Below, piece after piece: positions 1-63,829 of a stretch of 63,829 bases of DNA. Under the pieces are notes generated by a model. That model searched no databases and was not told where the DNA came from. It was given only the letters and a program-made list of their open reading frames with translations. The DNA comes from Fidelibacterota bacterium. GTDB taxonomy: Bacteria; Fidelibacterota; UBA8477; JABMPR01. The position numbers and the translations under genes were made by a program. Position 1 is the stretch's first letter. Every line of letters begins with the position of its first letter. The stretch is from positions 1 to 63,829 of the forward strand of contig JABMOT010000130.1 of assembly GCA_013202385.1 (NCBI GenBank), given 5' to 3'.

Positions 1-1365
1 ATGCTATCCAGTAAGGGTGAAGTGATCTGGTCAGATCAGCCCTATCAGCTGGATTATTCGCCTGGAAATTTACAGATAAAAGGTCAGGTTCAATATTATA
101 AAGGAGCAGGCACCCTGCGCAAAGCCTATGAGTATGCCAGCCGCACATACTTCCCTCCTTCCGGTAAAATGCCCGATCCGCTCTTGTTTACCCGTCCCCA
201 GTACAATACCTGGATTGAGCTGATTTATGATCAAAACCAGAAGGATGTCCTGGGCTATGCAAAGGGTATCATCGCTAATGGCCTTCCTCCAGGTGTGCTC
301 ATGATTGATGACAATTGGCAGGAAGATTACGGCAAATGGAATTTCCACCAGGGACGTTTCCCTGATCCAAAGCAAATGATCGATGAACTTCACGCCATGG
401 GATTCAAAGTAATGGTCTGGGTCTGCCCCTTTGTAAGTCCCGATTGCGATGTTTACAGGGATCTGATGAGCAAGAAATACCTTGTTACCGACAAGACTGG
501 TGAGCCAGCTATTGTCCGCTGGTGGAACGGCGCCAGTGCCCTGCTGGATCTGACAAACCCGGATGCATTCGATTGGTTTAAATCACAGCTGGACAAATTG
601 ATAAATGAATATGGCGTTGATGGCTTCAAGCTTGATGCCGGGGATTTTGAATATTACCAAAATGTAAATTCTTTTAAACAAAACGCCACGCCAGAAGAAC
701 ATTCTGAATTATTTGGCAGGATCGGCCTATCCTATCCGCTCAATGAATATCGGGCAATGTGGAAAATGGGCGGTCAGCCCCTGGCAGAGCGCCTACGGGA
801 TAAGGGTCATAGTTTTGACGCCTTACAATTACTGGTGCCCAATATGTTAACTGCTGGACTTATGGGTTATTACTTTTCATGTCCAGATATGATTGGTGGC
901 GGCGAGTTTACGGCATTTTTGGATGATGCGATTCTGGACCAGGAACTGATCGTCCGCTCGGCCCAATGTCATGCACTCATGCCCATGATGCAATTCTCGG
1001 TAGCGCCCTGGCGGGTTTTGGATGAACGGCATTTTTTAGCCGTCAAAAAGTCGGTAGAGATTCGGGAAAAATATAGGGATTATATCCTTGAACTAGCTCT
1101 CAAAGCCGCCAAAACAGGGGAACCAATCATGAAACCCATGGAATTTAATTATCCTGATCAGGGCTATGCCTTGATTGTTGACCAGTTTTTATTAGGTGAC
1201 CAGTTACTTGTGGCCCCTGTTCTGATTAAAGGTGCTGCTTTGAGAAAGGTGGTAATCCCCAAAGGGCGGTGGAAAAGTTTTAATGGACAAATAATCGTTG
1301 GGCCAAAAACTGTTGATATACCCATTGGTCTGGGCGATTTACCTTATTTTGAATTAATAAAGTAA
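1..1365 (+). CDS. Glycoside hydrolase family 31-like protein (possibly missing its N-terminus at the window edge)
   Basis: 454-aa ORF beginning at base 1. It carries GH31-type motifs (NTWIEL, MIDDNWQEDYG, VDGFKLDAGD nucleophile region, PDMIGGGEF). The ATG at base 1 may be an artefact of the window edge. Confidence 0.7.
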   Translation: MLSSKGEVIWSDQPYQLDYSPGNLQIKGQVQYYKGAGTLRKAYEYASRTYFPPSGKMPDPLLFTRPQYNTWIELIYDQNQKDVLGYAKGIIANGLPPGVLMIDDNWQEDYGKWNFHQGRFPDPKQMIDELHAMGFKVMVWVCPFVSPDCDVYRDLMSKKYLVTDKTGEPAIVRWWNGASALLDLTNPDAFDWFKSQLDKLINEYGVDGFKLDAGDFEYYQNVNSFKQNATPEEHSELFGRIGLSYPLNEYRAMWKMGGQPLAERLRDKGHSFDALQLLVPNMLTAGLMGYYFSCPDMIGGGEFTAFLDDAILDQELIVRSAQCHALMPMMQFSVAPWRVLDERHFLAVKKSVEIREKYRDYILELALKAAKTGEPIMKPMEFNYPDQGYALIVDQFLLGDQLLVAPVLIKGAALRKVVIPKGRWKSFNGQIIVGPKTVDIPIGLGDLPYFELIK

Positions 1366-1421
1366 GGAGTGTGGCCTCACTCTGCCTGGGTTTGGCAAGC
1401 TTCGGAAATGGGGATGAATGA

Positions 1422-1793
1422 ATGAAAAATAAAAATATGCTCAGGTCCCTTCTGCTTCTGCTTATTTCAACTTTCGGGATTGTGGTTTGTTTTGAAGCCT
1501 GCGATAAACCCGTTGGTGATATCGAAACAGGGTATTTGAGGGTGAAGGTGACCGATAATGATATATTGGGTACCCCCGTTCCAGATGTGGAAATCCATGT
1601 CAGCCCTGGAAATCTAACAGAAACGACCGATTCCAATGGAGTATGCGAGTTTTCACTTGATCCTGGAGAATACAATGTAATCGCTGATATTTGCTGTGTT
1701 GGACCGTCGAACATTCACTATGATGAAGCAGTCACAGTTACACAGACAGATACTACACAAATAACCTTAGGTGCGTGTCTACAATGTCTATAG
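1422..1793 (+). CDS. Small lipoprotein with a carboxypeptidase-regulatory-like beta-sandwich
   Basis: N-terminal signal peptide ending in a lipobox-like VVCFEAC. The segment LRVKVTD..GTPVPDVEIHV..TDSNGVCEF resembles the CarboxypepD_reg fold. Confidence 0.5.
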   Translation: MKNKNMLRSLLLLLISTFGIVVCFEACDKPVGDIETGYLRVKVTDNDILGTPVPDVEIHVSPGNLTETTDSNGVCEFSLDPGEYNVIADICCVGPSNIHYDEAVTVTQTDTTQITLGACLQCL

Positions 1794-1948
1794 ACATTAA
1801 CGGAAAAAACGAATCCAGGTGTCCAGAATTGAAAAATGTGAAAAAGCTTAAAATGAGTAGGATTATTGTAAAGAACCGGATTGCTAGCCCGGTTAGGCTA
1901 TTTTCCCTAGCCAATGTAACCGTGCTATAATTCGAAAGGGATCACTAC

Positions 1949-2614
1949 GTGATGATTGAGGAAAATGTATTCGAGAGACGAGAAACCACTGATGCAATCA
2001 TTAGTGATGCAAAATATAATCTGACCATCGGAGCTGATTTACTATGGGGGTTTCTGGTTAACTGGGTTCTGGTAATCAGTATCGATCCAGCTTTGCTAAT
2101 AAATATTAACAAGTTTGTATTCCTGGCTCTCTATTTTGGTTCAGCCTTCTATGGAATACATCTCTTTACCAAATCAGATGATCCGCTGACCAGTTTTATC
2201 GGTTATAATTTTGTCGTTGTACCCTTTGGCCTTATTGTCAATATGGTCGTCTCCCAATACAGTACAGAAATTGTCCTGGAAGCCATACAGATCACCGGGG
2301 GTGTCACCCTGCTCATGATGCTAATGGGATCACTATATCCTGATTTTTTTAAAAAGATCAGTGGCGCACTCACGGCTGCCCTGATAGCGGTATTAATCGT
2401 GGAAATGTTTCAATTATTCGTTTTGGGGATTCATCATAACTGGATTGATTGGGCTGTGGCGGCCATTTTCTGTGGCTATATCGGCTATGATTGGGGCAGA
2501 GCCAACCAGATCCCAAAAACTCTGGATAATGCCGTAGACAGCGCAGCAGCTTTATATATGGATATTATCAATCTATTCCTCAGAATCTTAAGGATACTGG
2601 GACGCAGGAGATAA
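1949..2614 (+). CDS. Bax inhibitor-1/YccA family membrane protein
   Basis: Multi-TM 221-aa ORF with a GTG start. The C-terminal signature AAALYMDIINLFLRILRILG plus a basic tail is typical of the BI-1/YccA family. Confidence 0.65.
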   Translation: MMIEENVFERRETTDAIISDAKYNLTIGADLLWGFLVNWVLVISIDPALLININKFVFLALYFGSAFYGIHLFTKSDDPLTSFIGYNFVVVPFGLIVNMVVSQYSTEIVLEAIQITGGVTLLMMLMGSLYPDFFKKISGALTAALIAVLIVEMFQLFVLGIHHNWIDWAVAAIFCGYIGYDWGRANQIPKTLDNAVDSAAALYMDIINLFLRILRILGRRR

Positions 2615-2705
2615 TTCTGGCGGCGAACACGCTTAAATCCTCACTCGGAATGCTTTTTGCAGCGCAGTTTTTACTCGATAACAAATCAAGCTTGGGGGTT
2701 AATCA

Positions 2706-3050
2706 ATGTTAAAACACAAATTATTTGTTCCTGCAAGTACCTTTCTATCCGGTCTCATTCTCTGGATCATTTTCCTGCTCCTCCCTACGACCAATACTGG
2801 GGGATTTAACTGGATTGGAATCCTATTCTGCTTAGGGGTTGCAGGACTCTTCACCTACTCGGCAATCCGCTGTCGCCGGGCTACCGGTGGTCGTACCGGA
2901 AATAGAGTCCGTGCTGGAGTGCTCAGCTTCATGGCAATCATTACATTCTTTAAAATCGGATTTTACACAGCAGTAATTCTGGCCTTCGCAGCTGTGATTA
3001 TCGGAATCATGGCCTTTAATGGCACTGATTTCACTAAAAATACTCCTTAA
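2706..3050 (+). CDS. Hypothetical small membrane protein
   Basis: 114-aa ORF with 3-4 hydrophobic helices and a GGGGG-type RBS upstream. No recognisable family. Confidence 0.4.
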   Translation: MLKHKLFVPASTFLSGLILWIIFLLLPTTNTGGFNWIGILFCLGVAGLFTYSAIRCRRATGGRTGNRVRAGVLSFMAIITFFKIGFYTAVILAFAAVIIGIMAFNGTDFTKNTP

Positions 3051-3261
3051 TTGCCTGAATATTTTCGTGTGGATTGAGTGGAAACAAGGTGCAGAAGCCA
3101 ATATTTTCTTAGAGACCATGAATTATATTTTGCTGAATTCATGAAAATCTCAACCCAGCAAAAGTATGATGGCTTGAGCCATATTAATAAGTTGATATTC
3201 AATCCGATAATAGATTTTAAAAACTGATCATATAAACCTCAATCAGATTCAGGAGAAAACT

Positions 3262-3699
3262 TTGACGAATTACAAACACAGTCAGCGAGGGATATTATTA
3301 CCCTATGTACTATCCTTTGCTGCGCTCATCTCCATAGCCATGTTGCTGCTCATGCCTGCGGAGTCTGCTATGCTAGGAGTAAGCGTGTTGCTGCTGGTCC
3401 TCTTGATTTGTCTCTACCTCTTCAGGTCACTCACCGTTGAGATCACTTCAGATCGACTCACTGTATGGTTCGGATCTGGGTTGATTCGCAAATCCATCCC
3501 CTTGGAAGACATCATAGATGCTCGCATTGTGCGAAATCCCTGGTTTTACGGCTGGGGAATCCGCTTTATCCCTCACGGCTGGATGTTCAACGTCTCAGGA
3601 TTTGACGCCGTTGAACTGGAATTAAAAAACAAACGTAAGTTTCGCGTTGGAAGTGATGAAGCTAACGAGTTAGTGACGGCACTGCGACGGCGAATTTAA
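3262..3699 (+). CDS. Hypothetical membrane protein with a bacterial PH-like C-terminal region
   Basis: TTG start 6 nt downstream of AGGAGA. Two N-terminal TM helices are followed by a soluble segment (LTVEITSDRLTVWFGSG..KFRVGSDEANELV). Confidence 0.45.
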   Translation: MTNYKHSQRGILLPYVLSFAALISIAMLLLMPAESAMLGVSVLLLVLLICLYLFRSLTVEITSDRLTVWFGSGLIRKSIPLEDIIDARIVRNPWFYGWGIRFIPHGWMFNVSGFDAVELELKNKRKFRVGSDEANELVTALRRRI

Positions 3700-4113
3700 C
3701 GGATCAGCAAACCCTGGTCTTGGAGCCAAAAAAGATGTGCTGGGAAAATTAATAAACCTATCCAGGTTATTATCTGCCTGATCTGTGCCTGGGGACTAGC
3801 AATTGCTCAAAGCGGGAGGATACACAATTACAGCGTACTTTATCGGTTATCGAACTCAAGAAAAAGAGGGAAATTTCTGATTAAAAAGATTCTGTGATAC
3901 TCCTGGATTTCCTTTTGGAAATCGAATGCCGTTGTGACAAAGGCCTTGTAGCCCTTTAAAAGACATTTTGAATCGCAGGCTTAAGTCGGCGTTATGGAAG
4001 CGTTATGGGCTAGCCCAAGCAAACACCCAATTTGATTCTCGGTATTGAGATGAAGACTCTATATTCCTCCCCATGCCACTAAATATAAAATTTACAAATT
4101 GGAGTCATCCCGA

Positions 4114-7100
4114 ATGAAACGCCATTTATTATTATCAGCCACTACAATTGCCGTTCTGGCTTTTTTCATAATCAACCTCAATTCCCAGCGAAATCGAGAC
4201 AGCGTCAATCCCAAATTGCGTTACGATCTCAGTACTGCTGCTGGACAAATGGCCTATCATTTTGACCAAAAGGTTGCCAGACGAGCCCAAGGCGAACCGG
4301 GGCCAAATAAATACGATAACCCGGACCAGGCTATGGCAATGGAAGTGGCGGATCGTTCTGAAGTGGGACAACCCTATTCCTATACTGGGTCTTATCGATT
4401 CAGGGCTTTGCGGGATGCTCAAGCAACTTTACCTAACCATTCAAGAGAGCTGCTACCCTGGGTCGAACGGGGTCCCGGAAATGTTGGCGGTCGGACCCGG
4501 GCGCTTCTGGTTCATCCAGACTCCAATTCAGTGTGGCTGGCAGGGGCTGTTGGTGGTGGTATCTGGAAAACAGAAAATGCCGGTCTCAATTGGCGCTCAG
4601 TTTCAGACGATTTACCCATTTTATCAATAACTGCACTGGCACGCTGTGATAGCCTGCCGGATTTTGTTTACGCGGGCACCGGAGAAGGCTTCTATAACGG
4701 TGATGCTATCATCGGTGACGGTCTGTTCAAATCCCTGAATGCAGGTGAATCCTGGCAACAGATACTCAGTACCGTTGACATCAGCGCATTTAAATATGTA
4801 AATCGCATCATCGTGTCGCCCATTAATCCAGATCTGATTGTTGTGGCCTGTAATTCCGGCATTCAACGTTCCGATGACGCTGGCGAGACATGGACTGAAG
4901 TGTACGATTCCGGATCAAGAGTACAGCAGATTATTGCCAATCCACAGAATTTTCAAACCCAATTCGCTGCCGTTAATGGAACCGGGATCATCAAATCTGA
5001 AGACGGTGGTCAAAGCTGGTTTTCCAGCAGCAATTTCCCCTCGGGTTTTGGGCGAATCGAGATGGCCATGGCACCTTCGGACACATCAATGGTTTATGGT
5101 GCATTGACAAATAGCAGTAGTGGTCTGTTTGGATTATTCCGATCCGGCGATGCAGGTGCCAGTTGGGCAAATCTTGGAAATTCCCCAAACTGGTTGGGTA
5201 CACAGGGTTGGTACGATAACACTATTGTCGTTTCACCCCGTGATGAAAATGAACTCGTTGTTGGTGGTCTTAATCTTTATCGGGTAACGGCCAGCGCAAA
5301 CGCCATGTCAGCAAATCGGATAAGCAATTGGTACCCTGGTACCAACTACCCCTATGTTCATGCCGATCAGCACATGCTGGTCACGATTCCCCAAGGTGGC
5401 GGTTCTTACGCCCTTGTGGCAACAAACGATGGTGGTGTGTTTTATTCGTCAGACAATGGCAATACCTGGGATGACCGCATTAATGGCTACAACGTCACCC
5501 AGTTTTATGATGCCGATAAGCACCCTGTCTTCAACAGTTTCATTGGCGGGACCCAAGATAATGGCACAAACCTTTCGCCTCAAAATTCTGGGTCAAATGA
5601 TGGTTGGGATGAAGTTATCGGTGGTGACGGCTTTGAGTGTGCCTGGAATAAGGTTGATGGGAATATCGTCTATGGTTCGCTTTATTATTCACGACTTTTT
5701 AAAAGTTTTGATGGTGGGCAGAATTTTCAATCACTTGGCAATGGATTGCCAGAGAGTGGCATATTCTACACAAGTCTGGCAATGGCTCCACAAAATCCCG
5801 ATGTGCTACTGGTTGTCGGTAACGGAGATTTGCTTTTCCGCACATCAAATGGTGGGGATTCCTGGGAAGCGGTTAGCGGTGATTTCACCAGTTCACAGAA
5901 GAAGATCGAATTCTCCTCAGCAAACTCTGATATTGTCTGGGCCACATCGCTGAGTTCAGGAATAAATGTTTCCACAGATAATGGCCATCAATTTAATGTT
6001 GTAACAAGGCCACCTGACTCTCCAAATTCAAGCGTTTTGGGTATCGGGACTGACCCTGTCCTGGATAGCACCGCTTTTGTTACGTTTGGCGTCAGTGGTT
6101 TTCCAAAAATTTTTAGGACAGACGATTTAGGTCTGACCTGGATAGATCTGACCAGCAACTTACCGAATATCCCCGTTTACGATTTAATCGTCATGCCCTT
6201 TGATAGTTCAAGATTCTGGATCGGAACGGATATTGGTCTGTTCGAGTCTCTCGATGCTGGAATAACCTGGGAATATGCCTCTAACGGTATCCCGGCAGTC
6301 TCCATTCGAAAATTAAAAATTGTGGGTCAGGAAATTGTCGCTGCAACACATGGGAGAGGCATTTGGAGCGTCCATCTCGATGAATTACCGCTGTTGGAAG
6401 TTCCGACAATTCCCCCACTCCTCTCCAAATTGCTTCCACCACCACCTAATTCACCGACCCTGTCCATTCGTTTCAGTACCCGGAGTGACCACGATTCAAT
6501 TGAAGTGATTATCAATGATGTGATTACAGATCACATAGGCTCAAGCACTGCTTACACCGCATTTACCACGAGCTATACTGGCTTTTATGGAGAAGTCGTA
6601 GAGGTTCATATTGTTGGTTACACTGGAGGTGTCGCATATCTCAGCGATCTTCATTCTATGTCCCTTATAGCCCCAGTGACCAGATATGTAGAAACTTTTG
6701 ACAGTACTGTGGTCAATATGGTTGGTGAATTAATTGTTGGACCGGCGCCTGGCTTTGACTCCAACTTACTCCAGACTTATCATCCCTACTCATCTGGCTT
6801 GGACTATTTCAGCTACGTTGGACCTCCTGTCATCATCGACCACAGCTCAATTCTGATCTACACTGATGTGGCCTTGGTTGAACCTGGCGAGCCGGGTTCG
6901 GCTTATCCCCAAGATGAAATGTGGGATTTTGTCACTGTTGAAGGTTCGCTGGATGGCATTAACTGGGATGTTTTAATCGTACCCTATGATTGCAGATACG
7001 ACAATAATTGGACGCAACAATATGAGGCAGAAATTGACCCGACTCAACAGATGCTGAGATCCCACAGCATTAATTTGTTCGAGACCTATGCACCCGATGA

Positions 7101-7503
7101 TACTGTGAGTCTGCGCTTTCGCCTGTTCGCTGATGGGGCGGTAACTGGTTGGGGTTGGGCCATTGATAACTTTGCCATCGTTTCCACAAGCTCACTTTCC
7201 GATGTGGCTGAGCTGCCTCTGGAATTCAGTCTGCTCCCCAATTATCCAAATCCATTTAACGCCAGTACCACGATTCCCTTTACGGTTGGTAGCAGTGGCA
7301 AAGTGAGCCTGCAGATTTATGATATGCTTGGCAGGGAGATAAAGACTCTGATAAATGATCATTCCATGGTAGCCGGTCAAAACTATTCCACAAATTGGAA
7401 TGGTCTGAATGATCAGGGACGCGTGGTAGCGTCTGGTCTATATTTACTTCGTATGGATTATGAGGGCGGCAGTTTTTCCAGGAAACTCATGCTGCTTAAA
7501 TAG
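4114..7503 (+). CDS. Secreted BNR/Asp-box (sortilin/VPS10-like) beta-propeller protein with a T9SS-type C-terminal sorting domain
   Basis: About ten SxDxGxTW-type Asp-boxes (SLNAGESW, SDDAGETW, SEDGGQSW, SGDAGASW, SSDNGNTW, TSNGGDSW, TDDLGLTW, SLDAGITW and others). Signal peptide starts from the ATG at 4114; the ORF track starts at a TTG at 4099. The C-terminus is LLPNYPNPFNASTTIPF...LMLLK. Confidence 0.8.
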   Translation: MKRHLLLSATTIAVLAFFIINLNSQRNRDSVNPKLRYDLSTAAGQMAYHFDQKVARRAQGEPGPNKYDNPDQAMAMEVADRSEVGQPYSYTGSYRFRALRDAQATLPNHSRELLPWVERGPGNVGGRTRALLVHPDSNSVWLAGAVGGGIWKTENAGLNWRSVSDDLPILSITALARCDSLPDFVYAGTGEGFYNGDAIIGDGLFKSLNAGESWQQILSTVDISAFKYVNRIIVSPINPDLIVVACNSGIQRSDDAGETWTEVYDSGSRVQQIIANPQNFQTQFAAVNGTGIIKSEDGGQSWFSSSNFPSGFGRIEMAMAPSDTSMVYGALTNSSSGLFGLFRSGDAGASWANLGNSPNWLGTQGWYDNTIVVSPRDENELVVGGLNLYRVTASANAMSANRISNWYPGTNYPYVHADQHMLVTIPQGGGSYALVATNDGGVFYSSDNGNTWDDRINGYNVTQFYDADKHPVFNSFIGGTQDNGTNLSPQNSGSNDGWDEVIGGDGFECAWNKVDGNIVYGSLYYSRLFKSFDGGQNFQSLGNGLPESGIFYTSLAMAPQNPDVLLVVGNGDLLFRTSNGGDSWEAVSGDFTSSQKKIEFSSANSDIVWATSLSSGINVSTDNGHQFNVVTRPPDSPNSSVLGIGTDPVLDSTAFVTFGVSGFPKIFRTDDLGLTWIDLTSNLPNIPVYDLIVMPFDSSRFWIGTDIGLFESLDAGITWEYASNGIPAVSIRKLKIVGQEIVAATHGRGIWSVHLDELPLLEVPTIPPLLSKLLPPPPNSPTLSIRFSTRSDHDSIEVIINDVITDHIGSSTAYTAFTTSYTGFYGEVVEVHIVGYTGGVAYLSDLHSMSLIAPVTRYVETFDSTVVNMVGELIVGPAPGFDSNLLQTYHPYSSGLDYFSYVGPPVIIDHSSILIYTDVALVEPGEPGSAYPQDEMWDFVTVEGSLDGINWDVLIVPYDCRYDNNWTQQYEAEIDPTQQMLRSHSINLFETYAPDDTVSLRFRLFADGAVTGWGWAIDNFAIVSTSSLSDVAELPLEFSLLPNYPNPFNASTTIPFTVGSSGKVSLQIYDMLGREIKTLINDHSMVAGQNYSTNWNGLNDQGRVVASGLYLLRMDYEGGSFSRKLMLLK

Positions 7504-7636
7504 GGATACTGTAGAAATTATTAATCCAATATGGTCAGTATTAACAGTCCTCAAAGTGGCCCATTCGCAACAGTCTCCTGATTGATGGCGATTCCAGATA
7601 TGTTTTTAATTGCTTTATTTTAAGTGTGAGCAATAA

Positions 7637-9148
7637 ATGGGAAGCGTAAAATCGGTGAAATCTATACTTCTTAGTCCTTTGGTTTTGATGCTACTGACAT
7701 CTTGTGCATTCATTTCACCACCAGAAACAAATGCGACCCTGGGAACCGATACACATTTATGGTACCAGGATAGCAGCTTGCAAAATCTGATAGCTGAAAA
7801 TACCAGTTCTTCTCTGAGGGCTGGCAATCACGTTCGCTTGCTTGTAAATGGTGGAGCCAGCTTTGCCCGGCGATATGAAAATATGGCGTCTGCAAACTTT
7901 ATCTTCGTAAAAACCTTCTTATTCACAGATGATGAAGCGGGTCGTCAGATGGCAGCAGCGTTATCTGAGAGGGCCATGGCGGGCATTCCTGTGGTTCTGC
8001 AATACGATGTTAAGGGCTCAATCGAATCCCCTGCAGTTGTCGCTGACATGCTTACCCAGGCCAATACCGAACTTCCCTTTGGCGAAAAGCGTATCATTCA
8101 TGAAATGCGTGAGGCTGGTGTGGTTATCATTCCAACCAACTCCCCAAGTCGCCCCTATGAATTGGCTGAGTGGGCTGAAAATATTGAGAGATTGTTCCAA
8201 AACCCAGTTGCTGCACTGAAGCGTTCTGGAGAATCACTTATTCTGTACGATTATTGCGACCATGAAAAGTTCTTTATTACCGGCCACGAAAGTGGTGAAA
8301 TCCGCGCCATCGTCGGTGGTATGAATATCGCCAGCGAATACGCATTGGGAGGCAGAGCCAGTCGGAGAGACACATTAAGTGGCAAGGTTGGCTGGCATGA
8401 TGTAGATGTGGAAATAGCGGGACCAGCCGCAGCTGATATCTACGAGGAATTCCTGAAAGATATGAATATGCAAACTGGACGCGAACTCCCTCCCAATCTT
8501 ATGGAAATGTCAGGTGAGATTAACAATATAACTCACACAAGACCGGAGAATGCCTCAGTCAGGTTTGTAGTGCAACATCCCCTCGCTGAGCGTAACCGCC
8601 ATGTTGAAGACCTGTATCAAATCCTCATGCGGAGTACCCCTGCACAAGAACCCATTTTTATTGCTACGGCATACTTTGCACCCTCGAAACGAATCCGAGA
8701 GTCAATCATTGAACACGCACAACTCGGTGGTGAAGTGATTGTTTTGACGAATTCCCTGGAATCAAACAATCATCCTATTTTATCCGTAGCGGCAAATTTC
8801 GCCGCACTTGAAATAATGGAGGCTACAGCTAATTTCCAGCTTTATGAGTGGATACCCAGACCGGACGATGGCGAAGAAACCATGCATCAGAAACTTGCCT
8901 CATTCGGAACAAATGGACCTGTGATCGTTGGTTCCTTTAACCTGGATGCCCAAAGCGCGGTTCATAATACTGAATCCGTGGTTCTTATCGACGAACCTGG
9001 ATTCAGGGATAGCATTGATTTGTTAACCCGGCACTATTTAAGCCCGATCTGTTCAAACCGCATTTTGAGAGCGGATCTTGAAACAAAACCAATGCTGAAT
9101 CGGATCCACTCTTTCCTCACCCATGAGCTGGCCTGGTACTGGCTATAA
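7637..9148 (+). CDS. Phospholipase D / cardiolipin synthase-family lipoprotein (two HKD-like motifs)
   Basis: Lipoprotein-type signal (LMLLTSCAF). Two HxK...G(G/S)xN motifs are present: HEKFFITG...VGGMNIASEY and HQKLASFG...VGSFNLDAQS. Confidence 0.7.
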   Translation: MGSVKSVKSILLSPLVLMLLTSCAFISPPETNATLGTDTHLWYQDSSLQNLIAENTSSSLRAGNHVRLLVNGGASFARRYENMASANFIFVKTFLFTDDEAGRQMAAALSERAMAGIPVVLQYDVKGSIESPAVVADMLTQANTELPFGEKRIIHEMREAGVVIIPTNSPSRPYELAEWAENIERLFQNPVAALKRSGESLILYDYCDHEKFFITGHESGEIRAIVGGMNIASEYALGGRASRRDTLSGKVGWHDVDVEIAGPAAADIYEEFLKDMNMQTGRELPPNLMEMSGEINNITHTRPENASVRFVVQHPLAERNRHVEDLYQILMRSTPAQEPIFIATAYFAPSKRIRESIIEHAQLGGEVIVLTNSLESNNHPILSVAANFAALEIMEATANFQLYEWIPRPDDGEETMHQKLASFGTNGPVIVGSFNLDAQSAVHNTESVVLIDEPGFRDSIDLLTRHYLSPICSNRILRADLETKPMLNRIHSFLTHELAWYWL

Positions 9149-9249
9149 TTCTCGTTACGTAATACCCGTTATCTATTGACACACAGATAGTTGGAAGTTA
9201 TTTCCAAAGTATTTTTGCGTTGTAGGAAGGTCTGTACAAATTGATATTT

Positions 9250-10251
9250 TCAGGAATCTGCTAAGGTATTCAACCTTTCGATGGCTTCATTGAGTTTGGC
9301 GATGACTGTAGGACGATCATCTGGAATCAAATCTTTCATATTGATATTCAGGGAGAAGCCACACAGCGATTCATTTAATTTATCTGGAGTATTGTCAGCC
9401 TTCCCTTCCAACTGAACCTCATATACTTCTACGACCCTATCAAAGCCTTTGACCTGAATGGAATCTTTCTTTATGCAGGGGATATCCTCTCTAACCAGAT
9501 TCCAGGTGTCATGAGAAATTTGGATACTCCCAGGGGTAGCGTTCGACTCCAAGCGACTTGCCAGATTCACCCGATTACCAATAATGGTATAATCCATTCG
9601 CTCTTCACTTCCAAAATTCCCCACCGTGCAATAGCCAGTGGTGATCCCCATGCGGACTTGAAAATTTTGCGCGATTCCCTTCGGAGCCCAGATCTTTTCA
9701 AGATCGCCAATAGCTGCCTGCATATCAATGGCCATTTGAACGCAGGATCTTGCATCTTCACCAATGCCTTTGGTTTCTGGATCTCCAAAAAAGACCAGAA
9801 TCGCATCCCCAATGAATTTGTCAAGCGTGCCACCGTATTTGAGGACGATTTGAGCCATTTTGTCCAGATAGGTGTTAAGCAAGTATGTCAGATCCTCAGG
9901 TTCCATTTCATCAGTTTGACTGGTGAATCCTACAATATCTGAAAAGAAAATGGTCAATTTTTTGCGATTGGTTTCAAGTCGAACATCCCGCGCCCCTGTA
10001 AATATTGAGGAATAGACTTGCGGAGAAAGATATTTTGCCAGTTTTTTAGCCAGGACTTCCAATTCATCATTCTTGCTGCGAACGAGAGCTTCTTGAGCTT
10101 CGATTTCTTTATTTAGGGTGATAAAGAGAGAAGAGTTTCGATCCCACATGGTTTCAAGCGCAATCCGATTTGCTTCAGAACGAGCCAGCTTCTTGCTTAA
10201 AAAGCGAATTTCCTTTTCAAGCTTGGCAATATCTGGAGGGGATTCGCTCAA
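9250..10251 (-). CDS. Class III adenylate/guanylate cyclase with an N-terminal coiled coil
   Basis: Catalytic-domain motifs LTIFFSDIVGFTS, GGTLDKFIGDAILVFFGDP and GNRVNLASRLES. The TTG start overlaps the upstream stop by 4 nt (TTGA). Confidence 0.85.
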   Translation of the reverse strand: MSESPPDIAKLEKEIRFLSKKLARSEANRIALETMWDRNSSLFITLNKEIEAQEALVRSKNDELEVLAKKLAKYLSPQVYSSIFTGARDVRLETNRKKLTIFFSDIVGFTSQTDEMEPEDLTYLLNTYLDKMAQIVLKYGGTLDKFIGDAILVFFGDPETKGIGEDARSCVQMAIDMQAAIGDLEKIWAPKGIAQNFQVRMGITTGYCTVGNFGSEERMDYTIIGNRVNLASRLESNATPGSIQISHDTWNLVREDIPCIKKDSIQVKGFDRVVEVYEVQLEGKADNTPDKLNESLCGFSLNINMKDLIPDDRPTVIAKLNEAIERLNTLADS

Positions 10252-11399
10252 ACATCACCAATAACGAGACTGATGAATGTTTCATTATGAAGTCTGGTTG
10301 CACCCCCACGTTCAAGCGGAGCAATTTCGCCATAGGCATAAAAACCACCGACAGGGATACCTGGGATGGCATCGCGAAGTAACTGGACCTCCTCTTGCGT
10401 CCTGGTGCCCAGAAGCATCTTCCTGCCTGCACAGGAGATGCACAGGATGCCTGAAGGACTGGAACCTGGGTATGATGCCAGCGCTTGAGATACGGATTCA
10501 CTGGCTGATTCAATCACCCTATCCCGGGTGGCATGAGTTATTTGCACCCAGGCGTCTGCTGGAATATCGCCAACCATGGTTAAGCTCCCATCTGTGTTTT
10601 CGCCCAGAATGGGTGATCTCAGATAAAATGATTTGAATGCTTCGTCGTCAAAAACGGCCAGGGGATACTCACCGAGCGTATCCAGATTTTGCCCCAGATA
10701 ACGCTCGTAGAAGGCTGCTGCGGTCTCATCACCAATGCGTTTGATGCTTCCAGGCCCTACCGATGTAGCTTTGGCCGGTTTCCCAATAGGTTGCCACCCA
10801 CTGCTCACAGAATGAGAGTAAAACAGGGGACCTGAAACAAGCAGATATGGAATGGCATCAGACAGGACTTCATTATTAAAGAATTGAAATGTTTTCTCAA
10901 AACGCCATTGATCCCCGGCATTCCCTCCAATGATAGGGCAATCCACACCGAGAGCGTGCCGCATTTCCGTCACAACTCCGTCTGAGCTCGTGGTGAGGCT
11001 GGAACTGGTAACAAAGCACAACTTGGGATATTCAATCCCAACAAGACTTGTTTTGAGAGCGTCCTGGATATTGACTCCCGGGTTCTCTGATATTCCCCGT
11101 GCAACCCCTGAGTAAAATTCAATGCTGTCTGATGCAAAAAGGGTAAGCACAACCCCATCTTCAGTAAATCCGCCCACACTGGAAAGCTCCCCATCAGTAG
11201 TGCAGCCAATCAGGGCCAAACCTGGAAAAGCCACATTCACTGAGTCGACGAGAACTTGAAAGTCATGATCAATGGCCGCATACAGAATACCCGCTTTAGT
11301 TGGTAGCCCATCCAGTTGTTCAAGACAGTGTTTAATAATTTCAGCAATGGCATCATGCGAATCGATGTCCTCACTGTGTCCTATAACCATTTTAAGCAT
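10248..11399 (-). CDS. FIST-domain sensory protein (FIST_N + FIST_C)
   Basis: 383-aa soluble protein with a FIST-like layout (GLALIGCTTDGELSS...; ...GFYAYGEIAPLE). GGGAG RBS upstream. Translationally coupled to the cyclase. Confidence 0.7.
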   Translation of the reverse strand: MLKMVIGHSEDIDSHDAIAEIIKHCLEQLDGLPTKAGILYAAIDHDFQVLVDSVNVAFPGLALIGCTTDGELSSVGGFTEDGVVLTLFASDSIEFYSGVARGISENPGVNIQDALKTSLVGIEYPKLCFVTSSSLTTSSDGVVTEMRHALGVDCPIIGGNAGDQWRFEKTFQFFNNEVLSDAIPYLLVSGPLFYSHSVSSGWQPIGKPAKATSVGPGSIKRIGDETAAAFYERYLGQNLDTLGEYPLAVFDDEAFKSFYLRSPILGENTDGSLTMVGDIPADAWVQITHATRDRVIESASESVSQALASYPGSSPSGILCISCAGRKMLLGTRTQEEVQLLRDAIPGIPVGGFYAYGEIAPLERGGATRLHNETFISLVIGDV

Positions 11400-11706
11400 G
11401 ATCCAACTCCCTTAATGCCTGCCAGCATCGGCTAAATTTTATATACGTGATAATTATAGTATCTAATTAATCAAAAGATAAACTTTTTCCTAATGATTTG
11501 TGAAGCTTATTGCATAGGGATAACTCTTATATCATTGATAGTTAGACACTTGCAGGATTTACTTAATGATTTTAGCCATATCGGTTTTGGATCGGACGGA
11601 GGTTGATTGTTTATTGCCGTGAACTTCATAAGAAATATTAACCACTGTCCACTGCCAACCTTATTTTCAGATTGAGGGAATCCATAAAGCAAATAATGGG
11701 ACTGAT

Positions 11707-12375
11707 ATGAAAGAAGTTGATCTTTACCCGCCTCTGAAAGATTATCTACACAGGCTGGGCTACGAAGTAAAAAGTGAAGTTCAACACTGCGATGTTATCG
11801 CTATTAGGGATGAGTCCCTTGTTATCGTGGAACTCAAATTATCCCTCAATCTCACCATTTTGCTCCAGGCTGTGGATCGGCTTACGCTCACTAATAGTGT
11901 TTATATCGGCGTTCCTAAAGGGATTCCCGTATTCAAAAAACACCGGAAAAGGGTGATAAAACTCATGCGCATGCTCGGTCTGGGTCTCATTGTTATTGAT
12001 CCAATCTCTAGAATTGGCAGCATTGACGTTCTCTGTGATCCAAGTGAATACAAACCGAGACAGGTGAAAAAGAAAACTCAGCGGCTGTTGCGAGATTTCA
12101 GCCAACTTGTTGGTGACCCTAATCTCGGTGGGAGCACCACGCAGCAGAACGTAATGACGGCATATCGTCAAAAAGCCATTGCCATAGCAGAATATCTCCA
12201 ACTCAATGGTGAAAGCAAAGCTGCTGTGATTGCAAGACTGCTCATTGAACCAAAAACGCGTAACATCCTCTACGACAACGTCTATGGCTGGTTTGATCGT
12301 CATGGTAAGGGAATCTATAGTCTTTCACAGCGTGGCGCTTCAGAGTTGCCTGAGTGGAGCGCTCGAAATCAATAA
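11707..12375 (+). CDS. PD-(D/E)xK nuclease-fold protein with a C-terminal winged-helix-like region (DUF2161-like)
   Basis: The N-terminus DLYPPLKDYLHRLGYEVKSEV.HCDVIAIRDESLVIVELK fits a D...ExK restriction-endonuclease-like core. The DUF2161 family assignment is from memory. Confidence 0.45.
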   Translation: MKEVDLYPPLKDYLHRLGYEVKSEVQHCDVIAIRDESLVIVELKLSLNLTILLQAVDRLTLTNSVYIGVPKGIPVFKKHRKRVIKLMRMLGLGLIVIDPISRIGSIDVLCDPSEYKPRQVKKKTQRLLRDFSQLVGDPNLGGSTTQQNVMTAYRQKAIAIAEYLQLNGESKAAVIARLLIEPKTRNILYDNVYGWFDRHGKGIYSLSQRGASELPEWSARNQ

Positions 12376-12452
12376 ATGGTTGAATTCAGAAGTTCACGGT
12401 TTCAATGTCCTCAATCATAGACTAAACTAGTCCACCTTCGAGGGGGTATAAA

Positions 12453-15167
12453 ATGAAGCTCAAATGGACTCTACTTTTTCTTATACTTTTTGGTGCAATA
12501 CCTGTGAGTGTGTGCTCCACCGGGACCGTTTATCTTGTCTTCGGTTCAGATACAGCAATTTGGGATGGAATGTCTGTGAATCGGTACCAGTCTACCTATA
12601 ATCTAGACCTTTATACAAATCCCCTGCTGAATGCCTATGAAGTTATGGACCCTGCGTTTCGAGCTCAATTCACCGATTCATACGGCCAGGCAATGAAAAT
12701 GACCTGGTGGATGATGGCAGGGAATATCTTTCGCCATGCCACCAACACGAATGTTCCCGTGCCCAATATCATGACCCTCTATCTGATGCAGCAGTATCAT
12801 GGTGAAAACGTATTGATCAATGGCGATGAATTGTCGCTTCATTATCACACTTTTTTCTGGTCTGACTATGATCAGGATGGTGTGTATTTCTGGAATCAGG
12901 CTCAAACTTTTGGTGAATCTCGCGCTGACTTTGATGTTACACTTGCCCAATTCCTGCTGGAAGAGGATGTTTTCCCAGTATCTTTTAGAAGTGGCTGGCA
13001 CTTCATGGATAATGAGTGGCAACATGTGCTCAATGATATCCTCCCCTATAGTATGCATAACGACTGGCCTGCCCATCGCATCGATAATGAAGAGCCTACA
13101 GACAACAATTTTGATTGGTCCGAGGCACCACAATCGTTTGTTCCTTTTAGACCCTCCCTTGATAATTATCAACTGCCTGGAGACGGTCCGGGATGGAATG
13201 TGCGCTCTGCTTCCTTCCAGAAAGTCGCTTCACAGGGATTAATGGACACCGTCTTCGCGCATGCCAGTGAAGGTATTGATCAGGTCGCCTGTTTCTGGGC
13301 TCATCTGCCAGAGACAGATTTTCCAGATAATATGGCGCTTATGGATCAGCTGGCGCATGAAGCAGCTGATCTTTACCCGGATGTGGACTTTCGCTATTGT
13401 ACTGCCATTGAAGCCATGCAACGGTGGCGCGGAACCCTGGATGAGACACAACCCGAGCTCAGTATTATGGTTCAAGGATCCGGTGATAACCTGCGCTATA
13501 GCATCGCATCCAATGAAGTCTTGTTTCAGCCTCAACCTTTTGTTGCAGCCAAATTCAAAGATGAGAGTTTTCGGGTCATCCATTGCACTCAAACAGGTGA
13601 CAACACCTGGCTGACTGATATTATTCCTTTTTCATCAGAATTGGCTAAAATCGGCTTCGCAGCCACGGACACATCAGGCAATCATACCACAGTGATATTC
13701 CCATTCATCCCAGATGATATTTATGTTGACAATACGGACCCTGAATATCATGAACTCGCCGGGAATTGGAGTAGTAACCCCGCGACTGCCTGGGGAGTTG
13801 ACTCTCGCATTGCACAAGTAGATGCAGACAATCCAATCCATGTTGCCTGGTCTCCAAATATCCTTGAACCGGGCTACTATCATGTCTCTATGCAGGTACC
13901 AGAAGTGAGCGCAACCCCATCCCCAATTGATATTGTCATTCACTCAGGAACAAATACTGACACCTTGAGTTTCACAAGCCCTTTACCTGCAAATGAATGG
14001 ATTTATCTGGCCACCCCCGAGCTTCAACCGGGCCAATCTCAAATAATTGAACTTTTTTCCAGACTCCCTGAGTCTATAAGTTCCGCTGAACTCGCAGTTG
14101 ACGTCATCAAATTTTCAGCCATGGTTAGGGATCGAGATCTGCGCCTTTCAAGTCAGGTTATAGACTTTGCAGAAGTCAGTCTGGGACAGCCAGTTACGCG
14201 GAATATTCAAATCAATAATCGTGGACTTGAAGCCTTAACCATTCAGGGTATCCAAAGTGTTTCTGGGCATGTAAACGCGTCAACCCAAGTGCCATTTACA
14301 ATCCCGGGTAGGGATAAATTTGACCTGGCGCTGAACCTTCAGCCAGATCAGATGGGTTTGCTCAACGATACCCTAGTCATTCAGAGTAATGATAGCATGC
14401 ACCCTGAGCTGCAAATAGTGGTGACAGCTATTGTTCAATATCCGTTTTATGTGGTTGATAACGAGGATGTGGCTGGCTACAGCGAATCTGGGTCATGGTT
14501 CACCAGTGTTGCTCAAGCATTTGGCGCATCCAGTCGGTATGCATGGTTAAATGCGGGGGCTTGGGCAACATTTACGTTAAATCCCGAGGTTTCAGCAATT
14601 TATGATATTTTCGAAATGGTGCCAACGACGGTTAATGCCACCAATGATGCGCTCTACATATTAAAAATTGCTGGAATAGCTGTAGATTCAGTCTTTCAGG
14701 ATCAAAATAATGGGAGCGGTGATTGGGTAAACCTGGGGCGCCATTATCTTCCTTCTGAAACATCGGTGGTTGTGGAGGTCCATGATACCGGATCCAGTAC
14801 TGCAGGAGTAGTATTGCGGACAGATGCCCTTAAATTCCAGCTGATTCAGCCAGTGAGTTTGGATGAAGAGTTTGGGAAGCAGACCGCTCATATTTTTACA
14901 CTATTTCAGAATTATCCTAATCCCTTCAATCCTGCAACCACTCTTCGATTCCAAATACCAGTTCAATCATCGGTGAACGTGACAGTGTTTGATGTACAGG
15001 GTCACGAAGTCATTATGCTGAGAAACGCTATGGAATCAGCAGGTTCACATGAGTTAATCTGGAATGGGATGGATAAGACAGGTCATCCCGTAAGTACTGG
15101 GGTGTATTTTTGCCGTTTGCGTACTGACCAACACTCTCAAACTATCAAGATGCTGCTTATCAGGTAA
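12453..15167 (+). CDS. Large secreted protein: possible carbohydrate esterase/deacetylase-like N-domain, two golvesin-C-like modules, Ig-like domain, T9SS-type C-terminal domain
   Basis: GAGGGGG RBS and signal peptide. Two modules begin YVDNTDPEY..GNWSS and YVVDNEDVAGYSESGSW. An Ig-like segment reads IDFAEVSLGQPVTRNIQINNRG. The C-terminus is LFQNYPNPFNPATTLRF...KMLLIR. The N-domain function is uncertain. Confidence 0.65.
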   Translation: MKLKWTLLFLILFGAIPVSVCSTGTVYLVFGSDTAIWDGMSVNRYQSTYNLDLYTNPLLNAYEVMDPAFRAQFTDSYGQAMKMTWWMMAGNIFRHATNTNVPVPNIMTLYLMQQYHGENVLINGDELSLHYHTFFWSDYDQDGVYFWNQAQTFGESRADFDVTLAQFLLEEDVFPVSFRSGWHFMDNEWQHVLNDILPYSMHNDWPAHRIDNEEPTDNNFDWSEAPQSFVPFRPSLDNYQLPGDGPGWNVRSASFQKVASQGLMDTVFAHASEGIDQVACFWAHLPETDFPDNMALMDQLAHEAADLYPDVDFRYCTAIEAMQRWRGTLDETQPELSIMVQGSGDNLRYSIASNEVLFQPQPFVAAKFKDESFRVIHCTQTGDNTWLTDIIPFSSELAKIGFAATDTSGNHTTVIFPFIPDDIYVDNTDPEYHELAGNWSSNPATAWGVDSRIAQVDADNPIHVAWSPNILEPGYYHVSMQVPEVSATPSPIDIVIHSGTNTDTLSFTSPLPANEWIYLATPELQPGQSQIIELFSRLPESISSAELAVDVIKFSAMVRDRDLRLSSQVIDFAEVSLGQPVTRNIQINNRGLEALTIQGIQSVSGHVNASTQVPFTIPGRDKFDLALNLQPDQMGLLNDTLVIQSNDSMHPELQIVVTAIVQYPFYVVDNEDVAGYSESGSWFTSVAQAFGASSRYAWLNAGAWATFTLNPEVSAIYDIFEMVPTTVNATNDALYILKIAGIAVDSVFQDQNNGSGDWVNLGRHYLPSETSVVVEVHDTGSSTAGVVLRTDALKFQLIQPVSLDEEFGKQTAHIFTLFQNYPNPFNPATTLRFQIPVQSSVNVTVFDVQGHEVIMLRNAMESAGSHELIWNGMDKTGHPVSTGVYFCRLRTDQHSQTIKMLLIR

Positions 15168-15390
15168 TATTTTCAATATATTCCTGCTTTCATGATTCTT
15201 TTTCGAAGGATCGGATTTCAATCGTATAAAATTGTACCGCAGCAGACCTGGTAATTTTACCATAAACACTGCCATAACCCTCACAATGTAATTGAGAACC
15301 ATTATCGTTATCATTTTATGATAGTTTTAATCTTCTTTCGCTGATTGCATCAATTATTATTGATTGAACTAAAATTTAATGGAGGAATAA

Positions 15391-16410
15391 ATGAACAAAT
15401 CGATACAAAACTTTATCATCATGCCACTTCTTCTCGTGCTGTGGAATCAATCTGCACTAGCCCGAAACTTCCGGGTGAATCAAATCCCAAACGGGAGCGA
15501 AAATGGCTGCGCTAATTGTCATGTCAATCCTGCTGGGGGTGGCTCGCGGAACGAATTTGGTTCTGCTATAGAAAGCGGTTTTCTAGACGGTAGTGGCAAT
15601 GTTACCTGGAATGCAACTCTGGCCGCAATGGATTCAGATGGTGATGGTTTTAGCAATGGCCACGAGTTGGAAGATCCGTTTGGGCTATGGTCAATCGGGT
15701 CAGTAGCTCCAGGGACATCGACATTGGTGACTTTCCCAGGGAATGCTTCAAGTGTGCCGCAGGGAATCGGTGCGGACCTCTCAATGCAGCTCCATTTTAC
15801 TAATTTTGCCCCCCATCTTGGACAGCTCTTTCAGGTTAGAGTTGAGCTTAGCAGTACAGGAGAGCAGATTGCTTTTGAAGAAGTAGCTGCAATCTCTGAG
15901 GCAGCTTTTGATGTTACCTTTATGCATATTCTGGTCGCGGATGAAACCTATGATATCGAATATTGGGCCGATTTTAATGGGAATGGCAGCTATGACGCGC
16001 CTCCTGGTGATCATGCCTGGCGGAATACTGCAAGCAATATCTCAGGTGACCAGAGCCTGGCCTTAACCCATAATACAAATTGGGTGGATATTGGAAACCC
16101 GGTGAGCCTTGACTTGGAGCACCCCGCTCCTACAGTCATGACCTTACTTGCGAATTTTCCAAACCCGTTTAACCCTGAGACCACCATTAGCTTTTTTCTG
16201 AATGAAGCCCAAGCGGTTGATTTGAAAGTGTACGATATGCAGGGAAATTTTGTCAATTCCCTATATTCTGGCTTTGCACAACCTGGTCAACATGATTTTC
16301 GTTTTGATGCCAGGGGAGCCCATGGAGAAATTCTGGCTGCGGGCATTTATTTTTACCGATTAAAAACCAATCTTGGCGTTCAAACTCAGCGAATGACACT
16401 TCTAAAGTAA
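15391..16410 (+). CDS. Secreted single-CxxCH (c-type haem motif) protein with a thrombospondin-type-3-like Ca-binding motif and a T9SS-type C-terminal domain
   Basis: GGAGGA RBS and signal peptide. CANCH lies at nt 15508..15522, followed by DSDGDGFSNGHELEDP. The C-terminus is LLANFPNPFNPETTISF...MTLLK. Confidence 0.7.
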   Translation: MNKSIQNFIIMPLLLVLWNQSALARNFRVNQIPNGSENGCANCHVNPAGGGSRNEFGSAIESGFLDGSGNVTWNATLAAMDSDGDGFSNGHELEDPFGLWSIGSVAPGTSTLVTFPGNASSVPQGIGADLSMQLHFTNFAPHLGQLFQVRVELSSTGEQIAFEEVAAISEAAFDVTFMHILVADETYDIEYWADFNGNGSYDAPPGDHAWRNTASNISGDQSLALTHNTNWVDIGNPVSLDLEHPAPTVMTLLANFPNPFNPETTISFFLNEAQAVDLKVYDMQGNFVNSLYSGFAQPGQHDFRFDARGAHGEILAAGIYFYRLKTNLGVQTQRMTLLK

Positions 16411-16432
16411 ATTGTCCAACCTGCGTCTTTAC

Positions 16433-16466
16433 AAAAAAGCCGTTCCCAGTGGGGCGGCTTTTTTGT
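16433..16466. terminator. Bidirectional rho-independent terminator between convergent genes
   Basis: AAAAAAGCCG-ttCCC-agtg-GGG-CGGCTTTTTT: a GC stem flanked by an A-run and a T-run, lying between the stops at 16410 (+) and 16532 (-). Confidence 0.7.
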
Positions 16467-16531
16467 AAATGAATTTGACCTTAACAGATCCTGAATTTGT
16501 CTTCGATTGAGATCACGCCCAGCGGTTGAAT

Positions 16532-18145
16532 CTATACCTTAAATTGACCGAGCAACCTTTCGAGAGACTGCACATCGCTATTTAATTGATCCGATGCCGT
16601 TGCCAGTTCCTGAGCACTTGTGGCAGATTGTTTTGAAACGCTTGACACCTGCTCCACATTTTTCGATATCTGCTCAACCCCTGAACTTTGCTCATTGGCG
16701 GCAGAAGTAATTTGAGATATGGCAAAATTTACCCGGTCAATTGACTCGCTGATTTGCTTCAGAGCTGCACCGGCTGCTCCCGCCATTTTTTGGCCCTCAC
16801 CTGATTGAATTTTAATATTCGACATCGCCTCAACTGCCTCATTAACATCGGTCTGAACATGTTTGATTTTTTCGCCAATATCTGCTGTCGCTTTCACTGT
16901 TCGCTCGGCCAGTTTTCGAACTTCGTCTGCAACAACGGCAAAGCCACGTCCTGCATCCCCGGCTCGGGCCGCTTCGATATTTGCGTTGAGAGCCAAAAGA
17001 TTTGTTTGATCAGCAATTTCATCGATGACCTGGATGACCATGCTGATTTCTTCAGAGCGACCTTTTAATGCTCCGATTTGCTCTGAAGCAGCATTGACGA
17101 TACGTGAAATCCCTTCGATACCTTGAATGGTATTCTCAACAGTAGTTTGACCTTCTTTGGAAGCCAGGTTGGCCTCCCCGGCACTTGATTGTGTCTCTAC
17201 AGCATTGTTGCTGGTCTCCAAAATCATTGCGGACATTTCTTCCATGGAGGTAGCGACTTCAGAAAGCTGGGATTGCTGCTCCTCTGCACCAGCTGCTAAA
17301 AGCTCAGTGGAATTCACCACAGCCTTTGAGGTATCACCTATTGTCTTGCCGATTTTGATAAGATCGGTAATCATAGACCGTAATTTTTTAATGAATATGT
17401 TAAATCCTGCAGACAATTCACCCAATTCGTCCATGGTTTTTACCTCCAAAAGGCGGGTCAAGTCACCTTCACCTGTGGCAATTTCGTGAATGGACTGAGA
17501 AACCAGCTTTATGGGGAATACAACCATCCTGTGAATCAGGAAAAACAAAATACCTCCGATGATAAGGACGATGATCCAGGCGACACTGCTTAGGAGAAAC
17601 TGGTTATCTTTATACCTTGCGATTAAATCCTGAGTGTCTACATCCGTTTCCAGCACACCAACAATCTCACCTATACTGCCCTCATGACATTCCAAACATT
17701 CGTTTGAAAGCAGAACGGGATCGAAAAACGCCAGGCGTCCATCATGCATATATCGATTATCTGCCATTGGGATTTTTGTTTTTTTTACATTTCTCAGTTG
17801 ATCTTGTATATCATACTTGTGTTTGTTCTCATCGGTGCTTATTACTTCCTCAAGATCAGCATTAAATAATCTCACGGAATGAATCATGGGGTCCTCTGCA
17901 GCCCTTAAAAGAATTTCTTCAGCCCCCTCCATATCACCGGTGAGCATGGAATAATCAATGCAGCGATGGATGAGGGCTGCTGTCTGATGAACATTTTCAA
18001 GCTTCACTTCAGAATCAATCTGGCGCTGGCGTTGAATCAGCAAAAAAAAGGAAGTTCCCAAAACCAGCATGAGAACAAGAAAGATTGCAAGCGGTATTCT
18101 TCGTTCCAGGGAATTATTAATGTATTGAATACTTTTTTTGAACAT
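16532..18145 (-). CDS. Methyl-accepting chemotaxis protein with a periplasmic CxxCH (haem-c, DUF3365/Tll0287-like) sensor, HAMP and MCP signalling domain
   Basis: Two TM helices bracket a ~150-aa periplasmic domain containing CLECH (nt 17684..17698). A HAMP region follows. The signalling hairpin [39 protein letters not shown] is conserved. Confidence 0.9.
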
Positions 18146-18524
18146 GCAATGGATCCTTTATCAATCTTTCAATGAGGGAAATGGGTCTTCATTCACTTAA
18201 TTAAATCGGCTTTTATTGATATTACTTTAGGCATATTATTTCGTTTTTCCAGAAAATGACCCATTCCAATAACATAAACATTTCAAAAAATGCCAGGGGA
18301 ATACGTTTGAGTAAATCTGAAGTGCATTCATCAAATTCCGATTGCCCTCACACAGCAATTATGTGGCCAATATGCGCGGATGTGATTTTAATCGCACATC
18401 AACATGAATCTCAGGTTCCCCTGCCAAAAGTCCTTGTAGACCCGTTAAGTAGTGATACAATATCAGCTGTTTAATTCTGATTCTTGATTCTAATGCGCTA
18501 AATGGTGTCAACAGGGGAAACTGA

Positions 18525-21500
18525 GTGAAAAGACCAAACCTTATCCTGAAAATATCCCTAATTCTCAATGCTCTGGTAGCCCTGCCTCTCGTGGCTCAAG
18601 ATCTGGTAATCAATGAATTCATGGCCTCAAATGTCGGAAGTTATCCCGAGATGTATGACTTTGGGGATTACAATGATTGGATAGAATTATATAATAATAC
18701 ACCTGTACCCATTAATCTGGAAAATTATTTCCTCTCTGACGACGAGCAAGCCCCCTTAAAATGGAAATTTCCAGCTAACGCCACCCTTGCAACCCATGCC
18801 TATTTACTTATTTGGGCTGATGGATATAATGAAGTTCCAGGGAGTCCCTATGTCCGGGATACCTGGCCCTGGGAAAGCTATACCACCCAACATTACCATA
18901 CGAATTTCAAACTGAGTCAAAGTGGCGAGGATCTTGTGCTTTCACGGGCTGATATAGGCGAAAGCCTTGTCCTTGTTGCTGCAGAGTCACCATGGAAATA
19001 TCTGGACGACGGTTCAGACCAGGGATCCGCCTGGACCGATCCAGATTTTGATGATATTTCCTGGAATTCCGGTTTGGCAGAACTAGGCTATGGTGACGGA
19101 GACGAAACAACAGTGATAGGTTTTGGATCTGATGGATCAAACAAATACACCACCAGCTATTTCAGGAAAGCTTTTACACTGGATTTTCCGGAAAACGTCC
19201 AGTCCCTCTCACTCGCTTTAAAACGTGATGATGGTGCCGTCGTCTATTTGAACGGGACTGAAGTCCTTAGATCCAATATGCCAGAAGGTGATATAGGCTA
19301 TGTAACTCCGGCCAGCTCTGCAGTGGCTTCCGGTGATGAATCAACCTTTTTTAACTACACGCTAGACGCCACTGAACTCAGAGCTGGTGAAAATCTGATT
19401 GCCGTTGAAATTCATCAAGTGAGCGGGACCAGTTCCGATGTGAGTTTTGATCTGGAACTCCTTGGCGTGAATTACCAAAATACTGAACTTGTGGATATGA
19501 TCAGCTACACCGAACAGCTTACAGACGTCTCATTTGGGAGACGCCCCGAGGACAATAGCTGGGCATTTTTTGGTGAGCCAACTCCGGAATCAGGCAATTC
19601 CACGCCTGCTGCGTCCTCTTTCGAAATATCCACTCCAGTGTCGGCATCCCTGGAAAGCGGTTTTTATTCAGGTTCACAGTCGCTGCAGCTTTCAACCAGT
19701 TCACCCTCTGCAGAAATTCGGTTCACTTTGGATGGGAATCGACCATCGAGTAGCTCCGACCTCTATACGGGTCCCATTACCCTCAACACCACAAGTGTTG
19801 TCAAGGCCAGATCCTTTGAAAGCGGTTCGCTGCCAGGTCCCATTATCGTCGCAAGTTACTTTATTGACGAACAGAGCTTTTTACCCACTATTTCCCTCAT
19901 CGCCGAACCACCTACCCTATGGGATTCGAATATCGGCATCTACGAAAATGAGTACAAGCAACGTGAGATTCCGGTGAGCATTGATTATTTCACCCCAGAC
20001 GAAGAGCCTGGTTTCAGTGTTTCGGCAGGCGCCCGCCTGGGAGGGATGAATATCTGGACCAAACCCCAGAAGCCATTTACAATTTATATGCGGAACCGTT
20101 TTGGCGACGATCTGATCAATTATCAACTTTTCCCATCTAAGACCATTACCGATTTTTCAAGAATTGTCTTTCGAAATGGTGGTGACGATTGGGAAGAGAC
20201 ACTAATCCGGGATCCCATGACTGAAAGTCTGGTTAACGGGGTGATGGAATGTCAATACATGGCGTATCAACCCTCTGCCCTATTCCTTAATGGTACTTAC
20301 TGGGGTATTTATAATATCCGTGAGAAATTTGATACGCGTTATTTTTTCGAAAATTATGGCGCAGATCCGTCAAACATTGATCATCTGGAGTACGCGGCTA
20401 CCCCTCCAGGGACCCGGCTACAGGTCATTGAAGGTGATCTCGACAACTATAATTCGTTGATATCTTTTATACAGAGCAACGATTTGAATCAACCAGAACT
20501 GTATGCTGAGCTGGAAGCTTTGATGAATATTGATGGGTTTATTGATCATGTTGCAATGACTCTGTATTGTGCCAATACCAGTTGGGGTCACAACCGTGAA
20601 TGGTGGCGACCCAGAACTGAGGGCGGGAAATGGCAATGGCTCATCGTGGATCTAGATCGTGGATTTAATCCAGTTAACCTTAACAACAACCTCCTGGATA
20701 ACCTGCTAAGCGATTATCTGCTTTTTCAGTATCTCATGGAGGGTCAGATTTTCAGGGATCGATTTCTACAGCGGACAGCGGCACATCTGAACAGTACTTT
20801 CCGGTATGCCAGAGTGAGCAACATTGTTGATAGCCTAAATACCGGTATTGCTGCAGAGATGCCCCGACATATAGATAGATGGGGCGGTTCCGGTAGCGTA
20901 TCCTCCATGAGTTATTGGGAAGGCCAACTGGAAGATATTAAGTCATTTGCTCAGAGTCGACCTGGAATCCTGTTCAACCAGTTTGACTCCGAATTGGGAT
21001 TGAATGGGACAATCCAACTTTCAGTGGCTGCTGAACCTCCAGGGGCTGGAAATTTCTTCATAAATAGTGTCCCACTTAAGAATCCGGCAGAATCTGGATC
21101 GTATTTTAAGGATGCTCCCCTGGTGCTGCAGGCGATTCCGGCACCGGGGTATCATTTTGTAGGGTGGACGAATCTTTCTAATTCAGCCTCACTCCTATAT
21201 GAGTGCCAGGTAGATACTTCTTTTATCGCCATGTTCCAATTGTCCGAAGAACTAATTCTCCCCCAAATCATTACTGAGAACACCTTGCTAACAGCAGTCC
21301 AACCCTACATTGTGGTTGAAGATTTGAGGGTGGAGCCAGGAGTCACCCTGACAGTGAGCGAGGGTGTTGAAATCAGGATGCATGATGGCAGTAATATTAT
21401 TGTTGAAGGACAGCTCATCATCAATGGCAGTTTGACCAGTCCAGTTAACATTATTGCCAACGCTGCTGCAGGGGCCAGCCGTTGGGGTGGCATTTCTTTT

Positions 21501-23165
21501 TCCAGCGAGTCTGATACTTCGAAAATAATCCACGCGAACATACGAGGTGCCTCAAGGGGAATTAACCCGCTAATCCATCGCGGGGCCATTTCGGCCAAAG
21601 ATAGCCATTTGCAACTGGATCATGTGGATCTTAGAGATATTGAGTTCCCAATCTATATAGAAGGTGGCTCATCCAGCATTTCAAATTGCACAATCAGATC
21701 GGACCAAATCTGCGATTTCATCAATGTGAAACGCGGTGTCACCCGGATAGACAATTGCACGTTCTATGGTGCTGATGCACCAGATACAGACGCAATTGAT
21801 CTTGATGGCGTTACAGACGGCATTGTTTCAAATAATCGCATTTACAATTTTGCAGGTTATAACTCTGATGGCATCGATATTGGTGAAGCCACCCAGGGTG
21901 TGCTACTCACCTCAAATCTGATCTATCATTCTTCTGACAAAGGCATTTCTGTTGGTCAGGATTCCTATGTTATCATCGACCGCAATGTGATTGTGGGATG
22001 TGTACTTGGCGTTGCGATAAAGGATAATTCAAGCGCTCTCATATCAAATAACACCTTTTACAACAACCACAACAGCGTGTTCTGTTTTGAGAAAAATGAA
22101 GGAGCAGGTGGCGGTACTGCCGAAGTTGTCAACTCCATCATGGCAGGAAGTTTGGTTGCCTCAATTTACGCGGATCAATTCTCTTCAATTTCTGTCCGAT
22201 ATTCACTCTCAAGTACAGATCTTATCCCCGGAAATGGCAATCTTTACCTGAATCCCCTATTTGTTGATCAATCAGTTTATAATCTTGAGTTGAATATAAA
22301 TTCACCAGCCATTGATGCCGGCGATCCAGGCTGGCCCCTGGACGAAGATGGCACCCTTGCTGATATTGGTGCCCATTACAGTTATGATATCGCCGACTAC
22401 CCCTTTGAGATTCCTGATCAATTTCTAGCTCAACTCACAATAAATGAACTGCTGGCCATCAATAATGCCACCAATGCAGATGAGGCAGGTCAATACGAGG
22501 ATTGGGTAGAAATATATAATCCGACCGACCAATCGTTAAATCTTGCGGGAATGTATTTAACGGATAATCCGGATAATCTCACCAAGTGGAGCTTCCCCCT
22601 TGGAGTGGCCGATCTTGAGCCTGGAGGCCACCTGCTGGTTTGGTGTGATGATGATGTCAACCAGGGGATTCTCCACGCAGCTTTCAAGCTGAGCGCTGGA
22701 GGCGAATTCCTGGCCCTGGTGAAGCATGATGGATTAGCCATCATAGATTCCATCAGTTTTGGTCCTCAAACCCCAGATATCGCCTATGGCAGGTCTCCCG
22801 ATGGGACAACCCAATGGATTGCCTTAGAGCCTACACCTGGGGCGTCTAACGGAAGTTCATCCCTAACATCGGCCACAGAAATACCCATGGAATTGCTCTT
22901 GCACCAAAATTATCCGAATCCCTTTAATCCAATCACAACTATACGGTATGACTTACCTGAATTTACCCATGTTCAAATATCAGTGTTTGACTTGAGAGGA
23001 AGAAGGGTAAGATCTTTGGTAAATGCTGAGCAATCTCCAGGATATAAATCCGTTCAATGGGATTCAGCCAATGATCATGGTGCACCGGTGGCAGCTGGAA
23101 TCTATTTTTATACGCTTCAAACCGATGCCAGCAGACAAACAAAAAAGATTGTCTTGTTAAAATAA
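18525..23165 (+). CDS. 1546-aa secreted multidomain protein: lamin-tail domain, CotH kinase-like domain, right-handed beta-helix, second lamin-tail domain, T9SS-type C-terminal domain
   Basis: GTG start after an AGGGGA RBS, then a signal peptide. LTD motifs are LVINEFMASN..WIELYNNT and LTINELLAINN..DWVEIYNPT. CotH-like segment: IDYFTPDEE..FRNGGDDWEE..LFLNGTYWGIYNIREKFD. Chitobiase-C-like segment: FTLDGNRPSSSS. Beta-helix repeats: NNRIYN, SNLIYHS, RNVIVG, NNTFYNN. The C-terminus is QNYPNPFNPITTIRY...IVLLK. Confidence 0.85.
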   Translation: MKRPNLILKISLILNALVALPLVAQDLVINEFMASNVGSYPEMYDFGDYNDWIELYNNTPVPINLENYFLSDDEQAPLKWKFPANATLATHAYLLIWADGYNEVPGSPYVRDTWPWESYTTQHYHTNFKLSQSGEDLVLSRADIGESLVLVAAESPWKYLDDGSDQGSAWTDPDFDDISWNSGLAELGYGDGDETTVIGFGSDGSNKYTTSYFRKAFTLDFPENVQSLSLALKRDDGAVVYLNGTEVLRSNMPEGDIGYVTPASSAVASGDESTFFNYTLDATELRAGENLIAVEIHQVSGTSSDVSFDLELLGVNYQNTELVDMISYTEQLTDVSFGRRPEDNSWAFFGEPTPESGNSTPAASSFEISTPVSASLESGFYSGSQSLQLSTSSPSAEIRFTLDGNRPSSSSDLYTGPITLNTTSVVKARSFESGSLPGPIIVASYFIDEQSFLPTISLIAEPPTLWDSNIGIYENEYKQREIPVSIDYFTPDEEPGFSVSAGARLGGMNIWTKPQKPFTIYMRNRFGDDLINYQLFPSKTITDFSRIVFRNGGDDWEETLIRDPMTESLVNGVMECQYMAYQPSALFLNGTYWGIYNIREKFDTRYFFENYGADPSNIDHLEYAATPPGTRLQVIEGDLDNYNSLISFIQSNDLNQPELYAELEALMNIDGFIDHVAMTLYCANTSWGHNREWWRPRTEGGKWQWLIVDLDRGFNPVNLNNNLLDNLLSDYLLFQYLMEGQIFRDRFLQRTAAHLNSTFRYARVSNIVDSLNTGIAAEMPRHIDRWGGSGSVSSMSYWEGQLEDIKSFAQSRPGILFNQFDSELGLNGTIQLSVAAEPPGAGNFFINSVPLKNPAESGSYFKDAPLVLQAIPAPGYHFVGWTNLSNSASLLYECQVDTSFIAMFQLSEELILPQIITENTLLTAVQPYIVVEDLRVEPGVTLTVSEGVEIRMHDGSNIIVEGQLIINGSLTSPVNIIANAAAGASRWGGISFSSESDTSKIIHANIRGASRGINPLIHRGAISAKDSHLQLDHVDLRDIEFPIYIEGGSSSISNCTIRSDQICDFINVKRGVTRIDNCTFYGADAPDTDAIDLDGVTDGIVSNNRIYNFAGYNSDGIDIGEATQGVLLTSNLIYHSSDKGISVGQDSYVIIDRNVIVGCVLGVAIKDNSSALISNNTFYNNHNSVFCFEKNEGAGGGTAEVVNSIMAGSLVASIYADQFSSISVRYSLSSTDLIPGNGNLYLNPLFVDQSVYNLELNINSPAIDAGDPGWPLDEDGTLADIGAHYSYDIADYPFEIPDQFLAQLTINELLAINNATNADEAGQYEDWVEIYNPTDQSLNLAGMYLTDNPDNLTKWSFPLGVADLEPGGHLLVWCDDDVNQGILHAAFKLSAGGEFLALVKHDGLAIIDSISFGPQTPDIAYGRSPDGTTQWIALEPTPGASNGSSSLTSATEIPMELLLHQNYPNPFNPITTIRYDLPEFTHVQISVFDLRGRRVRSLVNAEQSPGYKSVQWDSANDHGAPVAAGIYFYTLQTDASRQTKKIVLLK

Positions 23166-23239
23166 ATTAATTCAAAGAATTATTTTTTTTAGAGTCTGGT
23201 GACTCATCGTAGGATTTACTTCATTAAGCGTTGGAGAAA

Positions 23240-23298
23240 GTTGGTGGGTGCGCGGCTAGGATTGCCTGGTGTACGGAAGATACATTTCACCCACCAAC
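23240..23298. repeat. 11-bp perfect inverted repeat (GTTGGTGGGTG / CACCCACCAAC) with a 37-nt spacer in a convergent intergenic region
   Basis: Read directly: arms at 23240..23250 and 23288..23298, between the CotH gene stop (23165) and the response-regulator stop (23311). Confidence 0.55.
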
Positions 23299-23310
23299 TG
23301 GTTGTATTCG

Positions 23311-23718
23311 TTATCCACTCTCAGACGGCGGTATCTTGGCCGACAGAGGACTGGTTAATTCCAGAACTGTTTCGAGTAATTCGGTATGCTTGATCGGCTT
23401 CATGAGCGTTTTGTCCGCACCGAAAGCCTTTGCCCAGTTAAGACTTTCCGTGAGATGCATTTGCCCCCCACCCGAAATGGCGATAACCTTCAATTCTTTA
23501 TTGGTTTTCCGAATGGATCGGATGACTTCTAACCCATCCATGTTTGGCATAAAAATATCTGTAATCACCAAATCAACGCCAAAATCCTGGAGAATACTCA
23601 ATCCTTCGCGGCCATGGCTGGCTTCAACCACAGTGTAGCCTTTGCGGGATAATAAAGTATTTATGGCACTTCTGATGCTGCTATCATCCTCGATGACCAG
23701 AATAACTTTGTCGCTCAT
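23311..23718 (-). CDS. Stand-alone response regulator receiver (CheY-like)
   Basis: ILVIEDD...DLVITDIFMPNMDGLEVIR...VIAISGGG. I prefer the internal ATG at 23718 (MSDKVILV). The ORF extends to 23793. Confidence 0.8.
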   Translation of the reverse strand: MSDKVILVIEDDSSIRSAINTLLSRKGYTVVEASHGREGLSILQDFGVDLVITDIFMPNMDGLEVIRSIRKTNKELKVIAISGGGQMHLTESLNWAKAFGADKTLMKPIKHTELLETVLELTSPLSAKIPPSESG

Positions 23719-24119
23719 TGGTAAACCGATATCCTTAATTGGTCCAAAAGTAATTTCACTCATTAGCTTCCATAATGCCAATAAGTGTGCCATAATTCAT
23801 CTGATAGGTTAGATGATTGTAAATAAGGGATTTATGAAATTGTCACAGGTAACCAAGGTAGGAATTAATTTACACATTCCAGGATATATTGGCACATTTC
23901 TATTCAGGCTGGAGTTTGATTACCCCACACCCTTAACACTGTGTCGTCCATGTTTGCGATCCATTGCTGATAAATCTGCCTGTTCTGTATCCATTCAACA
24001 ATTCCTCCTTGTTTCGGATAAGGAATCACATTAAATAAGCATTCAAAAGTAATGGATTCGAGGTATCTACACATCTCAATTCTTTTGCATTGATCGATGT
24101 TGGTTCTGGCGATGCGTGA

Positions 24120-25598
24120 ATGGGAAACTCACGTTTTGCATTCATAAGCCCAACAAATATTATGAGTAACCATTTTTCGGAGACCTGGATGCCAACCTCT
24201 CAAGTTGCTGTACTGCCTAAAGATTTTGGGGACTCCACAGAGTACAAGCGTGATCTCGGCTTGCTTGAAGCGACCTCAATTGTTATAGGTCGGATTATCG
24301 GTTCGGGAATTTTCCGGACACCAGCACCCATTATGGCTTTGGTTGGATGTACTTCTCTGTTTGGTCTGGTTTGGTTACTTGGAGGTCTGGTAAGTATTTT
24401 TGGTGCCGTCGTCTATGCAGAATTGGCAGCAATGATGCCCCGTTCTGGTGGTCCCTACGTTTATCTAAAAATGGCCTACCACCCATTCTGGGCTTTTCTG
24501 CGTGGTTGGGCTATGTTTTTTGTCTCAGAAACCGCTTCTATCGCTGCCGTTGCATTAATTTTCGGTGAATACCTTAACGCCCTGTGGGCTATTGCTTTTG
24601 GTCAGACCTTTAGCCAAATCACACTTTACTTAATCGCTCTGATTACAATCTGGTTGCTTACTACAATCAATGTATTTGGTGTGAAGTTGAGTGGTAAAAT
24701 CCAGAATCTCTTTGGTGCGATCAAGGTTGTAGCCATTGGTGGTATAATAGGGGCAAGTTTTACCAGCTGGTCTACTGGATCCTTTTCAAATTTTGTAAAT
24801 CCTCTTTTACCCGAGACTTTCGATGGATCCACTTTCCTGGCAGTTGGTGCTGCTTTACGCTACGCCTTCTTTGCCTTTAGTGGTTGGGAAGGTGCCACTT
24901 ATATCGCAGAGGAAATAAAAAACCCTCGCAGAAACCTACCTCTCTCCCTGTTTATTGGAATTAGCGGCGTGATGGTTTTGTATCTTGGAGCAAATGCTGC
25001 CTACCTCTTCCAGTTGCCAGCCGAGAAGATTGCAGAATCAGACTGGGTTGCAACGGAGGCAATGAAAGTTGCTCTCGGCGCTACTGGAGGAATTCTGATT
25101 TCCTTTGCCGTTATGCTAAACACGTTTGGAAATGTTAGCACCCAGATTCTCTGCAAGGCTCGCTCTTGGCAGGCCATGGCCAGGGATGGTATGTTTTTTA
25201 AGAAATTTGCTGTGCTGAGTAAAAAGCATAAAACCCCAAATAATGCGCTTATTGGTCAGGGAATCTGGGCGACAGTGCTATTAACTTTTGCTGTCTCTGC
25301 TGCAAATTCATACGAGACAATCATTGATTTTTTCTCAGCAACCAGCACTGTTTTCAATTTGATGGTTTTTGGAGCGATTTTTATACTTAGGAAAAAATAT
25401 CCCGATGCACCCAGACCTTACAAAGCCTGGCTCTACCCCTGGAGTTTGATAATTGTCACCGTGATCTATGCAATCTTTTTTGTCATTACCCTGATGACAA
25501 CATTGATCCCCTCCCTGATTGGATTGGGATTGACAAGCACGGGGTCGATTTATTATTATTTTTATGTTTACAAGCGAAGTGTGGTAGTACAAGAATAA
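24120..25598 (+). CDS. APC-superfamily amino acid permease
   Basis: About 12 TM helices, with the N-terminal signature LGLLEATSIVIGRIIGSGIFRTP. An alternative start is the ATG at 24162. Confidence 0.85.
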   Translation: MGNSRFAFISPTNIMSNHFSETWMPTSQVAVLPKDFGDSTEYKRDLGLLEATSIVIGRIIGSGIFRTPAPIMALVGCTSLFGLVWLLGGLVSIFGAVVYAELAAMMPRSGGPYVYLKMAYHPFWAFLRGWAMFFVSETASIAAVALIFGEYLNALWAIAFGQTFSQITLYLIALITIWLLTTINVFGVKLSGKIQNLFGAIKVVAIGGIIGASFTSWSTGSFSNFVNPLLPETFDGSTFLAVGAALRYAFFAFSGWEGATYIAEEIKNPRRNLPLSLFIGISGVMVLYLGANAAYLFQLPAEKIAESDWVATEAMKVALGATGGILISFAVMLNTFGNVSTQILCKARSWQAMARDGMFFKKFAVLSKKHKTPNNALIGQGIWATVLLTFAVSAANSYETIIDFFSATSTVFNLMVFGAIFILRKKYPDAPRPYKAWLYPWSLIIVTVIYAIFFVITLMTTLIPSLIGLGLTSTGSIYYYFYVYKRSVVVQE

Positions 25599-25746
25599 GT
25601 CGTGGTTAACGACCGACCTAAAATCTGGCAGAAAACGACTTTCTGAGGAAAGATCATTTTCATCTGCAGCGATAGATTTTTCCTAAAGGATCTATCCAGA
25701 CATACGATACTCACAGTAAGTTAGTATTTCGAAATGAATAGGTACG

Positions 25747-28119
25747 ATGCCAAAATTTGATGAAAAAATTAATGATCTTGGATATATTCATCAGCAACTT
25801 GCTGATTTAATCAATTCTACCCCATCCCTATCCGCATTCTCTGAAAAAACATTTGATTTGCTCCTCAGGGATACTTCCATCAGTAGTGTTTCTCTCGTTC
25901 TTATAGATACTCAGATGGATATACTTTCTTTCCCTTTTTCCCATGGTGCTCACGAGAATATGAGAACACGTACGCTTCAAAGTGTCAATTCACCCCTTAA
26001 GGCCGTGATTCAGAAAAAGATCGGGCTGATGGTTAGCAGGAAGGACTATTTATCATATTGTGACGATAAATCATCCATTGAGACTATACCATTTTTATGG
26101 TTAGGATTCCCCGTATTCAAGGAAGGCCACTTATTCGCCGTTCTGGTATTTATCGCAAATAGCGAACAGAAAGCGAAATTACTTAAAAATCTATATCCCT
26201 CGCTCAAGAATTTCCCTGACATTTATTCAGCCTACCTTGAAACAAAAATTCGAATGGACACACTCCTTGGAAGTGAAGTTAAATTTCGTAGCCTGGTAGA
26301 GACATCCATTGATATCACTTTTCAGATAACTCGTAGTGGATATATCGATTATGTCAGCTCAAATGTGGAAACCCAGTTTGGCTGCGATCCCGAGGCGTTA
26401 ATCGGAAAGCACTTCAAGGTAACGACGCCCATGGAGCAAGTTTCCAAGGTCGTCGAAGCGTTAAAAAATATCGCCAAGGGTGAGACGGTCAGAAATCTGG
26501 GCATTACCCAGAAAATTAACTCTGGCGAATTGATTCCAATGGAAGTGAGTGCCAGTCCGATCTATCGAGACGGTGAAATTGTTGGGGCGCAGGGAACGAT
26601 GCGCGATATCAGCGAGCGCCATCAGGCCCAACAGGAAATCGAAAGACTCGCATTTTTCCCTCTGGCCAACCCAATGCCTGTTGTTGAGGTCGATCTGTAT
26701 GGAGTGCCCAGCTATATCAACCCGGCAGGTATACAGCTCCTTGATCGCATGAATTTAGATATGGGTCAGGTCTCAAATATTTTGCCCAGTGACTTTAAAT
26801 CGGATATTCGCTCAGCGCTTTCAGCAAAAAATCAAATCCCCTCTCGTGAAGTGTCTCTTGAGGGTCTCCATTTGCTGTGGACTGCATTTTTCCTGCAGAA
26901 CCAAAACCTACTGCATTATTACGCCACTGACATTACGAATTTGAAGCGGACTGAGATTGAACTTATTTCTGCCAAAGAAAGGGCGATAAGGAACGAGCAG
27001 GTCAAAACACTTTTCCTCGCCAATATGAGTCATGAGATCAGGACCCCCCTTAATTCTATTCTCGGATTCACAGAGTTAATTGAAGAAGAGGTTAAGGGTA
27101 AGTTTGACGCAAATCTCCAGGCTTATTTTGAGATTATACACGTCAGTGGAAAACGACTCTGGCAAACTGTGCATCAGATCCTGGACATATCTCAAATTGA
27201 AACAGGGACATTTGAGCTCAAAATTGAGAGCGTGAACTTAGGGGCTATTATCAAGGATCTGGGGACTTCATTTCGCTCAATTGCCGAACAAAAAAACATA
27301 AACCTGATGGTCAACGTCCCGGCCACGAACATGCAAATCATTTCCGATGAATATTGTGTGACTCAATCGATCTCAAACCTGATTGACAATGCAATTAAAT
27401 ACACCAATACAGGATACGTCAAGGTGAACATCGAGATCACTGATTCCTGCATCAAAGTGATCATAAAAGATACTGGTATTGGCATGTCAATGGAGTATCA
27501 GGAACAAATTTTCAAATCATTCTCGCAAGAGAGTACTGGATATACAAAGCATTTCCAGGGAGTCGGTCTTGGATTGGCGTTGGCTCACAGATATTTGAGT
27601 TTGATTAAAAGCACCATTGAAGTTGAGAGTGAACACGAAGTTGGCAGTACTTTTACTATCAGTTATCCGTTAACTCAGGTGAACGAATCGGCTGACACTA
27701 AACCGGTAAACCCGATCATGGATAAAGAGTTGGATGCTTCGGCTCATTTTCAGAACGAAAAGATGAATGTGCTGGTTGTCGAAGATGACCCAAATTCTCA
27801 AAAACTGGCTGGATTTACACTAAAAAATGACTTTACTCTATTTTTCGCCGAATCGGTGGTGGAGGCTAAGGAACAGTTGGCAAATCATGACATTCAATTG
27901 ATCCTTCTGGACCTTTCTTTGAAAGGCGACGAGGATGGACTTGATTTGGCAAGATTTGTGCGTAGCGATCCGAGATGGCAACTGACCCCCATAGTAGCAT
28001 TAACGGCTCATGCCTTTACTTCTGATCGGGATCGTTGTATTGACGCGGGCTGCAATGAATTCATGACCAAACCATTCCGGCGCCTAGAACTAATGGAAAC
28101 AATTAACAAATTAATATAG
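25747..28119 (+). CDS. Hybrid sensor histidine kinase/response regulator (GAF-like, PAS, HisKA, HATPase_c, REC)
   Basis: H-box FLANMSHEIRTPLNSILGF, N/G boxes DNAIKYT and DTGIGM..GVGLGLAL, and a C-terminal receiver VLVVEDD...LILLDLSL. Confidence 0.9.
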   Translation: MPKFDEKINDLGYIHQQLADLINSTPSLSAFSEKTFDLLLRDTSISSVSLVLIDTQMDILSFPFSHGAHENMRTRTLQSVNSPLKAVIQKKIGLMVSRKDYLSYCDDKSSIETIPFLWLGFPVFKEGHLFAVLVFIANSEQKAKLLKNLYPSLKNFPDIYSAYLETKIRMDTLLGSEVKFRSLVETSIDITFQITRSGYIDYVSSNVETQFGCDPEALIGKHFKVTTPMEQVSKVVEALKNIAKGETVRNLGITQKINSGELIPMEVSASPIYRDGEIVGAQGTMRDISERHQAQQEIERLAFFPLANPMPVVEVDLYGVPSYINPAGIQLLDRMNLDMGQVSNILPSDFKSDIRSALSAKNQIPSREVSLEGLHLLWTAFFLQNQNLLHYYATDITNLKRTEIELISAKERAIRNEQVKTLFLANMSHEIRTPLNSILGFTELIEEEVKGKFDANLQAYFEIIHVSGKRLWQTVHQILDISQIETGTFELKIESVNLGAIIKDLGTSFRSIAEQKNINLMVNVPATNMQIISDEYCVTQSISNLIDNAIKYTNTGYVKVNIEITDSCIKVIIKDTGIGMSMEYQEQIFKSFSQESTGYTKHFQGVGLGLALAHRYLSLIKSTIEVESEHEVGSTFTISYPLTQVNESADTKPVNPIMDKELDASAHFQNEKMNVLVVEDDPNSQKLAGFTLKNDFTLFFAESVVEAKEQLANHDIQLILLDLSLKGDEDGLDLARFVRSDPRWQLTPIVALTAHAFTSDRDRCIDAGCNEFMTKPFRRLELMETINKLI

Positions 28120-28139
28120 ATTTTGTTTTACAAGGATAA

Positions 28140-28559
28140 ATGATGATTTATAGGAGACCTCTCAAGAAACAGACATTACTCGTCGTTGAAGATGATTACA
28201 GCTCAAGGCTGCTGCTTAAACACTTGCTTCAAAAAATGAATATTGAGGTAATAGCCGCTGAAAGCGGTGAGGAAGCACTCGAATTGATGAAGGATAGAAG
28301 GGATGTATCTGGAATGTTGCTTGATATCGCACTTGGGAACGGTATAACGGGCCTCGAGCTTGGTGAACAACTCAAGTTAAAAGAGCAATTTAAGAATATT
28401 CCCATGGTGGCCGTTACAGCCTATGAAAGGCAACTTTTGGGCGATTACCAAGGGAAAGGTTTTACCGGCTATCTACAAAAGCCCTATTCTGCAGCAGAGC
28501 TTGGATCCATGCTTTCCTCACAATCACTTGGTAAAAATGGTCCTAAGCTGATCCTATAA
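28140..28559 (+). CDS. Stand-alone response regulator receiver
   Basis: LLVVEDDYSSR...MLLDIALG...VAVTAY...KP. AAGGA RBS upstream. Confidence 0.8.
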   Translation: MMIYRRPLKKQTLLVVEDDYSSRLLLKHLLQKMNIEVIAAESGEEALELMKDRRDVSGMLLDIALGNGITGLELGEQLKLKEQFKNIPMVAVTAYERQLLGDYQGKGFTGYLQKPYSAAELGSMLSSQSLGKNGPKLIL

Positions 28560-28562
28560 AGC

Positions 28563-29921
28563 TTACTGAGTCAGCCATTCATTGGCTTTATCTAATTGAC
28601 CTAATTTGGCATAGATTGATGCAATTTTTCGCTTCGCATTGGCATCGTCCGGTTTTAATTGGACCAATCTCAAATAAACTTGAAGTGAAGCGTCATATTC
28701 CCCCATCCGCAGCAAAATATTTGCAATTGCGTTGAGATAGGCTGGTAACTCACCCTCCAGTTGAATGAGCTTAGCCAAAACATCCAATGCTGTCGGCCAA
28801 TCTTCCAACCGCTCCAGAACTTTAAAATAATTTTTTAGAACGCTTGTGTTGTCTTTGACCACTTCCATGCATGCTTTATAGCTTTGAGCAGCTTCGGCCC
28901 ATTTCTCAGCCTGAGCATAGAGGTCTCCCAAGCTCTTGGAAATAGTTGGCTGATCAATTTCGATATCTGTGGAGATTTCAGTCCCCGAGGACTGAATCAG
29001 CCGATTCACTGATTCTACTTTTGCCAAAGCTTCGATGGCTTCATCAATTTTTTTGGAGGCCATGGCAAGTCGGTAACGCAAAAAATAAGCAGCATTTTGA
29101 CGCTTTTTTAATTTCAATGACTTATTTATGAGGGGATTAACCTCACCAAGTCTTCCAAGGTCAAATAATGTATCAGCATAGTTATTGAGCAAAGACGCTT
29201 CCATTGAAGGATCAAACTGTTTTAATTGCAGAGCAATTCTATAGTGTTTTTCAGCCTCTATCAGTTTGCCATCAACTTTATAATTGTGGGCAAGTGTGTA
29301 ATGACTATATGCACTATTTGGGTTCGCCAAGACTTCTGATTCCAGAATATTTCTGTTCCGGGCTTGCTTATCTGTTTTCGCCTGTCCCGTAAAGCTGTAG
29401 CCGAGATGATCAAGAATCACTGTACATGATCGCTCCAGGGCACAGAGTTTTTTGGCACTGGGTGAAATTTGCTCATGGATTTTTCCAGTAAAATTTATCC
29501 CGCGCTTATTCGTGAAAAGTCTGTGGGCATCTGACCAGGTATAGTTGAGACCGTCTTCCTTCAAATTTTTAATTCTTAATTTGTAGATCACCGGTTTTAA
29601 TTCTGGAGTCAGCAGCTTCTTGAAAGCCGGGACAGAAGCTTCAGAGAGGCGTTCATCAGCATCTATCCAGAGTATCCAATCCCCTGTCGCGTATTTTATG
29701 GATTCATTTCTGGCGGCGGCAAAATCATCGCACCATTTAAAGTGATATATTTCAGCGTTGAAGGATCTGGCAATTTCCAGCGTTTTATCGGTGGAACCAG
29801 TGTCAACCACAACCAACTGATCAGCCAGTTGTGAAACACTTTTCAAACAATTCTCAAGCAGGGCTTCCTCATTACGAACGATCAGGCAAACACTCAGCTT
29901 CATCTGTTGAGGAATATTCAT
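28563..29921 (-). CDS. Family 2 glycosyltransferase fused to TPR repeats
   Basis: GT2 core LSVCLIVRNEE...VVVDTGSTDKT...WILWIDADE, followed by ~250 aa of TPR-like helices. Confidence 0.85.
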   Translation of the reverse strand: MNIPQQMKLSVCLIVRNEEALLENCLKSVSQLADQLVVVDTGSTDKTLEIARSFNAEIYHFKWCDDFAAARNESIKYATGDWILWIDADERLSEASVPAFKKLLTPELKPVIYKLRIKNLKEDGLNYTWSDAHRLFTNKRGINFTGKIHEQISPSAKKLCALERSCTVILDHLGYSFTGQAKTDKQARNRNILESEVLANPNSAYSHYTLAHNYKVDGKLIEAEKHYRIALQLKQFDPSMEASLLNNYADTLFDLGRLGEVNPLINKSLKLKKRQNAAYFLRYRLAMASKKIDEAIEALAKVESVNRLIQSSGTEISTDIEIDQPTISKSLGDLYAQAEKWAEAAQSYKACMEVVKDNTSVLKNYFKVLERLEDWPTALDVLAKLIQLEGELPAYLNAIANILLRMGEYDASLQVYLRLVQLKPDDANAKRKIASIYAKLGQLDKANEWLTQ

Positions 29922-29977
29922 GCGCAGGCTGAATTACTGAATGACCAAAATTAACTCTGGGACAAGCTGCTCATTTG

Positions 29978-30958
29978 TCAAAGCTTAACATCCATGGCTT
30001 CAAATTCTTGGAGCGTTTCGTGCATGCCAACCAGGGTTTGAAGTTTCTCTTTATCCACAAGAAATGTTTTTACATCTTCGTTATCCAGTTTTGAAGAAAT
30101 AAGTCCTGCCTGACGATATTTTTTAAGCTCTGCTTTATAATCATCAAGGGGTTTATTGAATTGTTCCACAAACATCTCTTCGAACAGATGTTCCTCAATT
30201 TCCGGTTCCCAACGTTGCTCGCGCATCACCTTAAATAAAAACGAAATAAATTCGAGTTCATTCTCATTTGGCTTTTGAAAATGAATGGGTACTTCGTTCC
30301 CCTGTTTCTCAATAAACCTGGATTTACAATAATCAGCAAAGAATTTGAATTTTGAAAAATCTTTTACAATGAGCATGCGACCGTGTTCAGAGCTCATTTC
30401 ACTTTTCGCCATGGGTGTGAGGGTGATTTTGTTCATAACCCCGTCCACGTGAGCAGAGGGCAGATTTAGCAGTAAGGCGATATCCTGCACCAGGGGTTTC
30501 CAGGGAGTCGATATTTCATCCTGTAGATTTGGCTCCAGACCGGCCAATACATTGCTGACCATAAGCACGACCTGGCGGGAATGATCCTGGCTGGTCAGGG
30601 TTTCCGCATGCTTATTGGCATCTCTAAGACGCTCTGCCATAATCTGAAAAAACGAGCCCATCCACTTTGGCAAGCCTTCGAGATTTTTTTGAAATAACAT
30701 GCGGCTCATTTCAATACACTTGGTATTCCTTATGACCGTCACTGTTGCTGAACGAGGATATCCGTCGATCAAAGCCATTTCACCAAAGATGGCACCTTTG
30801 CTGAGATGGGCATAAACGACTTTTTGCTTATTCTTGATGGCAGAGACTTCAACCTCTCCAGATTGGATAATGAACATGGAAGCCCCGGGATCATTTTCCT
30901 TGAAAATGATATCCCCTTCGGCAAATTCTCTCAAACCCTTTTGTTCCATGAAATTCAT
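29978..30958 (-). CDS. Cyclic-nucleotide-binding (CAP-family effector) domain protein with an uncharacterised C-terminal extension
   Basis: cNMP-binding signature GDIIFKEND.G..MFIIQSGEV...FGEMALIDGYPRSATV. A possible degenerate HTH (LVQDIALLLNLPSAHVDGVMNKI) is followed by ~150 aa of unknown function. The GGAGGAG RBS lies inside the end of the upstream gene, with a 3-nt gap. Confidence 0.8.
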   Translation of the reverse strand: MNFMEQKGLREFAEGDIIFKENDPGASMFIIQSGEVEVSAIKNKQKVVYAHLSKGAIFGEMALIDGYPRSATVTVIRNTKCIEMSRMLFQKNLEGLPKWMGSFFQIMAERLRDANKHAETLTSQDHSRQVVLMVSNVLAGLEPNLQDEISTPWKPLVQDIALLLNLPSAHVDGVMNKITLTPMAKSEMSSEHGRMLIVKDFSKFKFFADYCKSRFIEKQGNEVPIHFQKPNENELEFISFLFKVMREQRWEPEIEEHLFEEMFVEQFNKPLDDYKAELKKYRQAGLISSKLDNEDVKTFLVDKEKLQTLVGMHETLQEFEAMDVKL

Positions 30959-30961
30959 GAT

Positions 30962-33900
30962 CTACTCCTCCCCACCCATTAATATACTTTTAGCCATAAT
31001 CTGCTCTGGATCTATAGAGAGGACTCTTTTTGCCAGCTCCCTCGCATCTTCAATTCGATCAGCCTCAAGGTTCAATTCAGCGAGGCGTAACAGGCTTGGG
31101 ATATCTTCTGGATGTGTAGATATGATATCCATAAGTACCTGAACACCTTCCTGGAAATGATCACTCATGAGCAGAATTTCCGCATAATTCCGATGTGCGT
31201 CAACAAATTCTGGATCATTTTCGAAGGCGAGCTTAAATAATTTAGTTGCACCATCAATATTGCCAGCTTCTGCAGATATCATTCCTGATAGATTAAATGC
31301 TGGCGCATTGTGTGGATCCAGATTGAGCACTCGGGTCACAGTTGCGATAGCCAGTTCAAGCTTGTTTGTGGTCTTGGCTGCCAGGGCGAGCCCCAGTAGA
31401 GCCTCGACATTCAATGGATCTTCTAAAACAAGAGTGTTCAACCGATCAAAGGCTGAATTATAATCCCCTAATTCAAGGTCATGCATTCCTGAAGCCATCT
31501 GTTTTGGATGGGTTTCCGCCAGGGGGTTTTTCAGCTCGATTAGTTCTTCGTAATCAACATCAGACCATTTCTGTTCGAACAGCTTACTCCTGGTTTTCAG
31601 AGATTCTGTATAATCAATCTTATTAGCCTTAAAGGTTTGACTCCCATAGTGGTGAATAAATACCCCTTCGTGAACCATTATGGCATATCCGGCTTGCCGG
31701 ACTTTGAGACAGAGGTCATCATCCTCAAAATTGCCGGAGCCAAAGCTTTCATCAAGACCGCCGACTTCGGAATAAAGTGCTTTTTCCATGAGGATTGCAA
31801 AACCTGCAATTCGTCTGCGGGCGCTTACCACCTTTTGATTCTGCTTAAGAACCTGCCCTGCAAACTCCTCAAATCCAGCAGTCTCCTTGTAAGGGACTTC
31901 TTTCAGCATTTGCCGGCCACTGATATGGTTGGTGATGGGACCGACCATGCCGATATGGGAATCCAGCTCAAGTGCTGAAACCATTGCAGAAAGCCAACCT
32001 CTGGCAACCAGGACATCGTTGTTAAGAAGTAGAATATATTTGCCTCTAGCGGCTTCCACACCTTGGTTATTCCCTGCAGAAAATCCCCTATTTTTTGGAT
32101 TCTGTATAAGTGTATAATTTGACTCGGATTGAACGAGTTCCTTGAGGTATGCCTGAGTTCCATCCTTGGAGGCATTATCTACAAAAATGATCTCATAAGA
32201 ATATTCGGTATTCTTTTTAATACTTTCCACGCATTCTCGTGTGTATTTGAGAGCATTCCAGGTGAGAATCACGATGGAGACCAGTGGTGAATTGAGCACA
32301 GGGGGTTCTTCCAGAACCTTTTTTAATATTTTTGCGGTTGCCAGGGGTGACCAATTGTCATTGACCAACTGACGACCATTGTCAGCCAATGTCTGCCATA
32401 GTGTTTCACTCTGATATGCTTTGACCACAGCATTGGTAAAGTCTGCTGGTTCATCGGCGATCAAACAATGTACACCATCTTTGAGATGCATGCCCTCTGC
32501 CCCAATGGTGGATGTCACGACAGGTAATCCCCAGGAAAGTGCTTCGCCTATTTTGCCCTTCATACCACCGCCATATCGAAGTGGATTGACAGAAATCCGT
32601 GCGTGGAACAGATAAGGAGAAATGTCTTCCACAAAGCCGGTTACAATGATATCCTCCCTTGCCAATTCGAAGACGTTTACAGGGGGATTATTCCCGACGA
32701 TGTAGAGCTTTAAATCAGGAATGCTTGTTTTTATTGCGGGGTAGATCTCCTGGCAAAAATACAGTATGGCATCACAATTGGGCGTATGATTGAAATTTCC
32801 TACAAAAAGTAAATCTTTAGTATCCACATAATGTTTCACAAATGGAACGTTTTTGTGGATATTCGGCAGAATATGAATGGGCTTTTTAATCCCAACCTTC
32901 TTTAGCTCCTGAAGGTCCTCCTCAGTCACAACCCATAAGCTGTCTGCAGCTTTGTAGGTTTTGATTTCCAGGGATTTTCTCATTCTCGATTCTTCCAGGG
33001 CTTTTGAATCACCCGTTAGTGCAGCCTCACGGAGCTCGCGGATAAAATGAACATCTACTGTGTCCACCACGATCTGTGTTTTGGGAGAGAGTCGACGGAT
33101 GATTGGCGTATAATAGGCAGCAATGTTCCAGAAGGATAGAATGGCAACCTGAAACTGCTTTTCGTTGAACAATAATTCATAATCTATGGGTTTCATTTTG
33201 TCGAGAGCTGGATCATCGCTGATATCTCGCAGCGCTCCCACATCCTGCGGATAAACCTCCACCCCCAACTCAATGAGACGTTTGATGTAGCGGACATCAC
33301 TGGCATTGCTGATACGGGCGATAAAGACAACGTGGTAATTTGCCGCTGCAAGAATTTCGATGGTCTGAAACAGGCGCAAGGACCCCGATGCACGATCCCA
33401 CATGGGCAGTAACGGATCTGCAATGAGAATGTTAGCTCTGTTGCCCCTTTCCGCTGCTTGAATGACATTTTCAGGTTTGTGATCACACTGGTTGGACAAT
33501 TCCCAGTTCCATTTTTCCATAAATTTTACGCGGTTAATTGCCTGGAAGCGTTTAAAGCCGGAATCAATGTCCGTCCCAGCTGTCTTGCCCTCATAATGGA
33601 TCACTTCGCTGAGTGGATGATAGAAAACTTTATATCCATGCTTACGAACTTCAAAACAAAGATCCGTATCCTCATAGTAGGCTGGAGCATAGCGTTGGTC
33701 AAATCCACCAATCTCATTCCATAGATGGGTCCTAATTGTCAGGGCTGCACCGGAACAGTAATCTACGTCTCTGACATAATTAAAGCGTGGATCACGAGGA
33801 TCCATGCCGCGACCCACATTCCAGCCATCACCATCTGAGAAAATGATCCCACCGGCTTCCTGGAGAACCCCATCAGCATAGATGAGCTTTGAGCCCACAG

Positions 33901-36900
33901 CACCGCAATCAGGGCGTTCCTTCATGAGGTCAACAACAGCCTTCATCCAGCTCGGCTTCACCTCCGTATCGTTGTTGAGAAAGAGAATAAATTCACCAGA
34001 AGCATGGGCAGCACCGGAGTTACAACCACCCACAAACCCAAGATTATCAGGATGAGAGATGAATTTAAAGTGCTCGTCTTGAATACTTTTAAGATAATCA
34101 GCAGTGCCATCTGTGGAGCCATTGTCTACAATGATAACTTCGTAATTGGGATGTCGTGTATTTTTAAGTATGGATTTGATACATTTATGCGTGTATTCAA
34201 GATTATTGAAAACGGGAATAACAACTGAAACCCTAGGGAAATTGCCTTCGAGCTCCATTTTTGCGCCAGCACCTGGATCAGAAAGATGTGGCAGAAAGGC
34301 TTGCACCTGATTGTAATATTCAGCCAGATTCAGTGTATGATGTCGGCTTGAGAGCGCTTCTTCAGGGGTTTGGAAGAGAAATCTTGGTTCTTTTACCGTA
34401 CCCTTCTTCTGGACCTTGATGAAGGCTTGAGTTGGAGAGAGTTTTTTCGCCTTCAGCAGTGAAATATCCAAAGCCAGAATATCAAGAATAAGTTTTCGAT
34501 CCTGAGCGTCATCTGCGTTAAAATTGGGGCCATAACCACGATCCACAAATCGATTGATAATGGTAGCAAATGGCATAAACATTTCAATATCAAAAATTTG
34601 GATCAGTTTTGGAAGGATATCCTGGGCCCGAATGCCTTCGAAGCCATCCAGACTACAATCTCTATTGAAAGGCTGTAGATCATATTTTTTACTATAGTTA
34701 TTCAGTCTGAAACGTTGATCCAGGCGTCGCCAGATTTCCTTGACTACCTGTTGGGCATTTGGCCACATAACATGGCCATTGCGACCAATCATATCATTGA
34801 TCAGAAAGATCATATCATCACTGGAACGCTCCGAAATCTGTTTAAATAGCCGTTCCAGTTCCACCAGATGATGCAGTGAATGATTCGCCAGGACAACATC
34901 AATCGGACCCTGTAGATCGGGATTGTTAAGGTCTTGAATTTCAAAGGAGACATTCTTTAGACCTTCGCTTTTGGCAGCGGCACGAGCCCTTTCAATCATG
35001 TTTGGATTTACATCCACACCGATAAATTGAACTTTTTCCGGCGCTGCAAGCCGTTTTAACAGTCCGATCTCAGTATCGCCATTTCCACAAGCCAATGAAA
35101 GAATGAAGATGGTTCGATCCGCTCGCACAACAAAATCATCTATTTCTTTAACCCACCAGGATAGGGAATCACCCCGACCGGTTAATTCTGTCAAATGGGG
35201 TACGAGGAAATCTCGTGCATAAACATTATGTATTTCAGGAAGGTTATGAACTTCAGTATTATGTTCATAGATAGCGATTTCCTGATTTAGCTTCGACTGA
35301 TAATTTGGCAAAGAAGCGACTTGTTGTGCCCTGTCACGGCGTGGGGGTGCATTATCACAAATCTCTGAATAGGGTAACAAGCCAACTTTTGCGTAATGGG
35401 CTTCCAGGTTGCAGATATATATTTCTCCACCTGTTTTACAAATATGGTTTTCGACCCAGGGGATACAATAATCCTGTTTATACCCTCCCACTTCTTCCAT
35501 GATATTACTGTGTTTTCCACTTTTCTTCATCAGGTCATAGGTCCAATCGTGGAGTGATGAATCCTGCTCATATTCATCCTGGAAAAAATATTCATTCGAA
35601 TTCATATCTGTTCCGACCAGTTTGATTCTATTCAGCGGTCGCAACGCATGGGCGAAATTCATTGCAGAAGTAAGGGTTCCTTTAAAATGGAATAAATTTT
35701 TGTCTATTGATTTGCTCCAACCAATTTTATCTAATTCTGGATTCCAGCCATCGCCGGTGAGTGGATGAAGTGATGATACGATGATGGGGTTTGGCAGATG
35801 TTGTGCTTTTGCATATTTCCCCAATTTCTCCCCAAAAACTAATATTACGCCGTGCAGTTTCTCGTCATTGATTATTTTGTCAAGTGTTCGCAGGAAAACT
35901 CTCTGACTGGGTTCATCATTCGCATCAAATTGAATGTGATATTTGGGGATGATACCCACTAAGTCATAAAAGAGCAGGTATTTATTAATGCTGATAGAAA
36001 CATCTGCCCGGTTTATATAGGCGACCTCTTTTTTATCCAGGGTTAGTAATGATTTACCGCTTCCAAGAATAAAACTTTCCTGAGAACTTCTTTTCTTCTT
36101 ATCGTCAGCGTCACCTGTTTCAGGAAGTGAGGCAAGGGCTGCTTTATCCACTATTGCCTGCTGCTCAATTTTTTTAGCCATGCTTTCAAATTCTCGGACA
36201 ATGACTTCATATTCATCGTCTTCCCAAACCCAGCGCTGAAATTGATTCAGCCAGGGTAATTGCGCGCCGACCTCCAAGCCAATCGATTTGAGATGTTGAA
36301 CCGATGTGGCAGCACAATTTTGGGTAATTATTTTAAACATGAGAAAACGAATTGATTCGCTGAATGCACCAAATATTCCTGGTCCATTGGCGACAAACAT
36401 GTTCAGATAAGCCCTTTCATACAGAGCAATTCTTATTTCCAGATTCCAGACCACATCAGGAAATAGATTTAAATTCTTCAACGGTTCAGGGATGGGTTGA
36501 AGAGCCGCTTCAGTATCCCTGATGATAACTGGATAATACGTTTCTGAATTAAGAGAAGTGGCGAATTTTGCCCATGCTTCAAGAGTGCTGTTGCGACCTA
36601 ACTCGTAAGAACATTCTCGAAGCGTAATCGTAACTATTTTCTTCTTCCCTACATGGGTATCAATCCATTGATCGATAAACGCTCCCGCCTGTTTCGATGA
36701 TTTTACAAAAGCCAGGCTACCTGCTCTGGTAAACTCTGGTATCAGATTTGATAGTAAATATTTGCCTCGAGGGCTGTCTAAATTGTAATCCAATGGAAAT
36801 ATGTCATGATTGGCATCGGTGACATGACTAACGACTTCGCTGCGAGAACCGCAAACAGTTACACCGCTGCAAGAAGGAAACGACCAGCAGCAGGGAACCA

Positions 36901-37168
36901 AAATATTTCTTAATCTCCAGCCCATATAATCGTGATCTTTTGTTTCAGGCAGATCTTTGTTATAGTTTTCAAAGTTGCCAGGTCTGAATCCATTATCCGG
37001 CCCTGGAACAATGACAACGTGCATTTTTTGATAATCATATTTTTTACGTTCATTTTCGGCTAAGACCAAAAACGATATGATATCAAAAGTTGCTGGTGAA
37101 ACAGCCAAATCATAAAATGCGTAAATTGTATCTCTCGAGTCTTTGCTGTTGTAAAATAATTCGTTCAT
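30962..37168 (-). CDS. Giant (~2070 aa) multidomain glycosylation enzyme: GT-B-like N-domain, MptE/DUF115(Maf)-like domain, class I SAM methyltransferase, GT2, GT4 (group 1), second GT2, TPR
   Basis: Methyltransferase motif ILSLACGNGDTE (about nt 35100). GT2 no. 1 VSVVIPVFNN..IIVDNGSTDGT (from about 34235). GT4 motif GGMKGKIGEALSWGLPVVTS. GT2 no. 2 VSIVILTWN..IFVDNASKDGT (from about 32285). C-terminal TPR helices run to 30962. The preferred start is the ATG at 37168, after a GAGGG RBS. The ORF track starts at a TTG at 37186. Confidence 0.85.
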   Translation of the reverse strand: MNELFYNSKDSRDTIYAFYDLAVSPATFDIISFLVLAENERKKYDYQKMHVVIVPGPDNGFRPGNFENYNKDLPETKDHDYMGWRLRNILVPCCWSFPSCSGVTVCGSRSEVVSHVTDANHDIFPLDYNLDSPRGKYLLSNLIPEFTRAGSLAFVKSSKQAGAFIDQWIDTHVGKKKIVTITLRECSYELGRNSTLEAWAKFATSLNSETYYPVIIRDTEAALQPIPEPLKNLNLFPDVVWNLEIRIALYERAYLNMFVANGPGIFGAFSESIRFLMFKIITQNCAATSVQHLKSIGLEVGAQLPWLNQFQRWVWEDDEYEVIVREFESMAKKIEQQAIVDKAALASLPETGDADDKKKRSSQESFILGSGKSLLTLDKKEVAYINRADVSISINKYLLFYDLVGIIPKYHIQFDANDEPSQRVFLRTLDKIINDEKLHGVILVFGEKLGKYAKAQHLPNPIIVSSLHPLTGDGWNPELDKIGWSKSIDKNLFHFKGTLTSAMNFAHALRPLNRIKLVGTDMNSNEYFFQDEYEQDSSLHDWTYDLMKKSGKHSNIMEEVGGYKQDYCIPWVENHICKTGGEIYICNLEAHYAKVGLLPYSEICDNAPPRRDRAQQVASLPNYQSKLNQEIAIYEHNTEVHNLPEIHNVYARDFLVPHLTELTGRGDSLSWWVKEIDDFVVRADRTIFILSLACGNGDTEIGLLKRLAAPEKVQFIGVDVNPNMIERARAAAKSEGLKNVSFEIQDLNNPDLQGPIDVVLANHSLHHLVELERLFKQISERSSDDMIFLINDMIGRNGHVMWPNAQQVVKEIWRRLDQRFRLNNYSKKYDLQPFNRDCSLDGFEGIRAQDILPKLIQIFDIEMFMPFATIINRFVDRGYGPNFNADDAQDRKLILDILALDISLLKAKKLSPTQAFIKVQKKGTVKEPRFLFQTPEEALSSRHHTLNLAEYYNQVQAFLPHLSDPGAGAKMELEGNFPRVSVVIPVFNNLEYTHKCIKSILKNTRHPNYEVIIVDNGSTDGTADYLKSIQDEHFKFISHPDNLGFVGGCNSGAAHASGEFILFLNNDTEVKPSWMKAVVDLMKERPDCGAVGSKLIYADGVLQEAGGIIFSDGDGWNVGRGMDPRDPRFNYVRDVDYCSGAALTIRTHLWNEIGGFDQRYAPAYYEDTDLCFEVRKHGYKVFYHPLSEVIHYEGKTAGTDIDSGFKRFQAINRVKFMEKWNWELSNQCDHKPENVIQAAERGNRANILIADPLLPMWDRASGSLRLFQTIEILAAANYHVVFIARISNASDVRYIKRLIELGVEVYPQDVGALRDISDDPALDKMKPIDYELLFNEKQFQVAILSFWNIAAYYTPIIRRLSPKTQIVVDTVDVHFIRELREAALTGDSKALEESRMRKSLEIKTYKAADSLWVVTEEDLQELKKVGIKKPIHILPNIHKNVPFVKHYVDTKDLLFVGNFNHTPNCDAILYFCQEIYPAIKTSIPDLKLYIVGNNPPVNVFELAREDIIVTGFVEDISPYLFHARISVNPLRYGGGMKGKIGEALSWGLPVVTSTIGAEGMHLKDGVHCLIADEPADFTNAVVKAYQSETLWQTLADNGRQLVNDNWSPLATAKILKKVLEEPPVLNSPLVSIVILTWNALKYTRECVESIKKNTEYSYEIIFVDNASKDGTQAYLKELVQSESNYTLIQNPKNRGFSAGNNQGVEAARGKYILLLNNDVLVARGWLSAMVSALELDSHIGMVGPITNHISGRQMLKEVPYKETAGFEEFAGQVLKQNQKVVSARRRIAGFAILMEKALYSEVGGLDESFGSGNFEDDDLCLKVRQAGYAIMVHEGVFIHHYGSQTFKANKIDYTESLKTRSKLFEQKWSDVDYEELIELKNPLAETHPKQMASGMHDLELGDYNSAFDRLNTLVLEDPLNVEALLGLALAAKTTNKLELAIATVTRVLNLDPHNAPAFNLSGMISAEAGNIDGATKLFKLAFENDPEFVDAHRNYAEILLMSDHFQEGVQVLMDIISTHPEDIPSLLRLAELNLEADRIEDARELAKRVLSIDPEQIMAKSILMGGEE

Positions 37169-37182
37169 ATTAGCCCTCGATA

Positions 37183-38244
37183 TCAATCTTTTATTTTATG
37201 ATTTAGACAAACCAAAGCCCGGCCCACTTTACCTGCCTTCAATTCCGAGAAAGCCCTATTTATATCACCCAGAGAATATTCATGGGTCAACAGCGCGCTC
37301 AAATTAAGTTTATGCTCCAAGTGCCATTCCACATACTTGGGGATATCCAGGTCTGGATTTGTCTCACCACCCCAGGAACCACAGATATTTTTGCCCAATA
37401 TCAAATCCATGGGATCGATTGAGAATTGTTTTCCATGGGGAAGATTCCCGGCGATAATGCATTTACCCCCGTTGTTCATCACCGATTTGAAAGCTGTTTC
37501 CATGGAGACAATAGAGCCGGCAGATTCAATAGAATATTTCACACCTTTCCCTCCGGTTATATCCATGATTACTGCCAGAGCATCCTGGGTCGAGGCATTG
37601 ATTGTGTGAGTTGCCCCGCTTTTTGCTGCAAGCTCCAGTTTATAATCCACCACATCCACAGCAATAATTTGTCCGGCACCCAGGGCTGATGCTACAATCA
37701 CAGCACTTAACCCAATGCCCCCAACTCCAAATATGGCAACACTGTCACCGGGTTGGATGGAAGCATTATTGATAACAATCCCCGCGCCAGTTGGAATAGC
37801 ACATCCCAGCAGGGCAGCTTCTTTCAGGGGCATCTCTTTTGAAATGGGTATCAGTCTGTTTTCACTAATGACTGCTTTTTCCATGAATGTGCTTATAGCA
37901 CCTGAATTAATATTCTGCCCTTTAAGCTGATAGGTTGTCGAGGGGACATCCAGGCCAATGCCTTTTATCCAGGTCAACACAACGTGATCACCGGGTTTAA
38001 CTTTTTTAACTCCTTCACCAATTTCGAGTACCACACCAGAGCCCTCGTGACCAAGGGTGTGGGGCAGGTAATTATCTTTACCTTTAAGCCCTTCTATTTC
38101 GTTCAGTTGAGAGTGGCATAGCCCACTATAGGCAATGTCCACAAGCACTTGGCCAGCCTTAAGACTGGGAATGACCATTTCAATAGTGCGCAACGGTTCA
38201 TTTGTCTCGAAAAGTACTGCTGCCTTGGTTTTCATCGTCGTCAT
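37183..38244 (-). CDS. Zinc-dependent medium-chain alcohol dehydrogenase/reductase
   Basis: GLCHSQ...LGHEGSGVVLEIGEGV..KPGDHVV Zn-binding signature and the GVGGIGLSAV Rossmann motif. Confidence 0.85.
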   Translation of the reverse strand: MTTMKTKAAVLFETNEPLRTIEMVIPSLKAGQVLVDIAYSGLCHSQLNEIEGLKGKDNYLPHTLGHEGSGVVLEIGEGVKKVKPGDHVVLTWIKGIGLDVPSTTYQLKGQNINSGAISTFMEKAVISENRLIPISKEMPLKEAALLGCAIPTGAGIVINNASIQPGDSVAIFGVGGIGLSAVIVASALGAGQIIAVDVVDYKLELAAKSGATHTINASTQDALAVIMDITGGKGVKYSIESAGSIVSMETAFKSVMNNGGKCIIAGNLPHGKQFSIDPMDLILGKNICGSWGGETNPDLDIPKYVEWHLEHKLNLSALLTHEYSLGDINRAFSELKAGKVGRALVCLNHKIKD

Positions 38245-38258
38245 GTGTTGATCTCTTT

Positions 38259-39062
38259 TCAGTGCATGGAACGCATTTTACCGCCATCCACCACAAAACA
38301 TGATCCTGTAATCCAGGCAGCATGTTCTGAGGCTAGCAGTAAGATTAGGGGTATGATATCTTTTGGTTGTCCGATACGATTCAGCGGGATGGAATTTACT
38401 GCCAGCTGATTCTCAATAGTAGCAGCTTCATCCACAGTGATCTTTTTCTCGTGTGCAACTCGCTCAATATTTCGGGTCCAGGCCCCACTCTCAAACGTAC
38501 CTGGTACAATACAGTTTACTAATATATGATCTGGTGCAAACAGGCTGGAAAGGTGTTTACTAAGATTGATTAATGCAGCCTTACTGGCTGAGTAATGCGG
38601 GTTAAAGATACCAGGTTGTAACCCCGTTATGGATGCAATATTAACAACTCTAGGATTTTTTGATTTTTTTAAATAAGGGTGTGCCGCTTTCACAGTATGG
38701 ACAACACTGAGCACATTTTTCTTATATGTATCCATCCAATCCTTTTCATCTAAATCAAAAAATCCACCAAATTTATCAGTACTACCCACATTATTGATAA
38801 CGACATCCAGAGATCCCATGAGCGCTACTGCTTTCTCAATGGCCTGCACTACCTCCATTTTGTTGGTCACATCAGCAGGAACTGCAAAAATGTGAGAACT
38901 TATTTTTTTTAATTCGTTCAAAGCTTTGTCCAGCTTGATTTTTTGTCGGCCACATATTGTGACTGTTGATCCTGCTTCAATAAAAGCTTTGGCTAATTCT
39001 AACCCCAGACCCTCGCTGCCTCCGGTGATAAATACGTTCTTATGGGTAAATTGATACATCAT
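38259..39062 (-). CDS. Short-chain dehydrogenase/reductase (SDR)
   Basis: TGGSEGLG Rossmann motif and the YSASKAA catalytic YxxxK. The start overlaps the upstream stop (ATGA). Confidence 0.85.
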   Translation of the reverse strand: MMYQFTHKNVFITGGSEGLGLELAKAFIEAGSTVTICGRQKIKLDKALNELKKISSHIFAVPADVTNKMEVVQAIEKAVALMGSLDVVINNVGSTDKFGGFFDLDEKDWMDTYKKNVLSVVHTVKAAHPYLKKSKNPRVVNIASITGLQPGIFNPHYSASKAALINLSKHLSSLFAPDHILVNCIVPGTFESGAWTRNIERVAHEKKITVDEAATIENQLAVNSIPLNRIGQPKDIIPLILLLASEHAAWITGSCFVVDGGKMRSMH

Positions 39063-39859
39063 TTCAACCTTGTGCTATAGGTTAAGTCCCATTGGTCTCT
39101 GATGCTTAGACCTCCATCTACTGTGATGACCTGTCCGGTAACAAATGAGGCACTTTCCGAGCAGAGGAATTGGACAACATTGGCAATATCATCAGATTTT
39201 CCAACCTTCTGCAAAGGGTGACATGATTCAGCCATTTTTCTATATTCAAGATTGGCCTCACTGCTAAATCTTTCACGATGCTCATCCTGAACAATAAAAC
39301 CGGGTCTCACAGCGTTAACCCTGACTCCCTTTGGACCACCATGCACGGCCAGATAACGAGTGAGGTTGTCCAGTGCCGATTTCGCAAGATGATAAGCAGT
39401 TGATTCCTGGCCGACCATGGTAGAAGCAATGGATGAGATATTTACTATACACCCGGTTGACTTCGCCTTCCACATTTCCTCGATATATGATTGAGCCAGG
39501 AAAAGGGGGGCTTTTATGGATACATCCATGGTTAATTGCCAGTTGTCTTCTGTTTCAGCGAGGGGTGCCGTCCTACTTCCACCTCTGGCATTGTTAACAA
39601 GCGCATCAATCTTCCTGTATTTCTTAAACAGCCGGGAAAGCATTTTCTCAATATCTTGAACTATTTGGAGATCCAGGCAATAATACTCGACCTTCAATCC
39701 ACGCTCCTGACATTCAGTACTAACCGATTGAAGCCGTTTTTCATCATTATCAACCAGAATTACTTTATAACCTGACTCCGCGAATTTCAGAGCTATGTTT
39801 TTACCGATTCCGCGACCGGCACCTGTTACTATGACTCTCTTTTCAGTGTTATTTTTCAA
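39059..39859 (-). CDS. Short-chain dehydrogenase/reductase (SDR)
   Basis: TGAGRGIG and YHLAKSA (YxxxK). TTG start. Confidence 0.85.
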   Translation of the reverse strand: MKNNTEKRVIVTGAGRGIGKNIALKFAESGYKVILVDNDEKRLQSVSTECQERGLKVEYYCLDLQIVQDIEKMLSRLFKKYRKIDALVNNARGGSRTAPLAETEDNWQLTMDVSIKAPLFLAQSYIEEMWKAKSTGCIVNISSIASTMVGQESTAYHLAKSALDNLTRYLAVHGGPKGVRVNAVRPGFIVQDEHRERFSSEANLEYRKMAESCHPLQKVGKSDDIANVVQFLCSESASFVTGQVITVDGGLSIRDQWDLTYSTRLK

Positions 39860-39890
39860 TGTTCCTGCTAGTATCTATAATTTATTTTAG

Positions 39891-40769
39891 TTATGTATTA
39901 TTAATGAGCTGTGCAAATTCATGCTGCAAATTTTTGAATGTGTCCCATTCAACCATAAATTTTTGATTCCTGTTGGCAAATCCGAAACCTTTAGGATTCA
40001 CTAACTCCCGCTCCATCGCTTCCTGATGATGCCCGGGATGCTTCCATATTAAGTAGGGTTTGTCACTCAGAATGGCTCTATTGCAGGGGCCACTGGCCAT
40101 CCCCATAAATGCTGTTGACATATCCACCAGAGCCAGGTCCAATTCTAAATTCCCACCATGATTTTGCACAGAAATAACATTGTGCAATGAGCAAATCACA
40201 TCATCTACCTTGTCCAGGCCGATGATGACAAATTTCACATCAGGCGTTTCTTTTTCAGAATACAGAAAAAAGTCGAGCCAGGATTGTTGATTAGCATTAC
40301 TCTGCAGGTCCAGGGCATTATTTTTTAAATGAATGGTGATCATCTTCGCATCAGCAACATGTCTATCCATCCAGATCTGGGCTAGTTGTTTTACAGTCTC
40401 GGGAGTTTTCATCTGAACTATTTTGTGTGTTTTCTCCCAATATTTTTGAACGGTCTGGTAGCTTTCTGAATAACTGCAACTGGCGTAATCTGTATTTCCC
40501 GGCCACCTGTAGTCGGTAGCACTGACATTTACTTCTTCCTGCCTGTTAACGAAATTGAGATTCCCCAGATACGGGTTTAAGCGTGAGATAATGGTAATTA
40601 TTTCTCTTGAAGTACCTCCCCTGCTGTTGCAAACGTAGAGATCAACATTCTCAACATCTAACACTTCCCTAAGCTGGAGTAATTCTTGTTGAAATATCAG
40701 GAATTTGCCAACGCCATTCTGAATTGCGTTCAAATCCCAGACTCCGACAATATTTGTGTACTTAGTCAT
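39891..40769 (-). CDS. Hypothetical protein, paralogue of the N-terminal domain of the giant glycosyltransferase (GT-B/GT9-like fold suspected)
   Basis: Colinear similarity to residues ~1-340 of the 30962..37168 product, for example WMDRHVADAKMITIHLKNN vs WIDTHVGKKKIVTITLREC, and NLELDLALVDMSTAFMGMASGP vs NLEIRIALYERAYLNMFVANGP. Confidence 0.5.
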   Translation of the reverse strand: MTKYTNIVGVWDLNAIQNGVGKFLIFQQELLQLREVLDVENVDLYVCNSRGGTSREIITIISRLNPYLGNLNFVNRQEEVNVSATDYRWPGNTDYASCSYSESYQTVQKYWEKTHKIVQMKTPETVKQLAQIWMDRHVADAKMITIHLKNNALDLQSNANQQSWLDFFLYSEKETPDVKFVIIGLDKVDDVICSLHNVISVQNHGGNLELDLALVDMSTAFMGMASGPCNRAILSDKPYLIWKHPGHHQEAMERELVNPKGFGFANRNQKFMVEWDTFKNLQHEFAQLINNT

Positions 40770-40791
40770 TTATATTCATCATGTTCTTTAA

Positions 40792-41469
40792 CTATGGATT
40801 GATGAGTCCGACGCCAACGCCCATTAAATAATGCGACATTGGACCATACCCGGTGTGAATGACTTCATCGTTCATTGAAAACATAAATACATTCTTAAAG
40901 TACTTCGATAACAATTCCCGCATTCTACTGTGGGATAAGAGATTCACGTGCCCTTCTTTACTTCCGGCTGAGGCATATTGATTTGCCGTAATGTTTGGTG
41001 TACCCATGATAAATACACCATCCTCATGGAGACATTTGCAGATATTCTCAAAATACAAATGTTCTCTCTCAGTCGGTATATGTTCGATTACATCAAGGGA
41101 ATATGCGGCGGTAAAGACTGCATTCGGATGTTCTTTTGTGATATCCAGGCACTCCATTGAAAAGGCCAAATCGGCATAGCGCTCAAGATTATCCTCGATT
41201 AGGAGTGGCTCCCAATCCACGCCATGGATATGACCAACCGTCTGTGCAACGACGGGAACACCAAACCCATCGCCTACACCGATTTCAACAACGCTTTCAT
41301 GTCCTTCTAACATTTTAGCGACAAATTTGTATCTTGATAATAAGAAGCCTAAATGTCTAGGGTCATGATTCCATATATGCGTTGTATAGGGTCCCAACAC
41401 AGCCGGTTTTGATTTGTAATTATCAAACTGTACTTGATTTTGTTTTTCTTTTGCTTTGTTTTCGTTCAT
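40792..41469 (-). CDS. Class I SAM-dependent methyltransferase
   Basis: Motif I VVEIGVGDGFG, post-I and motif II (AYSLDVIEHI), and size are typical of the Methyltransf_11/23 type. Confidence 0.75.
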   Translation of the reverse strand: MNENKAKEKQNQVQFDNYKSKPAVLGPYTTHIWNHDPRHLGFLLSRYKFVAKMLEGHESVVEIGVGDGFGVPVVAQTVGHIHGVDWEPLLIEDNLERYADLAFSMECLDITKEHPNAVFTAAYSLDVIEHIPTEREHLYFENICKCLHEDGVFIMGTPNITANQYASAGSKEGHVNLLSHSRMRELLSKYFKNVFMFSMNDEVIHTGYGPMSHYLMGVGVGLINP

Positions 41470-41482
41470 GATACTTATCTTC

Positions 41483-42397
41483 TCATTTTTCTAATAATAT
41501 TTTAATTTTACGTTTTATGTTGGGTGAAGTAAAACCATAATATTCACACTGATCTTTATAATTTCCATAGTTGTGTGAGAATTCATTGGGAATATTAATG
41601 GCATCTGAATGGATATTATCCAATGCTTTGACTGCACGGATTACATCATCTCCGATACCGCCATATTCAGAGTGTTCTTCAATGACAATATAGTTTTTTG
41701 TTTTTGAAACACTTTCCACCAGGGTAGCGCTATCAAATGGTTTGATTGTGGGGTAATACAAAACTTCAGCGCTGATTTGATTTTGTTTTAATTCTTGAAT
41801 GCTTTCCATCACTGTACCAAGTTGGGGTCCAATGACGACAATGGTGATATCTGTCCCCTCTTGAACCACCACGGCCTCACCAAATTTGATTTTATGGTTT
41901 GGAATCTCATAGTTGTGCTTATGATCCGGCAATCTGAAATAGGTCAGGTAGTCATTCTTATAGGTCTGCTCAAATAAGATTTTGAATTCATTTGGCATGG
42001 CTGGATATACTATCTGGGTGCGAGGTAATGCTTTGATCAAAGCGATATCATCGTGACAATAATGACTGACACCCAAACCTGAATAGTCAAAAGCACTTCC
42101 AACACTAATAAGGTTGCCCCCTCTTTCCTGATAACAAAAGTCCAATTTTATTTGTTCAAAACTGCGTTCGATGAGAAAGGGTGCAATAGTGTGAGCAACC
42201 GGATGAAAACCTACATGGGACAATCCAGCAGACATACTGACAATGGTTGGCTCGCAAATTCCTACGTTGTAAAATCTTCCAGGACACGCCTGTGCAAAGG
42301 GTTGTAATGCAAAATGACTGATATCCCCTACCAGCACCACGAGCTTTGGATCGATCAAGCCAACTTCCAACATGGTTTCAGCGAACGTATTCCTCAT
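41483..42397 (-). CDS. Transketolase, C-terminal (pyrimidine-binding) subunit
   Basis: Split-transketolase B-subunit pattern (VGDISHF...GICEPTIVSMSAGLS..., C-terminal domain). ATGA overlap with the N-terminal subunit gene. Confidence 0.85.
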   Translation of the reverse strand: MRNTFAETMLEVGLIDPKLVVLVGDISHFALQPFAQACPGRFYNVGICEPTIVSMSAGLSHVGFHPVAHTIAPFLIERSFEQIKLDFCYQERGGNLISVGSAFDYSGLGVSHYCHDDIALIKALPRTQIVYPAMPNEFKILFEQTYKNDYLTYFRLPDHKHNYEIPNHKIKFGEAVVVQEGTDITIVVIGPQLGTVMESIQELKQNQISAEVLYYPTIKPFDSATLVESVSKTKNYIVIEEHSEYGGIGDDVIRAVKALDNIHSDAINIPNEFSHNYGNYKDQCEYYGFTSPNIKRKIKILLEK

Positions 42398-43170
42398 GAT
42401 GATAATTCTTCCATAATTTCAGCGTACTCCAGGGGATTAGGAATTTTATGATGCCACGGACCGTGGGTTTCCATAAAACGTACACCTTTGCCTTTAATCG
42501 TTCTGGCGATAATGACAGTTGGTTTTCCATTCGAAGTTCTGCTGAATTTATTAAAAGCAATATCCAACTCAGCTTCATTATGACCGTCACATTCCAGTAC
42601 ATTCCAACCAAACGATTCCCATTGTTTTATGATGTTGGGATGTGGCATGATTTGGGCTGCAGACCCGTTATAATCCACGATGAGGCAGAGGTTTTCCAGG
42701 TTCAAATTTTGCGCGACAAGGGCTGATTCCCAGACCGTCCCTTCATGGGACTCCCCATCACCTACGAGGACAAATACTTTGTTTTCTTTTTTATTGATTT
42801 TATGGCCCAGGGCAATCCCGACTGAATATGGAAAACCATGTCCCAATGATCCAGTCGATGCCTCCACTCCAGGAATTTTTACCCGATCAGGATGACCACC
42901 CAGCATTGCGTTGAATTTGCCATAATTATCCAGATCAGCTTGCGTGATGAAGCCATATTTTTCAAGCACAACATAAAGTGCGACTCCGGCATGACCTTTA
43001 CTTAAAATAAAATAATCCCGATCCGTCCATTCTGGATTGGCACTGTCGTATTTCAGATGATTAGCATACAGCGTGTCAATAATATCGATAACCGAAAAGC
43101 TACTGGGTATATGACCTTCTCCTCCATTGGTGATCGTATTTACAATTGTTTTACGCAGTTCAGTATTCAT
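42394..43170 (-). CDS. Transketolase, N-terminal (ThDP-binding) subunit
   Basis: GHIPSSFS, SKGHAGVALY, GSLGHGFPYSVG and VLVGDGESHEG ThDP-binding motifs. Confidence 0.85.
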   Translation of the reverse strand: MNTELRKTIVNTITNGGEGHIPSSFSVIDIIDTLYANHLKYDSANPEWTDRDYFILSKGHAGVALYVVLEKYGFITQADLDNYGKFNAMLGGHPDRVKIPGVEASTGSLGHGFPYSVGIALGHKINKKENKVFVLVGDGESHEGTVWESALVAQNLNLENLCLIVDYNGSAAQIMPHPNIIKQWESFGWNVLECDGHNEAELDIAFNKFSRTSNGKPTVIIARTIKGKGVRFMETHGPWHHKIPNPLEYAEIMEELSS

Positions 43171-43195
43171 GTTAATTAAACCTCATATCTTAAGC

Positions 43196-44680
43196 TTAGT
43201 GATGGATGCCGAGCTTAGTCCGGGTTTGTTTCCGATGATCATTCAATTGCTCCACACTCATAAACATCATTCGAGCAATTTTTTCTATATTTTCAGGTGT
43301 TTTAAAATTTATCCTATCCCATTCATAGGCTCTTAATACTTTCAGTTCCAATGGGGTAAATTCATCTGTAGTAATAAATCCTTCACTGGTACCAAAATAT
43401 TTTGGATTCCGAAAATCGAAATTTTCGGGTAATAAGTTTTGTTCTTTGGCAATTTTATACAAATCTGTTTTGGGATACGGAGTGGCTATATGGAATGAAA
43501 CCAAATCAAAGTTCATTGCTTCGGCAAACCGGAACGTTTCTCTGATCTCATCCCAGGTTTCTCCAGGCATACCAATCACAAAATTAGCCGCAATCTCGAT
43601 GCCTAACTCATTGCACTTTCTCACTATATTTGGGAATATGCCAAGTTTAACTGGTTTTCGAATAATTTTATGCAGCACCCTGTCATTACCAGATTCTACG
43701 GAAACTGTGATCATCTTGCATCCAGAGTCTTTCATTAATTCCAATAATTCATCATCAAGATGCCAGGCAGAAACATTGGGCATTTTCCAGGTAATATTAT
43801 ATTTACGGTCAATGAATGCTTGCATAATGGTCATGGCATGCTCTCTATCATCTAAAAAACATTCATCGAGAAAACTCAGATGACGCACACCATGATTTTG
43901 AATTAAACTATCAATCTCTTCCAGCACATCCTCAGTAGAACGATAATTTATTCCTCTACCTCTGATCGTCCGTGCTGCACAAAAAGAGCAATTGTATCTG
44001 CAGCCATACGAAGTCAGTAAGATTGCGGTTGGTCCCTGAAAGCTGTAGTTGTATTCTTTGGCAGACTGCGTTAAATAAAACTCAACATCAATCTTTGAAT
44101 AGTCCGGCTTAATGTTGGGATCAATATTAATCTCAGTACTTTTCGGTCGACGAATAATGTTCTCGCCATTAGCATCGCAATAACCGATACCTGAAATTTT
44201 TCTGGCTTCCTCAAATTGCCCTTCAAGAAGATGGTGAATGAATTCCAAAATGCCACCCTCTGCCGGACCAATGAAGATATAGTCGATATTTTTATCCTGA
44301 AGGGCTTCCTCACTCATGAGGCTCGGATAAATTCCACCAAATACCGTGATGCAATCCGGAGTTGCCTGCTTCACTATTTCAAATGCCTTGTGATATTGCT
44401 GGAAATATTCTACTGAAATGCCGGAGACCAGAAATATCCTGGGTGAGATGGTCTTGATCTGCTGTAAACATTCTGCTTCACTTAAATCCAACGCATTTGC
44501 ATCCAGAAGGAAGAAATCGTGATTTTCCTTCAAAATGGCTGTAAGAATTAAGGCTGAATGCGGTACCACCATCCAGGGGCGCTTGTTAAACCAACGCGTA
44601 TTCGGAATAAACAAGAGTACATCATTGGGTGTTGAGCTTTTCACCCTTGTGGGGCTATCAGATTTGTTGATGTGGTTCAT
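43196..44680 (-). CDS. B12-binding-domain radical SAM enzyme (class B)
   Basis: N-terminal cobalamin-binding-like Rossmann region, then the CRYNCSFC (CxxxCxxC) cluster and the radical SAM core. GGAGAG RBS. Confidence 0.85.
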   Translation of the reverse strand: MNHINKSDSPTRVKSSTPNDVLLFIPNTRWFNKRPWMVVPHSALILTAILKENHDFFLLDANALDLSEAECLQQIKTISPRIFLVSGISVEYFQQYHKAFEIVKQATPDCITVFGGIYPSLMSEEALQDKNIDYIFIGPAEGGILEFIHHLLEGQFEEARKISGIGYCDANGENIIRRPKSTEINIDPNIKPDYSKIDVEFYLTQSAKEYNYSFQGPTAILLTSYGCRYNCSFCAARTIRGRGINYRSTEDVLEEIDSLIQNHGVRHLSFLDECFLDDREHAMTIMQAFIDRKYNITWKMPNVSAWHLDDELLELMKDSGCKMITVSVESGNDRVLHKIIRKPVKLGIFPNIVRKCNELGIEIAANFVIGMPGETWDEIRETFRFAEAMNFDLVSFHIATPYPKTDLYKIAKEQNLLPENFDFRNPKYFGTSEGFITTDEFTPLELKVLRAYEWDRINFKTPENIEKIARMMFMSVEQLNDHRKQTRTKLGIHH

Positions 44681-44710
44681 TATATCTCTCCATTTCTCAG
44701 CATCATCAGA

Positions 44711-45472
44711 CTAGAAGAAACATCTTCCCTGTCCACCATCTACAGTAATAGCAGACCCGACGATAAAGGATGCATGTTGGGAGCATAAAAAAGTCACAAT
44801 GTTACCTATCTCCTCAGGTGACCCAAACCGTTGGATGGCCATCCTTTCAGACAGATATTTCTCTACGTGTTCAGGTCGCTCTTTTGAAGTCATATCCCAA
44901 TAGCCTCCCTCGGTGAAAACGGCTCCGGGTAATACGGCAGATATATTTATGCCGTCAGGAGATACATAGCGGCCTAAACTACGGGTATAGGCATTCAGCG
45001 CTGCTTTTATGGAACAATAAGGTGCGGTGCCTTGATTTTCCAGGGAGGCTATTGAAGAAATATGAACAATGCGTCCCCACTTGTTTAATCTCATCTGCGG
45101 AATCAGCATTTGATTCAGCTCAACCGCTATCTCAAGATTAAAACGATAAACCTGACGCCACTCTTCTATACCACACAGTGGATCTGTGAAACCTAAATTT
45201 CCACCAACATTATGTACAACAATATCGGGATGTCCGAATTTGTCAATCATTTCGGCAACCATTTTTTGGGGATTCCCCTCTGGAACCAGATCATAGGCAA
45301 GCCCAATATGATTTCCAGGATGGGTGTCCAAAAATGAGTTGATATCCCCTTGATTTCGGGCAACGATGGCGACCTGGACACCTTCTTTTGCCAGGCTGTC
45401 TGCGATAGCTCTTCCAAGACCACGACTTGCTCCCGTGACCAATGCTTTTTTATTTTTAATTCCTAAGTCCAT
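44711..45472 (-). CDS. Short-chain dehydrogenase/reductase (SDR)
   Basis: TGASRGLG and YCSIKAA (YxxxK). Confidence 0.85.
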   Translation of the reverse strand: MDLGIKNKKALVTGASRGLGRAIADSLAKEGVQVAIVARNQGDINSFLDTHPGNHIGLAYDLVPEGNPQKMVAEMIDKFGHPDIVVHNVGGNLGFTDPLCGIEEWRQVYRFNLEIAVELNQMLIPQMRLNKWGRIVHISSIASLENQGTAPYCSIKAALNAYTRSLGRYVSPDGINISAVLPGAVFTEGGYWDMTSKERPEHVEKYLSERMAIQRFGSPEEIGNIVTFLCSQHASFIVGSAITVDGGQGRCFF

Positions 45473-45479
45473 GTGCTTC

Positions 45480-46673
45480 CTAAATGATCATTAAAGGATT
45501 AAGAATCCTTTTGGGGTGGTGTTTATTTAATTTGTTTAGGATCGGTAATCTATTGTCCAAAGCAGTCAGTAAAATATTTGCAGCCGAGAAATCAAGAGTA
45601 CCGGGTTGTTGAATTTTTACCGGTAAATTGATATAACCAAGTCCTGCTTTTTGAGGATCGTTGTCCAGGATATTTTTAAAATTTGAGAAGTCGGTACCAA
45701 GATGATATCCCAGGATGGGTAGCATTAATGCGGCCCCATAACCGTACCATACTTCATTTTCTAAATTATTTAGTATTTCAGCAGTGATGGCCATTTGATT
45801 TTTAAACGACTGATATTTATCCTGAATAGCTGCCATGGACTTTTCTGGATTAAATACAATGGGATTATTCGCTGAAGTACTCTTAGCGCGTTTTTTAAAG
45901 GCAATAATCAACGCGCCCCAATAATTATAATTAATGGTATAATCGATGAGGACAGCATCCAGCAGACCAAGCATGTGCAGAAAGGATTGTACACTAAAAT
46001 ACTGGAGGTGCTGATGGAATACTTGATCAAAACGTAAATTCTCCAGTAGGGGGTCAAAACAGGGAAACTCAAATACAAATATTGTTTCATCACCTGTTTT
46101 CAGAAAAAGGGATTCTAGCAGCGCTTTTGGATCTTCAATATGTTCCAATGTGTGTTGTGATACCACCAATTCAGGATAATCATCAAGGAAATCACTAAAA
46201 TCTATGCTCTCTATTTTATCTCCAGAGAAATTGATTTCACCGTCCTTATATACTTGTGGATTGTCCTTCCAAATCAAATCAACCCCAAGGTACTGCTTTG
46301 ATTTATTTTCCTGCTTGAATAGTTTTAACAGATAACCATCATTGCACCCCAAATCGACAATACTTTTAAATACTCTACCCGGAAACAGAGTATCGATATA
46401 GCGCGAAAAATATTGCGAACCTCCACTAGCCGTTTCGCTGGCTGATGTTCGAAATCCGTATGTGTCCCCGTACATAAAATTGACATCGATGATATTTTTT
46501 ATCTGGGCATGACCACACGCCGTACAAAGCAGGAGTTCTTGATCATAATTCCTAAATTTACTGTCCTGCCCAGATTTACTATAAATGCCAGTTAAAGGAA
46601 ATTCAGGAAGCTTGATGACACTCTCCAAAGGACTACCACAAACAGAACATTTTGGATTCATATTCTTTTGCAT
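45480..46673 (-). CDS. Zinc-ribbon C-methyltransferase of the NDP-hexose C-methyltransferase (TylCIII-like) type
   Basis: N-terminal CSVCGS...CTACGH zinc ribbon, a class I SAM motif IVDLGCNDGYLL and a C-terminal extension. The family assignment is from memory of the Methyltransf_13/14 architecture. Confidence 0.7.
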   Translation of the reverse strand: MQKNMNPKCSVCGSPLESVIKLPEFPLTGIYSKSGQDSKFRNYDQELLLCTACGHAQIKNIIDVNFMYGDTYGFRTSASETASGGSQYFSRYIDTLFPGRVFKSIVDLGCNDGYLLKLFKQENKSKQYLGVDLIWKDNPQVYKDGEINFSGDKIESIDFSDFLDDYPELVVSQHTLEHIEDPKALLESLFLKTGDETIFVFEFPCFDPLLENLRFDQVFHQHLQYFSVQSFLHMLGLLDAVLIDYTINYNYWGALIIAFKKRAKSTSANNPIVFNPEKSMAAIQDKYQSFKNQMAITAEILNNLENEVWYGYGAALMLPILGYHLGTDFSNFKNILDNDPQKAGLGYINLPVKIQQPGTLDFSAANILLTALDNRLPILNKLNKHHPKRILNPLMII

Positions 46674-47729
46674 TTAAAATGGACCTTTAAACCAGTCCCC
46701 TGGCACATCATGGGGTGTATCACCGCGTTCAACCAATTCAGATCCAACAATGTTTTTATTAAACATCTCTGCAATAGTGTCAATAATATCCTCTGACCTC
46801 TTATAAAATCCGCGAGTTAAGCCCCTGCTGGTAGGCGTTGGGAAATCTGGAAGTGCAAGTCGTTTGGGAGCTTGCTTAAGCGCATTAAAACAATCCATGC
46901 TTACTCTGGCGACAATTTCACCGGCAACAGAATTCGTCGCCACGCCAGTGTCAATAGCAAGCAGTCGGCCTGTTTTCTTCACGGAAGCATAGATAAGGTC
47001 ATAATCCAGAGGCTTAATGCTAAGTAGGTCAATTAATTCGCAGGAGATTCCCTCTCTTTTTAAAATCTCCACAGCATGCAAGGCTTCAACAGACATGTAT
47101 GAGAATGAAACGACTGTAATATCATCACCTTGCGTCAAACAGGCTGCCTTCCCGATTGGAACCCGGTAGTCACCATCGGGAACTTCACCGTTTAAATTAT
47201 GCAACCAGCGGTGTTCGATAAATATGACGGGATTGTCATCAAAAATACTCTCAAGCAGCAAGCCCTTCGCATCAGCGGCCGTGGTTGGCATGACCACTTT
47301 TAGCCCGGGGATATGGGCGAATAGTGCCTGTAAGTTTTGTGAATGTGTTGGTCCTTGCCCCCATCCACGACCAACGATAAGTCTGATGGTAATGGGAACA
47401 GAGCTATTGCCGCCGAACATATAATGCCACTTTGCCGCACTATTTACCAGCTGGTCCATGGCCAACAGAAAGAAATCCAGCCTTTGATGGGTCATGATGG
47501 GACGAACGCCATTCAATGCTGCGCCAACTGCGATTCCAGTCATTGCATTTTCAGATGTGGGCATATCAAAAACCCGCGAACTGCCAAATTTTTCCTGCAA
47601 ACCACTTGAAGTACCGAAAACCCCTTTAGGATCCGGTATTCCCAACCCGTAACAGATTACTGACTGATCCATTTCCATTGACGTTGCAATGGCATCATTG
47701 ATGGCTTGTGAGTAAGTGATAATACTCAT
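46674..47729 (-). CDS. ThDP-dependent 2-oxoacid dehydrogenase E1 beta-subunit homologue
   Basis: Transketolase pyrimidine-binding plus C-terminal domains typical of PDH/AcoB E1 beta (FDMPTSENAMTGIAVGAA, HSQN...). The start overlaps the E1-alpha stop (ATGA). Confidence 0.85.
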   Translation of the reverse strand: MSIITYSQAINDAIATSMEMDQSVICYGLGIPDPKGVFGTSSGLQEKFGSSRVFDMPTSENAMTGIAVGAALNGVRPIMTHQRLDFFLLAMDQLVNSAAKWHYMFGGNSSVPITIRLIVGRGWGQGPTHSQNLQALFAHIPGLKVVMPTTAADAKGLLLESIFDDNPVIFIEHRWLHNLNGEVPDGDYRVPIGKAACLTQGDDITVVSFSYMSVEALHAVEILKREGISCELIDLLSIKPLDYDLIYASVKKTGRLLAIDTGVATNSVAGEIVARVSMDCFNALKQAPKRLALPDFPTPTSRGLTRGFYKRSEDIIDTIAEMFNKNIVGSELVERGDTPHDVPGDWFKGPF

Positions 47730-48397
47730 AGTGTATTTTTTTCTGCATATAAGCTGGTAAAGGCCATTCCCGGATCCGGAAAAGGTGAAGCTATGGCAAA
47801 TTCAAAGGCTTGATCCACTTCATGCTGAACATCCTTATGGTATTTTTCGACGTTACTCGCTGATAAGCTTAGTAGTTTTTCCTCGCAATGCTTGAGGGGA
47901 TCTTTTGATTGCCAGGAAAGGAATTCCTGTTCGCTTCGATACCCGATAGTATTGTCATAATTTGGACCGCAATGCTCCAGCCATCGGTAAGTTGAAAATT
48001 CAATAAATTGAGGACCTTGACCGAGTTTAATTTTCTCCACAGCGCTATTCGTTTTTTCGTAAACTTCGGCCAGATCGTTGCCATTTCCCGTTGTTGTTTG
48101 AATGCCCATAGCGCGAACCATCTCATGAATTTTTCTATTTTTGGGTTGCCGTACACTCAAGGGTGAATACACAGAATACAGATTGTTTTCACAGATAAAT
48201 AACACGGGCAAGTTCCTGACCACAGCGAAGTTGACGGACTCATAAAAGACACCCTCTTCGATAGCGCCATCACCAAAAAATACGCAGCTAACATTGTTGG
48301 TTTTCTGTAATTGAATTGAAAGGCCCAGTCCAACGGCAATGGGTATGGTATTACCCACAATTGCAGTACTGCCCATAAATCCAACAGATTTATCACT
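47726..48397 (-). pseudogene. 5'-truncated E1 alpha-subunit homologue (keeps the GDG...NN ThDP motif but lacks roughly the N-terminal third)
   Basis: Homology begins at about ..VGFMGSTAIVGNTIPIAVGLG and includes FFGDGAIEEG...ICENN. The GGSMH-type region expected just upstream is absent. The in-frame sequence upstream of ~48397 is only an out-of-frame reading of cheW. The first plausible in-homology ATG is at 48376. The ORF track extends to 48478. Confidence 0.55.
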
Positions 48398-48806
48398 TAC
48401 GATCAATTCCTGAGGTAACCAGATCAGGTGTCGGTTCAATCTGATCGGACGGGATGCGAAGCACTTCACGGACGGCATCCACGATGAATCCTACCAGGGT
48501 TCCATTCGTCTCAACAACCATAATTCGGGTTTCCTGGGCGTTCTTTTTACTGTCTTCAACCAGACCAAATCTACGCCTTAAATCAATGATGGGGATAATC
48601 TGTCCCCTCAAATTGATGACGCCTTCAACGAAGGGTGGAGACTCCGGAATATGGGTAATGTTCACAAGACGATTGATTTCTCTTACTTTGCTGATGTCCA
48701 CGCAATAGCCTTCAGTACCCAGTTGGAAGGCAACCAGCTGGCGCAAATCCGTGGTTGCAGTAGTGTAGCTATCTGAATGGTTCTTGGATATGGTGGCCGT
48801 TGTCAT
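48393..48806 (-). CDS. cheW: CheW-like coupling protein, apparently 3'-truncated
   Basis: CheW motifs are present (FVEGVINLRGQIIPIIDLRRRFGL; VGFIVDAVREVLRI). The ORF stops at ..TSGIDRK followed by tandem TGA TAA, where CheW proteins normally continue for ~20-25 more residues (the ..G..rlvilLDidkil strands). AAGGAG RBS. Confidence 0.75.
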   Translation of the reverse strand: MTTATISKNHSDSYTTATTDLRQLVAFQLGTEGYCVDISKVREINRLVNITHIPESPPFVEGVINLRGQIIPIIDLRRRFGLVEDSKKNAQETRIMVVETNGTLVGFIVDAVREVLRIPSDQIEPTPDLVTSGIDRK

Positions 48807-48884
48807 GGCTCAACTCCTTATATTTATGTGCAGAGCGAGTGTACAAATCGTCCAGTAGACCTGTACGCTCCCTCATAGTTTTTG

Positions 48885-50492
48885 TTAAACCTTGAACTGA
48901 TCCATCAACTTATCAAGACTCTGAACTTCACGATTCAGTTGTTCTGACGAAGCTGCCAATTCCTGGGCACCTGATGCAGATTGTTTGGAAACGGTTGAAA
49001 CACTCTCAACATTTTTGGAAATTTCCTCCACACCAGCACTCTGCTCTATGGCCGCCGAGGCGATTTGAGAGATGGCTGCATTCACCTGATCGATGGACCC
49101 ACTGATTTCTCCAAGGGCAGCTCCTGCTTCACCTGCCAATTTCTGACCCGATTTCGATTGTTCAGTGATTTTCTCCATGGCTTCCACCGAGGAATTGACA
49201 TCATTTTGGATCTGCTTGATCTTAGCTTCAATATCAGCAGTAGCTCCAACAGTTCTTTCAGCCAGCTTTCTAACCTCATCAGCAACCACAGCAAACCCAC
49301 GGCCGGCATCACCAGCTCTGGCTGCTTCAATATTGGCATTGAGGGCCAACAGGTTGGTCTGGTCAGAGATGTCATCGATAACCTGAATGACATCAGCGAT
49401 TTCCTGGGAGCGCGTCTTTAAAGCTCCGATCTGCAGGGCAGCAGATTCAACGATGCTTGCGATCCCTTCGATACCCGCGATGGTTTGATTCACCGTCCCG
49501 CTCCCTTTTACGGCAGCCATATTGGCTTCTTTGGCATTATTCTGAGTTTGGGCAGCATTGTTGCTGGTTTCCAGAATCATGGCGCTCATCTCTTCAATGG
49601 AGGTGGCCACTTCGCTGAGTTGAGCCTGTTGCTCTTCAGCTCCGGCTGCCATCTCCTCTGAAGCAGCTGAAATCTCACCACCAGCAGTGGCAACCTGTTT
49701 GGCACTCGCCTTTACGTTGGAGATGACTGTATGAATCTTCTCAACGAATACATCAAACCATTTACTTAATTCCCCGATCTCATCCGAACTCGTGATGTTA
49801 AGGCGAACCCGCAGATCGCCTTCACCCTGGGCAATATCTTTCAACCGATCGGTGATCCGTTTGATTCCGCTGACGATGGAGCGTGTGATAAAGACCGCCA
49901 GTAAAACCGAGGCACTTAAGGCAACTATTGCCAGGATGGTGGATATGGTTTTCGCCTGGCCAGCTTCCCGATCAAATTCTTCTGAAGCTTCCACCATTTC
50001 TGCAGTTAAGCTGGTAGATATCTTCCCCAGGAGTCTTTCAAATTCCACCTTCATCGCATCGATCTCAGCGTCAGTTTCTTTGATCCGCTTCATATCATCG
50101 GCTTGTACCAGCCGCACCACTGTTTGGTAATCCTCGTTATATTCATTCACCATTTCTTTTGCTGCGGCGGCCCATTTCAACTCTTCTGGCGTATCAACCA
50201 ATTTTCCGATCGCCTCCATATCTGAGACCATTTCGGAATATACTTCCTCCCATTCCCGAGCGTTAAGGGCCAGATCACGATTAATGATGGCATCAGCTAT
50301 GACACCATAAGCCTGGGCTGACATCCCCGCCGCCTCCTGAACCAGCACGGCATCAGCAGCCCGCTGTGCGCTAATATCCTCCAAGGTTTTCAGCTTATTG
50401 AGATTACTAAAGTTAAAGACCACCAGGATCAATATGATCATGGCTACAAAGCCAAATCCAAAATACAGTTTGTTGGCAATTGTTAATTTCAT
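48885..50492 (-). CDS. Methyl-accepting chemotaxis protein (four-helix-bundle-type periplasmic sensor, HAMP, MCP signalling domain)
   Basis: Two TM helices, HAMP and the conserved hairpin [39 protein letters not shown]. The cytoplasmic domain is a close protein-level paralogue of the 16532..18145 product. Confidence 0.9.
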
Positions 50493-50566
50493 TTTAAATA
50501 CCCTCTTTCCCGTTTTTGTTCATTGAATTCTGCCAGGCGCCAAATAAGCTTTGCTTCCAGCCCCCA

Positions 50567-51544
50567 CTAAAAACTTACCACTGTTTGGATGACAATTTGA
50601 TTATCCGGGTCATTTTCATTGACCCAGTTTGATAAATATTCTGCGCGACATTCAAAGCCCTCACTAATCTTATAGCCAAGACCTGCTGTAAGTCGTTTTG
50701 CTGTTTCCGTATCTTTTTCCCAGACACCGTAGCGCACGGAGAGAAAAACGGGTAGATTTACTATTTGCTCCATATCCAAGTCTAATTGTGCATAATATCC
50801 ACTATGTTGGTCATCTGCTCCCGAGTTATCAAAGTCACCCTCTAACACAGCAGTCGCTTGCTGGTATTCAAAACGAGCTTCCAGGGGACCGAAGGCGCTT
50901 TGAAAATCCACACCAATTATATTGGGGACTGCTCCTGAATCATTGTCTGCCGTTTGAGTTGCAAACGAAGCACCTATTTCTAAAATATTTGCCAGGGGAA
51001 TTACAGCTCTTCCACCAGTAGCTATACCAGCCTGGGCACCATTGACTATAAAGTAATTGAAATTGAGAAATGAAAGTTCACAGTACAGGTTAAGCCCCAT
51101 ATCATTCCAACTGTCAATCGTCTTTTGATTTAATAGTGGAGCACTTACAAGTTTACGATCCGGTGAAGGGATGTACAGGTAATCAAGCCCAAACGGCACA
51201 TCAAACTGGCCGACCATGAGGCCAGAATGCTGGATATAACCACCCCGTGGTGGGTGGGCTTCATCAGAGCCGGTCAGGTGAATATCAAGAAAGCCGGCAC
51301 CTGCCTCAAAAAGTCCATCATCGGCATTATACGCAATGGCACCCTCAAACGTAACTCGGGGCGATACAATGGCTGATAAATCGAGTTCAAATTGGCCATA
51401 GCCAAAAGCGGCTTCACCGTCTTCAGTTAATTCTTTGGTGTATACAATATCGGCGAACCCGGAATATTGAATTTGCCCTGTTACAGTATTTGCACAGATA
51501 AGTAAAAGTGTCGTCGCCAGAATCGTTCTTTGGGTCATTGACAT
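50567..51544 (-). CDS. Outer-membrane beta-barrel (porin-like) protein
   Basis: Signal peptide, alternating amphipathic beta-strand pattern rich in Y/G/D, and a C-terminal ...VIQTVVSF with terminal Phe. Confidence 0.6.
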   Translation of the reverse strand: MSMTQRTILATTLLLICANTVTGQIQYSGFADIVYTKELTEDGEAAFGYGQFELDLSAIVSPRVTFEGAIAYNADDGLFEAGAGFLDIHLTGSDEAHPPRGGYIQHSGLMVGQFDVPFGLDYLYIPSPDRKLVSAPLLNQKTIDSWNDMGLNLYCELSFLNFNYFIVNGAQAGIATGGRAVIPLANILEIGASFATQTADNDSGAVPNIIGVDFQSAFGPLEARFEYQQATAVLEGDFDNSGADDQHSGYYAQLDLDMEQIVNLPVFLSVRYGVWEKDTETAKRLTAGLGYKISEGFECRAEYLSNWVNENDPDNQIVIQTVVSF

Positions 51545-51961
51545 AAAAGTTAAACTCCCTTCGTGGGTGATCGTTATGGGTCACTCATCTATCGTTATAT
51601 ATCGTAGGTCAGTCCTCTTTCTTTAGGATAACAACAGGAACATATTTTTTAGTTCACATAGAATATTTACTGCTTAAGTCGATATTTGGTCTTCGAATTT
51701 TTTCATTCTTACTTTCATGATGATCAATCTTATCAACTTCAGTGCCATGGATAAGGAGATCATCAGATTGCTTATCTTGCATAGAGCTTTTTGTAAATGG
51801 AGAATATTTTTTATGAATTTAGCGGAAAATAATACCCCCAAATTAGGCATAATATTCCCGTATAGCGAACCTGTATCTCGATTGACTGGGTAATTATACT
51901 CGTCAATCCTTTGGTTTAGCGTCCATGATTATCGCTGCTTGCTTTCGTTACACAACAGGCT

Positions 51962-51992
51962 AAAAAAAAAGCCCCCAGCAGTTGCCGGGGGC
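51962..51992 (-). terminator. Rho-independent terminator of the flagellin-HTH transcription unit
   Basis: On the minus strand, GCCCCCGGCAACTGCTGGGGGC is followed by nine T residues, 28 nt downstream of the stop at 52020. Confidence 0.8.
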
Positions 51993-52019
51993 TAATATAC
52001 AAACTGGAGCGGTGGTGAA

Positions 52020-52214
52020 TTACTTGTTGATATCCCTCAATTTCTCAGTCAGGATTTCATCAAACATACGATCCAGATGATCTCTTTTCACCTTCCATTG
52101 TCCACCTAGTTTTAGGCCGGGAATCTTACCCTGCTGTACGAGGCGGTAAACGGTCTGTTCCTTTATTTTCAAATAACCTGCTACATCTTTAATGGTCATA
52201 AATCCGTTTGACAT
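52020..52214 (-). CDS. Small excisionase/MerR-type helix-turn-helix DNA-binding protein
   Basis: MTIKDVAGYLKIKEQTVYRLVQQGKIPGLKLGGQWKV matches the HTH_17/excisionase-family pattern. AAAGGAG RBS. Confidence 0.75.
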   Translation of the reverse strand: MSNGFMTIKDVAGYLKIKEQTVYRLVQQGKIPGLKLGGQWKVKRDHLDRMFDEILTEKLRDINK

Positions 52215-52277
52215 TTTTGACTCCTTTCAAATCAGAATGTGAGGGAAATCTTCATGATCTCCCCCTTTTCCTACTGT

Positions 52278-53099
52278 TTATTTGAAAAGTTGGAGAACAA
52301 CCTGGGGAGCCGAATTAGCCTGGACTAAAGATGAAACCGCTGTTTGTTGCAAAATTTGCAGCTTCATAACTTCCATCTGCTCCTTCGCAAAATCAGCATC
52401 TTCAATCACACTCCTGGTTGCCTCGGCATTTGTGACCGCAACGGAAAGTGTGCGTTCCTTTGTTGCCAAGCGAACTTTGTATTGACCCACTTCCTGAATA
52501 CGAGCAGAGAGTGTATCGATAGCAGCGCCGGATGTCGTGATTGCAGCACTGGCACCATTTGCTGTTGAAAGATTAATTCCGCTGAGACCCAATGCACTGG
52601 AATCCCCATTACCAAGTGAAATGGTCAGCTCATCAGTTGCGCCCTCACCAGTATGAAATGCCCCGGAATAGCCACCATCGATCAAGCTATCGCCATTAAA
52701 TGTGGTTTCACCAACAATGTCATCGATCTCTGCGATCAGCGCTGTTACCTGATCGTTAATGGATGCGCGTTGGTTAGTTGATAATGAATAATCAGAAGCC
52801 TGCGTGGCCTTTTCCTTGATGGTCTGCAAAATATCCATGATATTCTGATAACCACCCTCTGCTACATTCATTACGTTTTTGGCCTGACTTACGTTCTGAA
52901 GAGCGGCTTCAAGCCCTCTGCGACGTGTCTCCAAACTTTTCGCCAGCTGATAACCTGCTGGATCCTCTGAAGCAGAGTTGATCCTCTTACCAGTTGCCAA
53001 ACGTAGCTGATGCATACCAATCTTCTGATTGATAATACTCAATGAATTCATCGACTGCATCGCCTGAACGTTCGTGTAAATTCTCATCAGGTCACTCAT
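52278..53099 (-). CDS. fliC: Flagellin (short, ~273 aa)
   Basis: N-terminal MRIYTNVQAM...ATGKRINSASEDPAG and C-terminal ILQQTAVSSLVQANSAPQVVLQLF flagellin signatures. The ATG at 53099 is preceded by a perfect AAGGAGG. The ORF track extends to 53138. Confidence 0.9.
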   Translation of the reverse strand: MSDLMRIYTNVQAMQSMNSLSIINQKIGMHQLRLATGKRINSASEDPAGYQLAKSLETRRRGLEAALQNVSQAKNVMNVAEGGYQNIMDILQTIKEKATQASDYSLSTNQRASINDQVTALIAEIDDIVGETTFNGDSLIDGGYSGAFHTGEGATDELTISLGNGDSSALGLSGINLSTANGASAAITTSGAAIDTLSARIQEVGQYKVRLATKERTLSVAVTNAEATRSVIEDADFAKEQMEVMKLQILQQTAVSSLVQANSAPQVVLQLFK

Positions 53100-53231
53100 T
53101 TGAACCTCCTTGTTTAAAAACGATGACGTCCTTGTCACCTCTTTCGATCAATTCTCTCTCTCGGAGGGCTGTGATCGCTTCAGCCCATTTAGTGTTTGAC
53201 TTTTTTCAATAAATTTCAACACTCAACATAA

Positions 53232-53258
53232 CTATCGAGCAGGAGGTCACTTTCTTTA
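53232..53258 (-). promoter_or_regulatory. Candidate sigma-28 (FliA) promoter for flagellin
   Basis: The minus strand reads TAAAGAAA-N11-CTCGATAG against the consensus TAAAGTTT-N11-GCCGATAA. Spacing is exact and the CGATA core is retained. It lies ~130 nt upstream of the start codon. Confidence 0.4.
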
Positions 53259-53503
53259 ACCATTTTAATCGTTTTTAATTATTTTTTATTAAAATGATGT
53301 AGTAAATGATAATATTTCACAACATTCGAGAATTCAATAATCAACCTATCTATATGTTTATTATGTTTATATATTCTCTTTTAAGAAAAAAGTTCTATTT
53401 ACGAATGCATACTTAATAATAGAATATCAATCCATTTATTTCCTTCTCTATCTTGGCAAAGTACTTACTTTGGAAACACGCTTGAGTTTATTAGGAATAT
53501 TTT

Positions 53504-54070
53504 ATGAAAATCCTGGTTGTTGATGATATAAAGTATAATGGTATCCTGGTGGTTACTGAGTTGCAACGATTGAAGCATACGGTCGTCTTTGCCCTTACTG
53601 GTATGGATGCGTTGCGTGAGCTGGCAACAAAAGGGTCTAATTTTGATCTTGTGGTAACTGATTTGATGATGCCTGGCATGGATGGGTTAGCTCTTATGAA
53701 GAATACAACCAATCTTCCCCAGTATAAAGACCAGTCCTTGAAAACGCTCCCGCCCTTCATTTTGCTCACAGCCTCCACAGATGTAAATCGCCTTGTAGAA
53801 GCCAAGCTGGCAGGATTTTCAGATATTCTCCTGAAACCACTGGATAGAATAAGACTGCGGGAATCTATCGACCATATTGTGAGTCAGCAGGTAACGTTTG
53901 AAAGGACGCTGGCTCAAACACTTGATTCAGTTAAGGAAATGATCAGTCAGATCAAGACCCGGGGTCATCTTGATGCCGCCAAAACCACGGCAGGTTATCT
54001 TCAAGTGATGCTCATTGATCTTACCGGGTATGTTGAGCAGGAGGATCCTGATGACGTCTTCGAGTCCTGA
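53504..54070 (+). CDS. Response regulator receiver with a C-terminal helical extension
   Basis: ILVVDD...DLVVTDLMMPGMDGLAL...LLTAS...LLKP, followed by ~60 aa with no recognisable output domain. Confidence 0.8.
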   Translation: MKILVVDDIKYNGILVVTELQRLKHTVVFALTGMDALRELATKGSNFDLVVTDLMMPGMDGLALMKNTTNLPQYKDQSLKTLPPFILLTASTDVNRLVEAKLAGFSDILLKPLDRIRLRESIDHIVSQQVTFERTLAQTLDSVKEMISQIKTRGHLDAAKTTAGYLQVMLIDLTGYVEQEDPDDVFES

Positions 54071-54563
54071 CATAAGCTCCGGTTTGAGAACAAATTGGAG
54101 GCAAACCCTGGCTCTGAGATATTTTGGGTTATCAAAAATCCCACTCATCCTGTTTGTGCGACCGCGGGTTCTTGAGTTGAATGACTCGCAATGTGTGGTT
54201 GGCATTCCCCTTAAACGGCGTACTCAGAATCACTTGAAAAGTATGTATTTTGGGTCTCTGGCTATTGGTGCTGATCTTGCTGCAGGACTGCTGGCCATGC
54301 AGTTAATCTCAAAGCTACCCAATCGGATCAGTTTGATTTTCAAGGATATGCAGGCAGATTTTTTAAAGCGAGTTGATGGAGATGCCGTATTTACTTGTGT
54401 GGATAGCGCTAAAATTGACGCTCTGCTTCAGAAGGTGATTGCCTCAGGAGAACGATACCACGAATCTATTTCCATTCAGGTCACTGCCCCGGATAAATAT
54501 GGGGATGAGGTACTGGCGACTTTTGCACTGACGCTATCATTAAAAGAAAAAGATTCAAATTAG
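54051..54563 (+). CDS. Hotdog-fold protein (DUF4442/PaaI-like thioesterase superfamily)
   Basis: The ATG at 54051 is preceded by AGGAGGA and overlaps the upstream gene by 20 nt. The family call from the pattern ...LELNDSQCVVGIPLKRRTQNHLKSMYFGSLAIGADLAAG is tentative. Confidence 0.5.
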   Translation: MTSSSPDISSGLRTNWRQTLALRYFGLSKIPLILFVRPRVLELNDSQCVVGIPLKRRTQNHLKSMYFGSLAIGADLAAGLLAMQLISKLPNRISLIFKDMQADFLKRVDGDAVFTCVDSAKIDALLQKVIASGERYHESISIQVTAPDKYGDEVLATFALTLSLKEKDSN

Positions 54564-56206
54564 TTAACAGCACCTGCCAGGATTTCTTTGAGTTTTGTAG
54601 ATGAGGCCAGCAGATCGATCGCATCCTGGACAACCGGGTCGTGATGGAGTGATGCTGCCACTCTGGCACCATTTCCACCCAAGGCATTTGCAAGCTCAGT
54701 CTCCATGCCACTAAGTATTTGAATTCGATTTTTATTAAGTTCGTCTTGCTGGTGTTGAATTTCCAAATCAATGAGTGCTGTTCGAACTTTCTGAATATCA
54801 CTATAGACAGAACTCGTGGAGTCAATTACTGCATCAACATCTGTGATCCAATGATACAGCTCAGTTTTAGGAATCAGATCATGGAACGACAACCAGGTAT
54901 AAAAGCTATCGACCTGTGCGTCCTCGAATTGATGTGGTAAAGTAAGATCGGGATGCATTTCCCCATAGTAGAGCGCATATTTATAGAACAAGCGATTCCG
55001 CCAGAGCTTTGACTCGAACTTGCCCATTGGCAAAGCATCTACTGTCAGGTCAGGAGTAACTCCCCCACCGGCCTCAAAGCGACGATTATGATCAGAATAA
55101 AAGGAGTCTAATTCTGTTGCAAGAAGATCCTCATAAATCACATCTGTTGCGATTTCTCGTTTTTGAATTAATCGACCACTTGGAAGATAATACTTCGCTG
55201 TGGTCAACTTAAGCCGGGTATCTGGCGATAAACGGGTGACAGTCTGGACAAGGCCTTTTCCGAATGAAGGTTTTCCAATAACCACTGCCCGATCATAATC
55301 CTGAAGGATTCCTGCTAATATTTCAGAGGCTGAAGCTGATCCACCGTCTACCAAAATAGCCATAGGCATATCTGATCTGATGATAGGTCGACGCCGGGAT
55401 AAATATTTCTTATTTGACGCATCGATGCGGCCACGCGTTTCTAACAAAAGCTCACCTTGATCAATAAAAAGATCTGCACTCATGAGAGCGGCACTGAGCA
55501 ATCCCCCAGGGTTTCCCCGAACATCAATAATAAGAGCAGTAATATTTGCCTGATACATTTTTCTGATGGCTTTTTCGAGATCTTCCGCAGAATATTTTGA
55601 GAAATTTGAAAGTTTTACATACCCTGTTCGTTCTCGTAACAGGCCGGAATAGCTTACATCAGGAACTTTGATCAATTCTCTTTCCAGCTCAAATTCCAAA
55701 TATTCAAGTTCCCCTTCGCGTTTAATAAGCATGGTCAGAAGAGAACCTTGTACACCACGAACCAATCTTGCCGCCTCATCCAAATCCAAATTCTTTGTCC
55801 AGATTGAATCAATTTTTACGATGCGATCACCGGCCAATATCCCCTGTCTGTAAGCAGGCGTGCCATCCATTGGGGATATAACAATAAGGGAATCATTCAT
55901 GCGTCCCAGATGTATTCCTACACCTCCGTACTCACCCGTTGTGATGGCATCCAGACGATATGAATTGTTATCGTCAATATGTTGGGAATAGGGATCTAAT
56001 TCTCTTAGCATACCATCAATTGCAGCGTTAGAAAGTTTTTCAGGGTCAATTTCCGCCACATATCGATCCAGAATAGTCTGGTATACCTGATTTATTGATG
56101 CTTCGCCCTCAACGCGCTCGGTATTGACTTGGGTATAGAGGTTTGCTGCCCATGCGGTTAAAAGCAGGAATGCAAATACAGCGAAGTAGGAGCGGTGTAT
56201 TTTCAA
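54560..56206 (-). CDS. S41 carboxy-terminal processing peptidase (PDZ + S41 catalytic domain)
   Basis: PDZ segment VISPMDGTPAYRQGILAGDRIVKID. Catalytic region GGSASASEILAG...GKPSFGKGLVQ. The TTG start overlaps the tmk stop. Signal peptide present. Confidence 0.9.
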   Translation of the reverse strand: MKIHRSYFAVFAFLLLTAWAANLYTQVNTERVEGEASINQVYQTILDRYVAEIDPEKLSNAAIDGMLRELDPYSQHIDDNNSYRLDAITTGEYGGVGIHLGRMNDSLIVISPMDGTPAYRQGILAGDRIVKIDSIWTKNLDLDEAARLVRGVQGSLLTMLIKREGELEYLEFELERELIKVPDVSYSGLLRERTGYVKLSNFSKYSAEDLEKAIRKMYQANITALIIDVRGNPGGLLSAALMSADLFIDQGELLLETRGRIDASNKKYLSRRRPIIRSDMPMAILVDGGSASASEILAGILQDYDRAVVIGKPSFGKGLVQTVTRLSPDTRLKLTTAKYYLPSGRLIQKREIATDVIYEDLLATELDSFYSDHNRRFEAGGGVTPDLTVDALPMGKFESKLWRNRLFYKYALYYGEMHPDLTLPHQFEDAQVDSFYTWLSFHDLIPKTELYHWITDVDAVIDSTSSVYSDIQKVRTALIDLEIQHQQDELNKNRIQILSGMETELANALGGNGARVAASLHHDPVVQDAIDLLASSTKLKEILAGAVN

Positions 56207-56838
56207 ACTGAAGAATCCAATAATTGATCGATTCGGGTTAAAACTGTTCGTTTTAAGCTGTCGATACTATCACGGCCATCCAGAACCAAAAATCGATGAG
56301 AATCCGCTTCTGCCAATTTGAGGTAACCATTTTTAGTCCGTAGTTTAAATTCAACATTTTCTGCTTCCAAGCGATCCAGGTCACGATCTTCCATTCGATC
56401 TTCTGCAGTCTCAAGGGGCGTATCTACCAGAATTGTTAGATCTGGGATCACAGTTCCAATAGCAACATCAGCAACTTTTTGAATACTTTCCAGCGAAAGA
56501 TTCCGACCATAGCCCTGGTACGCTATGGTACTATCCACAAATCGATCAAGTAAGACGATTTCCCCCTTTTTCAGGGCTGGAACTACCTTTTCTGAGATTA
56601 ATTGGTTGCGACTGGCAAAATAAAGCAGCATTTCAGTGACAGGACTCATTTCCATATTTTCGCGATCAAGGAGAATATTTCTGATTTTCTCAGAAATTCT
56701 AGTACCACCGGGTTCACGATATAAATGCACAGCAAATCCTCTGTCAATGAGTTCATGATAAAGCATTTTACACTGGGTGGATTTTCCAGATCCGTCTATG
56801 CCTTCAAAGCTGATTAACAGGGGTCTGGCAGACTTCAT
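56203..56838 (-). CDS. tmk: Thymidylate kinase
   Basis: ISFEGIDGSGKSTQ P-loop, REPGGT and DRFVDSTIAYQG. The start at 56838 forms an ATGA overlap with the upstream gene. The ORF track extends to 56871. Confidence 0.9.
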   Translation of the reverse strand: MKSARPLLISFEGIDGSGKSTQCKMLYHELIDRGFAVHLYREPGGTRISEKIRNILLDRENMEMSPVTEMLLYFASRNQLISEKVVPALKKGEIVLLDRFVDSTIAYQGYGRNLSLESIQKVADVAIGTVIPDLTILVDTPLETAEDRMEDRDLDRLEAENVEFKLRTKNGYLKLAEADSHRFLVLDGRDSIDSLKRTVLTRIDQLLDSSV

Positions 56839-57461
56839 TTTTTCTTTTTTGCCAACTGAATTAAAATCCATATATAATCATAAAAGCTAAGGGCAGCCAG
56901 GAACCACGCCAGGAGCACAACAAAAAGATATGCCCGTTCACCTGGCCACGCACCCAAAAGAATAAACAGGAACATAATACCCATACGATCCCAACGGAGG
57001 AAATACAATTGGGGTATATTAATGGCAGTTAAATCGTATTTCATTTGAAGATTCGTGAGTAAATACAATCCAGTGACACCTATCAAGACTGCAGCCCCTG
57101 ACCACCAATGCCCCTGTAACCACATATGCAGACTTAAGCCCAACATGAGCGGTACTTCCTCAATAAAGTGCTTGAATCGGGCATTTGGAGCCGTTCTATC
57201 AACAAACAGGTGTAATTGAATCTGATCCACAAAAAGCCACAGACCTATCATAATTGCACTCAGCAAGTATGAACCCAGGAGTAAAGTCAGGACGCTAAAT
57301 GCAGCCAGCCCGTATCGAATCTTATTTAGATTCTGTGCATCAATATTGTTCGTATCGACAGTTACAATTGCTCGATTGAGAGCCTTTTTCAATAATTTTT
57401 GAACAAATCTGGGATAGTTGAAATCATCCCGTGCATATTCGAATCGCTCATCTGTGGTCAT
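56835..57461 (-). CDS. Hypothetical integral membrane protein
   Basis: 208-aa ORF with ~5 TM helices, ATGA-coupled to rsmI upstream and tmk downstream. No recognisable family. Confidence 0.5.
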   Translation of the reverse strand: MTTDERFEYARDDFNYPRFVQKLLKKALNRAIVTVDTNNIDAQNLNKIRYGLAAFSVLTLLLGSYLLSAIMIGLWLFVDQIQLHLFVDRTAPNARFKHFIEEVPLMLGLSLHMWLQGHWWSGAAVLIGVTGLYLLTNLQMKYDLTAINIPQLYFLRWDRMGIMFLFILLGAWPGERAYLFVVLLAWFLAALSFYDYIWILIQLAKKKK

Positions 57462-58135
57462 GCTTTATTCCCTCCGATCATGATAACTACCTCACCTTTA
57501 ATGCTACGTACATCCAACTGTTCCCTGATCTCTGAGACAGGTCCCCGAATAAATTCTTCAAATTTCTTGGTGATCTCTCTGCCAATTACAACTTGACGGT
57601 CGCCCATATACTCAGATATGTCTTTCAAAGTTCGGTTGATTCGATGGGGTGATTCATAAAATATTATGGTCCTTGGATCTTCAGCCAAAACCTTAAATCG
57701 CGTTTGGCGGCCTTTCTTGCGGGGTAAAAATCCCTCAAAAGTGAATCGATCAGAAGGCAGTCCGGAAGCGACTAGAGCGGCGAGCATGGCCGATGCGCCG
57801 GGGATGGGAATCACCTCGACTCCCTGGGCTACTGCGGCCCTTACCAGAAAAAAGCCAGGATCACTTATCAAGGGAGTACCAGCATCGGAGATAAGTGCAA
57901 TATCATCGCCACGCTCCAATTTTCGCAATAAACCAGGGGTTGCCTGCTCTTTATTATGATCATGATAGGGCAACATTGAAGTCGCTATTTCATAGTGTTT
58001 AAGGAGCACTCCTGACACTCGAGTATCCTCAGCAGCGATGAGACTCACGCTTTTCAGTATGTCGACTGCGCGAAAAGTGAAATCTGCGAGATTGCCGATA
58101 GGTGTGGAGACGATATATAGTTTGCCGGAAGACAT
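57458..58135 (-). CDS. rsmI: 16S rRNA (cytidine1402-2'-O)-methyltransferase
   Basis: LYIVSTPIGNLADFTFRAVDIL..LIAAEDTR... tetrapyrrole-methylase-fold RsmI signature. The size is typical. Confidence 0.9.
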   Translation of the reverse strand: MSSGKLYIVSTPIGNLADFTFRAVDILKSVSLIAAEDTRVSGVLLKHYEIATSMLPYHDHNKEQATPGLLRKLERGDDIALISDAGTPLISDPGFFLVRAAVAQGVEVIPIPGASAMLAALVASGLPSDRFTFEGFLPRKKGRQTRFKVLAEDPRTIIFYESPHRINRTLKDISEYMGDRQVVIGREITKKFEEFIRGPVSEIREQLDVRSIKGEVVIMIGGNKA

Positions 58136-58178
58136 CTATATTTATCTGGAGATTCCTGGAACCTCGAAAATATTTCGA

Positions 58179-59699
58179 TTATAAATCGAAAGAGATACCT
58201 TGTGCCAATTGAATCTCTTTACTCCAGTTAATCGTATTCGTCTGGCGGCGCATATAAGCTTTCCACGCATCTGAACCTGACTCACGACCACCACCGGTTT
58301 CTTTTTCCCCTCCAAAAGCACCGCCAATCTCAGCCCCGGATGTCCCAATGTTAATGTTGGCGATGCCACAATCCGAACCAATGTGAGAAAGAAAACGCTC
58401 AGCATGTTGCATGTTCATCGTAAACAAGGCTGAGGATAAACCCTGAGGCACCGCATTGTGCAATTCAATAGCTTCATCAATCGTTTGAAATGGAATAATA
58501 TAAAGGATTGGCGCAAAGGTTTCCGTCTGGATGATGTCCCAATGATTTTCGCCAAGAACAATGGTGGGTTCAACAAAATACCCGGCTTTAGCTTTCATAG
58601 CCTTGCCACCGAACAGAATTTTTCCACCTGCAGCTTGTATCTCCCGGATTGCGTGCTCATAATCCTCAACGGCAGCGGCATTGACCAGGGGTCCCATAAG
58701 CGTACCTGATACGAGGGGATCACCAATACGGACCTGTTTGTATGCCTTTAACAACCTCTCCAGAAATAGGTCTTTAATATTTTCCTGGATGAGAATGCGG
58801 CGAGTGGATGTACAGCGTTGGCCAGCAGTACCAACGGCCCCAAAGACAGTTGCCGGGATGGCCAGGTCCAGATTTGCCGTATCGTCAATAATAATGGCAT
58901 TATTCCCACCAAGCTCCAGGATACTGCGACCGAACCGCTTTGCAACGACTTCACCAACATGACGTCCCATGGGCGTTGAGCCAGTGAAGGAAACCAGTGG
59001 AATCCGCTTGTCATTGATGAGACGCTCTCCAATAACTGAGCCACGACCAATAACCAGATTAAATATCCCCTTATATCCGTTTTCATGTAAAACCTGATTA
59101 CAGATCTTCTGAACAGCAATCCCACAAAGTGGCACAGTTGATGAGGGCTTCCATACGGTGATATCCCCTGCTATTGCAGCAAGAAAGGAGTTCCAAGCCC
59201 ATACGGCTACGGGAAAATTGAATGCTGAAACCACACCCACCACACCCAATGGATGGTATTGATCATACATCCGGTGCTGAAAGCGTTCTGAATGCATAGT
59301 ACTACCGTACAACATCCTGGATTGACCAACTGCGAAATCAGCAATATCGATCATCTCTTGAACTTCCCCATCACCTTCCTGCTTTATCTTGCCCATTTCC
59401 AGAGAAACAAGACTTCCCAGTGCATCTTTCTTCTCCCGGAGGGCAACACCCATTTTGCGAACCAGTTCTCCTCTGATAGGGGCTGGAACTTGGCGCCATT
59501 CCTTGAAGGCTTCGGCCGCCTGAGCAACAACTTCCTCATAGGTTTCTTCTGAGCATTGATACACGCTCGCGATCAGTTCACCAGTAGCCGGGTTGATAGA
59601 TTTTAAGATATCATCACCACCAGTAGCCAGCCATTCACCAGCTCCAATGCAGGCGCCAGCGTTAAATTCTTCTATTCCCAACTCTTTCAAAAAGTCCAT
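58179..59699 (-). CDS. Aldehyde dehydrogenase of the ALDH7 type (2-aminoadipate-6-semialdehyde / piperideine-6-carboxylate dehydrogenase)
   Basis: Near-colinear match from memory to ALDH7A1 over the whole length ([66 protein letters not shown]). Confidence 0.85.
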
Positions 59700-59759
59700 A
59701 ATAACCTCGCTAATAAATGTTTATGCTTTATTGCATTATTCTCAGTAATTACTTAAGTC

Positions 59760-61076
59760 TCAAGTCCTGACAACTTCTTCCTTAAATGATATCCCCATGG
59801 TTTTTAATTCAGCCAGAACGGGTTCATAAATGATGGGGTCAACAGGAATCTGAATTCCAGTAAGCTTTATTTTCCCCTCCAATATTAATCGAACAGAAAT
59901 TGCCAGTGGTGATGATACGGTTCTCGCCATGGAGCTAGTCCCATTTGGAATTCCATAATCAAACAATGTGGAGCGGATTTCCTCTTCGTGATCCGAGAAT
60001 TTGGCTTTAAATCGATGCTGGAGCGCTACCATATCTCGTTCGCCCGGCCCATAGCTCATTTTTCGATTCATTAATTCAGCCAACACATCAATGGCATTTG
60101 TTTTTTGATTTTGGTGAGGTGTTGTATCAAATAGGCCTAACCAATCCAATGCGTTCATGACCGTTGTGTTCTCAGACATTCCCAACTTCCTGGCAACATC
60201 TGTTCTCAACTTGTGGATATTAAAGCTGTTCAAGCCAGCAAGTATTTCGGCATAGCTGAATTTGCCGGTCGTAACCGATGTATCTTTTATCAAGTTCAGA
60301 TTTATTAATGCCAGCATGAGTTTGTGCCAACCTGCATAGCGCAAAGTTCCACGCATTAAGTGCTGAATGCCATCCAAGCCATAGATATGTTCGTAGGCAA
60401 TCGAGTCTCGATTGGGGTAGGCTTCGAATGCCTGATTCCCTATTCGCATGGCTGTGGTTGAATGAAATAACTCCTCTGAGCTGATCGTTTTCACTTTCCC
60501 CTCAGCAATGAATCTGGCGGAATTATTTCCTGCAAGCAGCACTCCTTTGGGACTCCATGAAAATTTGTACCCAAATGGGTTGTCGTTGGCATCAGGAGCG
60601 GGTAAGCCACCACAGACTGAAATAAATTCGGAGATTACTCCTCCTCTACTCTGGATATCATGAATGATCTGCATGGCAGACATATGATCAATTCCAGGAT
60701 CCAAGCCCATTTCACAGAGGAAAAGTAGATTTTTCGCACGCGCCGCTGTATCAAAAGCCCGCAGCTCTTCTGAAACATATGAGGCATTCACCATGTGTTT
60801 TTCAGCTTCGAGACAATGCCTGGCAACAATACCGTGCAACGTATAAGGGAGGAGTGAAACAACCAGATCGGAGCCAACCACCAGTTCTCTTAAGCCGCTC
60901 GAATTATTTACATCCAGAGCCTTTGCCTGACCGCGGGGATTATGATTAATGGCTTTGGTAGCATTCGCTTCAAGAATATCTGCAACAGTGAGAAAATAAT
61001 CTGTTTTTTCAAACAAATAATCAATGATTGGTTGGGATACCAGTCCAGCACCCAGAATGAGTACACGTTTCGCCAT
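59760..61076 (-). CDS. Saccharopine dehydrogenase (NADP+, L-glutamate-forming; SDH half of AASS)
   Basis: VLILGAGLVSQP, GLDPGIDHM, CGGLPAP..NP.GYKFSWSP and GTLRY.GW match the SDH domain of eukaryotic AASS/LYS9. Confidence 0.85.
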   Translation of the reverse strand: MAKRVLILGAGLVSQPIIDYLFEKTDYFLTVADILEANATKAINHNPRGQAKALDVNNSSGLRELVVGSDLVVSLLPYTLHGIVARHCLEAEKHMVNASYVSEELRAFDTAARAKNLLFLCEMGLDPGIDHMSAMQIIHDIQSRGGVISEFISVCGGLPAPDANDNPFGYKFSWSPKGVLLAGNNSARFIAEGKVKTISSEELFHSTTAMRIGNQAFEAYPNRDSIAYEHIYGLDGIQHLMRGTLRYAGWHKLMLALINLNLIKDTSVTTGKFSYAEILAGLNSFNIHKLRTDVARKLGMSENTTVMNALDWLGLFDTTPHQNQKTNAIDVLAELMNRKMSYGPGERDMVALQHRFKAKFSDHEEEIRSTLFDYGIPNGTSSMARTVSSPLAISVRLILEGKIKLTGIQIPVDPIIYEPVLAELKTMGISFKEEVVRT

Positions 61077-61085
61077 AATTAGTTG

Positions 61086-62384
61086 CTACGCTTTCAGATA
61101 TTGCTTCAAATAGTTGAATTCAGGGGTTAGCTGACCTCGGTGAACGATCACTGCTCTTTTAATTTCTGGTGGAAGCGCCAATGATTCGAAAGGCTTTGAA
61201 TAATCGCAAACGCCCATGGCATGGACGAATGGGAGCAAAGCCTCCCCAAAAACTTCAGATGACTCACGGGGTAATTCGGTGGGCAGGTTGTCGATGGCCA
61301 TGAGGAGTGGTCCTTCCCCTTTGAACCCCATTTCCCTCGCACCCGTTTCAGGATTAAAGGTATAAACTGGATCGGGGCTTAAAGTTGACCCGATATTGAA
61401 TTGAATGGCTCCATCTATATCACAGGTGATATCCCCAACAATAGAAAGTGATGGTTTATTCCGGTAGTGTTCCTTGATCTCTTCAAGGGTAATTAGCCTG
61501 GGGTAAGGTGTATCCCAATAGATGCAGTTCACCAGAATATTTAATTTGTCAAGATAGCGCTTAAATTTTGATTGATACTTCTCTGGATTATCAAAATAAT
61601 CCTGTAATTCAAAGTTATCCGAGGCGCTCTTGGGCTCGAACATATCTGACTCTTTAAAAACCACTTTGATAATTTGTCCAGCGTAAGCGCTCAAATCAGT
61701 AGCCAGCAGTTCCTCCGGGGAAAGTTCCATAATCTGAAAATTAGCTATAATTTCCTGAGCCCCTTTTGACACATTACCATAACCGGTGATGCCGATTACG
61801 ATGGGCGCTTTATCAGCCAACCAGCGCGAGATCTCTGAGCCGAGAATTTGAAGTGACAGCGTAATTTCTTCAAGATCATGATAATCCATGGCCTGCTTAA
61901 TTTTTAAAAATGGACTCTTCACTCCGCCTGCATTTTGGCGTTTCCCATAGGACCACAGAGTATTCACCATACCTGCAAGGCCGGCATGTCTCCCAAAAAA
62001 TACCAATCGACGATTCGTTTCATCACGGATCAATTCGTAATCAATAAGTGTGGCACCAACATCAAGAATATGCTGTAACATGGGCATGTTATAATTCTGC
62101 CCCTTGATAGTGTGGGAGAAAAAAAGATAAGCCTGATTCGCAATGATGTTCTTTACTACGATCTCTTTTACAGCCATCACAAGATTCGCATCCTGCAATG
62201 CAGAAGTCATATCAATACCTCGAGAGCTAAATTCTTGATCCCTGAATTTCCGCTGTTTAGAAGGTTGTACTACAATGGAAAGATCGGGGTATTGGTGAAG
62301 TAAATTTTGAATCTGTGAGGGTGTAAGCGGGATTCTACCTTCGCCAGGTTTATGTTCAGCTATGATACCAATATGAGACGCCAT
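61086..62384 (-). CDS. Lysine-2-oxoglutarate reductase (saccharopine dehydrogenase, L-lysine-forming; LKR half of AASS)
   Basis: FFSHTIKGQ, LIDYE, GRHAGLAGMVN and TGYGNVSKGAQ match the LKR domain of AASS. The ATG at 62384 lies one codon inside the TTG of the ORF track. Confidence 0.8.
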   Translation of the reverse strand: MASHIGIIAEHKPGEGRIPLTPSQIQNLLHQYPDLSIVVQPSKQRKFRDQEFSSRGIDMTSALQDANLVMAVKEIVVKNIIANQAYLFFSHTIKGQNYNMPMLQHILDVGATLIDYELIRDETNRRLVFFGRHAGLAGMVNTLWSYGKRQNAGGVKSPFLKIKQAMDYHDLEEITLSLQILGSEISRWLADKAPIVIGITGYGNVSKGAQEIIANFQIMELSPEELLATDLSAYAGQIIKVVFKESDMFEPKSASDNFELQDYFDNPEKYQSKFKRYLDKLNILVNCIYWDTPYPRLITLEEIKEHYRNKPSLSIVGDITCDIDGAIQFNIGSTLSPDPVYTFNPETGAREMGFKGEGPLLMAIDNLPTELPRESSEVFGEALLPFVHAMGVCDYSKPFESLALPPEIKRAVIVHRGQLTPEFNYLKQYLKA

Positions 62385-62612
62385 CAATGTCAGATTCCTA
62401 TTTTTTGAGATGCATATGCTATAGAGCCATGCAATATAATTTGGAGACTTAGCTTCTCAAGAGTAATGCTAGTAAAGGCGCGGATTTGTAACCGATTGTT
62501 TTGTATTTTTTTTGCTCTGAATTCTGGTTTGGATAACTGAATCTGTCTGGCTTTTACCCGCCCAAAATAACAATCGGAGTCATTATAAAGACTTGTTATA
62601 GCTGTGATTCTA

Positions 62613-63611
62613 TCACTCTATCCACCCGATAATACTTTCACTCTGTTTTGAGGAGTGCGTGAGATTTGTCTCGGTCTGGGATTCAAGATCCATAATAAAA
62701 ATGTCAAAGTAGGCACCATTTATCGGTTCCGATCGAATAAACGCCAGGTAGTGCGAATCAGCAGAGAGTCTACCCTGTCTTGAATTGCCCCTAAATATTT
62801 CTACTGCCGATCGGGTAACTGGGTCGTATAGTCCATAGGCTCTCGTACCTTTTGGATCATGCATGGCCACTGAATACAGGATCTCTCCGCTAGGTATCCA
62901 TTGTTCCAAAAAAACAGACTGGTTTTCGAAGAGGGTCTCTGTGTTTCCACTGTCGAGATTAATAATGACTGATCTGGGAGCACTACCCACAGACATCTCG
63001 TCAGACTCTATGGGAACCTCGCGAAAGACAATCCGATCTCCTTCAGGACTCAGCAATGGCCAGATATGGTTGGAAGCACCCATATTATCACTGAGGCGTG
63101 TAAATACTTCCCCTTCAACTTGATACAGATAGATTCCCATATTTGATCGTGGTGAACTCTGGTCAGGCTTTGCCAGGTAAAAGTCCTGACTTCCGTCATA
63201 GAGCGGCCAGGCACCGCCTTTGATGGTCAGCACTATTGAATTGGATGCCTTCCAATGACCTGACTTCTTTGTTATGGGTCCCAATAAGTGCAATACCCTC
63301 ACATTTTGGCCATTATCAACAACAAATGTGATATACTCGCCATTGCGTGCAACCTGGGGTGTCAAAATAAGTTCATTCGGGGTGCTACAATTAAATATCG
63401 TGGTTCGTCCTTCAGCATCATGCAAGAATATTGCATCACGACCATCCTCATTTCCGATGTAAGCCATCACGGGAAATACACCATCTTCCCGGGTTTTAGT
63501 GTCTGAGCACAATGAGGACGATTGCCAGAACACCAAGGTTATGACAAGGCCTCTAACTGTGGAAAAGAATGATTTTCTGATCCGATCCAAGATGTTCATG
63601 TTCAAGTTCAA
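62613..63611 (-). CDS. Secreted TolB-like (PD40/WD40-like) beta-propeller protein
   Basis: Signal peptide and repeated SP.G..I.F / D.. patterns (SPEGDRIVFRE, SADSHYLAFIRSE...DIFIMDL). TTG start after GAGGA. Confidence 0.5.
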   Translation of the reverse strand: MNLNMNILDRIRKSFFSTVRGLVITLVFWQSSSLCSDTKTREDGVFPVMAYIGNEDGRDAIFLHDAEGRTTIFNCSTPNELILTPQVARNGEYITFVVDNGQNVRVLHLLGPITKKSGHWKASNSIVLTIKGGAWPLYDGSQDFYLAKPDQSSPRSNMGIYLYQVEGEVFTRLSDNMGASNHIWPLLSPEGDRIVFREVPIESDEMSVGSAPRSVIINLDSGNTETLFENQSVFLEQWIPSGEILYSVAMHDPKGTRAYGLYDPVTRSAVEIFRGNSRQGRLSADSHYLAFIRSEPINGAYFDIFIMDLESQTETNLTHSSKQSESIIGWIE

Positions 63612-63829
63612 TATTTGATCCTCTATGCTGCCCTATTGCGTGAACAATAAGGAATAAGAGCAACATAAAGGATTGCTGCCGTTCTCCAACAGGTGTTTTC
63701 AGCCTTTCGCATGAAATAATTCGCTTGAATCGTTAATTAGGGCTTCCTCAAAAAGTGATAACTATTAATAATAACAGTATGATAGATGAGTATTATGGTA
63801 TGATATGTGCAAGAGAAACGGCCAAACAG

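Follow-up and report, generated by a model that had tools for sequence, protein, structure and literature searches.

A likely flagellin glycosylation island with a recombination scar at its 5′ edge in a Fidelibacterota genome

A block of 15 consecutive minus-strand ORFs in a stretch of DNA from an uncultured marine Fidelibacterota bacterium (63,829 nucleotides, hereafter the window) is likely to represent the distal two-thirds of an island for O-glycosylation of the flagellum (flagellin), of a type common to Marinimicrobia, Calditrichota and Ignavibacteria. Sequence comparison shows a recombination scar at the 5′ edge of the block, at 48396±1. The ORF scan places the 15 ORFs at 28563-48478, and the homology-supported span is 28563-48376; as called mechanically, the ORF of E1 alpha, the first gene, overlaps cheW, and the start backed by homology is the ATG at 48376. 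The block and its upstream neighbours comprise the following features.

28563-29921, minus strand: GmaR-like GT2 + TPR protein glycosyltransferase, 452 aa (Pfam Glycos_transf_2 and TPR)
29978-30958, minus strand: cNMP-binding protein, 326 aa (residues 10-91 form the CNB domain; Pfam cNMP_binding, E 2e-21)
30962-37186, minus strand: giant multidomain transferase, 2074 aa (Pfam and NCBIfam domain matches)
37183-38244, minus strand: Zn-dependent alcohol dehydrogenase (Zn-ADH), 353 aa (Pfam ADH_N and ADH_zinc_N)
38272-46655, minus strand: central swappable cassette, nine genes from the C-methyltransferase to the third SDR, 8.4 kb, differing from the nearest relative
38259-39062, minus strand: FabG-like SDR, 267 aa (Pfam adh_short; orthologues 45-46% in L008, L009)
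39059-39859, minus strand: FabG-like SDR, 266 aa (Pfam adh_short_C2; orthologues 42-48% in L007, L008, L009)
39891-40769, minus strand: GT9 (heptosyltransferase)-like protein with a GT-B fold, family undescribed, 292 aa (AF2 and Foldseek)
40792-41469, minus strand: class I SAM methyltransferase, 225 aa (Pfam Methyltransf_11/25/23; orthologues 42-61% in L004, L006, L007)
41483-42397, minus strand: split transketolase, C-terminal (pyrimidine-binding) half (Pfam Transket_pyr and Transketolase_C)
42394-43170, minus strand: split transketolase, N-terminal (ThDP-binding) half (Pfam Transketolase_N, E 1.4e-39)
43196-44680, minus strand: B12-binding radical SAM enzyme, presumed C-methyltransferase, 494 aa (Pfam B12-binding and Radical_SAM)
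44711-45472, minus strand: SDR, 253 aa (Pfam adh_short; orthologues 49-67% in L006-L010)
45480-46673, minus strand: Zn-ribbon C-methyltransferase-like protein, 397 aa (Pfam Methyltransf_13 and Methyltransf_23; orthologues in L007, L008, L009)
46674-47729, minus strand: ThDP-dependent E1 beta subunit, 351 aa (Pfam Transket_pyr and Transketolase_C)
47726-48376, minus strand: 5′-truncated E1 alpha, 216 aa (Pfam E1_dh, profile positions 89-299 of 300 only)
48395-48397, no strand: recombination breakpoint between cheW and E1 alpha, where homology ends from both sides
48393-48806, minus strand: 3′-truncated cheW, 137 aa, ~40 C-terminal residues missing (Pfam CheW positions 1-103 of 138)
48885-50492, minus strand: methyl-accepting chemotaxis protein, MCP (Pfam MCPsignal, HAMP and 4HB_MCP_1)
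51970-51993, minus strand: strong intrinsic terminator at the end of the flagellin unit (10-bp stem with 8 GC pairs, then T8)
52278-53138, minus strand: short flagellin, presumed acceptor (Pfam Flagellin_N and Flagellin_C)

The measured inter-gene gaps (-4, -4, -4, -4, 0, 3, 7, 13, 14, 22, 25, 30, 31 and 56 nt) agree with the initial annotation, which had described a 15-gene minus-strand array spaced by -4 to 56 nt, and Pfam bears out its gene order and domain content gene by gene. Its reading that the block has no internal terminator is reasonable, because terminator-like matches occur at shuffle level (16 found, 16.5±3.4 expected) and those on the minus strand are weak, with 5-7 bp stems. 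We likewise found no Wzx/Wzy, ABC or Wza exporter and no priming transferase, nucleotidyltransferase, 4,6-dehydratase or aminotransferase in the 63.8-kb window, as had been reported for export, priming and sugar-activation genes, and no homologue of the HldE-like, GmhA-like or dehydratase proteins of relatives anywhere in it. Secreted T9SS proteins are abundant in the window.

The evidence for the breakpoint comes from both of its sides. Homology to L022 on the E1 alpha side begins at 48395, and homology to L023 and L024 on the cheW side ends at 48397. From the N-terminus of E1 alpha ~109 residues are missing, among them the GKGGSMH stretch that L022 has; its orthologues (60-75% identical) are 321-331 aa long, and its alignment to L022 begins at nucleotide 309 of the L022 gene. 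The alignment of the cheW product to PDB CheW ends at residue 119 of 165, and its orthologue in L023, 77% identical, runs 40 residues further (YIEGVATVEDRLLIILNSDLIFATEELGDLQAVKEAHASD). The initial annotation had missed the truncation of cheW, and likewise the terminator of the flagellin unit. Because cheW is truncated as well, the 5′ boundary of the block is a breakpoint and not a natural operon start. Two further assemblies, L001 (JGI) and L002 (Logan), have the same junction; because the three are 99.97-100% identical over their overlaps, they represent a single young population.

The nearest intact relative, L022/L103, has the same 3′ flank as the window, and the genes for the response regulator, PAS histidine kinase and amino-acid permease follow one another in the same order in the window, L011 and L103. 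Upstream of its full-length E1 alpha, L022/L103 carries flgN-flgK-flgL-fliW-csrA followed by genes for an HldE-like kinase/nucleotidyltransferase, a GmhA-like isomerase and an RmlB-like 4,6-dehydratase, and its variable centre includes a DegT aminotransferase. On this comparison, a rearrangement at 48396±1 put the 5′ part of cheW in place of everything 5′ of E1 alpha codon ~104, and the replaced segment held flgN-csrA, the HldE-like activator, the GmhA-like isomerase, the RmlB-like dehydratase, a methyltransferase and another SDR of the epimerase family. The proposal that the missing nucleotidyltransferase, dehydratase and aminotransferase reflect a new biosynthetic logic is thus wrong, because the intact relative has such activation genes and the window lost them by rearrangement. 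Given the breakpoint and the gene set in L022/L103, their absence reflects loss and not design. As judged from its truncation, E1 alpha is almost certainly inactive.

The rearrangement also bears on how the block is expressed and on what lies next to it. The MCP gene lies 78 nt from the truncated cheW, we found no terminator between the MCP gene and the block, and the MCP gene is probably the present source of upstream transcription; transcription of the block would now be, at best, read-through from mcp-cheW. The flagellin gene, which probably starts at Met18 (53087; ~269 aa), contains the Ser/Thr-rich central segment that the initial annotation had quoted: residues 171-220 have 8-9 Ser/Thr per 30 residues vs 2-7 in most other windows of the protein. 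Here flagellin is a separate transcription unit with its own strong terminator at 51993-51970. Relatives L023-L026 have mcp-cheW and no glycosylation island, and on this evidence the adjacency of flagellin and island in this genome is a product of the rearrangement and not an ancestral trait.

The 3′ end of the block is a transfer module of giant transferase, cNMP-binding protein and GT2-TPR protein, which recurs in Marinimicrobia, with related versions in Calditrichota and Ignavibacteria. The sequence closest to the GT2-TPR catalytic domain (residues 4-200) among solved structures is that of Listeria GmaR, a flagellin O-GlcNAc transferase (22ao, E 2e-31), with the motifs DTGSTD, DF..ARN and DADE kept between the two; SunS-type peptide glycosyltransferases are second (2e-19). 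These matches support the view that glycosylation is of protein and cytoplasmic. GT2-TPR orthologues, 58-73% identical, hold the equivalent position in relatives. The cNMP-binding protein lies between the other two genes in L011, L013, L014, L015 and L103 (65-73% identity), and its C-terminal ~235 aa have no Pfam match at E<0.1. The giant transferase comprises a GT9-like GT-B domain (aa 16-342), a region of unknown type (aa ~343-617), a class I methyltransferase (aa ~689-800), GT2 (aa ~984-1214), GT4 (aa ~1451-1614), a further GT2 (aa ~1632-1852) and TPR (aa ~1896-2065). Residues 618-2069 are 56-69% conserved in L013, L014 and L015. Other sequence replaces the N-terminal ~617 aa in these relatives (in L012/L015, for instance, a Capsule_synth domain), and the whole N-terminus is common to L022 (70% identity).

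Flagellar genes (flgK-flgL-fliW or flagellin-fliS) adjoin this module in five of the six loci with enough flank. Specifically, L015 and L022/L103 have flgN-flgK-flgL-fliW-csrA, L021 has flgI...flgK-flgL, and L016 and L019 have flagellin-fliS. Homologues of the giant transferase and GT2-TPR protein lie <10 kb from flagellar genes in five independent FCB-group loci; with the similarity to GmaR, this backs the earlier choice of flagellin as the most likely target. Sugar cassettes between the flagellar genes and the module vary by locus: L015 has a Kdo-type cassette and a KpsC/S-like N-terminus on its giant transferase; L013 has ATP-grasp, an ALS-like ThDP enzyme and GH57; L021 has DegT, WbqC, a methyltransferase and a sulfotransferase; and L022 has HldE-like, GmhA-like and RmlB-like proteins, E1 alpha/beta, DegT and a sulfotransferase. 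We found no export or priming genes in any close relative of the window; the initial annotation had stated that Wzx/Wzy or priming transferases directly attached to the same operon in closely related genomes would refute its hypothesis.

In blastn, only 48395-46656 and 38271-32681 align between L022 and the window. The E1 beta proteins of the two are 84% identical (NCBIfam PDH E1 beta 302 bits, cut-off 321), and Zn-ADH, 76% identical, is directly upstream of the giant transferase in L022 too. At the position of the central cassette L022 has a methyltransferase, a DegT aminotransferase and a sulfotransferase. The cassette gene set recurs in L007, L008 and L009/L010, the two transketolase halves are adjacent also in L003-L010, and orthologues of the B12-radical SAM enzyme (50-68% identity) form at least 120 clusters in many phyla. 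From these comparisons, the 8.4-kb cassette is swappable, uncharacterised and spread over many phyla. In L006 (a Bacillota MAG) the B12-radical SAM/transketolase cassette is beside fliD and nonulosonic-acid genes, a further link to the flagellum, in L003 (Geobacter) beside a Glyco_transf_9 (GT9) gene, and in the distant L007 copy beside a Wzm/Wzt ABC exporter with a Wzt_C domain. Because of these L007 and L003 neighbours the cassette can serve other glycoconjugates, and as such is not exclusive to flagellin.

No block enzyme scores above the cut-off of any NCBIfam equivalog (the best match of the B12-radical SAM enzyme is HpnJ, 162 vs 578 bits; the transketolase N-terminal half scores 246, cut-off 488). 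The ‘GT-like’ 292-aa protein has no Pfam or NCBIfam match and 574 representative homologues (it starts at residue 13 in the representative library); its AF2 model (pLDDT 95.6) is a predicted GT-B fold resembling 3tov and the GT9 heptosyltransferases WaaC, WaaF and TibC (top Foldseek matches, TM 0.54-0.62). The N-terminal domain of the giant transferase is homologous to this family (hhalign 97%, E 8.6e-11), which gives the block two copies of a GT9-like GT-B. The word ‘undescribed’ in the initial annotation is fair as far as the enzymes go; flagellar glycosylation islands themselves are a known kind of system.

In relatives the intact island consists, in order, of three parts: late flagellar genes (flgN-flgK-flgL-fliW-csrA or flagellin-fliS); a strain-variable cassette making an unusual activated sugar; and a conserved transfer module of the ~2000-aa multi-GT/MT/TPR protein, the cNMP-binding protein (in Marinimicrobia copies) and the GmaR-like GT2-TPR protein. 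We propose that the GmaR-like enzyme would add the first sugar in the cytoplasm, to Ser/Thr residues in the short flagellin’s exposed central loop, that the giant TPR-bearing enzyme would lengthen and methylate the glycan, and that its exchangeable N-terminal domains may attach the cassette-specific sugar. A lipid carrier or exporter would be unneeded because flagellin would exit via the flagellar type III apparatus. The central cassette probably modifies a heptose-type sugar. The enzyme set here (the E1 alpha/beta ThDP pair, Zn-ribbon C-methyltransferase, B12-radical SAM enzyme, split transketolase, O-methyltransferase, three SDRs, Zn-ADH and GT9-like GT-B) would most likely convert a heptose-type nucleotide sugar to a C-methylated, branched or chain-extended, reduced derivative, with transketolase providing the sedoheptulose-7-phosphate precursor. 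The cassette occurs together with HldE-like, GmhA-like and GmhB-like genes in L004/L005, L006, L009 and L022; because the relative’s HldE-like and GmhA-like proteins score far under the NCBIfam equivalog cut-offs (175 vs 521 and 77 vs 209 bits), ‘heptose’ is a lead and not a finding. Metaproteomic studies report protein glycans with heptose in Ignavibacteria, assigned to several proteins and with flagellin not singled out (bioRxiv 10.64898/2026.04.15.718822; 10.1101/2020.12.03.409086).

Those multiple carriers, the SunS-family homologues and the wealth of secreted T9SS proteins in the window would also fit cytoplasmic glycosylation of something other than flagellin, such as the 325-aa protein at 50567-51544, chemoreceptors, T9SS cargo or a SunS-type glycopeptide. 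However, precursor-peptide or bacteriocin genes are absent nearby, what is conserved beside the island in relatives is flagellin, fliS, flgK, flgL and fliW and not the 325-aa protein or T9SS cargo, and the 325-aa protein, mcp and cheW do not adjoin the island in relatives; we hold such a target to be very unlikely. A cell-surface polysaccharide or LPS/capsule-type glycan, with the giant enzyme a multi-domain polymerising transferase and export genes elsewhere, is only a little less improbable. The L007 and L003 neighbours, the KpsC/KpsS-type Capsule_synth domain and Kdo cassette of L012/L015, and sub-threshold matches of the GT domains to EPS and O-antigen transferases point that way, but neither the window nor five close relatives has an exporter, flippase, polymerase or priming transferase, flagellar synteny is kept over three phyla, the terminal enzyme is of the protein- or peptide-directed GmaR/SunS-like GT2 type, and both large transferases carry TPR protein-binding repeats.

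A more serious, though still doubtful, alternative to a flagellin glycosylation island is a decaying remnant, in which the activation genes nearest the promoter are gone along with a working E1 alpha, the special sugar is no longer made, and the downstream ORFs are intact because the event is recent. The shortened E1 alpha (by ~109 residues) and cheW (by ~40), the missing HldE-like, GmhA-like and dehydratase homologues and the single young population are all consistent with this. Yet 14 downstream ORFs, one of 6.2 kb, are free of frameshift or stop, the GT2-TPR protein and giant transferase could still use common nucleotide sugars, and the lost genes may survive in another part of the genome, at the reciprocal breakpoint. 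For the flagellin glycosylation island that we favour, the special-sugar branch is possibly dead here, because E1 alpha is broken and the local activation genes are missing: after the rearrangement, either genes at other sites in the genome would supply sugar activation or production of the special sugar may have been abandoned.

The sugar-gene block is an array of 15 consecutive minus-strand ORFs running from 28563 to about 48.4 kb, laid out as the initial annotation described it. Spacing between neighbours runs from −4 to 56 nt: four pairs overlap by 4 nt and one pair abuts directly. The candidate terminators inside the block are weak (16 found versus 16.5±3.4 expected in shuffled sequence). 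Pfam searches reproduced both the gene list and its order, and likewise found no exporter, priming transferase, nucleotidyltransferase, 4,6-dehydratase or aminotransferase in the block or the rest of the window. When the products were compared with profile HMMs of known pathways, none of the 15 reached the trusted cut-off of an NCBIfam equivalog, which rules out a named known sugar pathway.

Features of the window, with coordinates and strand
28563–29921, minus strand: GT2-TPR protein, 452 aa
29978–30958, minus strand: cNMP-binding protein, 326 aa
30962–37186, minus strand: multidomain giant glycosyltransferase (giant GT), 2074 aa
39891–40769, minus strand: ‘GT-like’ protein, 292 aa
47726–48376, minus strand: 5′-truncated E1 alpha gene (′E1 alpha), 216 aa
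48393–48806, minus strand: 3′-truncated cheW (cheW′)
48885–50492, minus strand: mcp
52278–53138, minus strand: flagellin, short, D0/D1-only, probable start Met18 (53087)

We refer to the first three genes as the transfer module and to the variable genes upstream of them as the sugar cassette. Elsewhere the window carries several T9SS-cargo genes, two MCPs, the flagellin gene and housekeeping genes; no tRNA genes or Rfam matches were found in it. Four large secreted proteins on the plus strand (4099–7503, 12453–15167, 15391–16410 and 18525–23165) bear a T9SS Por_Secre_tail; one of these, 1546 aa long, also contains a CotH kinase domain, lamin-tail domains and a beta-helix. At 58179–62387 (minus strand), a run of three dehydrogenase genes (aldehyde, saccharopine and AlaDh/PNT-type) looks like a lysine/saccharopine catabolic cluster.

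The 5′ edge of the block is a junction between two broken genes. The ′E1 alpha product covers only positions 89–299 of the 300-position Pfam E1 profile, and it has no N-terminal segment upstream of the GDG ThDP motif; a full-length alpha subunit of pyruvate/acetoin dehydrogenase E1 (heterotetrameric alpha2beta2) has ~320–330 aa, and the 120 closest clusters listed (60–75% identity) are typically 321–331 aa long. The GKGGSMH stretch present in the E1 alpha of L022, part of the nearest intact relative, is also missing. With the segment before the GDG motif gone, ′E1 alpha is, judging by its sequence, very probably inactive. On the other side of the junction, the Pfam match of cheW′ is confined to positions 1–103 of 138, its alignment to solved CheW structures ends ~45 residues early, and the CheW of L023 (a relative with intact mcp-cheW) runs 40 residues further past ‘...IDRK’. 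Nucleotide homology to the full-length E1 alpha locus of L022 starts at 48395, corresponding to nucleotide 309 of the L022 gene; on the other side, the nearest loci with an intact cheW, L023 and L024 (76–77% protein identity), align at the nucleotide level as far as 48397. The two sides together place the breakpoint at 48396±1. The cheW′ frame meets a TGA immediately on entering E1-alpha-derived sequence. An assembly chimera is ruled out by two contigs from other data sets, one from JGI and one from Logan, which share the junction at 99.97–100% identity. Neither the missing N-terminus of E1 alpha nor the C-terminus of cheW was found elsewhere in the window, every relative that a metagenome scan with CheW brought up was unrearranged, and the relatives with intact mcp-cheW (L023–L026) have no island downstream. 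All other ORFs are intact, so either the rearrangement is recent or the remainder is still under selection. As it stands, transcription of the block can start only upstream of mcp-cheW′ or at an internal promoter.

The MCP gene beside cheW′ has a boundary of its own: its product aligns with the MCPs of L023–L026 only from residue 201 (nt 49785), so its sensor domain has been swapped. Another MCP gene (16532–18145, minus strand) has ~70% nucleotide identity to the signalling domain of the L023–L026 MCP.

What the island looks like without this break can be seen in its nearest relative, a single 70.7-kb Logan contig covered as L022 and L103. Protein identity to the window is 84% for E1 beta, 76% for the Zn-ADH, 70% for the giant GT from residue 1 and 58% for GT2-TPR; from this 58–84% identity and a common 3′ flank we infer that the contig comes from a Marinimicrobia relative.

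Gene order in the intact relative (L022/L103)
flgN-flgK-flgL-fliW-csrA, ParA-like gene, 107-aa ORF
HldE-like kinase/nucleotidyltransferase, GmhA-like isomerase, RmlB-like 4,6-dehydratase-family SDR
second epimerase-family SDR, methyltransferase, full-length E1 alpha (325 aa), E1 beta
60-aa ORF, methyltransferase, DegT aminotransferase, sulfotransferase, Zn-ADH
giant GT (2057 aa), cNMP-binding protein (326 aa), GT2-TPR (448 aa)
convergent response regulator, PAS histidine kinase, amino-acid permease

The same 3′ flank is found in the window (28140–28559, 25747–28119 and 24120–25598), in L022/L103 and in a further Marinimicrobia copy, L011. The island of the window therefore lies at the homologous chromosomal site and has been replaced on its 5′ side only. 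The gene classes missing from the window are exactly the ones that L022/L103 carries either on the 5′ side of the breakpoint or in its variable central part. The proposal that the 15 genes form a self-contained operon with a new logic that needs no activation step is not supported; activation genes are not local to the block in the window. Priming transferases with a flippase/polymerase (Wzx/Wzy) or an ABC exporter, whose attachment in close relatives would have spoken against protein glycosylation, are present neither in the window nor in close relatives, and an exporter lies beside the cassette only in the distant locus L007.

Between the conserved ends, the centre of the island is mosaic. 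With blastn, the window matches L022 only at 48395–46656 (′E1 alpha and E1 beta) and at 38271–32681 (Zn-ADH and giant GT). The intervening 8.4 kb, encoding a C-methyltransferase (C-MT), an SDR, a B12-radical SAM protein (B12-rSAM), two transketolase halves, a methyltransferase (MT), a GT-B protein and two SDRs, differs from L022 and recurs in the unrelated contigs L007, L008 and L009/L010, usually with a Zn-ADH and, where that part is visible, also with E1 beta. Loci from Nitrospinota, Bacillota and Geobacter have a smaller version, and orthologues of the B12-rSAM number at least 120 clusters at 50–68% identity in many phyla. HldE-, GmhA- and GmhB-like genes lie beside the cassette in L004/L005, L006 and L009.

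Several of these loci have features of their own. In L006 (Bacillota MAG GCA_049323755.1, 1–21452), a cassette of B12-rSAM, split transketolase, MT and SDR with HldE-, GmhA- and GmhB-like genes is followed by a complete nonulosonic-acid set (NeuB, DegT, 2-epimerase, acetyltransferase and CBS-NTP transferase) immediately upstream of fliD, an independent link between the cassette and flagellar genes. The closest non-Marinimicrobia copy, in L007 (Logan SRR32194794, 12458–14567; B12-rSAM 65% identical), is accompanied by two further B12-rSAM genes and then a Wzm/Wzt ABC exporter with a Wzt_C domain; the cassette sugar may also cap an O-antigen-type polymer. Proteins of ~670–710 aa with faint TPR matches and Glyco_trans_1_2 recur beside the cassette in L006, L008, L009 and L010. 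The cassette of L013 (Neomarinimicrobiota GMC6, 426–8683) contains two ATP-grasp ligases, a GT2, an SDR, a GH57-family protein and an acetolactate-synthase-like ThDP enzyme of YerE-like architecture.

The conserved MT-GT2 part of the giant GT, scanned against GTDB species genomes, returned nine loci. Flagellar filament or hook-junction genes lie within 10 kb in five of the six loci with enough flank. In five loci cassettes are contiguous with flagellar structural genes, and five differing cassettes precede the conserved transfer module.

Flagellar neighbours and cassettes of related islands
L015, Neomarinimicrobiota BH26: flgN-flgK-flgL-fliW-csrA; Kdo cassette
L021, Calditrichota: flgI...flgK-flgL; cassette of DegT, WbqC, MT and sulfotransferase
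L016, Ignavibacteriales: flagellin-fliS downstream; cassette not annotated
L019, Ignavibacteriaceae: flagellin-fliS directly after the GT2 gene; cytidylyltransferase-containing cassette
L022/L103, Marinimicrobia relative: flgN-flgK-flgL-fliW-csrA; heptose-type cassette

The island abuts flgK-flgL in L015, L021 and L022/L103; in L013, 8.7 kb of sugar genes extend to the end of the fetched stretch, with no flagellar gene in it. Ancestrally, the island lay next to the flagellar genes flgK, flgL, fliW and csrA. By contrast, the nearness of the flagellin gene in the window, 3.9 kb from the island edge and 22 kb from the GT2-TPR gene, is not ancestral: because L023–L026 carry mcp-cheW without the island, it must have arisen by the rearrangement. 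The flagellin gene, a 64-aa HTH_17 ORF and a strong terminator (51993–51970) also form a transcription unit separate from the island. Homology and synteny across three phyla support flagellin as the predicted target of glycosylation. The central loop of the flagellin is enriched in Ser/Thr (8–9 per 30 residues), and the peptide of interest for modification spans LGNGDSSALGLSGINLSTANGASAAITTSGAAID.

The HTH_17 ORF (52020–52214, minus strand; excisionase/MerR-like), between the flagellin stop codon and the terminator, is a gene call in the JGI and Logan contigs too. A 325-aa protein (50567–51544, minus strand), encoded between the flagellin unit and mcp-cheW′, has no family and a sub-threshold match to an SlpA beta-barrel; it is not at that position in L023–L026.

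The homology part of this argument comes from GT2-TPR. Its best PDB sequence match (phmmer) is GmaR (22ao, E 2e-31, residues 4–200, ~197 aligned), with the DTGSTD, DF..ARN and DADE motifs kept and DADE aligned to DADE; the next matches are SunS-type peptide glycosyltransferases. GmaR is the flagellin O-GlcNAc transferase of Listeria monocytogenes, a 637-aa GT2 and TPR protein with a bifunctional, MogR-binding anti-repressor role. Like it, GT2-TPR has an N-terminal GT2 catalytic domain followed by repeats (Pfam TPR_2/12/16/19, residues ~200–452), and the partner flagellin resembles that of Listeria, which is short (~270–290 aa) with a Ser/Thr-rich central loop. In L019 and L016 the GT2(-TPR) homologue lies no more than ~1.5 kb from flagellin-fliS. 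Unlike GmaR, GT2-TPR has only 452 aa (the solved GmaR chain has 204 residues) and no evident MogR-type anti-repressor partner; as it is ~185 residues shorter, the anti-repressor region is probably absent. A further difference is that GT2-TPR belongs to an island of 20–30 kb that also encodes a giant multi-GT and has a sugar cassette of its own, so a complex glycan rather than a single GlcNAc is to be expected.

The 292-aa ‘GT-like’ protein matches no Pfam or NCBIfam family and has 574 representative homologues. Its AlphaFold2 model (60-sequence alignment; pLDDT 95.6, pTM 0.93) has a GT-B fold, which rules out an unknown non-enzyme, and the best PDB matches of the model are the GT9 heptosyltransferases 3tov, WaaC, WaaF and TibC (TM 0.54–0.62, ~11% identity). 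Pfam Glyco_transf_9 does not match it but does match a related 290-aa protein of L019. Another member of this family forms residues 1–342 of the giant GT (hhalign 97%, E 8.6e-11). The following residues, ~343–617, have no match in Pfam or PDB sequence searches, and residues ~618 onward are conserved among loci. A CstII/Maf-like domain at residues 343–700 was considered: an ‘ILGSGKSL’ stretch resembles the Maf type by eye, but neither Pfam nor PDB sequence searches gave a match there, no MAF_flag10 or MptE-like domain matched residues 1–700 in Pfam at E<0.1, and the single-sequence AF2 model has a pLDDT of only 34.8. Residues 1–700 also show no similarity to the ~700-aa TPR and Glyco_trans_1_2 proteins beside the cassette elsewhere. 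In L012/L015 the N-terminus is instead a KpsC/KpsS-type Capsule_synth domain with a Kdo cassette upstream, whereas in the window and L022 the GT9-like domain is paired with a heptose-type module. The N-terminal domains of the giant GT thus travel with the sugar cassette.

The cNMP-binding gene lies between the giant GT and GT2-TPR genes in all six Marinimicrobia copies in which that position is visible (window, L011, L013, L014, L015 and L103; 65–73% identity). No Pfam family matches the C-terminal ~235 residues of the protein, and they have no similarity to its CNB domain, which speaks against a second CNB domain there. Elsewhere in the window, at 9250–11399 (minus strand), a FIST-domain sensor gene (10248–11399) overlaps a class III adenylate/guanylate cyclase gene (9250–10251) by 4 nt. 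A cNMP signal, with a cyclase in the same window, might gate glycosylation.

To the observed domain content, GT-B fold, GmaR homology, flagellar synteny, cassette exchange and breakpoint, our proposed transfer mechanism adds established knowledge of GmaR, flagellin type III export and glycosylation islands. By analogy, the GmaR-like GT2-TPR would glycosylate flagellin Ser/Thr residues in the cytoplasm, and the giant TPR enzyme would extend and methylate the glycan, all without a lipid carrier. Enzyme classes and neighbouring genes suggest a heptose-type nucleotide sugar as the substrate that the cassette modifies. In this scheme, sedoheptulose-7-phosphate would come from the split transketolase, and C-methylation would be the task of the Zn-ribbon methyltransferase and B12-rSAM; the E1 pair would attach a two-carbon branch in the manner of AviB1/AviB2-type enzymes, and ketoreductions would fall to the SDRs and Zn-ADH. 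In relatives, HldE-, GmhA- and GmhB-like genes of the ADP-/GDP-heptose pathway (GmhA, HldE or HddA/HddC, GmhB) accompany the cassette, and two GT-B domains of the window are structurally closest to the GT9 enzymes WaaC, WaaF and TibC, with no Pfam GT9 match. The GmhA/HldE/GmhB isomerase, kinase/nucleotidyltransferase and phosphatase are absent from the whole window (tblastn, Pfam), and the forms in L022, L006 and L004 are divergent, below NCBIfam cut-offs. The heptose assignment is weak because the HldE-like and GmhA-like proteins of L022 fall far below equivalog cut-offs, the former with reversed domain order. Metaproteomic studies have assigned ~1.3-kDa glycans with heptose oxonium ions to Ignavibacteria proteins (bioRxiv 10.64898/2026.04.15.718822, 10.1101/2020.12.03.409086), which is circumstantial support for a heptose.

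Hypervariable mosaics of sugar and transferase genes beside flagellin or hook-associated genes, with cassettes exchanged between strains and no lipid carrier or exporter, also characterize the flagellar glycosylation islands of Pseudomonas aeruginosa, Campylobacter, Clostridium and Aeromonas. In contrast to those, the present island has no detectable Maf (MAF_flag10) transferase and no nonulosonic-acid genes, and its transfer functions are fused in one ~2000-aa TPR protein with a conserved cNMP-binding neighbour. The fusion of TPR repeats, presumed to bind flagellin, to glycosyltransferase domains recalls Caulobacter FlmG, a likeness in principle rather than one drawn from sequence comparison; a similar architecture is seen in the ~700-aa TPR and Glyco_trans_1_2 proteins of L006, L008 and L009/L010. 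Unlike in FlmG, the TPR of the giant GT is C-terminal, after five or six catalytic domains, and the donor is not pseudaminic acid. AviB1/AviB2-type E1 pairs, TylC3-type C-methyltransferases and GenK-type B12-rSAM methylases have established roles in antibiotic deoxysugars. At the level of enzyme classes, the E1 alpha/beta without E2/E3, Zn-ribbon C-methyltransferase and B12-radical SAM resemble such branched, C-methylated deoxysugar pathways; the differences are a C-MT without a detectable Methyltransf_14 C-terminal domain, a truncated E1 alpha, and a protein glycosylation rather than polyketide context. The literature searched does not describe a ThDP E1 pair, B12-rSAM or split transketolase for flagellin glycans, nor does that on flagellin glycosylation with transketolase, radical SAM or heptose, or in Marinimicrobia/Ignavibacteria, describe this system; all that turned up were the metaproteomic studies cited above, on heptose-type glycans of Ignavibacteria proteins.

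These results have implications for both annotation and biology. The pinned breakpoint is a caution to annotators, as ‘missing’ pathway genes here reflect rearrangement rather than novel biology. Flagellar glycosylation islands as such are already known; the enzymes of this one are uncharacterised and possibly make a new sugar, the copy in the window being 5′-truncated. As a speculation that we think more apt to fail than to hold, the FCB superphylum (Marinimicrobia, Calditrichota and Ignavibacteria) may share an undescribed flagellin machinery in which a ~2000-aa ‘assembly-line’ protein (a methyltransferase and TPR repeats in addition to five or six transferase domains) builds an oligosaccharide directly on flagellin, its N-terminal domains are swapped with the cassette, a cyclic-nucleotide-binding protein gates the process, and the cassette makes a new C-methylated, two-carbon-branched or chain-extended heptose via the ThDP E1 pair, split transketolase and B12-radical SAM. 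We know of no precedent for such chemistry, or for cNMP-gated regulation, in any protein glycan. The flagellin-glycosylation reading as such would add three phyla, uncultured or poorly studied, to those with this modification. The giant TPR multi-GT, cNMP-binding protein and GmaR-like GT2-TPR together form a signature by which such islands can be recognised in metagenomes, and the paired swap of giant GT N-terminus and cassette resembles a natural experiment matching transferase specificity to donor sugar. The cassette itself (B12-rSAM, split transketolase, C-MT and GT9-like protein), uncharacterised yet widespread (at least 120 clusters at 50% identity or more, in many phyla), is a concrete lead to new sugar chemistry.

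Follow-up and report, generated by a model that had tools for sequence, protein, structure and literature searches.

The window, a 63,829-nucleotide contig from a member of Fidelibacterota, carries on its minus strand a giant multi-domain glycosyltransferase gene lying between an alcohol dehydrogenase gene with a sugar-modification cassette on one side and genes for a cNMP-binding protein and a GT2 + TPR protein on the other (Table 1). The source organism is an uncultured marine bacterium. As the sequence-only reading had stated, the ORF is uninterrupted; it extends over 30962..37186 (-) and comprises 2,074 codons counted from the TTG at 37186; from the ATG at 37168 it gives the product listed in the table, which was also reported by public gene callers. 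No other ORF in the window approaches it in length, the runner-up encoding 1,546 aa.

Table 1. Coordinates of the giant gene, its modules and the neighbouring features in the window
Feature	Position	Strand	Remarks
Giant multi-domain glycosyltransferase gene	30962..37168	-	2,068 aa; stop codon 30962-30964
D1 (aa ~6-335), unannotated GT-B, GT9 heptosyltransferase-like fold (predicted)	36164..37153	-	AF2 + Foldseek
Lys/Ser-rich inter-domain linker (aa 336-364)	36077..36163	-	10% identity to orthologue
D2 (aa ~365-605), divergent MptE-like/DUF115 (Maf-type, sialyltransferase-like)	35354..36076	-	family profile + model
Class I SAM-dependent methyltransferase core (aa 683-800), motif LACGNGD	34769..35122	-	Pfam Methyltransf_31/25/12/11
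Conserved extension after methyltransferase core (aa 801-977)	34238-34768	-	
First GT2 (aa 978-1210), motifs VDNGS, NNDTE	33539..34237	-	PF00535/PF13641
GT4, GT-B (aa ~1211-1622), motif GEALSWGLPVV	32303..33538	-	PF13692 1.6e-24, PF00534
Second GT2 (aa 1623-1855), motifs VDNAS, NNDVL	31604..32302	-	PF00535, PF13712, PF13506
C-terminal TPR (aa ~1890-2068)	30965..31501	-	TPR_19/16/17/14; least conserved domain
Zn-dependent alcohol dehydrogenase	37183..38244	-	directly upstream of giant gene
Variable sugar-modification cassette	38259..48478	-	
cNMP-binding protein	29978..30958	-	begins 4 nt past giant-gene stop; syntenic in orthologous locus
GT2 + TPR protein, 452 aa	28563..29921	-	syntenic in orthologous locus
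Short flagellin, candidate acceptor	52278..53138	-	own strong terminator at 51993-51970

The modules are arranged from the N- to the C-terminus as D1, a variable linker, D2, a class I methyltransferase, GT2, GT4, GT2 and TPR. Pfam confirmed the methyltransferase, GT2, GT4, GT2 and TPR in the order given by the sequence-only reading, and the motifs it had quoted are present. The Pfam stretches covered aa 978-1208 for the first GT2, aa ~1626-1850 for the second and aa ~1890-2060 for TPR. Methyltransf_31 matched aa 683-794 at 7e-17, all four methyltransferase families exceeded their cutoffs, the LACGNGD motif is conserved in the orthologue described below, and the nearest PDB match was CouO (8e-6). 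The two GT2 stretches passed the PF00535 cutoff (214 bits for the protein as a whole) and their motif pairs are kept in the orthologue; the PDB matches were chondroitin synthase and GalT1 for the first and chondroitin synthase (2.8e-18) for the second. The GT4 module was above cutoff for PF13692 (Glyco_trans_1_4; 87 bits, aa 1451-1586) and PF00534 (29.6 bits), with weak Pfam matches in its N-terminal half. The N-terminal ~680 aa gave no Pfam or NCBIfam match, and AF2 modelled this part as two well-folding domains, D1 and D2. The sequence-only reading had missed that the first ~340 aa form a GT-B domain; since D1 itself has a glycosyltransferase fold, the protein contains five transferase-like domains. 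No membrane segment was predicted in the whole protein, in which hydrophobic 19-mers peaked at a Kyte-Doolittle mean of 1.51.

Separate genes could have been joined into such an ORF by an error of assembly or a frameshift, and the components are encoded as separate genes in other lineages. However, the identical 2,068-aa protein was found on at least three contigs from different assemblies, and a search for orthologues with the same fusion order found one, P0130 (2,057 aa, 69% identical, 99% coverage). The two proteins aligned end to end and gap-free from the linker to the C-terminus, the only gaps (14 positions) lying inside D1. Identity per domain was 53-84%, highest in D2 (84%), 62% in D1 and, among the domains, lowest in TPR (53%), while the catalytic motifs were all kept. 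Base composition was also even along the whole gene. The identical copies on different assemblies and the gap-free alignment therefore exclude an artefact, which is effectively refuted and retains a negligible probability, and the fusion is genuine and maintained. The seven-module architecture was present in this protein and one orthologue only among 5.8 billion clustered proteins, with its parts co-occurring as separate genes elsewhere, so the earlier remark that it had not been described was fair.

The AF2 model of D1 (pLDDT 93) matched in Foldseek 3tov_A (E 2.6e-7, TM 0.53), 1psw (4.3e-6) and WaaC (2h1h/2gt1); as modelled, D1 is a GT-B domain with a fold closest to GT9 structures. D1 matched no Pfam family at E<=10, none in NCBIfam at E<=0.01 and nothing in a PDB profile search. 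D1 is a member of a large family of 'hypothetical' proteins that are ~400 aa long (147 homologues) and was 49% identical to one protein, P0007. The proposed paralogy of this domain with the product of 39891..40769 proved real but distant (BLASTP, 26% identity over 96 aa, E 2e-7; hhalign with the D1 family profile, 95% probability, E 2e-8, 234 columns). A split transketolase was found in 10 of the 27 genome loci of the D1 family, and D1 loci often held a Zn-dependent alcohol dehydrogenase (ADH), a B12-radical SAM enzyme and HldE and/or a GmhA-like SIS gene. In other phyla the D1 gene is preceded by an ADH homologue, directly in loci L003 and L037 and at a distance of 1-3 kb in L004 and L007. 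One protein, P0088, has a bona fide PF01973 domain fused with two D1 copies, and ~520-aa TPR+D1 proteins are present in Alphaproteobacteria, with no flagellar genes at the TPR+D1 locus examined. D1 homologues were also present in MAGs of Dehalococcoidia and Saccharibacteria, which are generally non-flagellated groups.

The AF2 model of D2 (pLDDT 90) gave as top Foldseek matches in the PDB ST8SiaIII (GT29; 9.8e-4), Maf 5mu5 (1.3e-3, prob 1.00) and the MptE HPPK 8sd5 (2.9e-3). These E-values are marginal and the matches are confined to one fold group (GT-A-variant, sialyltransferase-like); in the model, the core fold of D2 is that of the Maf central domain. The window's own D2 had no PF01973 match even at E<=10. 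Among the D2-family members, PF01973 was the only recurrent family, matched by 10 of 59 at E<=0.01; the family consensus reached 31.9 bits (E 1.4e-7) over profile positions 23-167 of 171 and the best member 30.7 bits, each narrowly short of the gathering score of 34.6 bits. The suggestion of a Maf/DUF115-like region thus held at the level of the superfamily and failed at that of the family: D2 is MptE/DUF115 (Maf-type) at superfamily level only, a ~240-aa core and not a Maf orthologue. Residues N504, G519 and H553 are invariant in the D2 family, and G369, N395, D415 and D521 nearly so. NeuB adjoined D2 relatives in 6 of 9 independent contexts, with or without a CMP-sugar synthetase, which makes an ulosonic acid the likely donor of D2. 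TPR-GT4-D2 fusions are recurrent in other lineages. Two stand-alone D2 homologues sit in ABC-transporter polysaccharide loci (L030 and L034), which encode Wzm/Wzt with a Wzt_C cap-binding domain, methyltransferases and multi-domain GT2/GT4 proteins, and a further homologue adjoins GT4, GT2 and WsaF-type genes. The closest stand-alone relatives were found in polysaccharide or NeuB loci and were never flagellin-adjacent.

The cassette upstream of the giant gene encodes two SDRs, the distant D1 paralogue, a methyltransferase and a split transketolase; it also contains genes for a B12-radical SAM enzyme, an SDR, a C-methyltransferase-type enzyme, E1-beta and a 5'-truncated E1-alpha. The GT2 + TPR protein downstream came closest in NCBIfam to the SunS family peptide S-glycosyltransferase, with a score under the cutoff. 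The flagellin gene, CheW and an MCP gene lie close upstream of the cluster, with the flagellin gene 15 kb from the giant gene; Ser and Thr make up 26% of the central region of the flagellin (aa 151-215). Between the flagellin gene and the cluster stand the terminator of the flagellin gene itself, a porin-like gene, the MCP gene and CheW, and the cassette ends on its left, next to CheW, at a rearrangement breakpoint, so the proximity of flagellin may be accidental. No flagellin homologue was found within 8-10 kb of the ~28 D1 loci or the 9 D2 contexts examined. Neither the 64-kb window nor the orthologue's 26-kb locus contained Wzm/Wzt, NeuB or typical flippase, polymerase or phosphoglycosyltransferase Pfam matches, and the ~30 kb flanking the giant gene on each side in the window showed no ABC transporter. 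NeuB, CMP-synthetase, HldE and GmhA genes were all absent from the window, so the donor assignments rest on relatives.

In contrast to the giant fusion, the Dehalococcoidia locus L037 encodes ADH, D1, SIS, B12-radical SAM, CMP-synthetase, NeuB, MptE-like, GT2 and GT4 proteins by separate genes, together with methyltransferases and a split transketolase. This Rosetta-stone evidence, to which P0088 and the recurrent TPR-GT4-D2 fusions also belong, indicates that the giant protein is one pathway fused.

Whereas the ORF, the identities and folds of its domains, the conserved fusion and the associations with neighbouring genes are observed, the roles of the modules given next, with their donor sugars, the order in which they act and the acceptor, are inferred. 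The protein is probably, by a modest balance of the evidence, a soluble cytoplasmic enzyme with a whole glycan-building pathway, whose most likely acceptor would be a cytoplasmic protein before export, with flagellin as the best candidate. D1, both GT2 modules and GT4 would each transfer a single sugar from its nucleotide-activated form; for D1 this would most plausibly be a higher-carbon sugar, heptose-type or other, that the adjacent variable cassette makes. D2 would transfer a CMP-activated ulosonic acid (nonulosonate or Kdo), the methyltransferase would O-methylate the glycan, and the C-terminal TPR may dock the enzyme on the acceptor or a partner. Assembly of the chain directly on a protein substrate, as the sequence-only reading had supposed, is plausible on indirect evidence. 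The TPR domain, the lack of a membrane segment and of export or lipid-carrier genes nearby, the SunS-like neighbour and a flagellin gene 15 kb away, with CheW and an MCP gene, favour glycosylation of a cytoplasmic protein. The short flagellin would be the acceptor by analogy with FlmG (TPR + GT-B) and Shewanella Maf-1 (MAF_flag10 + TPR), in which TPR domains are the flagellin-binding determinants (PMC7591256; bioRxiv 10.1101/2023.12.03.569772).

The most serious competitor, which we still regard as unlikely, is a combined polymerase and terminator for an O-antigen- or capsule-like surface polysaccharide. The glycan would then grow on a lipid carrier on the inner side of the membrane, and an ABC transporter whose genes lie elsewhere would export it; GT2, GT4 and GT2 would polymerise, D2 and/or the methyltransferase would cap the chain and TPR would assemble the complex. 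WbdD and WbbB cap polysaccharide chains in enterobacteria. The stand-alone D2 homologues in the Wzm/Wzt loci and beside WsaF-type genes suit such a role, as does chondroitin synthase, a polymerase, as the best PDB relative of the GT2 domains, and neither the D1 nor the D2 family is tied to flagellin genes. However, there is no ABC transporter within ~30 kb on each side or in the orthologue's locus, no match to a flippase, polymerase or initiating phosphoglycosyltransferase in either, and no membrane-anchoring segment in the protein, whereas the TPR tail and the SunS-like neighbour point to protein partners.

Among protein acceptors, several observations count against flagellin: D1 homologues occur in MAGs of generally non-flagellated groups, stand-alone D2 proteins occur in Wzt_C loci, no flagellin lies beside D1 or D2 relatives, and a terminator, a porin-like gene, MCP and CheW intervene in the window. 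The giant protein may glycosylate in the cytoplasm a peptide or a different protein, such as a secreted one or one of the cell surface, with flagellin near by chance. TPR, the SunS-like neighbour and the missing export genes suit any protein acceptor, and the cluster border beside CheW is a rearrangement scar. Against this, the operon contains no obvious gene for another acceptor, and the experimentally characterised TPR + Maf-type/GT-B nonulosonate transferase systems all act on flagellin (PMC7591256; 10.1101/2023.12.03.569772); we consider a non-flagellin acceptor rather improbable. Far less probable is that D2 is no glycosyltransferase but a nucleotide-binding module of another kind, such as an MptE-type pyrophosphokinase, with a sugar precursor as its substrate. 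PF01973 takes its name from the archaeal 6-hydroxymethylpterin diphosphokinase MptE, and the M. jannaschii HPPK is in the top three structural matches, but the GT29 sialyltransferase and Maf are placed level with it or above it, and the NeuB/CMP-synthetase neighbours of the D2 relatives and their fusions to GT4 and TPR fit a transferase consuming a CMP-sugar.

Among known systems, FlmG of Caulobacter and Brevundimonas (PMC7591256) likewise joins TPR to a Pfam-silent GT-B domain, a likeness that is architectural only. FlmG has an N-terminal TPR and a C-terminal GT-B, whereas the giant protein has its GT-B domain D1 first and TPR last, with a long distance between them; the alphaproteobacterial TPR+D1 proteins resemble FlmG, but the locus examined lacked flagellar genes. 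With Maf (MAF_flag10/DUF115, PF01973; Magnetospirillum 5MU5), D2 has a common core fold (20% identity over 169 columns), a family consensus that aligns to nearly the whole PF01973 profile, and relatives linked to NeuB and CMP-synthetase genes; Shewanella oneidensis Maf-1 is similar in that the giant polypeptide is also TPR-terminated. However, the window's D2 is without any Pfam score and is a bare core lacking the Maf N-terminal region, set among four other transferase domains and ~1,300 aa from TPR, and its relatives are absent from flagellar loci. The giant gene is likewise not inside a flagellar/nonulosonic-acid locus, no GlfM-like gene was recognised, and the giant protein has a TPR domain on the same chain.

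The GT9 ADP-heptose heptosyltransferases (WaaC/WaaF; PDB 3tov, 1psw and 2h1h) are the best structural matches of D1, and HldE and GmhA-like genes are frequent in D1 loci. However, sequence identity to them is 9-11% only, the Glyco_transf_9 profile was not matched by D1 (Pfam, E<=10), and D1 loci are not LPS-core loci. WbdA/WbdD, WbbB and K4CP/KfoC are multi-domain O-antigen or capsule enzymes of ABC-transporter-dependent pathways. The giant gene differs from these pathways in having no transporter or lipid-carrier genes nearby, although stand-alone D2 homologues occur in Wzt_C loci. The likeness to the enzymes themselves, to which the chondroitin synthase matches also point, lies in several transferase domains per chain and in methyltransferase or ulosonic-acid-adding terminator modules; none of them is known to have TPR, D1 or D2, whereas the giant protein unites seven modules.

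An ORF scan of the window showed that the giant gene lies in a single open frame without interruption that begins with TTG. The public gene callers chose the ATG at 37168, which gives a 2,068-aa product; the second-longest ORF of the window encodes 1,546 aa. The base composition of the giant gene was that of the remaining window. Pfam confirmed the methyltransferase, GT2, GT4, GT2 and TPR modules in the order proposed by the sequence-only reading, and the initial ~680 residues, which include domains D1 and D2, had no Pfam or NCBIfam match. The identical 2,068-aa sequence was found on at least three contigs from different assemblies (JGI metagenome 3300032736, an NCBI MAG and Logan), and was labelled 'MAG: glycosyltransferase [Candidatus Marinimicrobia bacterium]' by one source. 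A search for orthologues with the same fusion order found P0130, a 2,057-aa protein encoded on a contig of 164 kb, which was 69% identical to the giant protein over 99% of the length. A global alignment of the two proteins needed no gap between the start of the linker and the C-terminus, and P0130 kept every catalytic-type motif checked. Judged by sequence conservation, each module of the giant protein appears to be under constraint. The claimed continuity of the frame was thus borne out, and an assembly or frameshift artefact was excluded by the identical protein on independent assemblies together with the orthologue. Among 5.8 billion clustered proteins, the seven-module architecture was found only in the giant protein and P0130; the next match, P0131, had only the GT2/GT4 domains in common with the giant protein.

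Coordinates of the giant protein's modules (aa) and of genes and regions in the window and related loci (nt)
Feature	Position	Source or content	Identity to P0130
Giant open frame	30962..37186 (-)	ORF scan	
D1	aa ~6-335		62%
Linker	aa 336-364		10%
D2	aa ~365-605		84%
Class I methyltransferase	aa 683-794	Pfam	71%
GT2, first (GT2a)	aa 978-1208	Pfam	76%
GT4	aa ~1211-1622	Pfam	67%
GT2, second (GT2b)	aa ~1626-1850	Pfam	70%
TPR repeats	aa ~1890-2060	Pfam	53%
cNMP-binding gene	29978-30958	326 aa; N-terminal cNMP-binding domain, C-terminal ~230 aa unannotated	
Zn-ADH gene	37183-38244		
D1 paralogue	39891..40769		
Swapped cassette, window	37183-48478		
Swapped cassette, orthologous locus L002	1-9935		
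E1-alpha region	47726-48806		
CheW ORF	48393-48806		
Cyclase and FIST gene pair	9250-11399	adenylate/guanylate cyclase	
T9SS-sorted genes	4099-7503, 12453-15167, 15391-16410, 18525-23165	C-terminal Por_Secre_tail	
Porin-like gene	50567-51544	325 aa	
D2 homologue and neighbours, L031	10001-12878		
P0088, L036	7204-9876	Maf + 2xD1	
P0179, L044	311-2707	TPR-GT4-D2	
P0200, L043	2-4102	TPR-GT4-D2	

The D1 family was collected by a word-limited homologue search, whose counts are lower bounds. It comprised at least 147 matches, mostly stand-alone proteins of ~400 aa without a Pfam domain. Where the sources gave names, the homologues of D1, and likewise those of D2, were called 'hypothetical protein' or 'tetratricopeptide repeat protein'. 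The closest D1 relative among the matches listed was P0007 (49% identity, 330 residues). Fusions of the family to TPR (~520 aa, chiefly in alphaproteobacterial MAGs) and to GT2 (~800 aa) were also found, and in P0088 two D1 copies stood in tandem behind a bona fide PF01973 domain (67 bits). The AlphaFold2 model of D1 (40-sequence alignment) had a pLDDT of 93 and a pTM of 0.91. Its Foldseek matches in the PDB were GT-B enzymes, with GT9 heptosyltransferases at the top (3tov, E 2.6e-7, TM 0.53; 1psw; WaaC) and TagF, UDP-GlcNAc 2-epimerases, NodZ and POFUT1 lower down. These matches make D1 the predicted fifth glycosyltransferase-fold domain of the giant protein, which the sequence-only reading had not recognised as such. 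D1 is a previously unannotated GT-B family, and its recognition is new. The paralogy noticed earlier between D1 and a separate gene of the window proved real though distant (BLASTP, 26% identity over 96 aa; hhalign, 95% probability, E 2e-8, 234 columns).

The D2 domain of the window did not match PF01973 even at E<=10. Its close stand-alone homologues (240-335 aa) were 44-51% identical to it, and P0128, which was 33% identical, matched PF01973 at 3.2e-7. An exhaustive profile search gave 298 representatives of the D2 family at E<=1e-3; PF01973 was matched by 10 of the 59 aligned members (E<=0.01), and no other family recurred. The family consensus matched PF01973 with an E-value of 1.4e-7 between positions 23 and 167 of the 171-position profile; its 31.9 bits fell short of the cutoff of 34.6. 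The AF2 model of D2 had a pLDDT of 90, and its top PDB matches were, in order, human sialyltransferase ST8SiaIII (9.8e-4), Magnetospirillum Maf 5MU5 (1.3e-3, prob 1.00, 20% identity, 169 columns) and M. jannaschii MptE HPPK (2.9e-3); these E-values are marginal, and the match list contained this fold group exclusively. Residues N504, G519 and H553 were invariant in the family, and G369, N395, D415 and D521 were nearly so; by analogy with sialyltransferase chemistry we infer that H553 would be the catalytic base. Comparisons of D2 with single bona fide PF01973 proteins by hhalign were weak and were counted as corroboration only: P0088 gave an E-value of 0.008 with the same motif order but only 4.9% probability, and the MptE-like protein of locus L037 gave 94% probability over merely 46 columns. 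The proposed Maf/DUF115-like domain therefore held at the level of the superfamily, by the consensus and the fold matches, and not as a Maf orthologue. D2 is a divergent MptE-like clade just beyond the Pfam model. A metagenome scan with the D2 alignment gave only 4 loci. Sequence-profile searches of the PDB sequences gave only noise for both families, and tblastn gave no match for D1 in plasmids or for D2 in GenBank phages.

We analyzed the neighbourhoods of these relatives. Of nine independent contexts, six had NeuB adjoining the D2 homologue, in most cases together with a CMP-sugar synthetase. These were a Wzm/Wzt_C polysaccharide locus (L030), a phage-like contig (L031), L041 and the loci of three TPR-GT4-D2 fusion proteins (P0200, P0178, P0179), while the remaining contexts were GT-rich glycan loci, one with Wzt_C. 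NeuB, with or without the synthetase, beside D2 relatives points to CMP-ulosonic acid as the donor for D2. The D2 clade is a Pfam-invisible, NeuB-linked family of predicted MptE/Maf-type transferases, and its recognition is new. The TPR-GT4-D2 fusion recurred in other lineages at 798 to 1,856 aa; each example adjoined a CTP_transf_3 gene and a 748-750-aa NeuB-SAF-AP_endonuc_2 gene, often together with sulfotransferases or TylF-type methyltransferases. In L031, whose contig encodes DNA polymerase A, primase, RecA-like and SbcCD-like proteins, the D2 homologue (51% identical) adjoined NeuB, a methyltransferase and a GT29 sialyltransferase-family gene, and P0088 came from a viral-looking contig of mostly small unannotated ORFs. 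Nonulosonate-transfer modules may be carried by phages.

A split transketolase was present in 10 of 27 D1 genome loci, and HldE and/or a GmhA-like SIS gene in about ten. The data suggest a heptose-type or other higher-carbon sugar as the donor class of D1. A Zn-ADH gene lay 5' of D1 in several loci; that of a Dehalococcoidia MAG was 63% identical and directly next to D1. The Dehalococcoidia locus L037, the most informative of all, had separate genes for a split transketolase, SDRs, DegT, methyltransferases, Zn-ADH, D1, SIS, B12-radical SAM, CMP-synthetase, NeuB, a 285-aa MptE-like protein, GT2 and GT4, which indicates that the Marinimicrobia giant protein is a fusion of components working together elsewhere. 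Zn-ADH genes 47-76% identical to that of the window were found 5' of D1 in MAGs of Marinimicrobia, Dehalococcoidia, Planctomycetia and Lentisphaerae. They adjoin D1 directly, whether it is a gene of its own or a domain, in the window, L002 and L003/L037 and stand 1-3 kb from it in L004 and L007, with an HldE homologue between them in L007; this suggests that Zn-ADH and D1 form a conserved two-gene functional unit.

In the window, the giant gene sits within a minus-strand gene array. The Zn-ADH gene is directly 5' of it, preceded by a sugar-tailoring cassette of SDRs, the D1 paralogue, methyltransferases, a split transketolase, B12-radical SAM and E1-alpha/beta. The cNMP-binding gene begins 4 nt past the giant gene's stop codon, and 3' of it is a GT2+TPR gene whose best NCBIfam match, below cutoff, was the SunS peptide S-glycosyltransferase. 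At L002 the ADH and downstream genes were kept with a different cassette. Zn-ADH, the giant gene, the cNMP-binding, GT2+TPR and two-component genes were syntenic, and the split transketolase, B12-radical SAM, SDRs and D1 paralogue of the window were exchanged for HldE, a GmhA-like SIS, epimerases, DegT and a sulfotransferase, a swap typical of glycan-diversifying islands. The ThDP-dependent E1-alpha of the window is 5'-truncated by ~103 residues: its 325-aa L002 orthologue aligned only by residues 104-325 (window 48394..47729), and the CheW ORF occupied the expected place of the N-terminus, so that the left cassette border looks like a rearrangement breakpoint. This E1-alpha copy may be non-functional. 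Translation of the cNMP-binding gene appears to be coupled to that of the giant gene, the two overlapping by 4 nt in L002, and a cyclase and FIST gene pair lies 20 kb from it; glycosylation may be controlled by cyclic nucleotides.

A short flagellin gene (52278-53138), whose product is rich in S/T at the centre (26%, residues 151-215), lies 15 kb 5' of the giant gene on the same strand, and downstream of it are a strong terminator, a porin-like gene, MCP and CheW. The porin-like product, Pfam-silent, with a signal-peptide-like N-terminus, a C-terminal Phe and a weak LbtU-porin-like NCBIfam match (4e-4), is probably an outer-membrane beta-barrel. The four genes with T9SS sorting domains fit an FCB-group organism; one product, of 1,546 aa, has lamin-tail domains, a CotH kinase domain and a beta-helix.

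That the giant protein is a soluble cytoplasmic multi-enzyme glycan builder is, taken alone, much better supported than the whole statement that it is such a builder with flagellin as the best candidate acceptor, which we hold to be just on the probable side. Using nucleotide sugars and CMP-sugars, the protein would assemble a hetero-oligosaccharide and methylate it. No membrane segment was predicted in it. ABC transporter, NeuB, CMP-synthetase and HldE genes were absent from the window, and none of its Pfam matches was of a kind expected for a flippase, a polymerase or an initiating transferase.

Flagellin specifically as the acceptor is a plausible choice to which we give rather less than even credence. 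In the D1 and D2 loci examined, no flagellin gene was found beside any homologue, and this disfavours flagellin, as do the relatives in ABC-transporter polysaccharide loci, the occurrence of D1 in MAGs of generally non-flagellated lineages, and the rearrangement scar at the cluster border beside CheW. The giant protein might be a polysaccharide polymerase/terminator, an extreme fusion of the two, which we consider unlikely; the window lacks lipid-carrier and export genes, which favours a protein acceptor, and the TPR tail and the SunS-like GT2+TPR partner point the same way. A protein other than flagellin takes up the remaining probability. Flagellin itself is favoured by its gene nearby and by the TPR being the flagellin-binding determinant both of FlmG (TPR + GT-B; PMC7591256) and of Shewanella Maf-1 (MAF_flag10 + TPR; bioRxiv 10.1101/2023.12.03.569772).

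A literature search gave nothing relevant on a flagellin glycosylation island with transketolase, on Marinimicrobia flagella and glycosyltransferases, or on MptE-like glycosyltransferases. To our knowledge, the surface chemistry of Marinimicrobia, an uncultured marine phylum, is little studied. The fusion is a Rosetta stone that ties two sizeable unannotated families, D1 and D2, to one glycan pathway, and the donor classes suggested for them are testable. If the acceptor is flagellin, the giant gene would provide, in compact form, a one-gene system for a multi-sugar, methylated protein O-glycan, attractive for glyco-engineering and for understanding oligosaccharide flagellin glycan assembly.

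Glycosyltransferases with several domains and protein glycosyltransferases tethered by TPR are both already known; the seven-module arrangement, seen in two proteins only in the searched collection, is new. The FlmG and Maf-1 types represent both known flagellin transferase classes, and the flagellin transferases discussed in the cited papers each add one sugar (PMC7591256; bioRxiv 10.1101/2023.12.03.569772). It is a doubtful proposition, in our estimate, that one chain forms a self-contained cytoplasmic 'glycan assembly line' acting directly on a docked protein, with D1 and D2 as new families: the TPR tail would dock flagellin or another export substrate, and a complete hetero-oligosaccharide would be built, methylated and capped with an ulosonic acid on the protein. 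If true, it would add two new glycosyltransferase families, D1 (GT9-like GT-B) and the D2 clade (MptE-like), and would unite the GT-B, Maf-type and TPR parts of the two known flagellin transferase classes on one chain.

What the first reader, a model, noticed from the sequence alone, without database searches (positions are those of the whole stretch)
41483..48397. Two different ThDP carbon-transfer modules (E1 alpha/beta and split transketolase) plus a B12-radical SAM enzyme and a C-methyltransferase in one sugar operon
Seen: within 7 kb there are an E1 alpha/beta pair, a TylCIII-type zinc-ribbon C-methyltransferase, an SDR, a class B (cobalamin-domain, CxxxCxxC) radical SAM enzyme and a two-gene transketolase. 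A further SAM methyltransferase and three more reductases follow.

Established knowledge:
- ThDP enzymes in deoxysugar clusters install two-carbon branches. Examples are YerE in yersiniose A biosynthesis and the PDH-E1-like AviB1/AviB2 pair proposed for the eurekanate branch of avilamycin.
- Class B radical SAM enzymes methylate unactivated carbons (for example GenK and Fom3).

Inference: having both ThDP systems with up to three methylation activities and four to five ketoreductase-type enzymes implies a heavily branched or chain-extended, methylated sugar. I know of no characterised example in a flagellar or protein glycan. The lack of a nucleotidyltransferase and 4,6-dehydratase in the operon means the entry substrate is unclear.
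Basis: partly seen in the sequence, partly recalled or inferred. Interest (0 to 1): 0.75.

Follow-up and report, generated by a model that had tools for sequence, protein, structure and literature searches.

The report
Deletion-truncated branched-heptose surface-glycan operon
Next to the flagellin gene of a Marinimicrobia bacterium lies an operon with two different thiamine-dependent carbon-adding enzymes, a B12 radical-SAM enzyme, methylases and reductases for building an unusual branched sugar, but a deletion in this genome has removed the pathway's entry genes and a third of one key enzyme.

Summary
One correction is needed: the E1-alpha gene is only a 3' remnant. It matches residues 104-325 of its 321-331-aa relatives and abuts a 3'-truncated CheW gene at about 48395-48400. 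Two other assemblies carry the same junction, so it is a real deletion.

Intact relatives, including another Marinimicrobia genome (L087), show what was lost. The missing genes are a kinase/nucleotidyltransferase like HldE, a phosphoheptose isomerase like GmhA, a 4,6-dehydratase like RmlB, an epimerase/reductase and a methyltransferase. The entry substrate is therefore most likely a nucleotide-activated heptose.

Neither ThDP module is housekeeping. The E1 clade sits in sugar loci without E2. The split transketolase keeps its cofactor and catalytic residues, but four substrate-binding residues are replaced, and this variant defines a large family.

The unannotated 292-aa protein is predicted to have a heptosyltransferase-like (GT9) fold.

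The closest known systems are the E1-like sugar-branching enzymes and the proposed split transketolases of actinomycete antibiotics. I read this as a new variant of a known kind, found widely in surface-glycan and flagellar loci, and probably disabled in this genome.

The parts
52278..53138 (-). Flagellin (Flagellin_N + Flagellin_C), followed by a strong terminator at 51993-51970
48393..48806 (-). CheW, 3'-truncated (137 aa). It lacks about 35-45 C-terminal residues, and its stop codon lies in E1-alpha-derived sequence
   Evidence: Pfam CheW profile matched only at positions 1-103 of 138; PDB CheW alignments; sequence
48390..48405 (.). Deletion junction between the CheW-derived and E1-alpha-derived sequence
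   Evidence: Nucleotide homology to the intact locus L003 starts at window 48395 = L003 10309, codon ~104. The same junction is in L001 (99.97% nt identity) and L002 (100%)
47726..48376 (-). E1-alpha remnant (216 aa from the first ATG). It corresponds to residues ~110-325 of intact 321-331-aa homologues and keeps the GDG...NN ThDP motif, but lacks the N-terminal third
46674..47729 (-). E1-beta-like subunit, full length (351 aa)
   Evidence: 84% identical to the L003 protein
45480..46673 (-). Zinc-ribbon SAM C-methyltransferase of the TylC3/TcaB9 kind
   Evidence: PF08421 + PF13489; PDB sugar 3-C-methyltransferases 4rv9, 3ndi, 5t64
44711..45472 (-). SDR that directly precedes the split TK in relatives (55-68% identity)
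43196..44680 (-). B12-binding radical SAM enzyme with CxxxCxxC. It belongs to an uncharacterised ~480-aa family that recurs beside split TKs
42394..43170 (-). Transketolase-like N subunit (PP domain); catalytic His residues and the ThDP/Mg motif are kept
41483..42397 (-). Transketolase-like C subunit (Pyr + C domains) with a remodelled substrate pocket: equivalents of human Ser345, His416, Asp424 and Arg474 are replaced
40792..41469 (-). Class I SAM methyltransferase (225 aa)
39891..40769 (-). 292-aa protein with no Pfam family; predicted GT-B fold closest to GT9 heptosyltransferases
39059..39859 (-). SDR ketoreductase-type enzyme (266 aa)
38259..39062 (-). SDR ketoreductase-type enzyme (267 aa)
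37183..38244 (-). Zn-dependent alcohol dehydrogenase, a regular partner of the E1 pair in relatives
30962..37186 (-). 2074-aa multidomain glycosyltransferase (methyltransferase domain, two GT2 domains, GT1, a further GT2-like domain, TPR); 70% identical to the one ending the intact Marinimicrobia-like locus L003
28563..29921 (-). GT2 + TPR glycosyltransferase at the end of the gene string

Best explanation
This is the downstream two-thirds of an operon that tailors a nucleotide-activated heptose into a branched, methylated sugar for a surface glycan. In this lineage the target is most likely flagellin.

In intact relatives the pathway starts with five genes:
- a GmhA-like phosphoheptose isomerase;
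- an HldE-like kinase/nucleotidyltransferase;
- an RmlB-like 4,6-dehydratase, which would make an NDP-4-keto-6-deoxyheptose;
- a second SDR;
- a methyltransferase.

Proposed steps, all inferred:
- The E1 alpha/beta pair decarboxylates pyruvate and adds the two-carbon acetyl unit to the keto sugar.
- The Zn-ADH or an SDR reduces that branch.
- The split transketolase-like enzyme, paired with its own SDR, adds a second two-carbon (hydroxyacetyl) unit to a sugar carbonyl.
- The zinc-ribbon C-methyltransferase, the B12 radical SAM enzyme and the small methyltransferase add methyl groups.
- The GT9-like protein and the giant TPR glycosyltransferase transfer the product.

Shown for this genome: one deletion between co-oriented genes removed the 3' end of CheW, all entry genes and the first ~103 codons of E1-alpha. 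As encoded, the E1 step is dead. The whole pathway is probably disabled unless it is fed from elsewhere in the genome.
For: Deletion:
- Both genes are truncated at one point.
- Homology to intact L003 starts exactly at 48395.
- The junction is identical in L001 and L002.
- The lost E1-alpha segment carries nearly invariant motifs.

Entry genes:
- L003, the P0012 locus, L087 (Marinimicrobia MAG) and L088 all have HldE-like, SIS, dehydratase-like, epimerase and MT genes directly upstream of E1-alpha.
- L087 continues with the same downstream order as the window.
- 35 of 41 GTDB loci with E1-alpha at 50% identity or more carry at least one of these genes.
- PDB relatives of the SIS protein are almost all phosphoheptose isomerases; those of the 333-aa SDR are dTDP-glucose 4,6-dehydratases.
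- GmhB-like phosphatases occur in 12 loci.
- The 292-aa protein models as a GT9 heptosyltransferase-like fold (pLDDT 92).

Not housekeeping:
- The E2 motif occurs only in loci with E1-alpha at 41% identity or less.
- The TK C-subunit pocket is replaced in all 8 glycan-locus proteins and in about 136 of the 150 nearest cluster representatives, while the TK N-subunit catalytic residues are kept.

Flagellar link:
- Flagellin lies in the window.
- FlgK, FlgL, FliW and CsrA flank L003.
- A Maf-type protein and FleQ/FleS flank the core cluster in the complete genome of Colwellia sp. RE-S-Sl-9.

Chemistry precedents (PMC12247030; PMC4753412):
- E1-like alpha-KADH2 enzymes branch keto sugars with C2 from pyruvate.
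- Split TKs are proposed to transfer hydroxyacetyl to a keto sugar.
Against: - No biochemical data exist for any member.
- The HldE-like and GmhA-like proteins score far below NCBIfam equivalog cut-offs (175 vs 521 bits; 77 vs 209 bits). The HldE-like protein also has the reverse domain order. The activated sugar could therefore be another ketose-derived sugar.
- Every gene downstream of the junction is an intact, full-length ORF. That fits a very recent deletion, but also fits continued use of the remaining genes.
- The split-TK role is unproven even in Streptomyces.
- B12 radical SAM enzymes are not all methylases. The best NCBIfam hit is the ring-contracting HpnJ, far below its cut-off.
- Only 63.8 kb of the genome was examined, so a second copy of the entry genes cannot be excluded.
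- The roles I assign to transketolase residues rest on my own knowledge of human, yeast and E. coli TK structures.
Confidence: 0.6

Rival explanations
1. The remaining genes still work. The TK/SDR, C-methyltransferase, radical SAM enzyme, reductases and glycosyltransferases act on a nucleotide sugar supplied from elsewhere in the genome (for example LPS ADP-heptose plus another dehydratase). The deletion then only changed the glycan (loss of the E1 branch) and did not abolish it.
For: - All downstream ORFs are full length and match homologues without gaps.
- TK plus radical SAM modules occur without any E1 gene in Geobacter sp. OR-1 (L085).
- Cassettes between E1-beta and the ADH differ between relatives, so the modules are combinable.
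Against: - The dedicated dehydratase, epimerase and methyltransferase that always accompany the E1 pair are gone. No substitute lies within 63.8 kb.
- Intact ORFs are equally expected after a recent deletion.
Confidence: 0.25
2. The E1 and transketolase genes are housekeeping acetoin/pyruvate dehydrogenase and pentose-phosphate enzymes that merely sit beside glycan genes. At most they supply sedoheptulose-7-phosphate.
For: - Sequence similarity to PDH E1-beta (229 bits to the PDH E1-beta in PDB 3duf) and to the Carboxydothermus split TK (230 and 134 bits).
- Transketolase does make the heptose precursor in normal metabolism (my own knowledge).
Against: - No E2 gene lies near any E1-alpha relative at 42% identity or more.
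- The nearest relatives all lie in sugar loci.
- The TK C-subunit lacks the equivalents of Ser345, His416, Asp424 and Arg474, consistently across the family.
- The TK is tightly coupled to a dedicated SDR.
Confidence: 0.03
3. The CheW/E1-alpha junction is an assembly chimera, and the real genome has an intact operon.
For: The window comes from a metagenome-assembled genome, where chimeric joins do occur.
Against: - The same junction appears in a JGI contig (2 mismatches in 7112 nt) and in a Logan contig from another run (0 mismatches in 4647 nt).
- No repeat lies at the junction.
- The two genes are co-oriented, as expected for a simple deletion.
Confidence: 0.04
4. The operon makes a diffusible small molecule (an antibiotic-like glycoside or cyclitol), not a cell-surface glycan.
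For: - Both ThDP enzyme types are so far described in antibiotic gene clusters.
- The radical SAM enzyme's best family hit is the ring-contracting HpnJ.
Against: - There are no scaffold genes (PKS, NRPS or nucleoside).
- The operon ends in large TPR glycosyltransferases next to flagellin.
- Relatives are flanked by flagellar genes, Maf, Wzm/Wzt transporters or GT9 genes.
Confidence: 0.05

Closest known systems
alpha-KADH2-type (PDH E1 alpha/beta-like) sugar-branching enzymes: AviB1/AviB2 (avilamycin), Pau11/Pau12 (paulomycin), the aldgamycin pair, KbDH-alpha/beta (kibdelomycin)
   Same: - Two adjacent genes for E1-alpha-like and E1-beta-like subunits.
- No E2 or E3 partner.
- Located in a nucleotide-sugar pathway beside a 4,6-dehydratase and a branch ketoreductase.
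- Expected reaction: a C2 (acetyl) unit from pyruvate added to a keto sugar (PMC12247030, PMC4753412).
   Different: - The examples described in those papers are in actinomycete antibiotic clusters acting on deoxyhexoses or pentoses. This clade sits in surface-glycan or flagellar loci of many mostly non-actinomycete phyla, behind heptose-type activation genes.
- In this window the alpha subunit is truncated.
- No direct sequence comparison with the actinomycete enzymes could be made.
Split-gene transketolases proposed for hydroxyacetyl transfer in miharamycin/amipurimycin biosynthesis
   Same: - Two-gene TK in a sugar pathway.
- Preceded by an oxidoreductase thought to create the keto acceptor. 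Here the SDR is adjacent in relatives.
   Different: - The 13 candidates listed in the 2025 review are all from Streptomycetes, and none is characterised.
- The family here spans many phyla and has a defined pocket change (H416G, D424L and others).
- Whether the Streptomyces enzymes share that change was not testable.
YerE/ErwE-type ThDP flavoenzymes of O-antigen branched sugars (yersiniose, erwiniose, caryophyllose)
   Same: ThDP-dependent acyl branching of a 4-keto sugar in a surface polysaccharide, followed by reduction (PMC9306805).
   Different: - A different ThDP superfamily (single-chain, acetolactate-synthase-like).
- CDP-3,6-dideoxyhexose acceptors.
- One related locus (L088) carries both an E1 pair and a YerE-like gene.
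NDP-heptose pathways (GmhA/HldE/GmhB; 6-deoxyheptose formation in Campylobacter and Yersinia)
   Same: Relatives carry a SIS isomerase whose PDB relatives are GmhA, a PfkB kinase fused to a nucleotidyltransferase, GmhB-like phosphatases and a 4,6-dehydratase.
   Different: - Scores lie far below equivalog cut-offs.
- Domain order is reversed relative to HldE.
- The dehydratase is RmlB-like, not GMD-like.
- None of these genes is present in the window.
Class B (cobalamin-dependent) radical SAM enzymes such as GenK, Fom3 and TsrM
   Same: N-terminal B12-binding domain plus a radical SAM core with CxxxCxxC.
   Different: - It does not reach the cut-off of any curated family. The best hit is HpnJ at 162 vs 578 bits.
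- The closest solved structures are only distantly related (AprD4, TsrM).
- Methylation is assumed, not shown.

Membership tests
alpha-KADH2 / E1 alpha-beta sugar-branching enzymes | Complete alpha subunit with the whole PP domain | tested here: not met
   The window protein covers only residues 104-325 of the homologues. The conserved N-terminal motifs are absent.
alpha-KADH2 / E1 alpha-beta sugar-branching enzymes | ThDP-binding GDG...NN motif in alpha and an intact beta subunit encoded adjacently | tested here: met
   FFGDGAIEEG...CENNLYS is present. E1-beta is 351 aa with full Transket_pyr + Transketolase_C domains.
alpha-KADH2 / E1 alpha-beta sugar-branching enzymes | No E2/E3 partners; embedded in a nucleotide-sugar cluster with a keto-sugar-forming dehydratase | tested here: met
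   No E2 motif in any locus with E1-alpha at 42% identity or more. A dehydratase-like gene is present in 27 of 41 close loci. In the window itself the dehydratase is deleted.
alpha-KADH2 / E1 alpha-beta sugar-branching enzymes | Transfers C2 from pyruvate to a keto sugar | not testable with these tools
   Needs an enzyme assay.
Canonical (pentose-phosphate) transketolase | ThDP/Mg motif, cofactor-activating Glu and catalytic His residues | tested here: met
   His37, His77, His110, His258, Asp155, Asn185 and Glu366 (human numbering) are kept.
Canonical (pentose-phosphate) transketolase | Substrate phosphate- and acceptor-binding residues Ser345, His416, Asp424, Arg474 (human numbering; roles from my own knowledge of TK structures) | tested here: not met
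   They are F, G, L and D in the window. They are replaced in all 8 glycan-locus homologues and in most of the 150 nearest representatives.
Split-gene keto-sugar transketolases (miharamycin/amipurimycin type) | Separate N and C genes in a sugar cluster, coupled to an oxidoreductase | tested here: met
   The genes overlap at 42394-42397. An SDR directly precedes them in L006, L012, L020, L084, L087 and the P0012 locus. In the window the radical SAM gene lies between.
Split-gene keto-sugar transketolases (miharamycin/amipurimycin type) | Sequence relatedness to the Streptomyces enzymes; hydroxyacetyl transfer to a ketone | not tested
The activity is unproven in the literature.
Class B radical SAM | Cobalamin-binding domain plus CxxxCxxC radical SAM core | tested here: met
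   PF02310 42.9 bits (cut-off 32.1), PF04055 91.4 bits, CRYNCSFC at residues 227-234.
Class B radical SAM | Methyl transfer to an unactivated carbon | not testable with these tools
   No curated family cut-off is reached.
TylC3/TcaB9 NDP-sugar 3-C-methyltransferases | N-terminal four-Cys zinc ribbon plus a class I SAM domain | tested here: met
   PF08421 37.2 bits (cut-off 31.3). CSVC...CTAC motifs. PDB 4rv9 at 1.3e-16 and TcaB9 at 1e-12.
TylC3/TcaB9 NDP-sugar 3-C-methyltransferases | C-terminal domain PF08484 | tested here: inconclusive
   Not detected in the window protein at E <= 0.001. Only faint hits in two homologues.
NDP-heptose biosynthesis (GmhA/HldE/GmhB) | Isomerase, kinase/nucleotidyltransferase and phosphatase genes present | tested here: not met
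   Absent from the whole 63.8-kb window. Present in intact relatives.
GT9 heptosyltransferases | GT-B fold resembling WaaC/WaaF | tested here: met
   Model pLDDT 92. Foldseek top hits 3tov, 2h1h and 1psw (probability 1.0, TM 0.56-0.62). No sequence-level Pfam or PDB match, so family membership itself remains open.

The most novel reading that the evidence does not exclude
Many bacteria, including Marinimicrobia, SAR11-type Pelagibacter, Colwellia, Verrucomicrobia and Desulfobacterota, may build nine- to eleven-carbon branched sugars by adding one or two ThDP-derived C2 units to a nucleotide-activated heptose. They may then attach these sugars to flagellin or surface polysaccharides, in some cases through Maf-type transferases, as an alternative to nonulosonic acids. 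On this reading, the variant-pocket split transketolase would be a new, widespread class of C-C ligase acting on nucleotide sugars, and its partner B12 radical SAM enzyme would act on the same sugar.
Probability: 0.3. Interest if true: 0.85.

Novelty: new variant of a known kind. Interest (0 to 1): 0.6.

Why it matters
- E1-like and split-transketolase sugar-branching enzymes are so far described in actinomycete antibiotic pathways. According to a 2025 review, the split-transketolase candidates are all from Streptomycetes and none is characterised.
- This locus and its relatives point to a large uncharacterised family of both enzyme types. They are combined on a heptose-type scaffold in flagellar and surface-glycan loci of abundant environmental bacteria.
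- That offers testable candidates for new C-C bond-forming biocatalysts.
- It also points to a possible unknown class of flagellin or O-antigen sugars. The Colwellia isolate, which has a complete genome, is a possible experimental entry point.
- The window also shows such a cassette being disabled by a deletion, as expected for fast-evolving surface-glycan loci.

Tried and rejected
- Housekeeping PDH/TK reading: rejected on gene neighbourhoods, absence of E2 and pocket residues.
- Assembly chimera at the junction: rejected, because two other assemblies show it.
- Naturally short or split E1-alpha: rejected. Full-length homologues are 321-331 aa, and the few short ones are mostly on short contigs or labelled partial.
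- 292-aa protein: sequence searches gave nothing (Pfam; NCBIfam; PDB). Only the structure model was informative.
- The two small methyltransferases (window MT225 and the deleted MT220) are not paralogues.
- Promoter scans were at chance level and uninformative.
- Literature searches for heptose + transketolase + glycosylation island, O-antigen + PDH E1, and flagellin glycosylation + transketolase found nothing relevant.
- Krug et al. 2024 (Angew. Chem.) and Romo et al. 2019 (JACS) are not held in the library. I therefore could not check whether the published set of about 120 alpha-KADH2 clusters already includes heptose-type loci.
- No relative closer than 75% identity with an intact locus exists in the protein collection. 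The exact ancestral interval between CheW and E1-alpha could not be reconstructed.

Full report
**1. What is in the window**

All genes of the finding lie on the minus strand in one tightly packed string. Pfam and NCBIfam searches give this order, in the direction of transcription:

| Coordinates | Gene |
|---|---|
| 53138-52278 | flagellin, followed by a strong terminator at 51993-51970 |
| 51544-50567 | 325-aa protein without a family |
| 50492-48885 | MCP |
| 48806-48393 | CheW |
| 48478/48376-47726 | E1-alpha-like ORF |
| 47729-46674 | E1-beta |
| 46673-45480 | zinc-ribbon C-methyltransferase |
| 45472-44711 | SDR |
| 44680-43196 | B12-binding radical SAM enzyme |
| 43170-42394 | transketolase N subunit |
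| 42397-41483 | transketolase C subunit |
| 41469-40792 | SAM methyltransferase |
| 40769-39891 | 292-aa protein with no family |
| 39859-39059, 39062-38259 | two SDRs |
| 38244-37183 | Zn-ADH |
| 37186-30962 | 2074-aa multidomain glycosyltransferase with TPR repeats |
| 30958-29978 | cNMP-binding protein |
| 29921-28563 | GT2-TPR protein |

- The radical SAM enzyme has CRYNCSFC at residues 227-234.
- The C-methyltransferase's only solved relatives of note are sugar 3-C-methyltransferases (4rv9, TcaB9, 5t64).
- The window comes from a Candidatus Marinimicrobia/Neomarinimicrobiota MAG. This fits the T9SS-sorted proteins elsewhere in the window.

**2. The correction: E1-alpha is a remnant at a deletion junction**

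- The E1-alpha ORF matches only positions 89-299 of 300 of Pfam E1_dh and 100-314 of 315 of TIGR03182.
- Its homologues are 321-331 aa. The window protein aligns without gaps to residues 104-325 of the closest one (P0002, 75% identity).
- The missing segment holds nearly invariant motifs of this clade (MRCPTHLSxGQE, STHRxHxHY, GKGGSMHL). The remnant therefore cannot be a working alpha subunit.
- Directly upstream, CheW matches only profile positions 1-103 of 138. It ends about 35-45 residues short of solved CheW proteins.
- The CheW stop codon (48395-48393) lies in E1-alpha-derived sequence.
- Nucleotide homology to the intact locus L003 begins exactly at window 48395, which corresponds to L003 codon ~104.
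- Two co-oriented genes, one missing its 3' end and the other its 5' end, joined at one point, are the signature of a simple deletion.
- The junction is not an assembly artefact. A JGI contig (L001, 2 mismatches in 7112 nt) and a Logan contig from another run (L002, identical over 4647 nt) carry it.

**3. What was deleted: intact relatives**

- *L003.* This is the closest intact locus. It runs FlgN-FlgK-FlgL-FliW-CsrA-ParA-like, then the sugar genes:
  - a protein fusing a cytidylyl/adenylyltransferase-like domain to a PfkB kinase;
  - a SIS_2 isomerase;
  - a 333-aa RmlB-like SDR;
  - a 315-aa SDR;
  - a 220-aa methyltransferase;
  - E1-alpha and E1-beta;
  - a variable cassette (methyltransferase, DegT aminotransferase, sulfotransferase);
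  - the Zn-ADH and a 2057-aa glycosyltransferase 70% identical to the window's.
- *L087.* This is another Marinimicrobia MAG. It has the same five upstream genes, then E1-alpha (322 aa), E1-beta, a C-methyltransferase-like gene, SDR, TK-N, TK-C, the homologue of the 292-aa protein, SDR, an aldo-keto reductase and the ADH. This is the window's order without the deletion.
- *P0012 locus.* It shows the same set beside a Wzm/Wzt transporter.
- *Family assignments.* NCBIfam and PDB searches place the upstream proteins nearest to HldE domains, GmhA (the PDB hits are almost all phosphoheptose isomerases) and dTDP-glucose 4,6-dehydratases. All score below equivalog cut-offs, and the HldE-like protein has the reverse domain order.
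- *The window.* It has none of these genes anywhere in its 63.8 kb.
They belong to the operon and were lost with the 5' end of E1-alpha.

**4. How general the cluster is**

80 loci were kept.
- A tblastn matrix shows a recurrent core across many phyla: GmhA-like, HldE-like, dehydratase-like, second SDR, MT220, E1-alpha, E1-beta and Zn-ADH.
- 35 of 41 loci with E1-alpha at 50% identity or more have at least one of the four sugar-activation or SDR genes.
- The E1 + split TK combination recurs in:
  - Desulfonema (L006);
  - Verrucomicrobia (L012);
  - Methylococcaceae (L020, which also has the radical SAM enzyme, the 292-aa homologue and both SDRs);
  - Parcubacteria (L061);
  - Pelagibacter (L038, L044);
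  - L084, L087 and the P0012 locus.
- L088 combines the E1 pair with a YerE-like single-chain ThDP enzyme and an HMGL-type aldolase. Two different ThDP enzymes in one cluster is therefore a recurring theme.
- GmhB-like phosphatases occur in 12 loci.

**5. Neither ThDP module is housekeeping**

- The E2 catalytic motif DHRxxDG occurs only in five loci, whose E1-alpha is 41% identical or less. It is absent from all closer loci.
- The best solved relative of the transketolase is the Carboxydothermus split TK. Similarity is strong for the N subunit (230 bits) and weaker for the C subunit (134 bits).
- The N subunit keeps His37, His77, His110, His258, Asp155 and Asn185 (human numbering). The C subunit keeps Arg318, Glu366 and His at position 428.
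- Four residues that bind the substrate phosphate and acceptor in canonical transketolases are replaced: Ser345, His416, Asp424 and Arg474. Their roles are from my own knowledge of TK structures. They are F, G, L and D in the window, and are replaced in all eight glycan-locus homologues.
- A full HMMER scan of 1.84 billion representatives found 323 proteins at E <= 1e-30. Of the 150 nearest, about 136 have Gly at the His416 position, 90 have Gly + Leu, and only one has the canonical His/Asp/Arg set.
- This is a large, distinct transketolase-like family. Its ThDP chemistry is intact, but its substrate channel differs.
- The family is regularly preceded by a dedicated SDR.
- The radical SAM enzyme belongs to an uncharacterised ~480-aa family (50% identity or more in many phyla). 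In all three extra contexts examined it lies beside a split TK, methyltransferases and reductases.

**6. The 292-aa protein**

- It has 42 homologues, no Pfam domain and no PDB sequence match.
- An AlphaFold2 model from the family alignment is confident (pLDDT 92, pTM 0.91).
- Its best structural matches are GT9 heptosyltransferases: Veillonella GT9, WaaC, WaaF and TibC (probability 1.0, TM about 0.6).
- This is a second, independent hint that the pathway handles a heptose-type nucleotide sugar.

**7. Where the glycan goes**

- Flagellar linkage is seen three times:
  - flagellin in the window;
  - FlgK/FlgL/FliW/CsrA beside L003;
  - in the complete genome of Colwellia sp. RE-S-Sl-9 (L013), a Maf-type MptE-like/TPR protein on one side of the core cluster and FleQ/FleS on the other.
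- Other relatives sit beside Wzm/Wzt transporters or GT9 genes.
- The sugar is therefore a general surface-glycan building block, and flagellin is its likely target in this lineage.
- Between the window and L003, only the flanks (E1 genes; ADH + giant glycosyltransferase) are homologous at the DNA level. The cassette between them differs, as expected for a hypervariable glycan locus.

**8. Mechanism: shown versus inferred**

Shown:
- gene content;
- the truncation and its reality;
- the conserved upstream genes in relatives;
- the non-housekeeping character of both ThDP modules;
- the fold of the 292-aa protein.

Inferred:
- Sedoheptulose-7-P is isomerised, phosphorylated and nucleotidylated.
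- The product is dehydrated to a 4-keto-6-deoxyheptose.
- The E1 pair adds an acetyl unit from pyruvate, as proposed or shown for alpha-KADH2 enzymes of aldgamycin, avilamycin, paulomycin and kibdelomycin (PMC12247030; PMC4753412).
- The branch is then reduced.
- The TK-like enzyme with its SDR adds a hydroxyacetyl unit, as proposed but never demonstrated for the miharamycin and amipurimycin split TKs.
- The C-methyltransferase, radical SAM enzyme and small methyltransferase add methyl groups.

In this genome the E1 step cannot work as encoded, and the entry steps are missing. The intact downstream ORFs suggest a recent deletion, but they leave room for residual function.

**9. Novelty and score**

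- The enzyme kinds are known.
- What appears undescribed in the literature I could reach is their joint use on a heptose-type scaffold, in flagellar and surface-glycan loci, across many non-actinomycete phyla.
- The size and defined pocket signature of the TK-like family also appear undescribed there.
- I could not read Krug et al. 2024. That paper catalogues about 120 alpha-KADH2 clusters, so part of the E1 observation may already be recorded.
- I rate this a new variant of a known kind, with interest 0.6. The family is worth experiments, but this particular copy is a damaged one.

Noticed in passing
window 48393-48806 (-): The CheW gene after the MCP gene is 3'-truncated by the same deletion and is probably non-functional. 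Any chemotaxis genes that followed it were lost too.
   Followed up: partly
window 39891-40769 (-): The 292-aa protein defines a small family (42 homologues) with no Pfam model. It is confidently predicted as a compact GT-B fold closest to GT9 heptosyltransferases. Invariant residues include H147, N158, the G223-M-x-S-G-x-C-N230 stretch and H247.
   Followed up: yes
L013 (Colwellia sp. RE-S-Sl-9, CP182631) 670-20900: In a complete genome, the heptose/E1 core cluster sits between a Maf-type (MptE-like + TPR) protein and FleQ/FleS. No nonulosonic-acid genes were seen among the ORFs annotated in the 21-kb locus. This is a possible experimental system.
   Followed up: partly
L088 (Neomarinimicrobiota MAG) 10001-20648: A related cluster combines the E1 alpha/beta pair with a YerE-like single-chain ThDP enzyme, an HMGL-like aldolase, a ferredoxin-like protein and a HAD hydrolase.
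   Followed up: no
L003 5115-6665; L087 1-1004; L088 5268-6788: The kinase/nucleotidyltransferase of these clusters has the nucleotidyltransferase domain first and the PfkB kinase second, the reverse of E. coli HldE. It scores far below the HldE cut-off.
   Followed up: partly
window 30962-37186 (-): A 2074-aa single protein combines a SAM methyltransferase domain, two GT2 domains, a GT1 domain, a further GT2-like domain and C-terminal TPR repeats. It is conserved (70% identity) in L003.
   Followed up: partly
L085 (Geobacter sp. OR-1, BAZF01000013) 1-21428: A locus beside a GT9 gene holds a split TK, two B12-binding radical SAM enzymes and five further radical SAM genes (three of them with SPASM domains), but no E1 pair.
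   Followed up: no
window 50567-51544 (-): A 325-aa protein between flagellin and the MCP gene has no family (only weak SlpA_C and OMP beta-barrel hits). It is also present in L001.
   Followed up: no
window 4099-7503, 12453-15167, 15391-16410, 18525-23165 (+): Four large secreted proteins carry T9SS C-terminal sorting domains. One is a 1546-aa CotH-kinase / lamin-tail / beta-helix protein.
   Followed up: no
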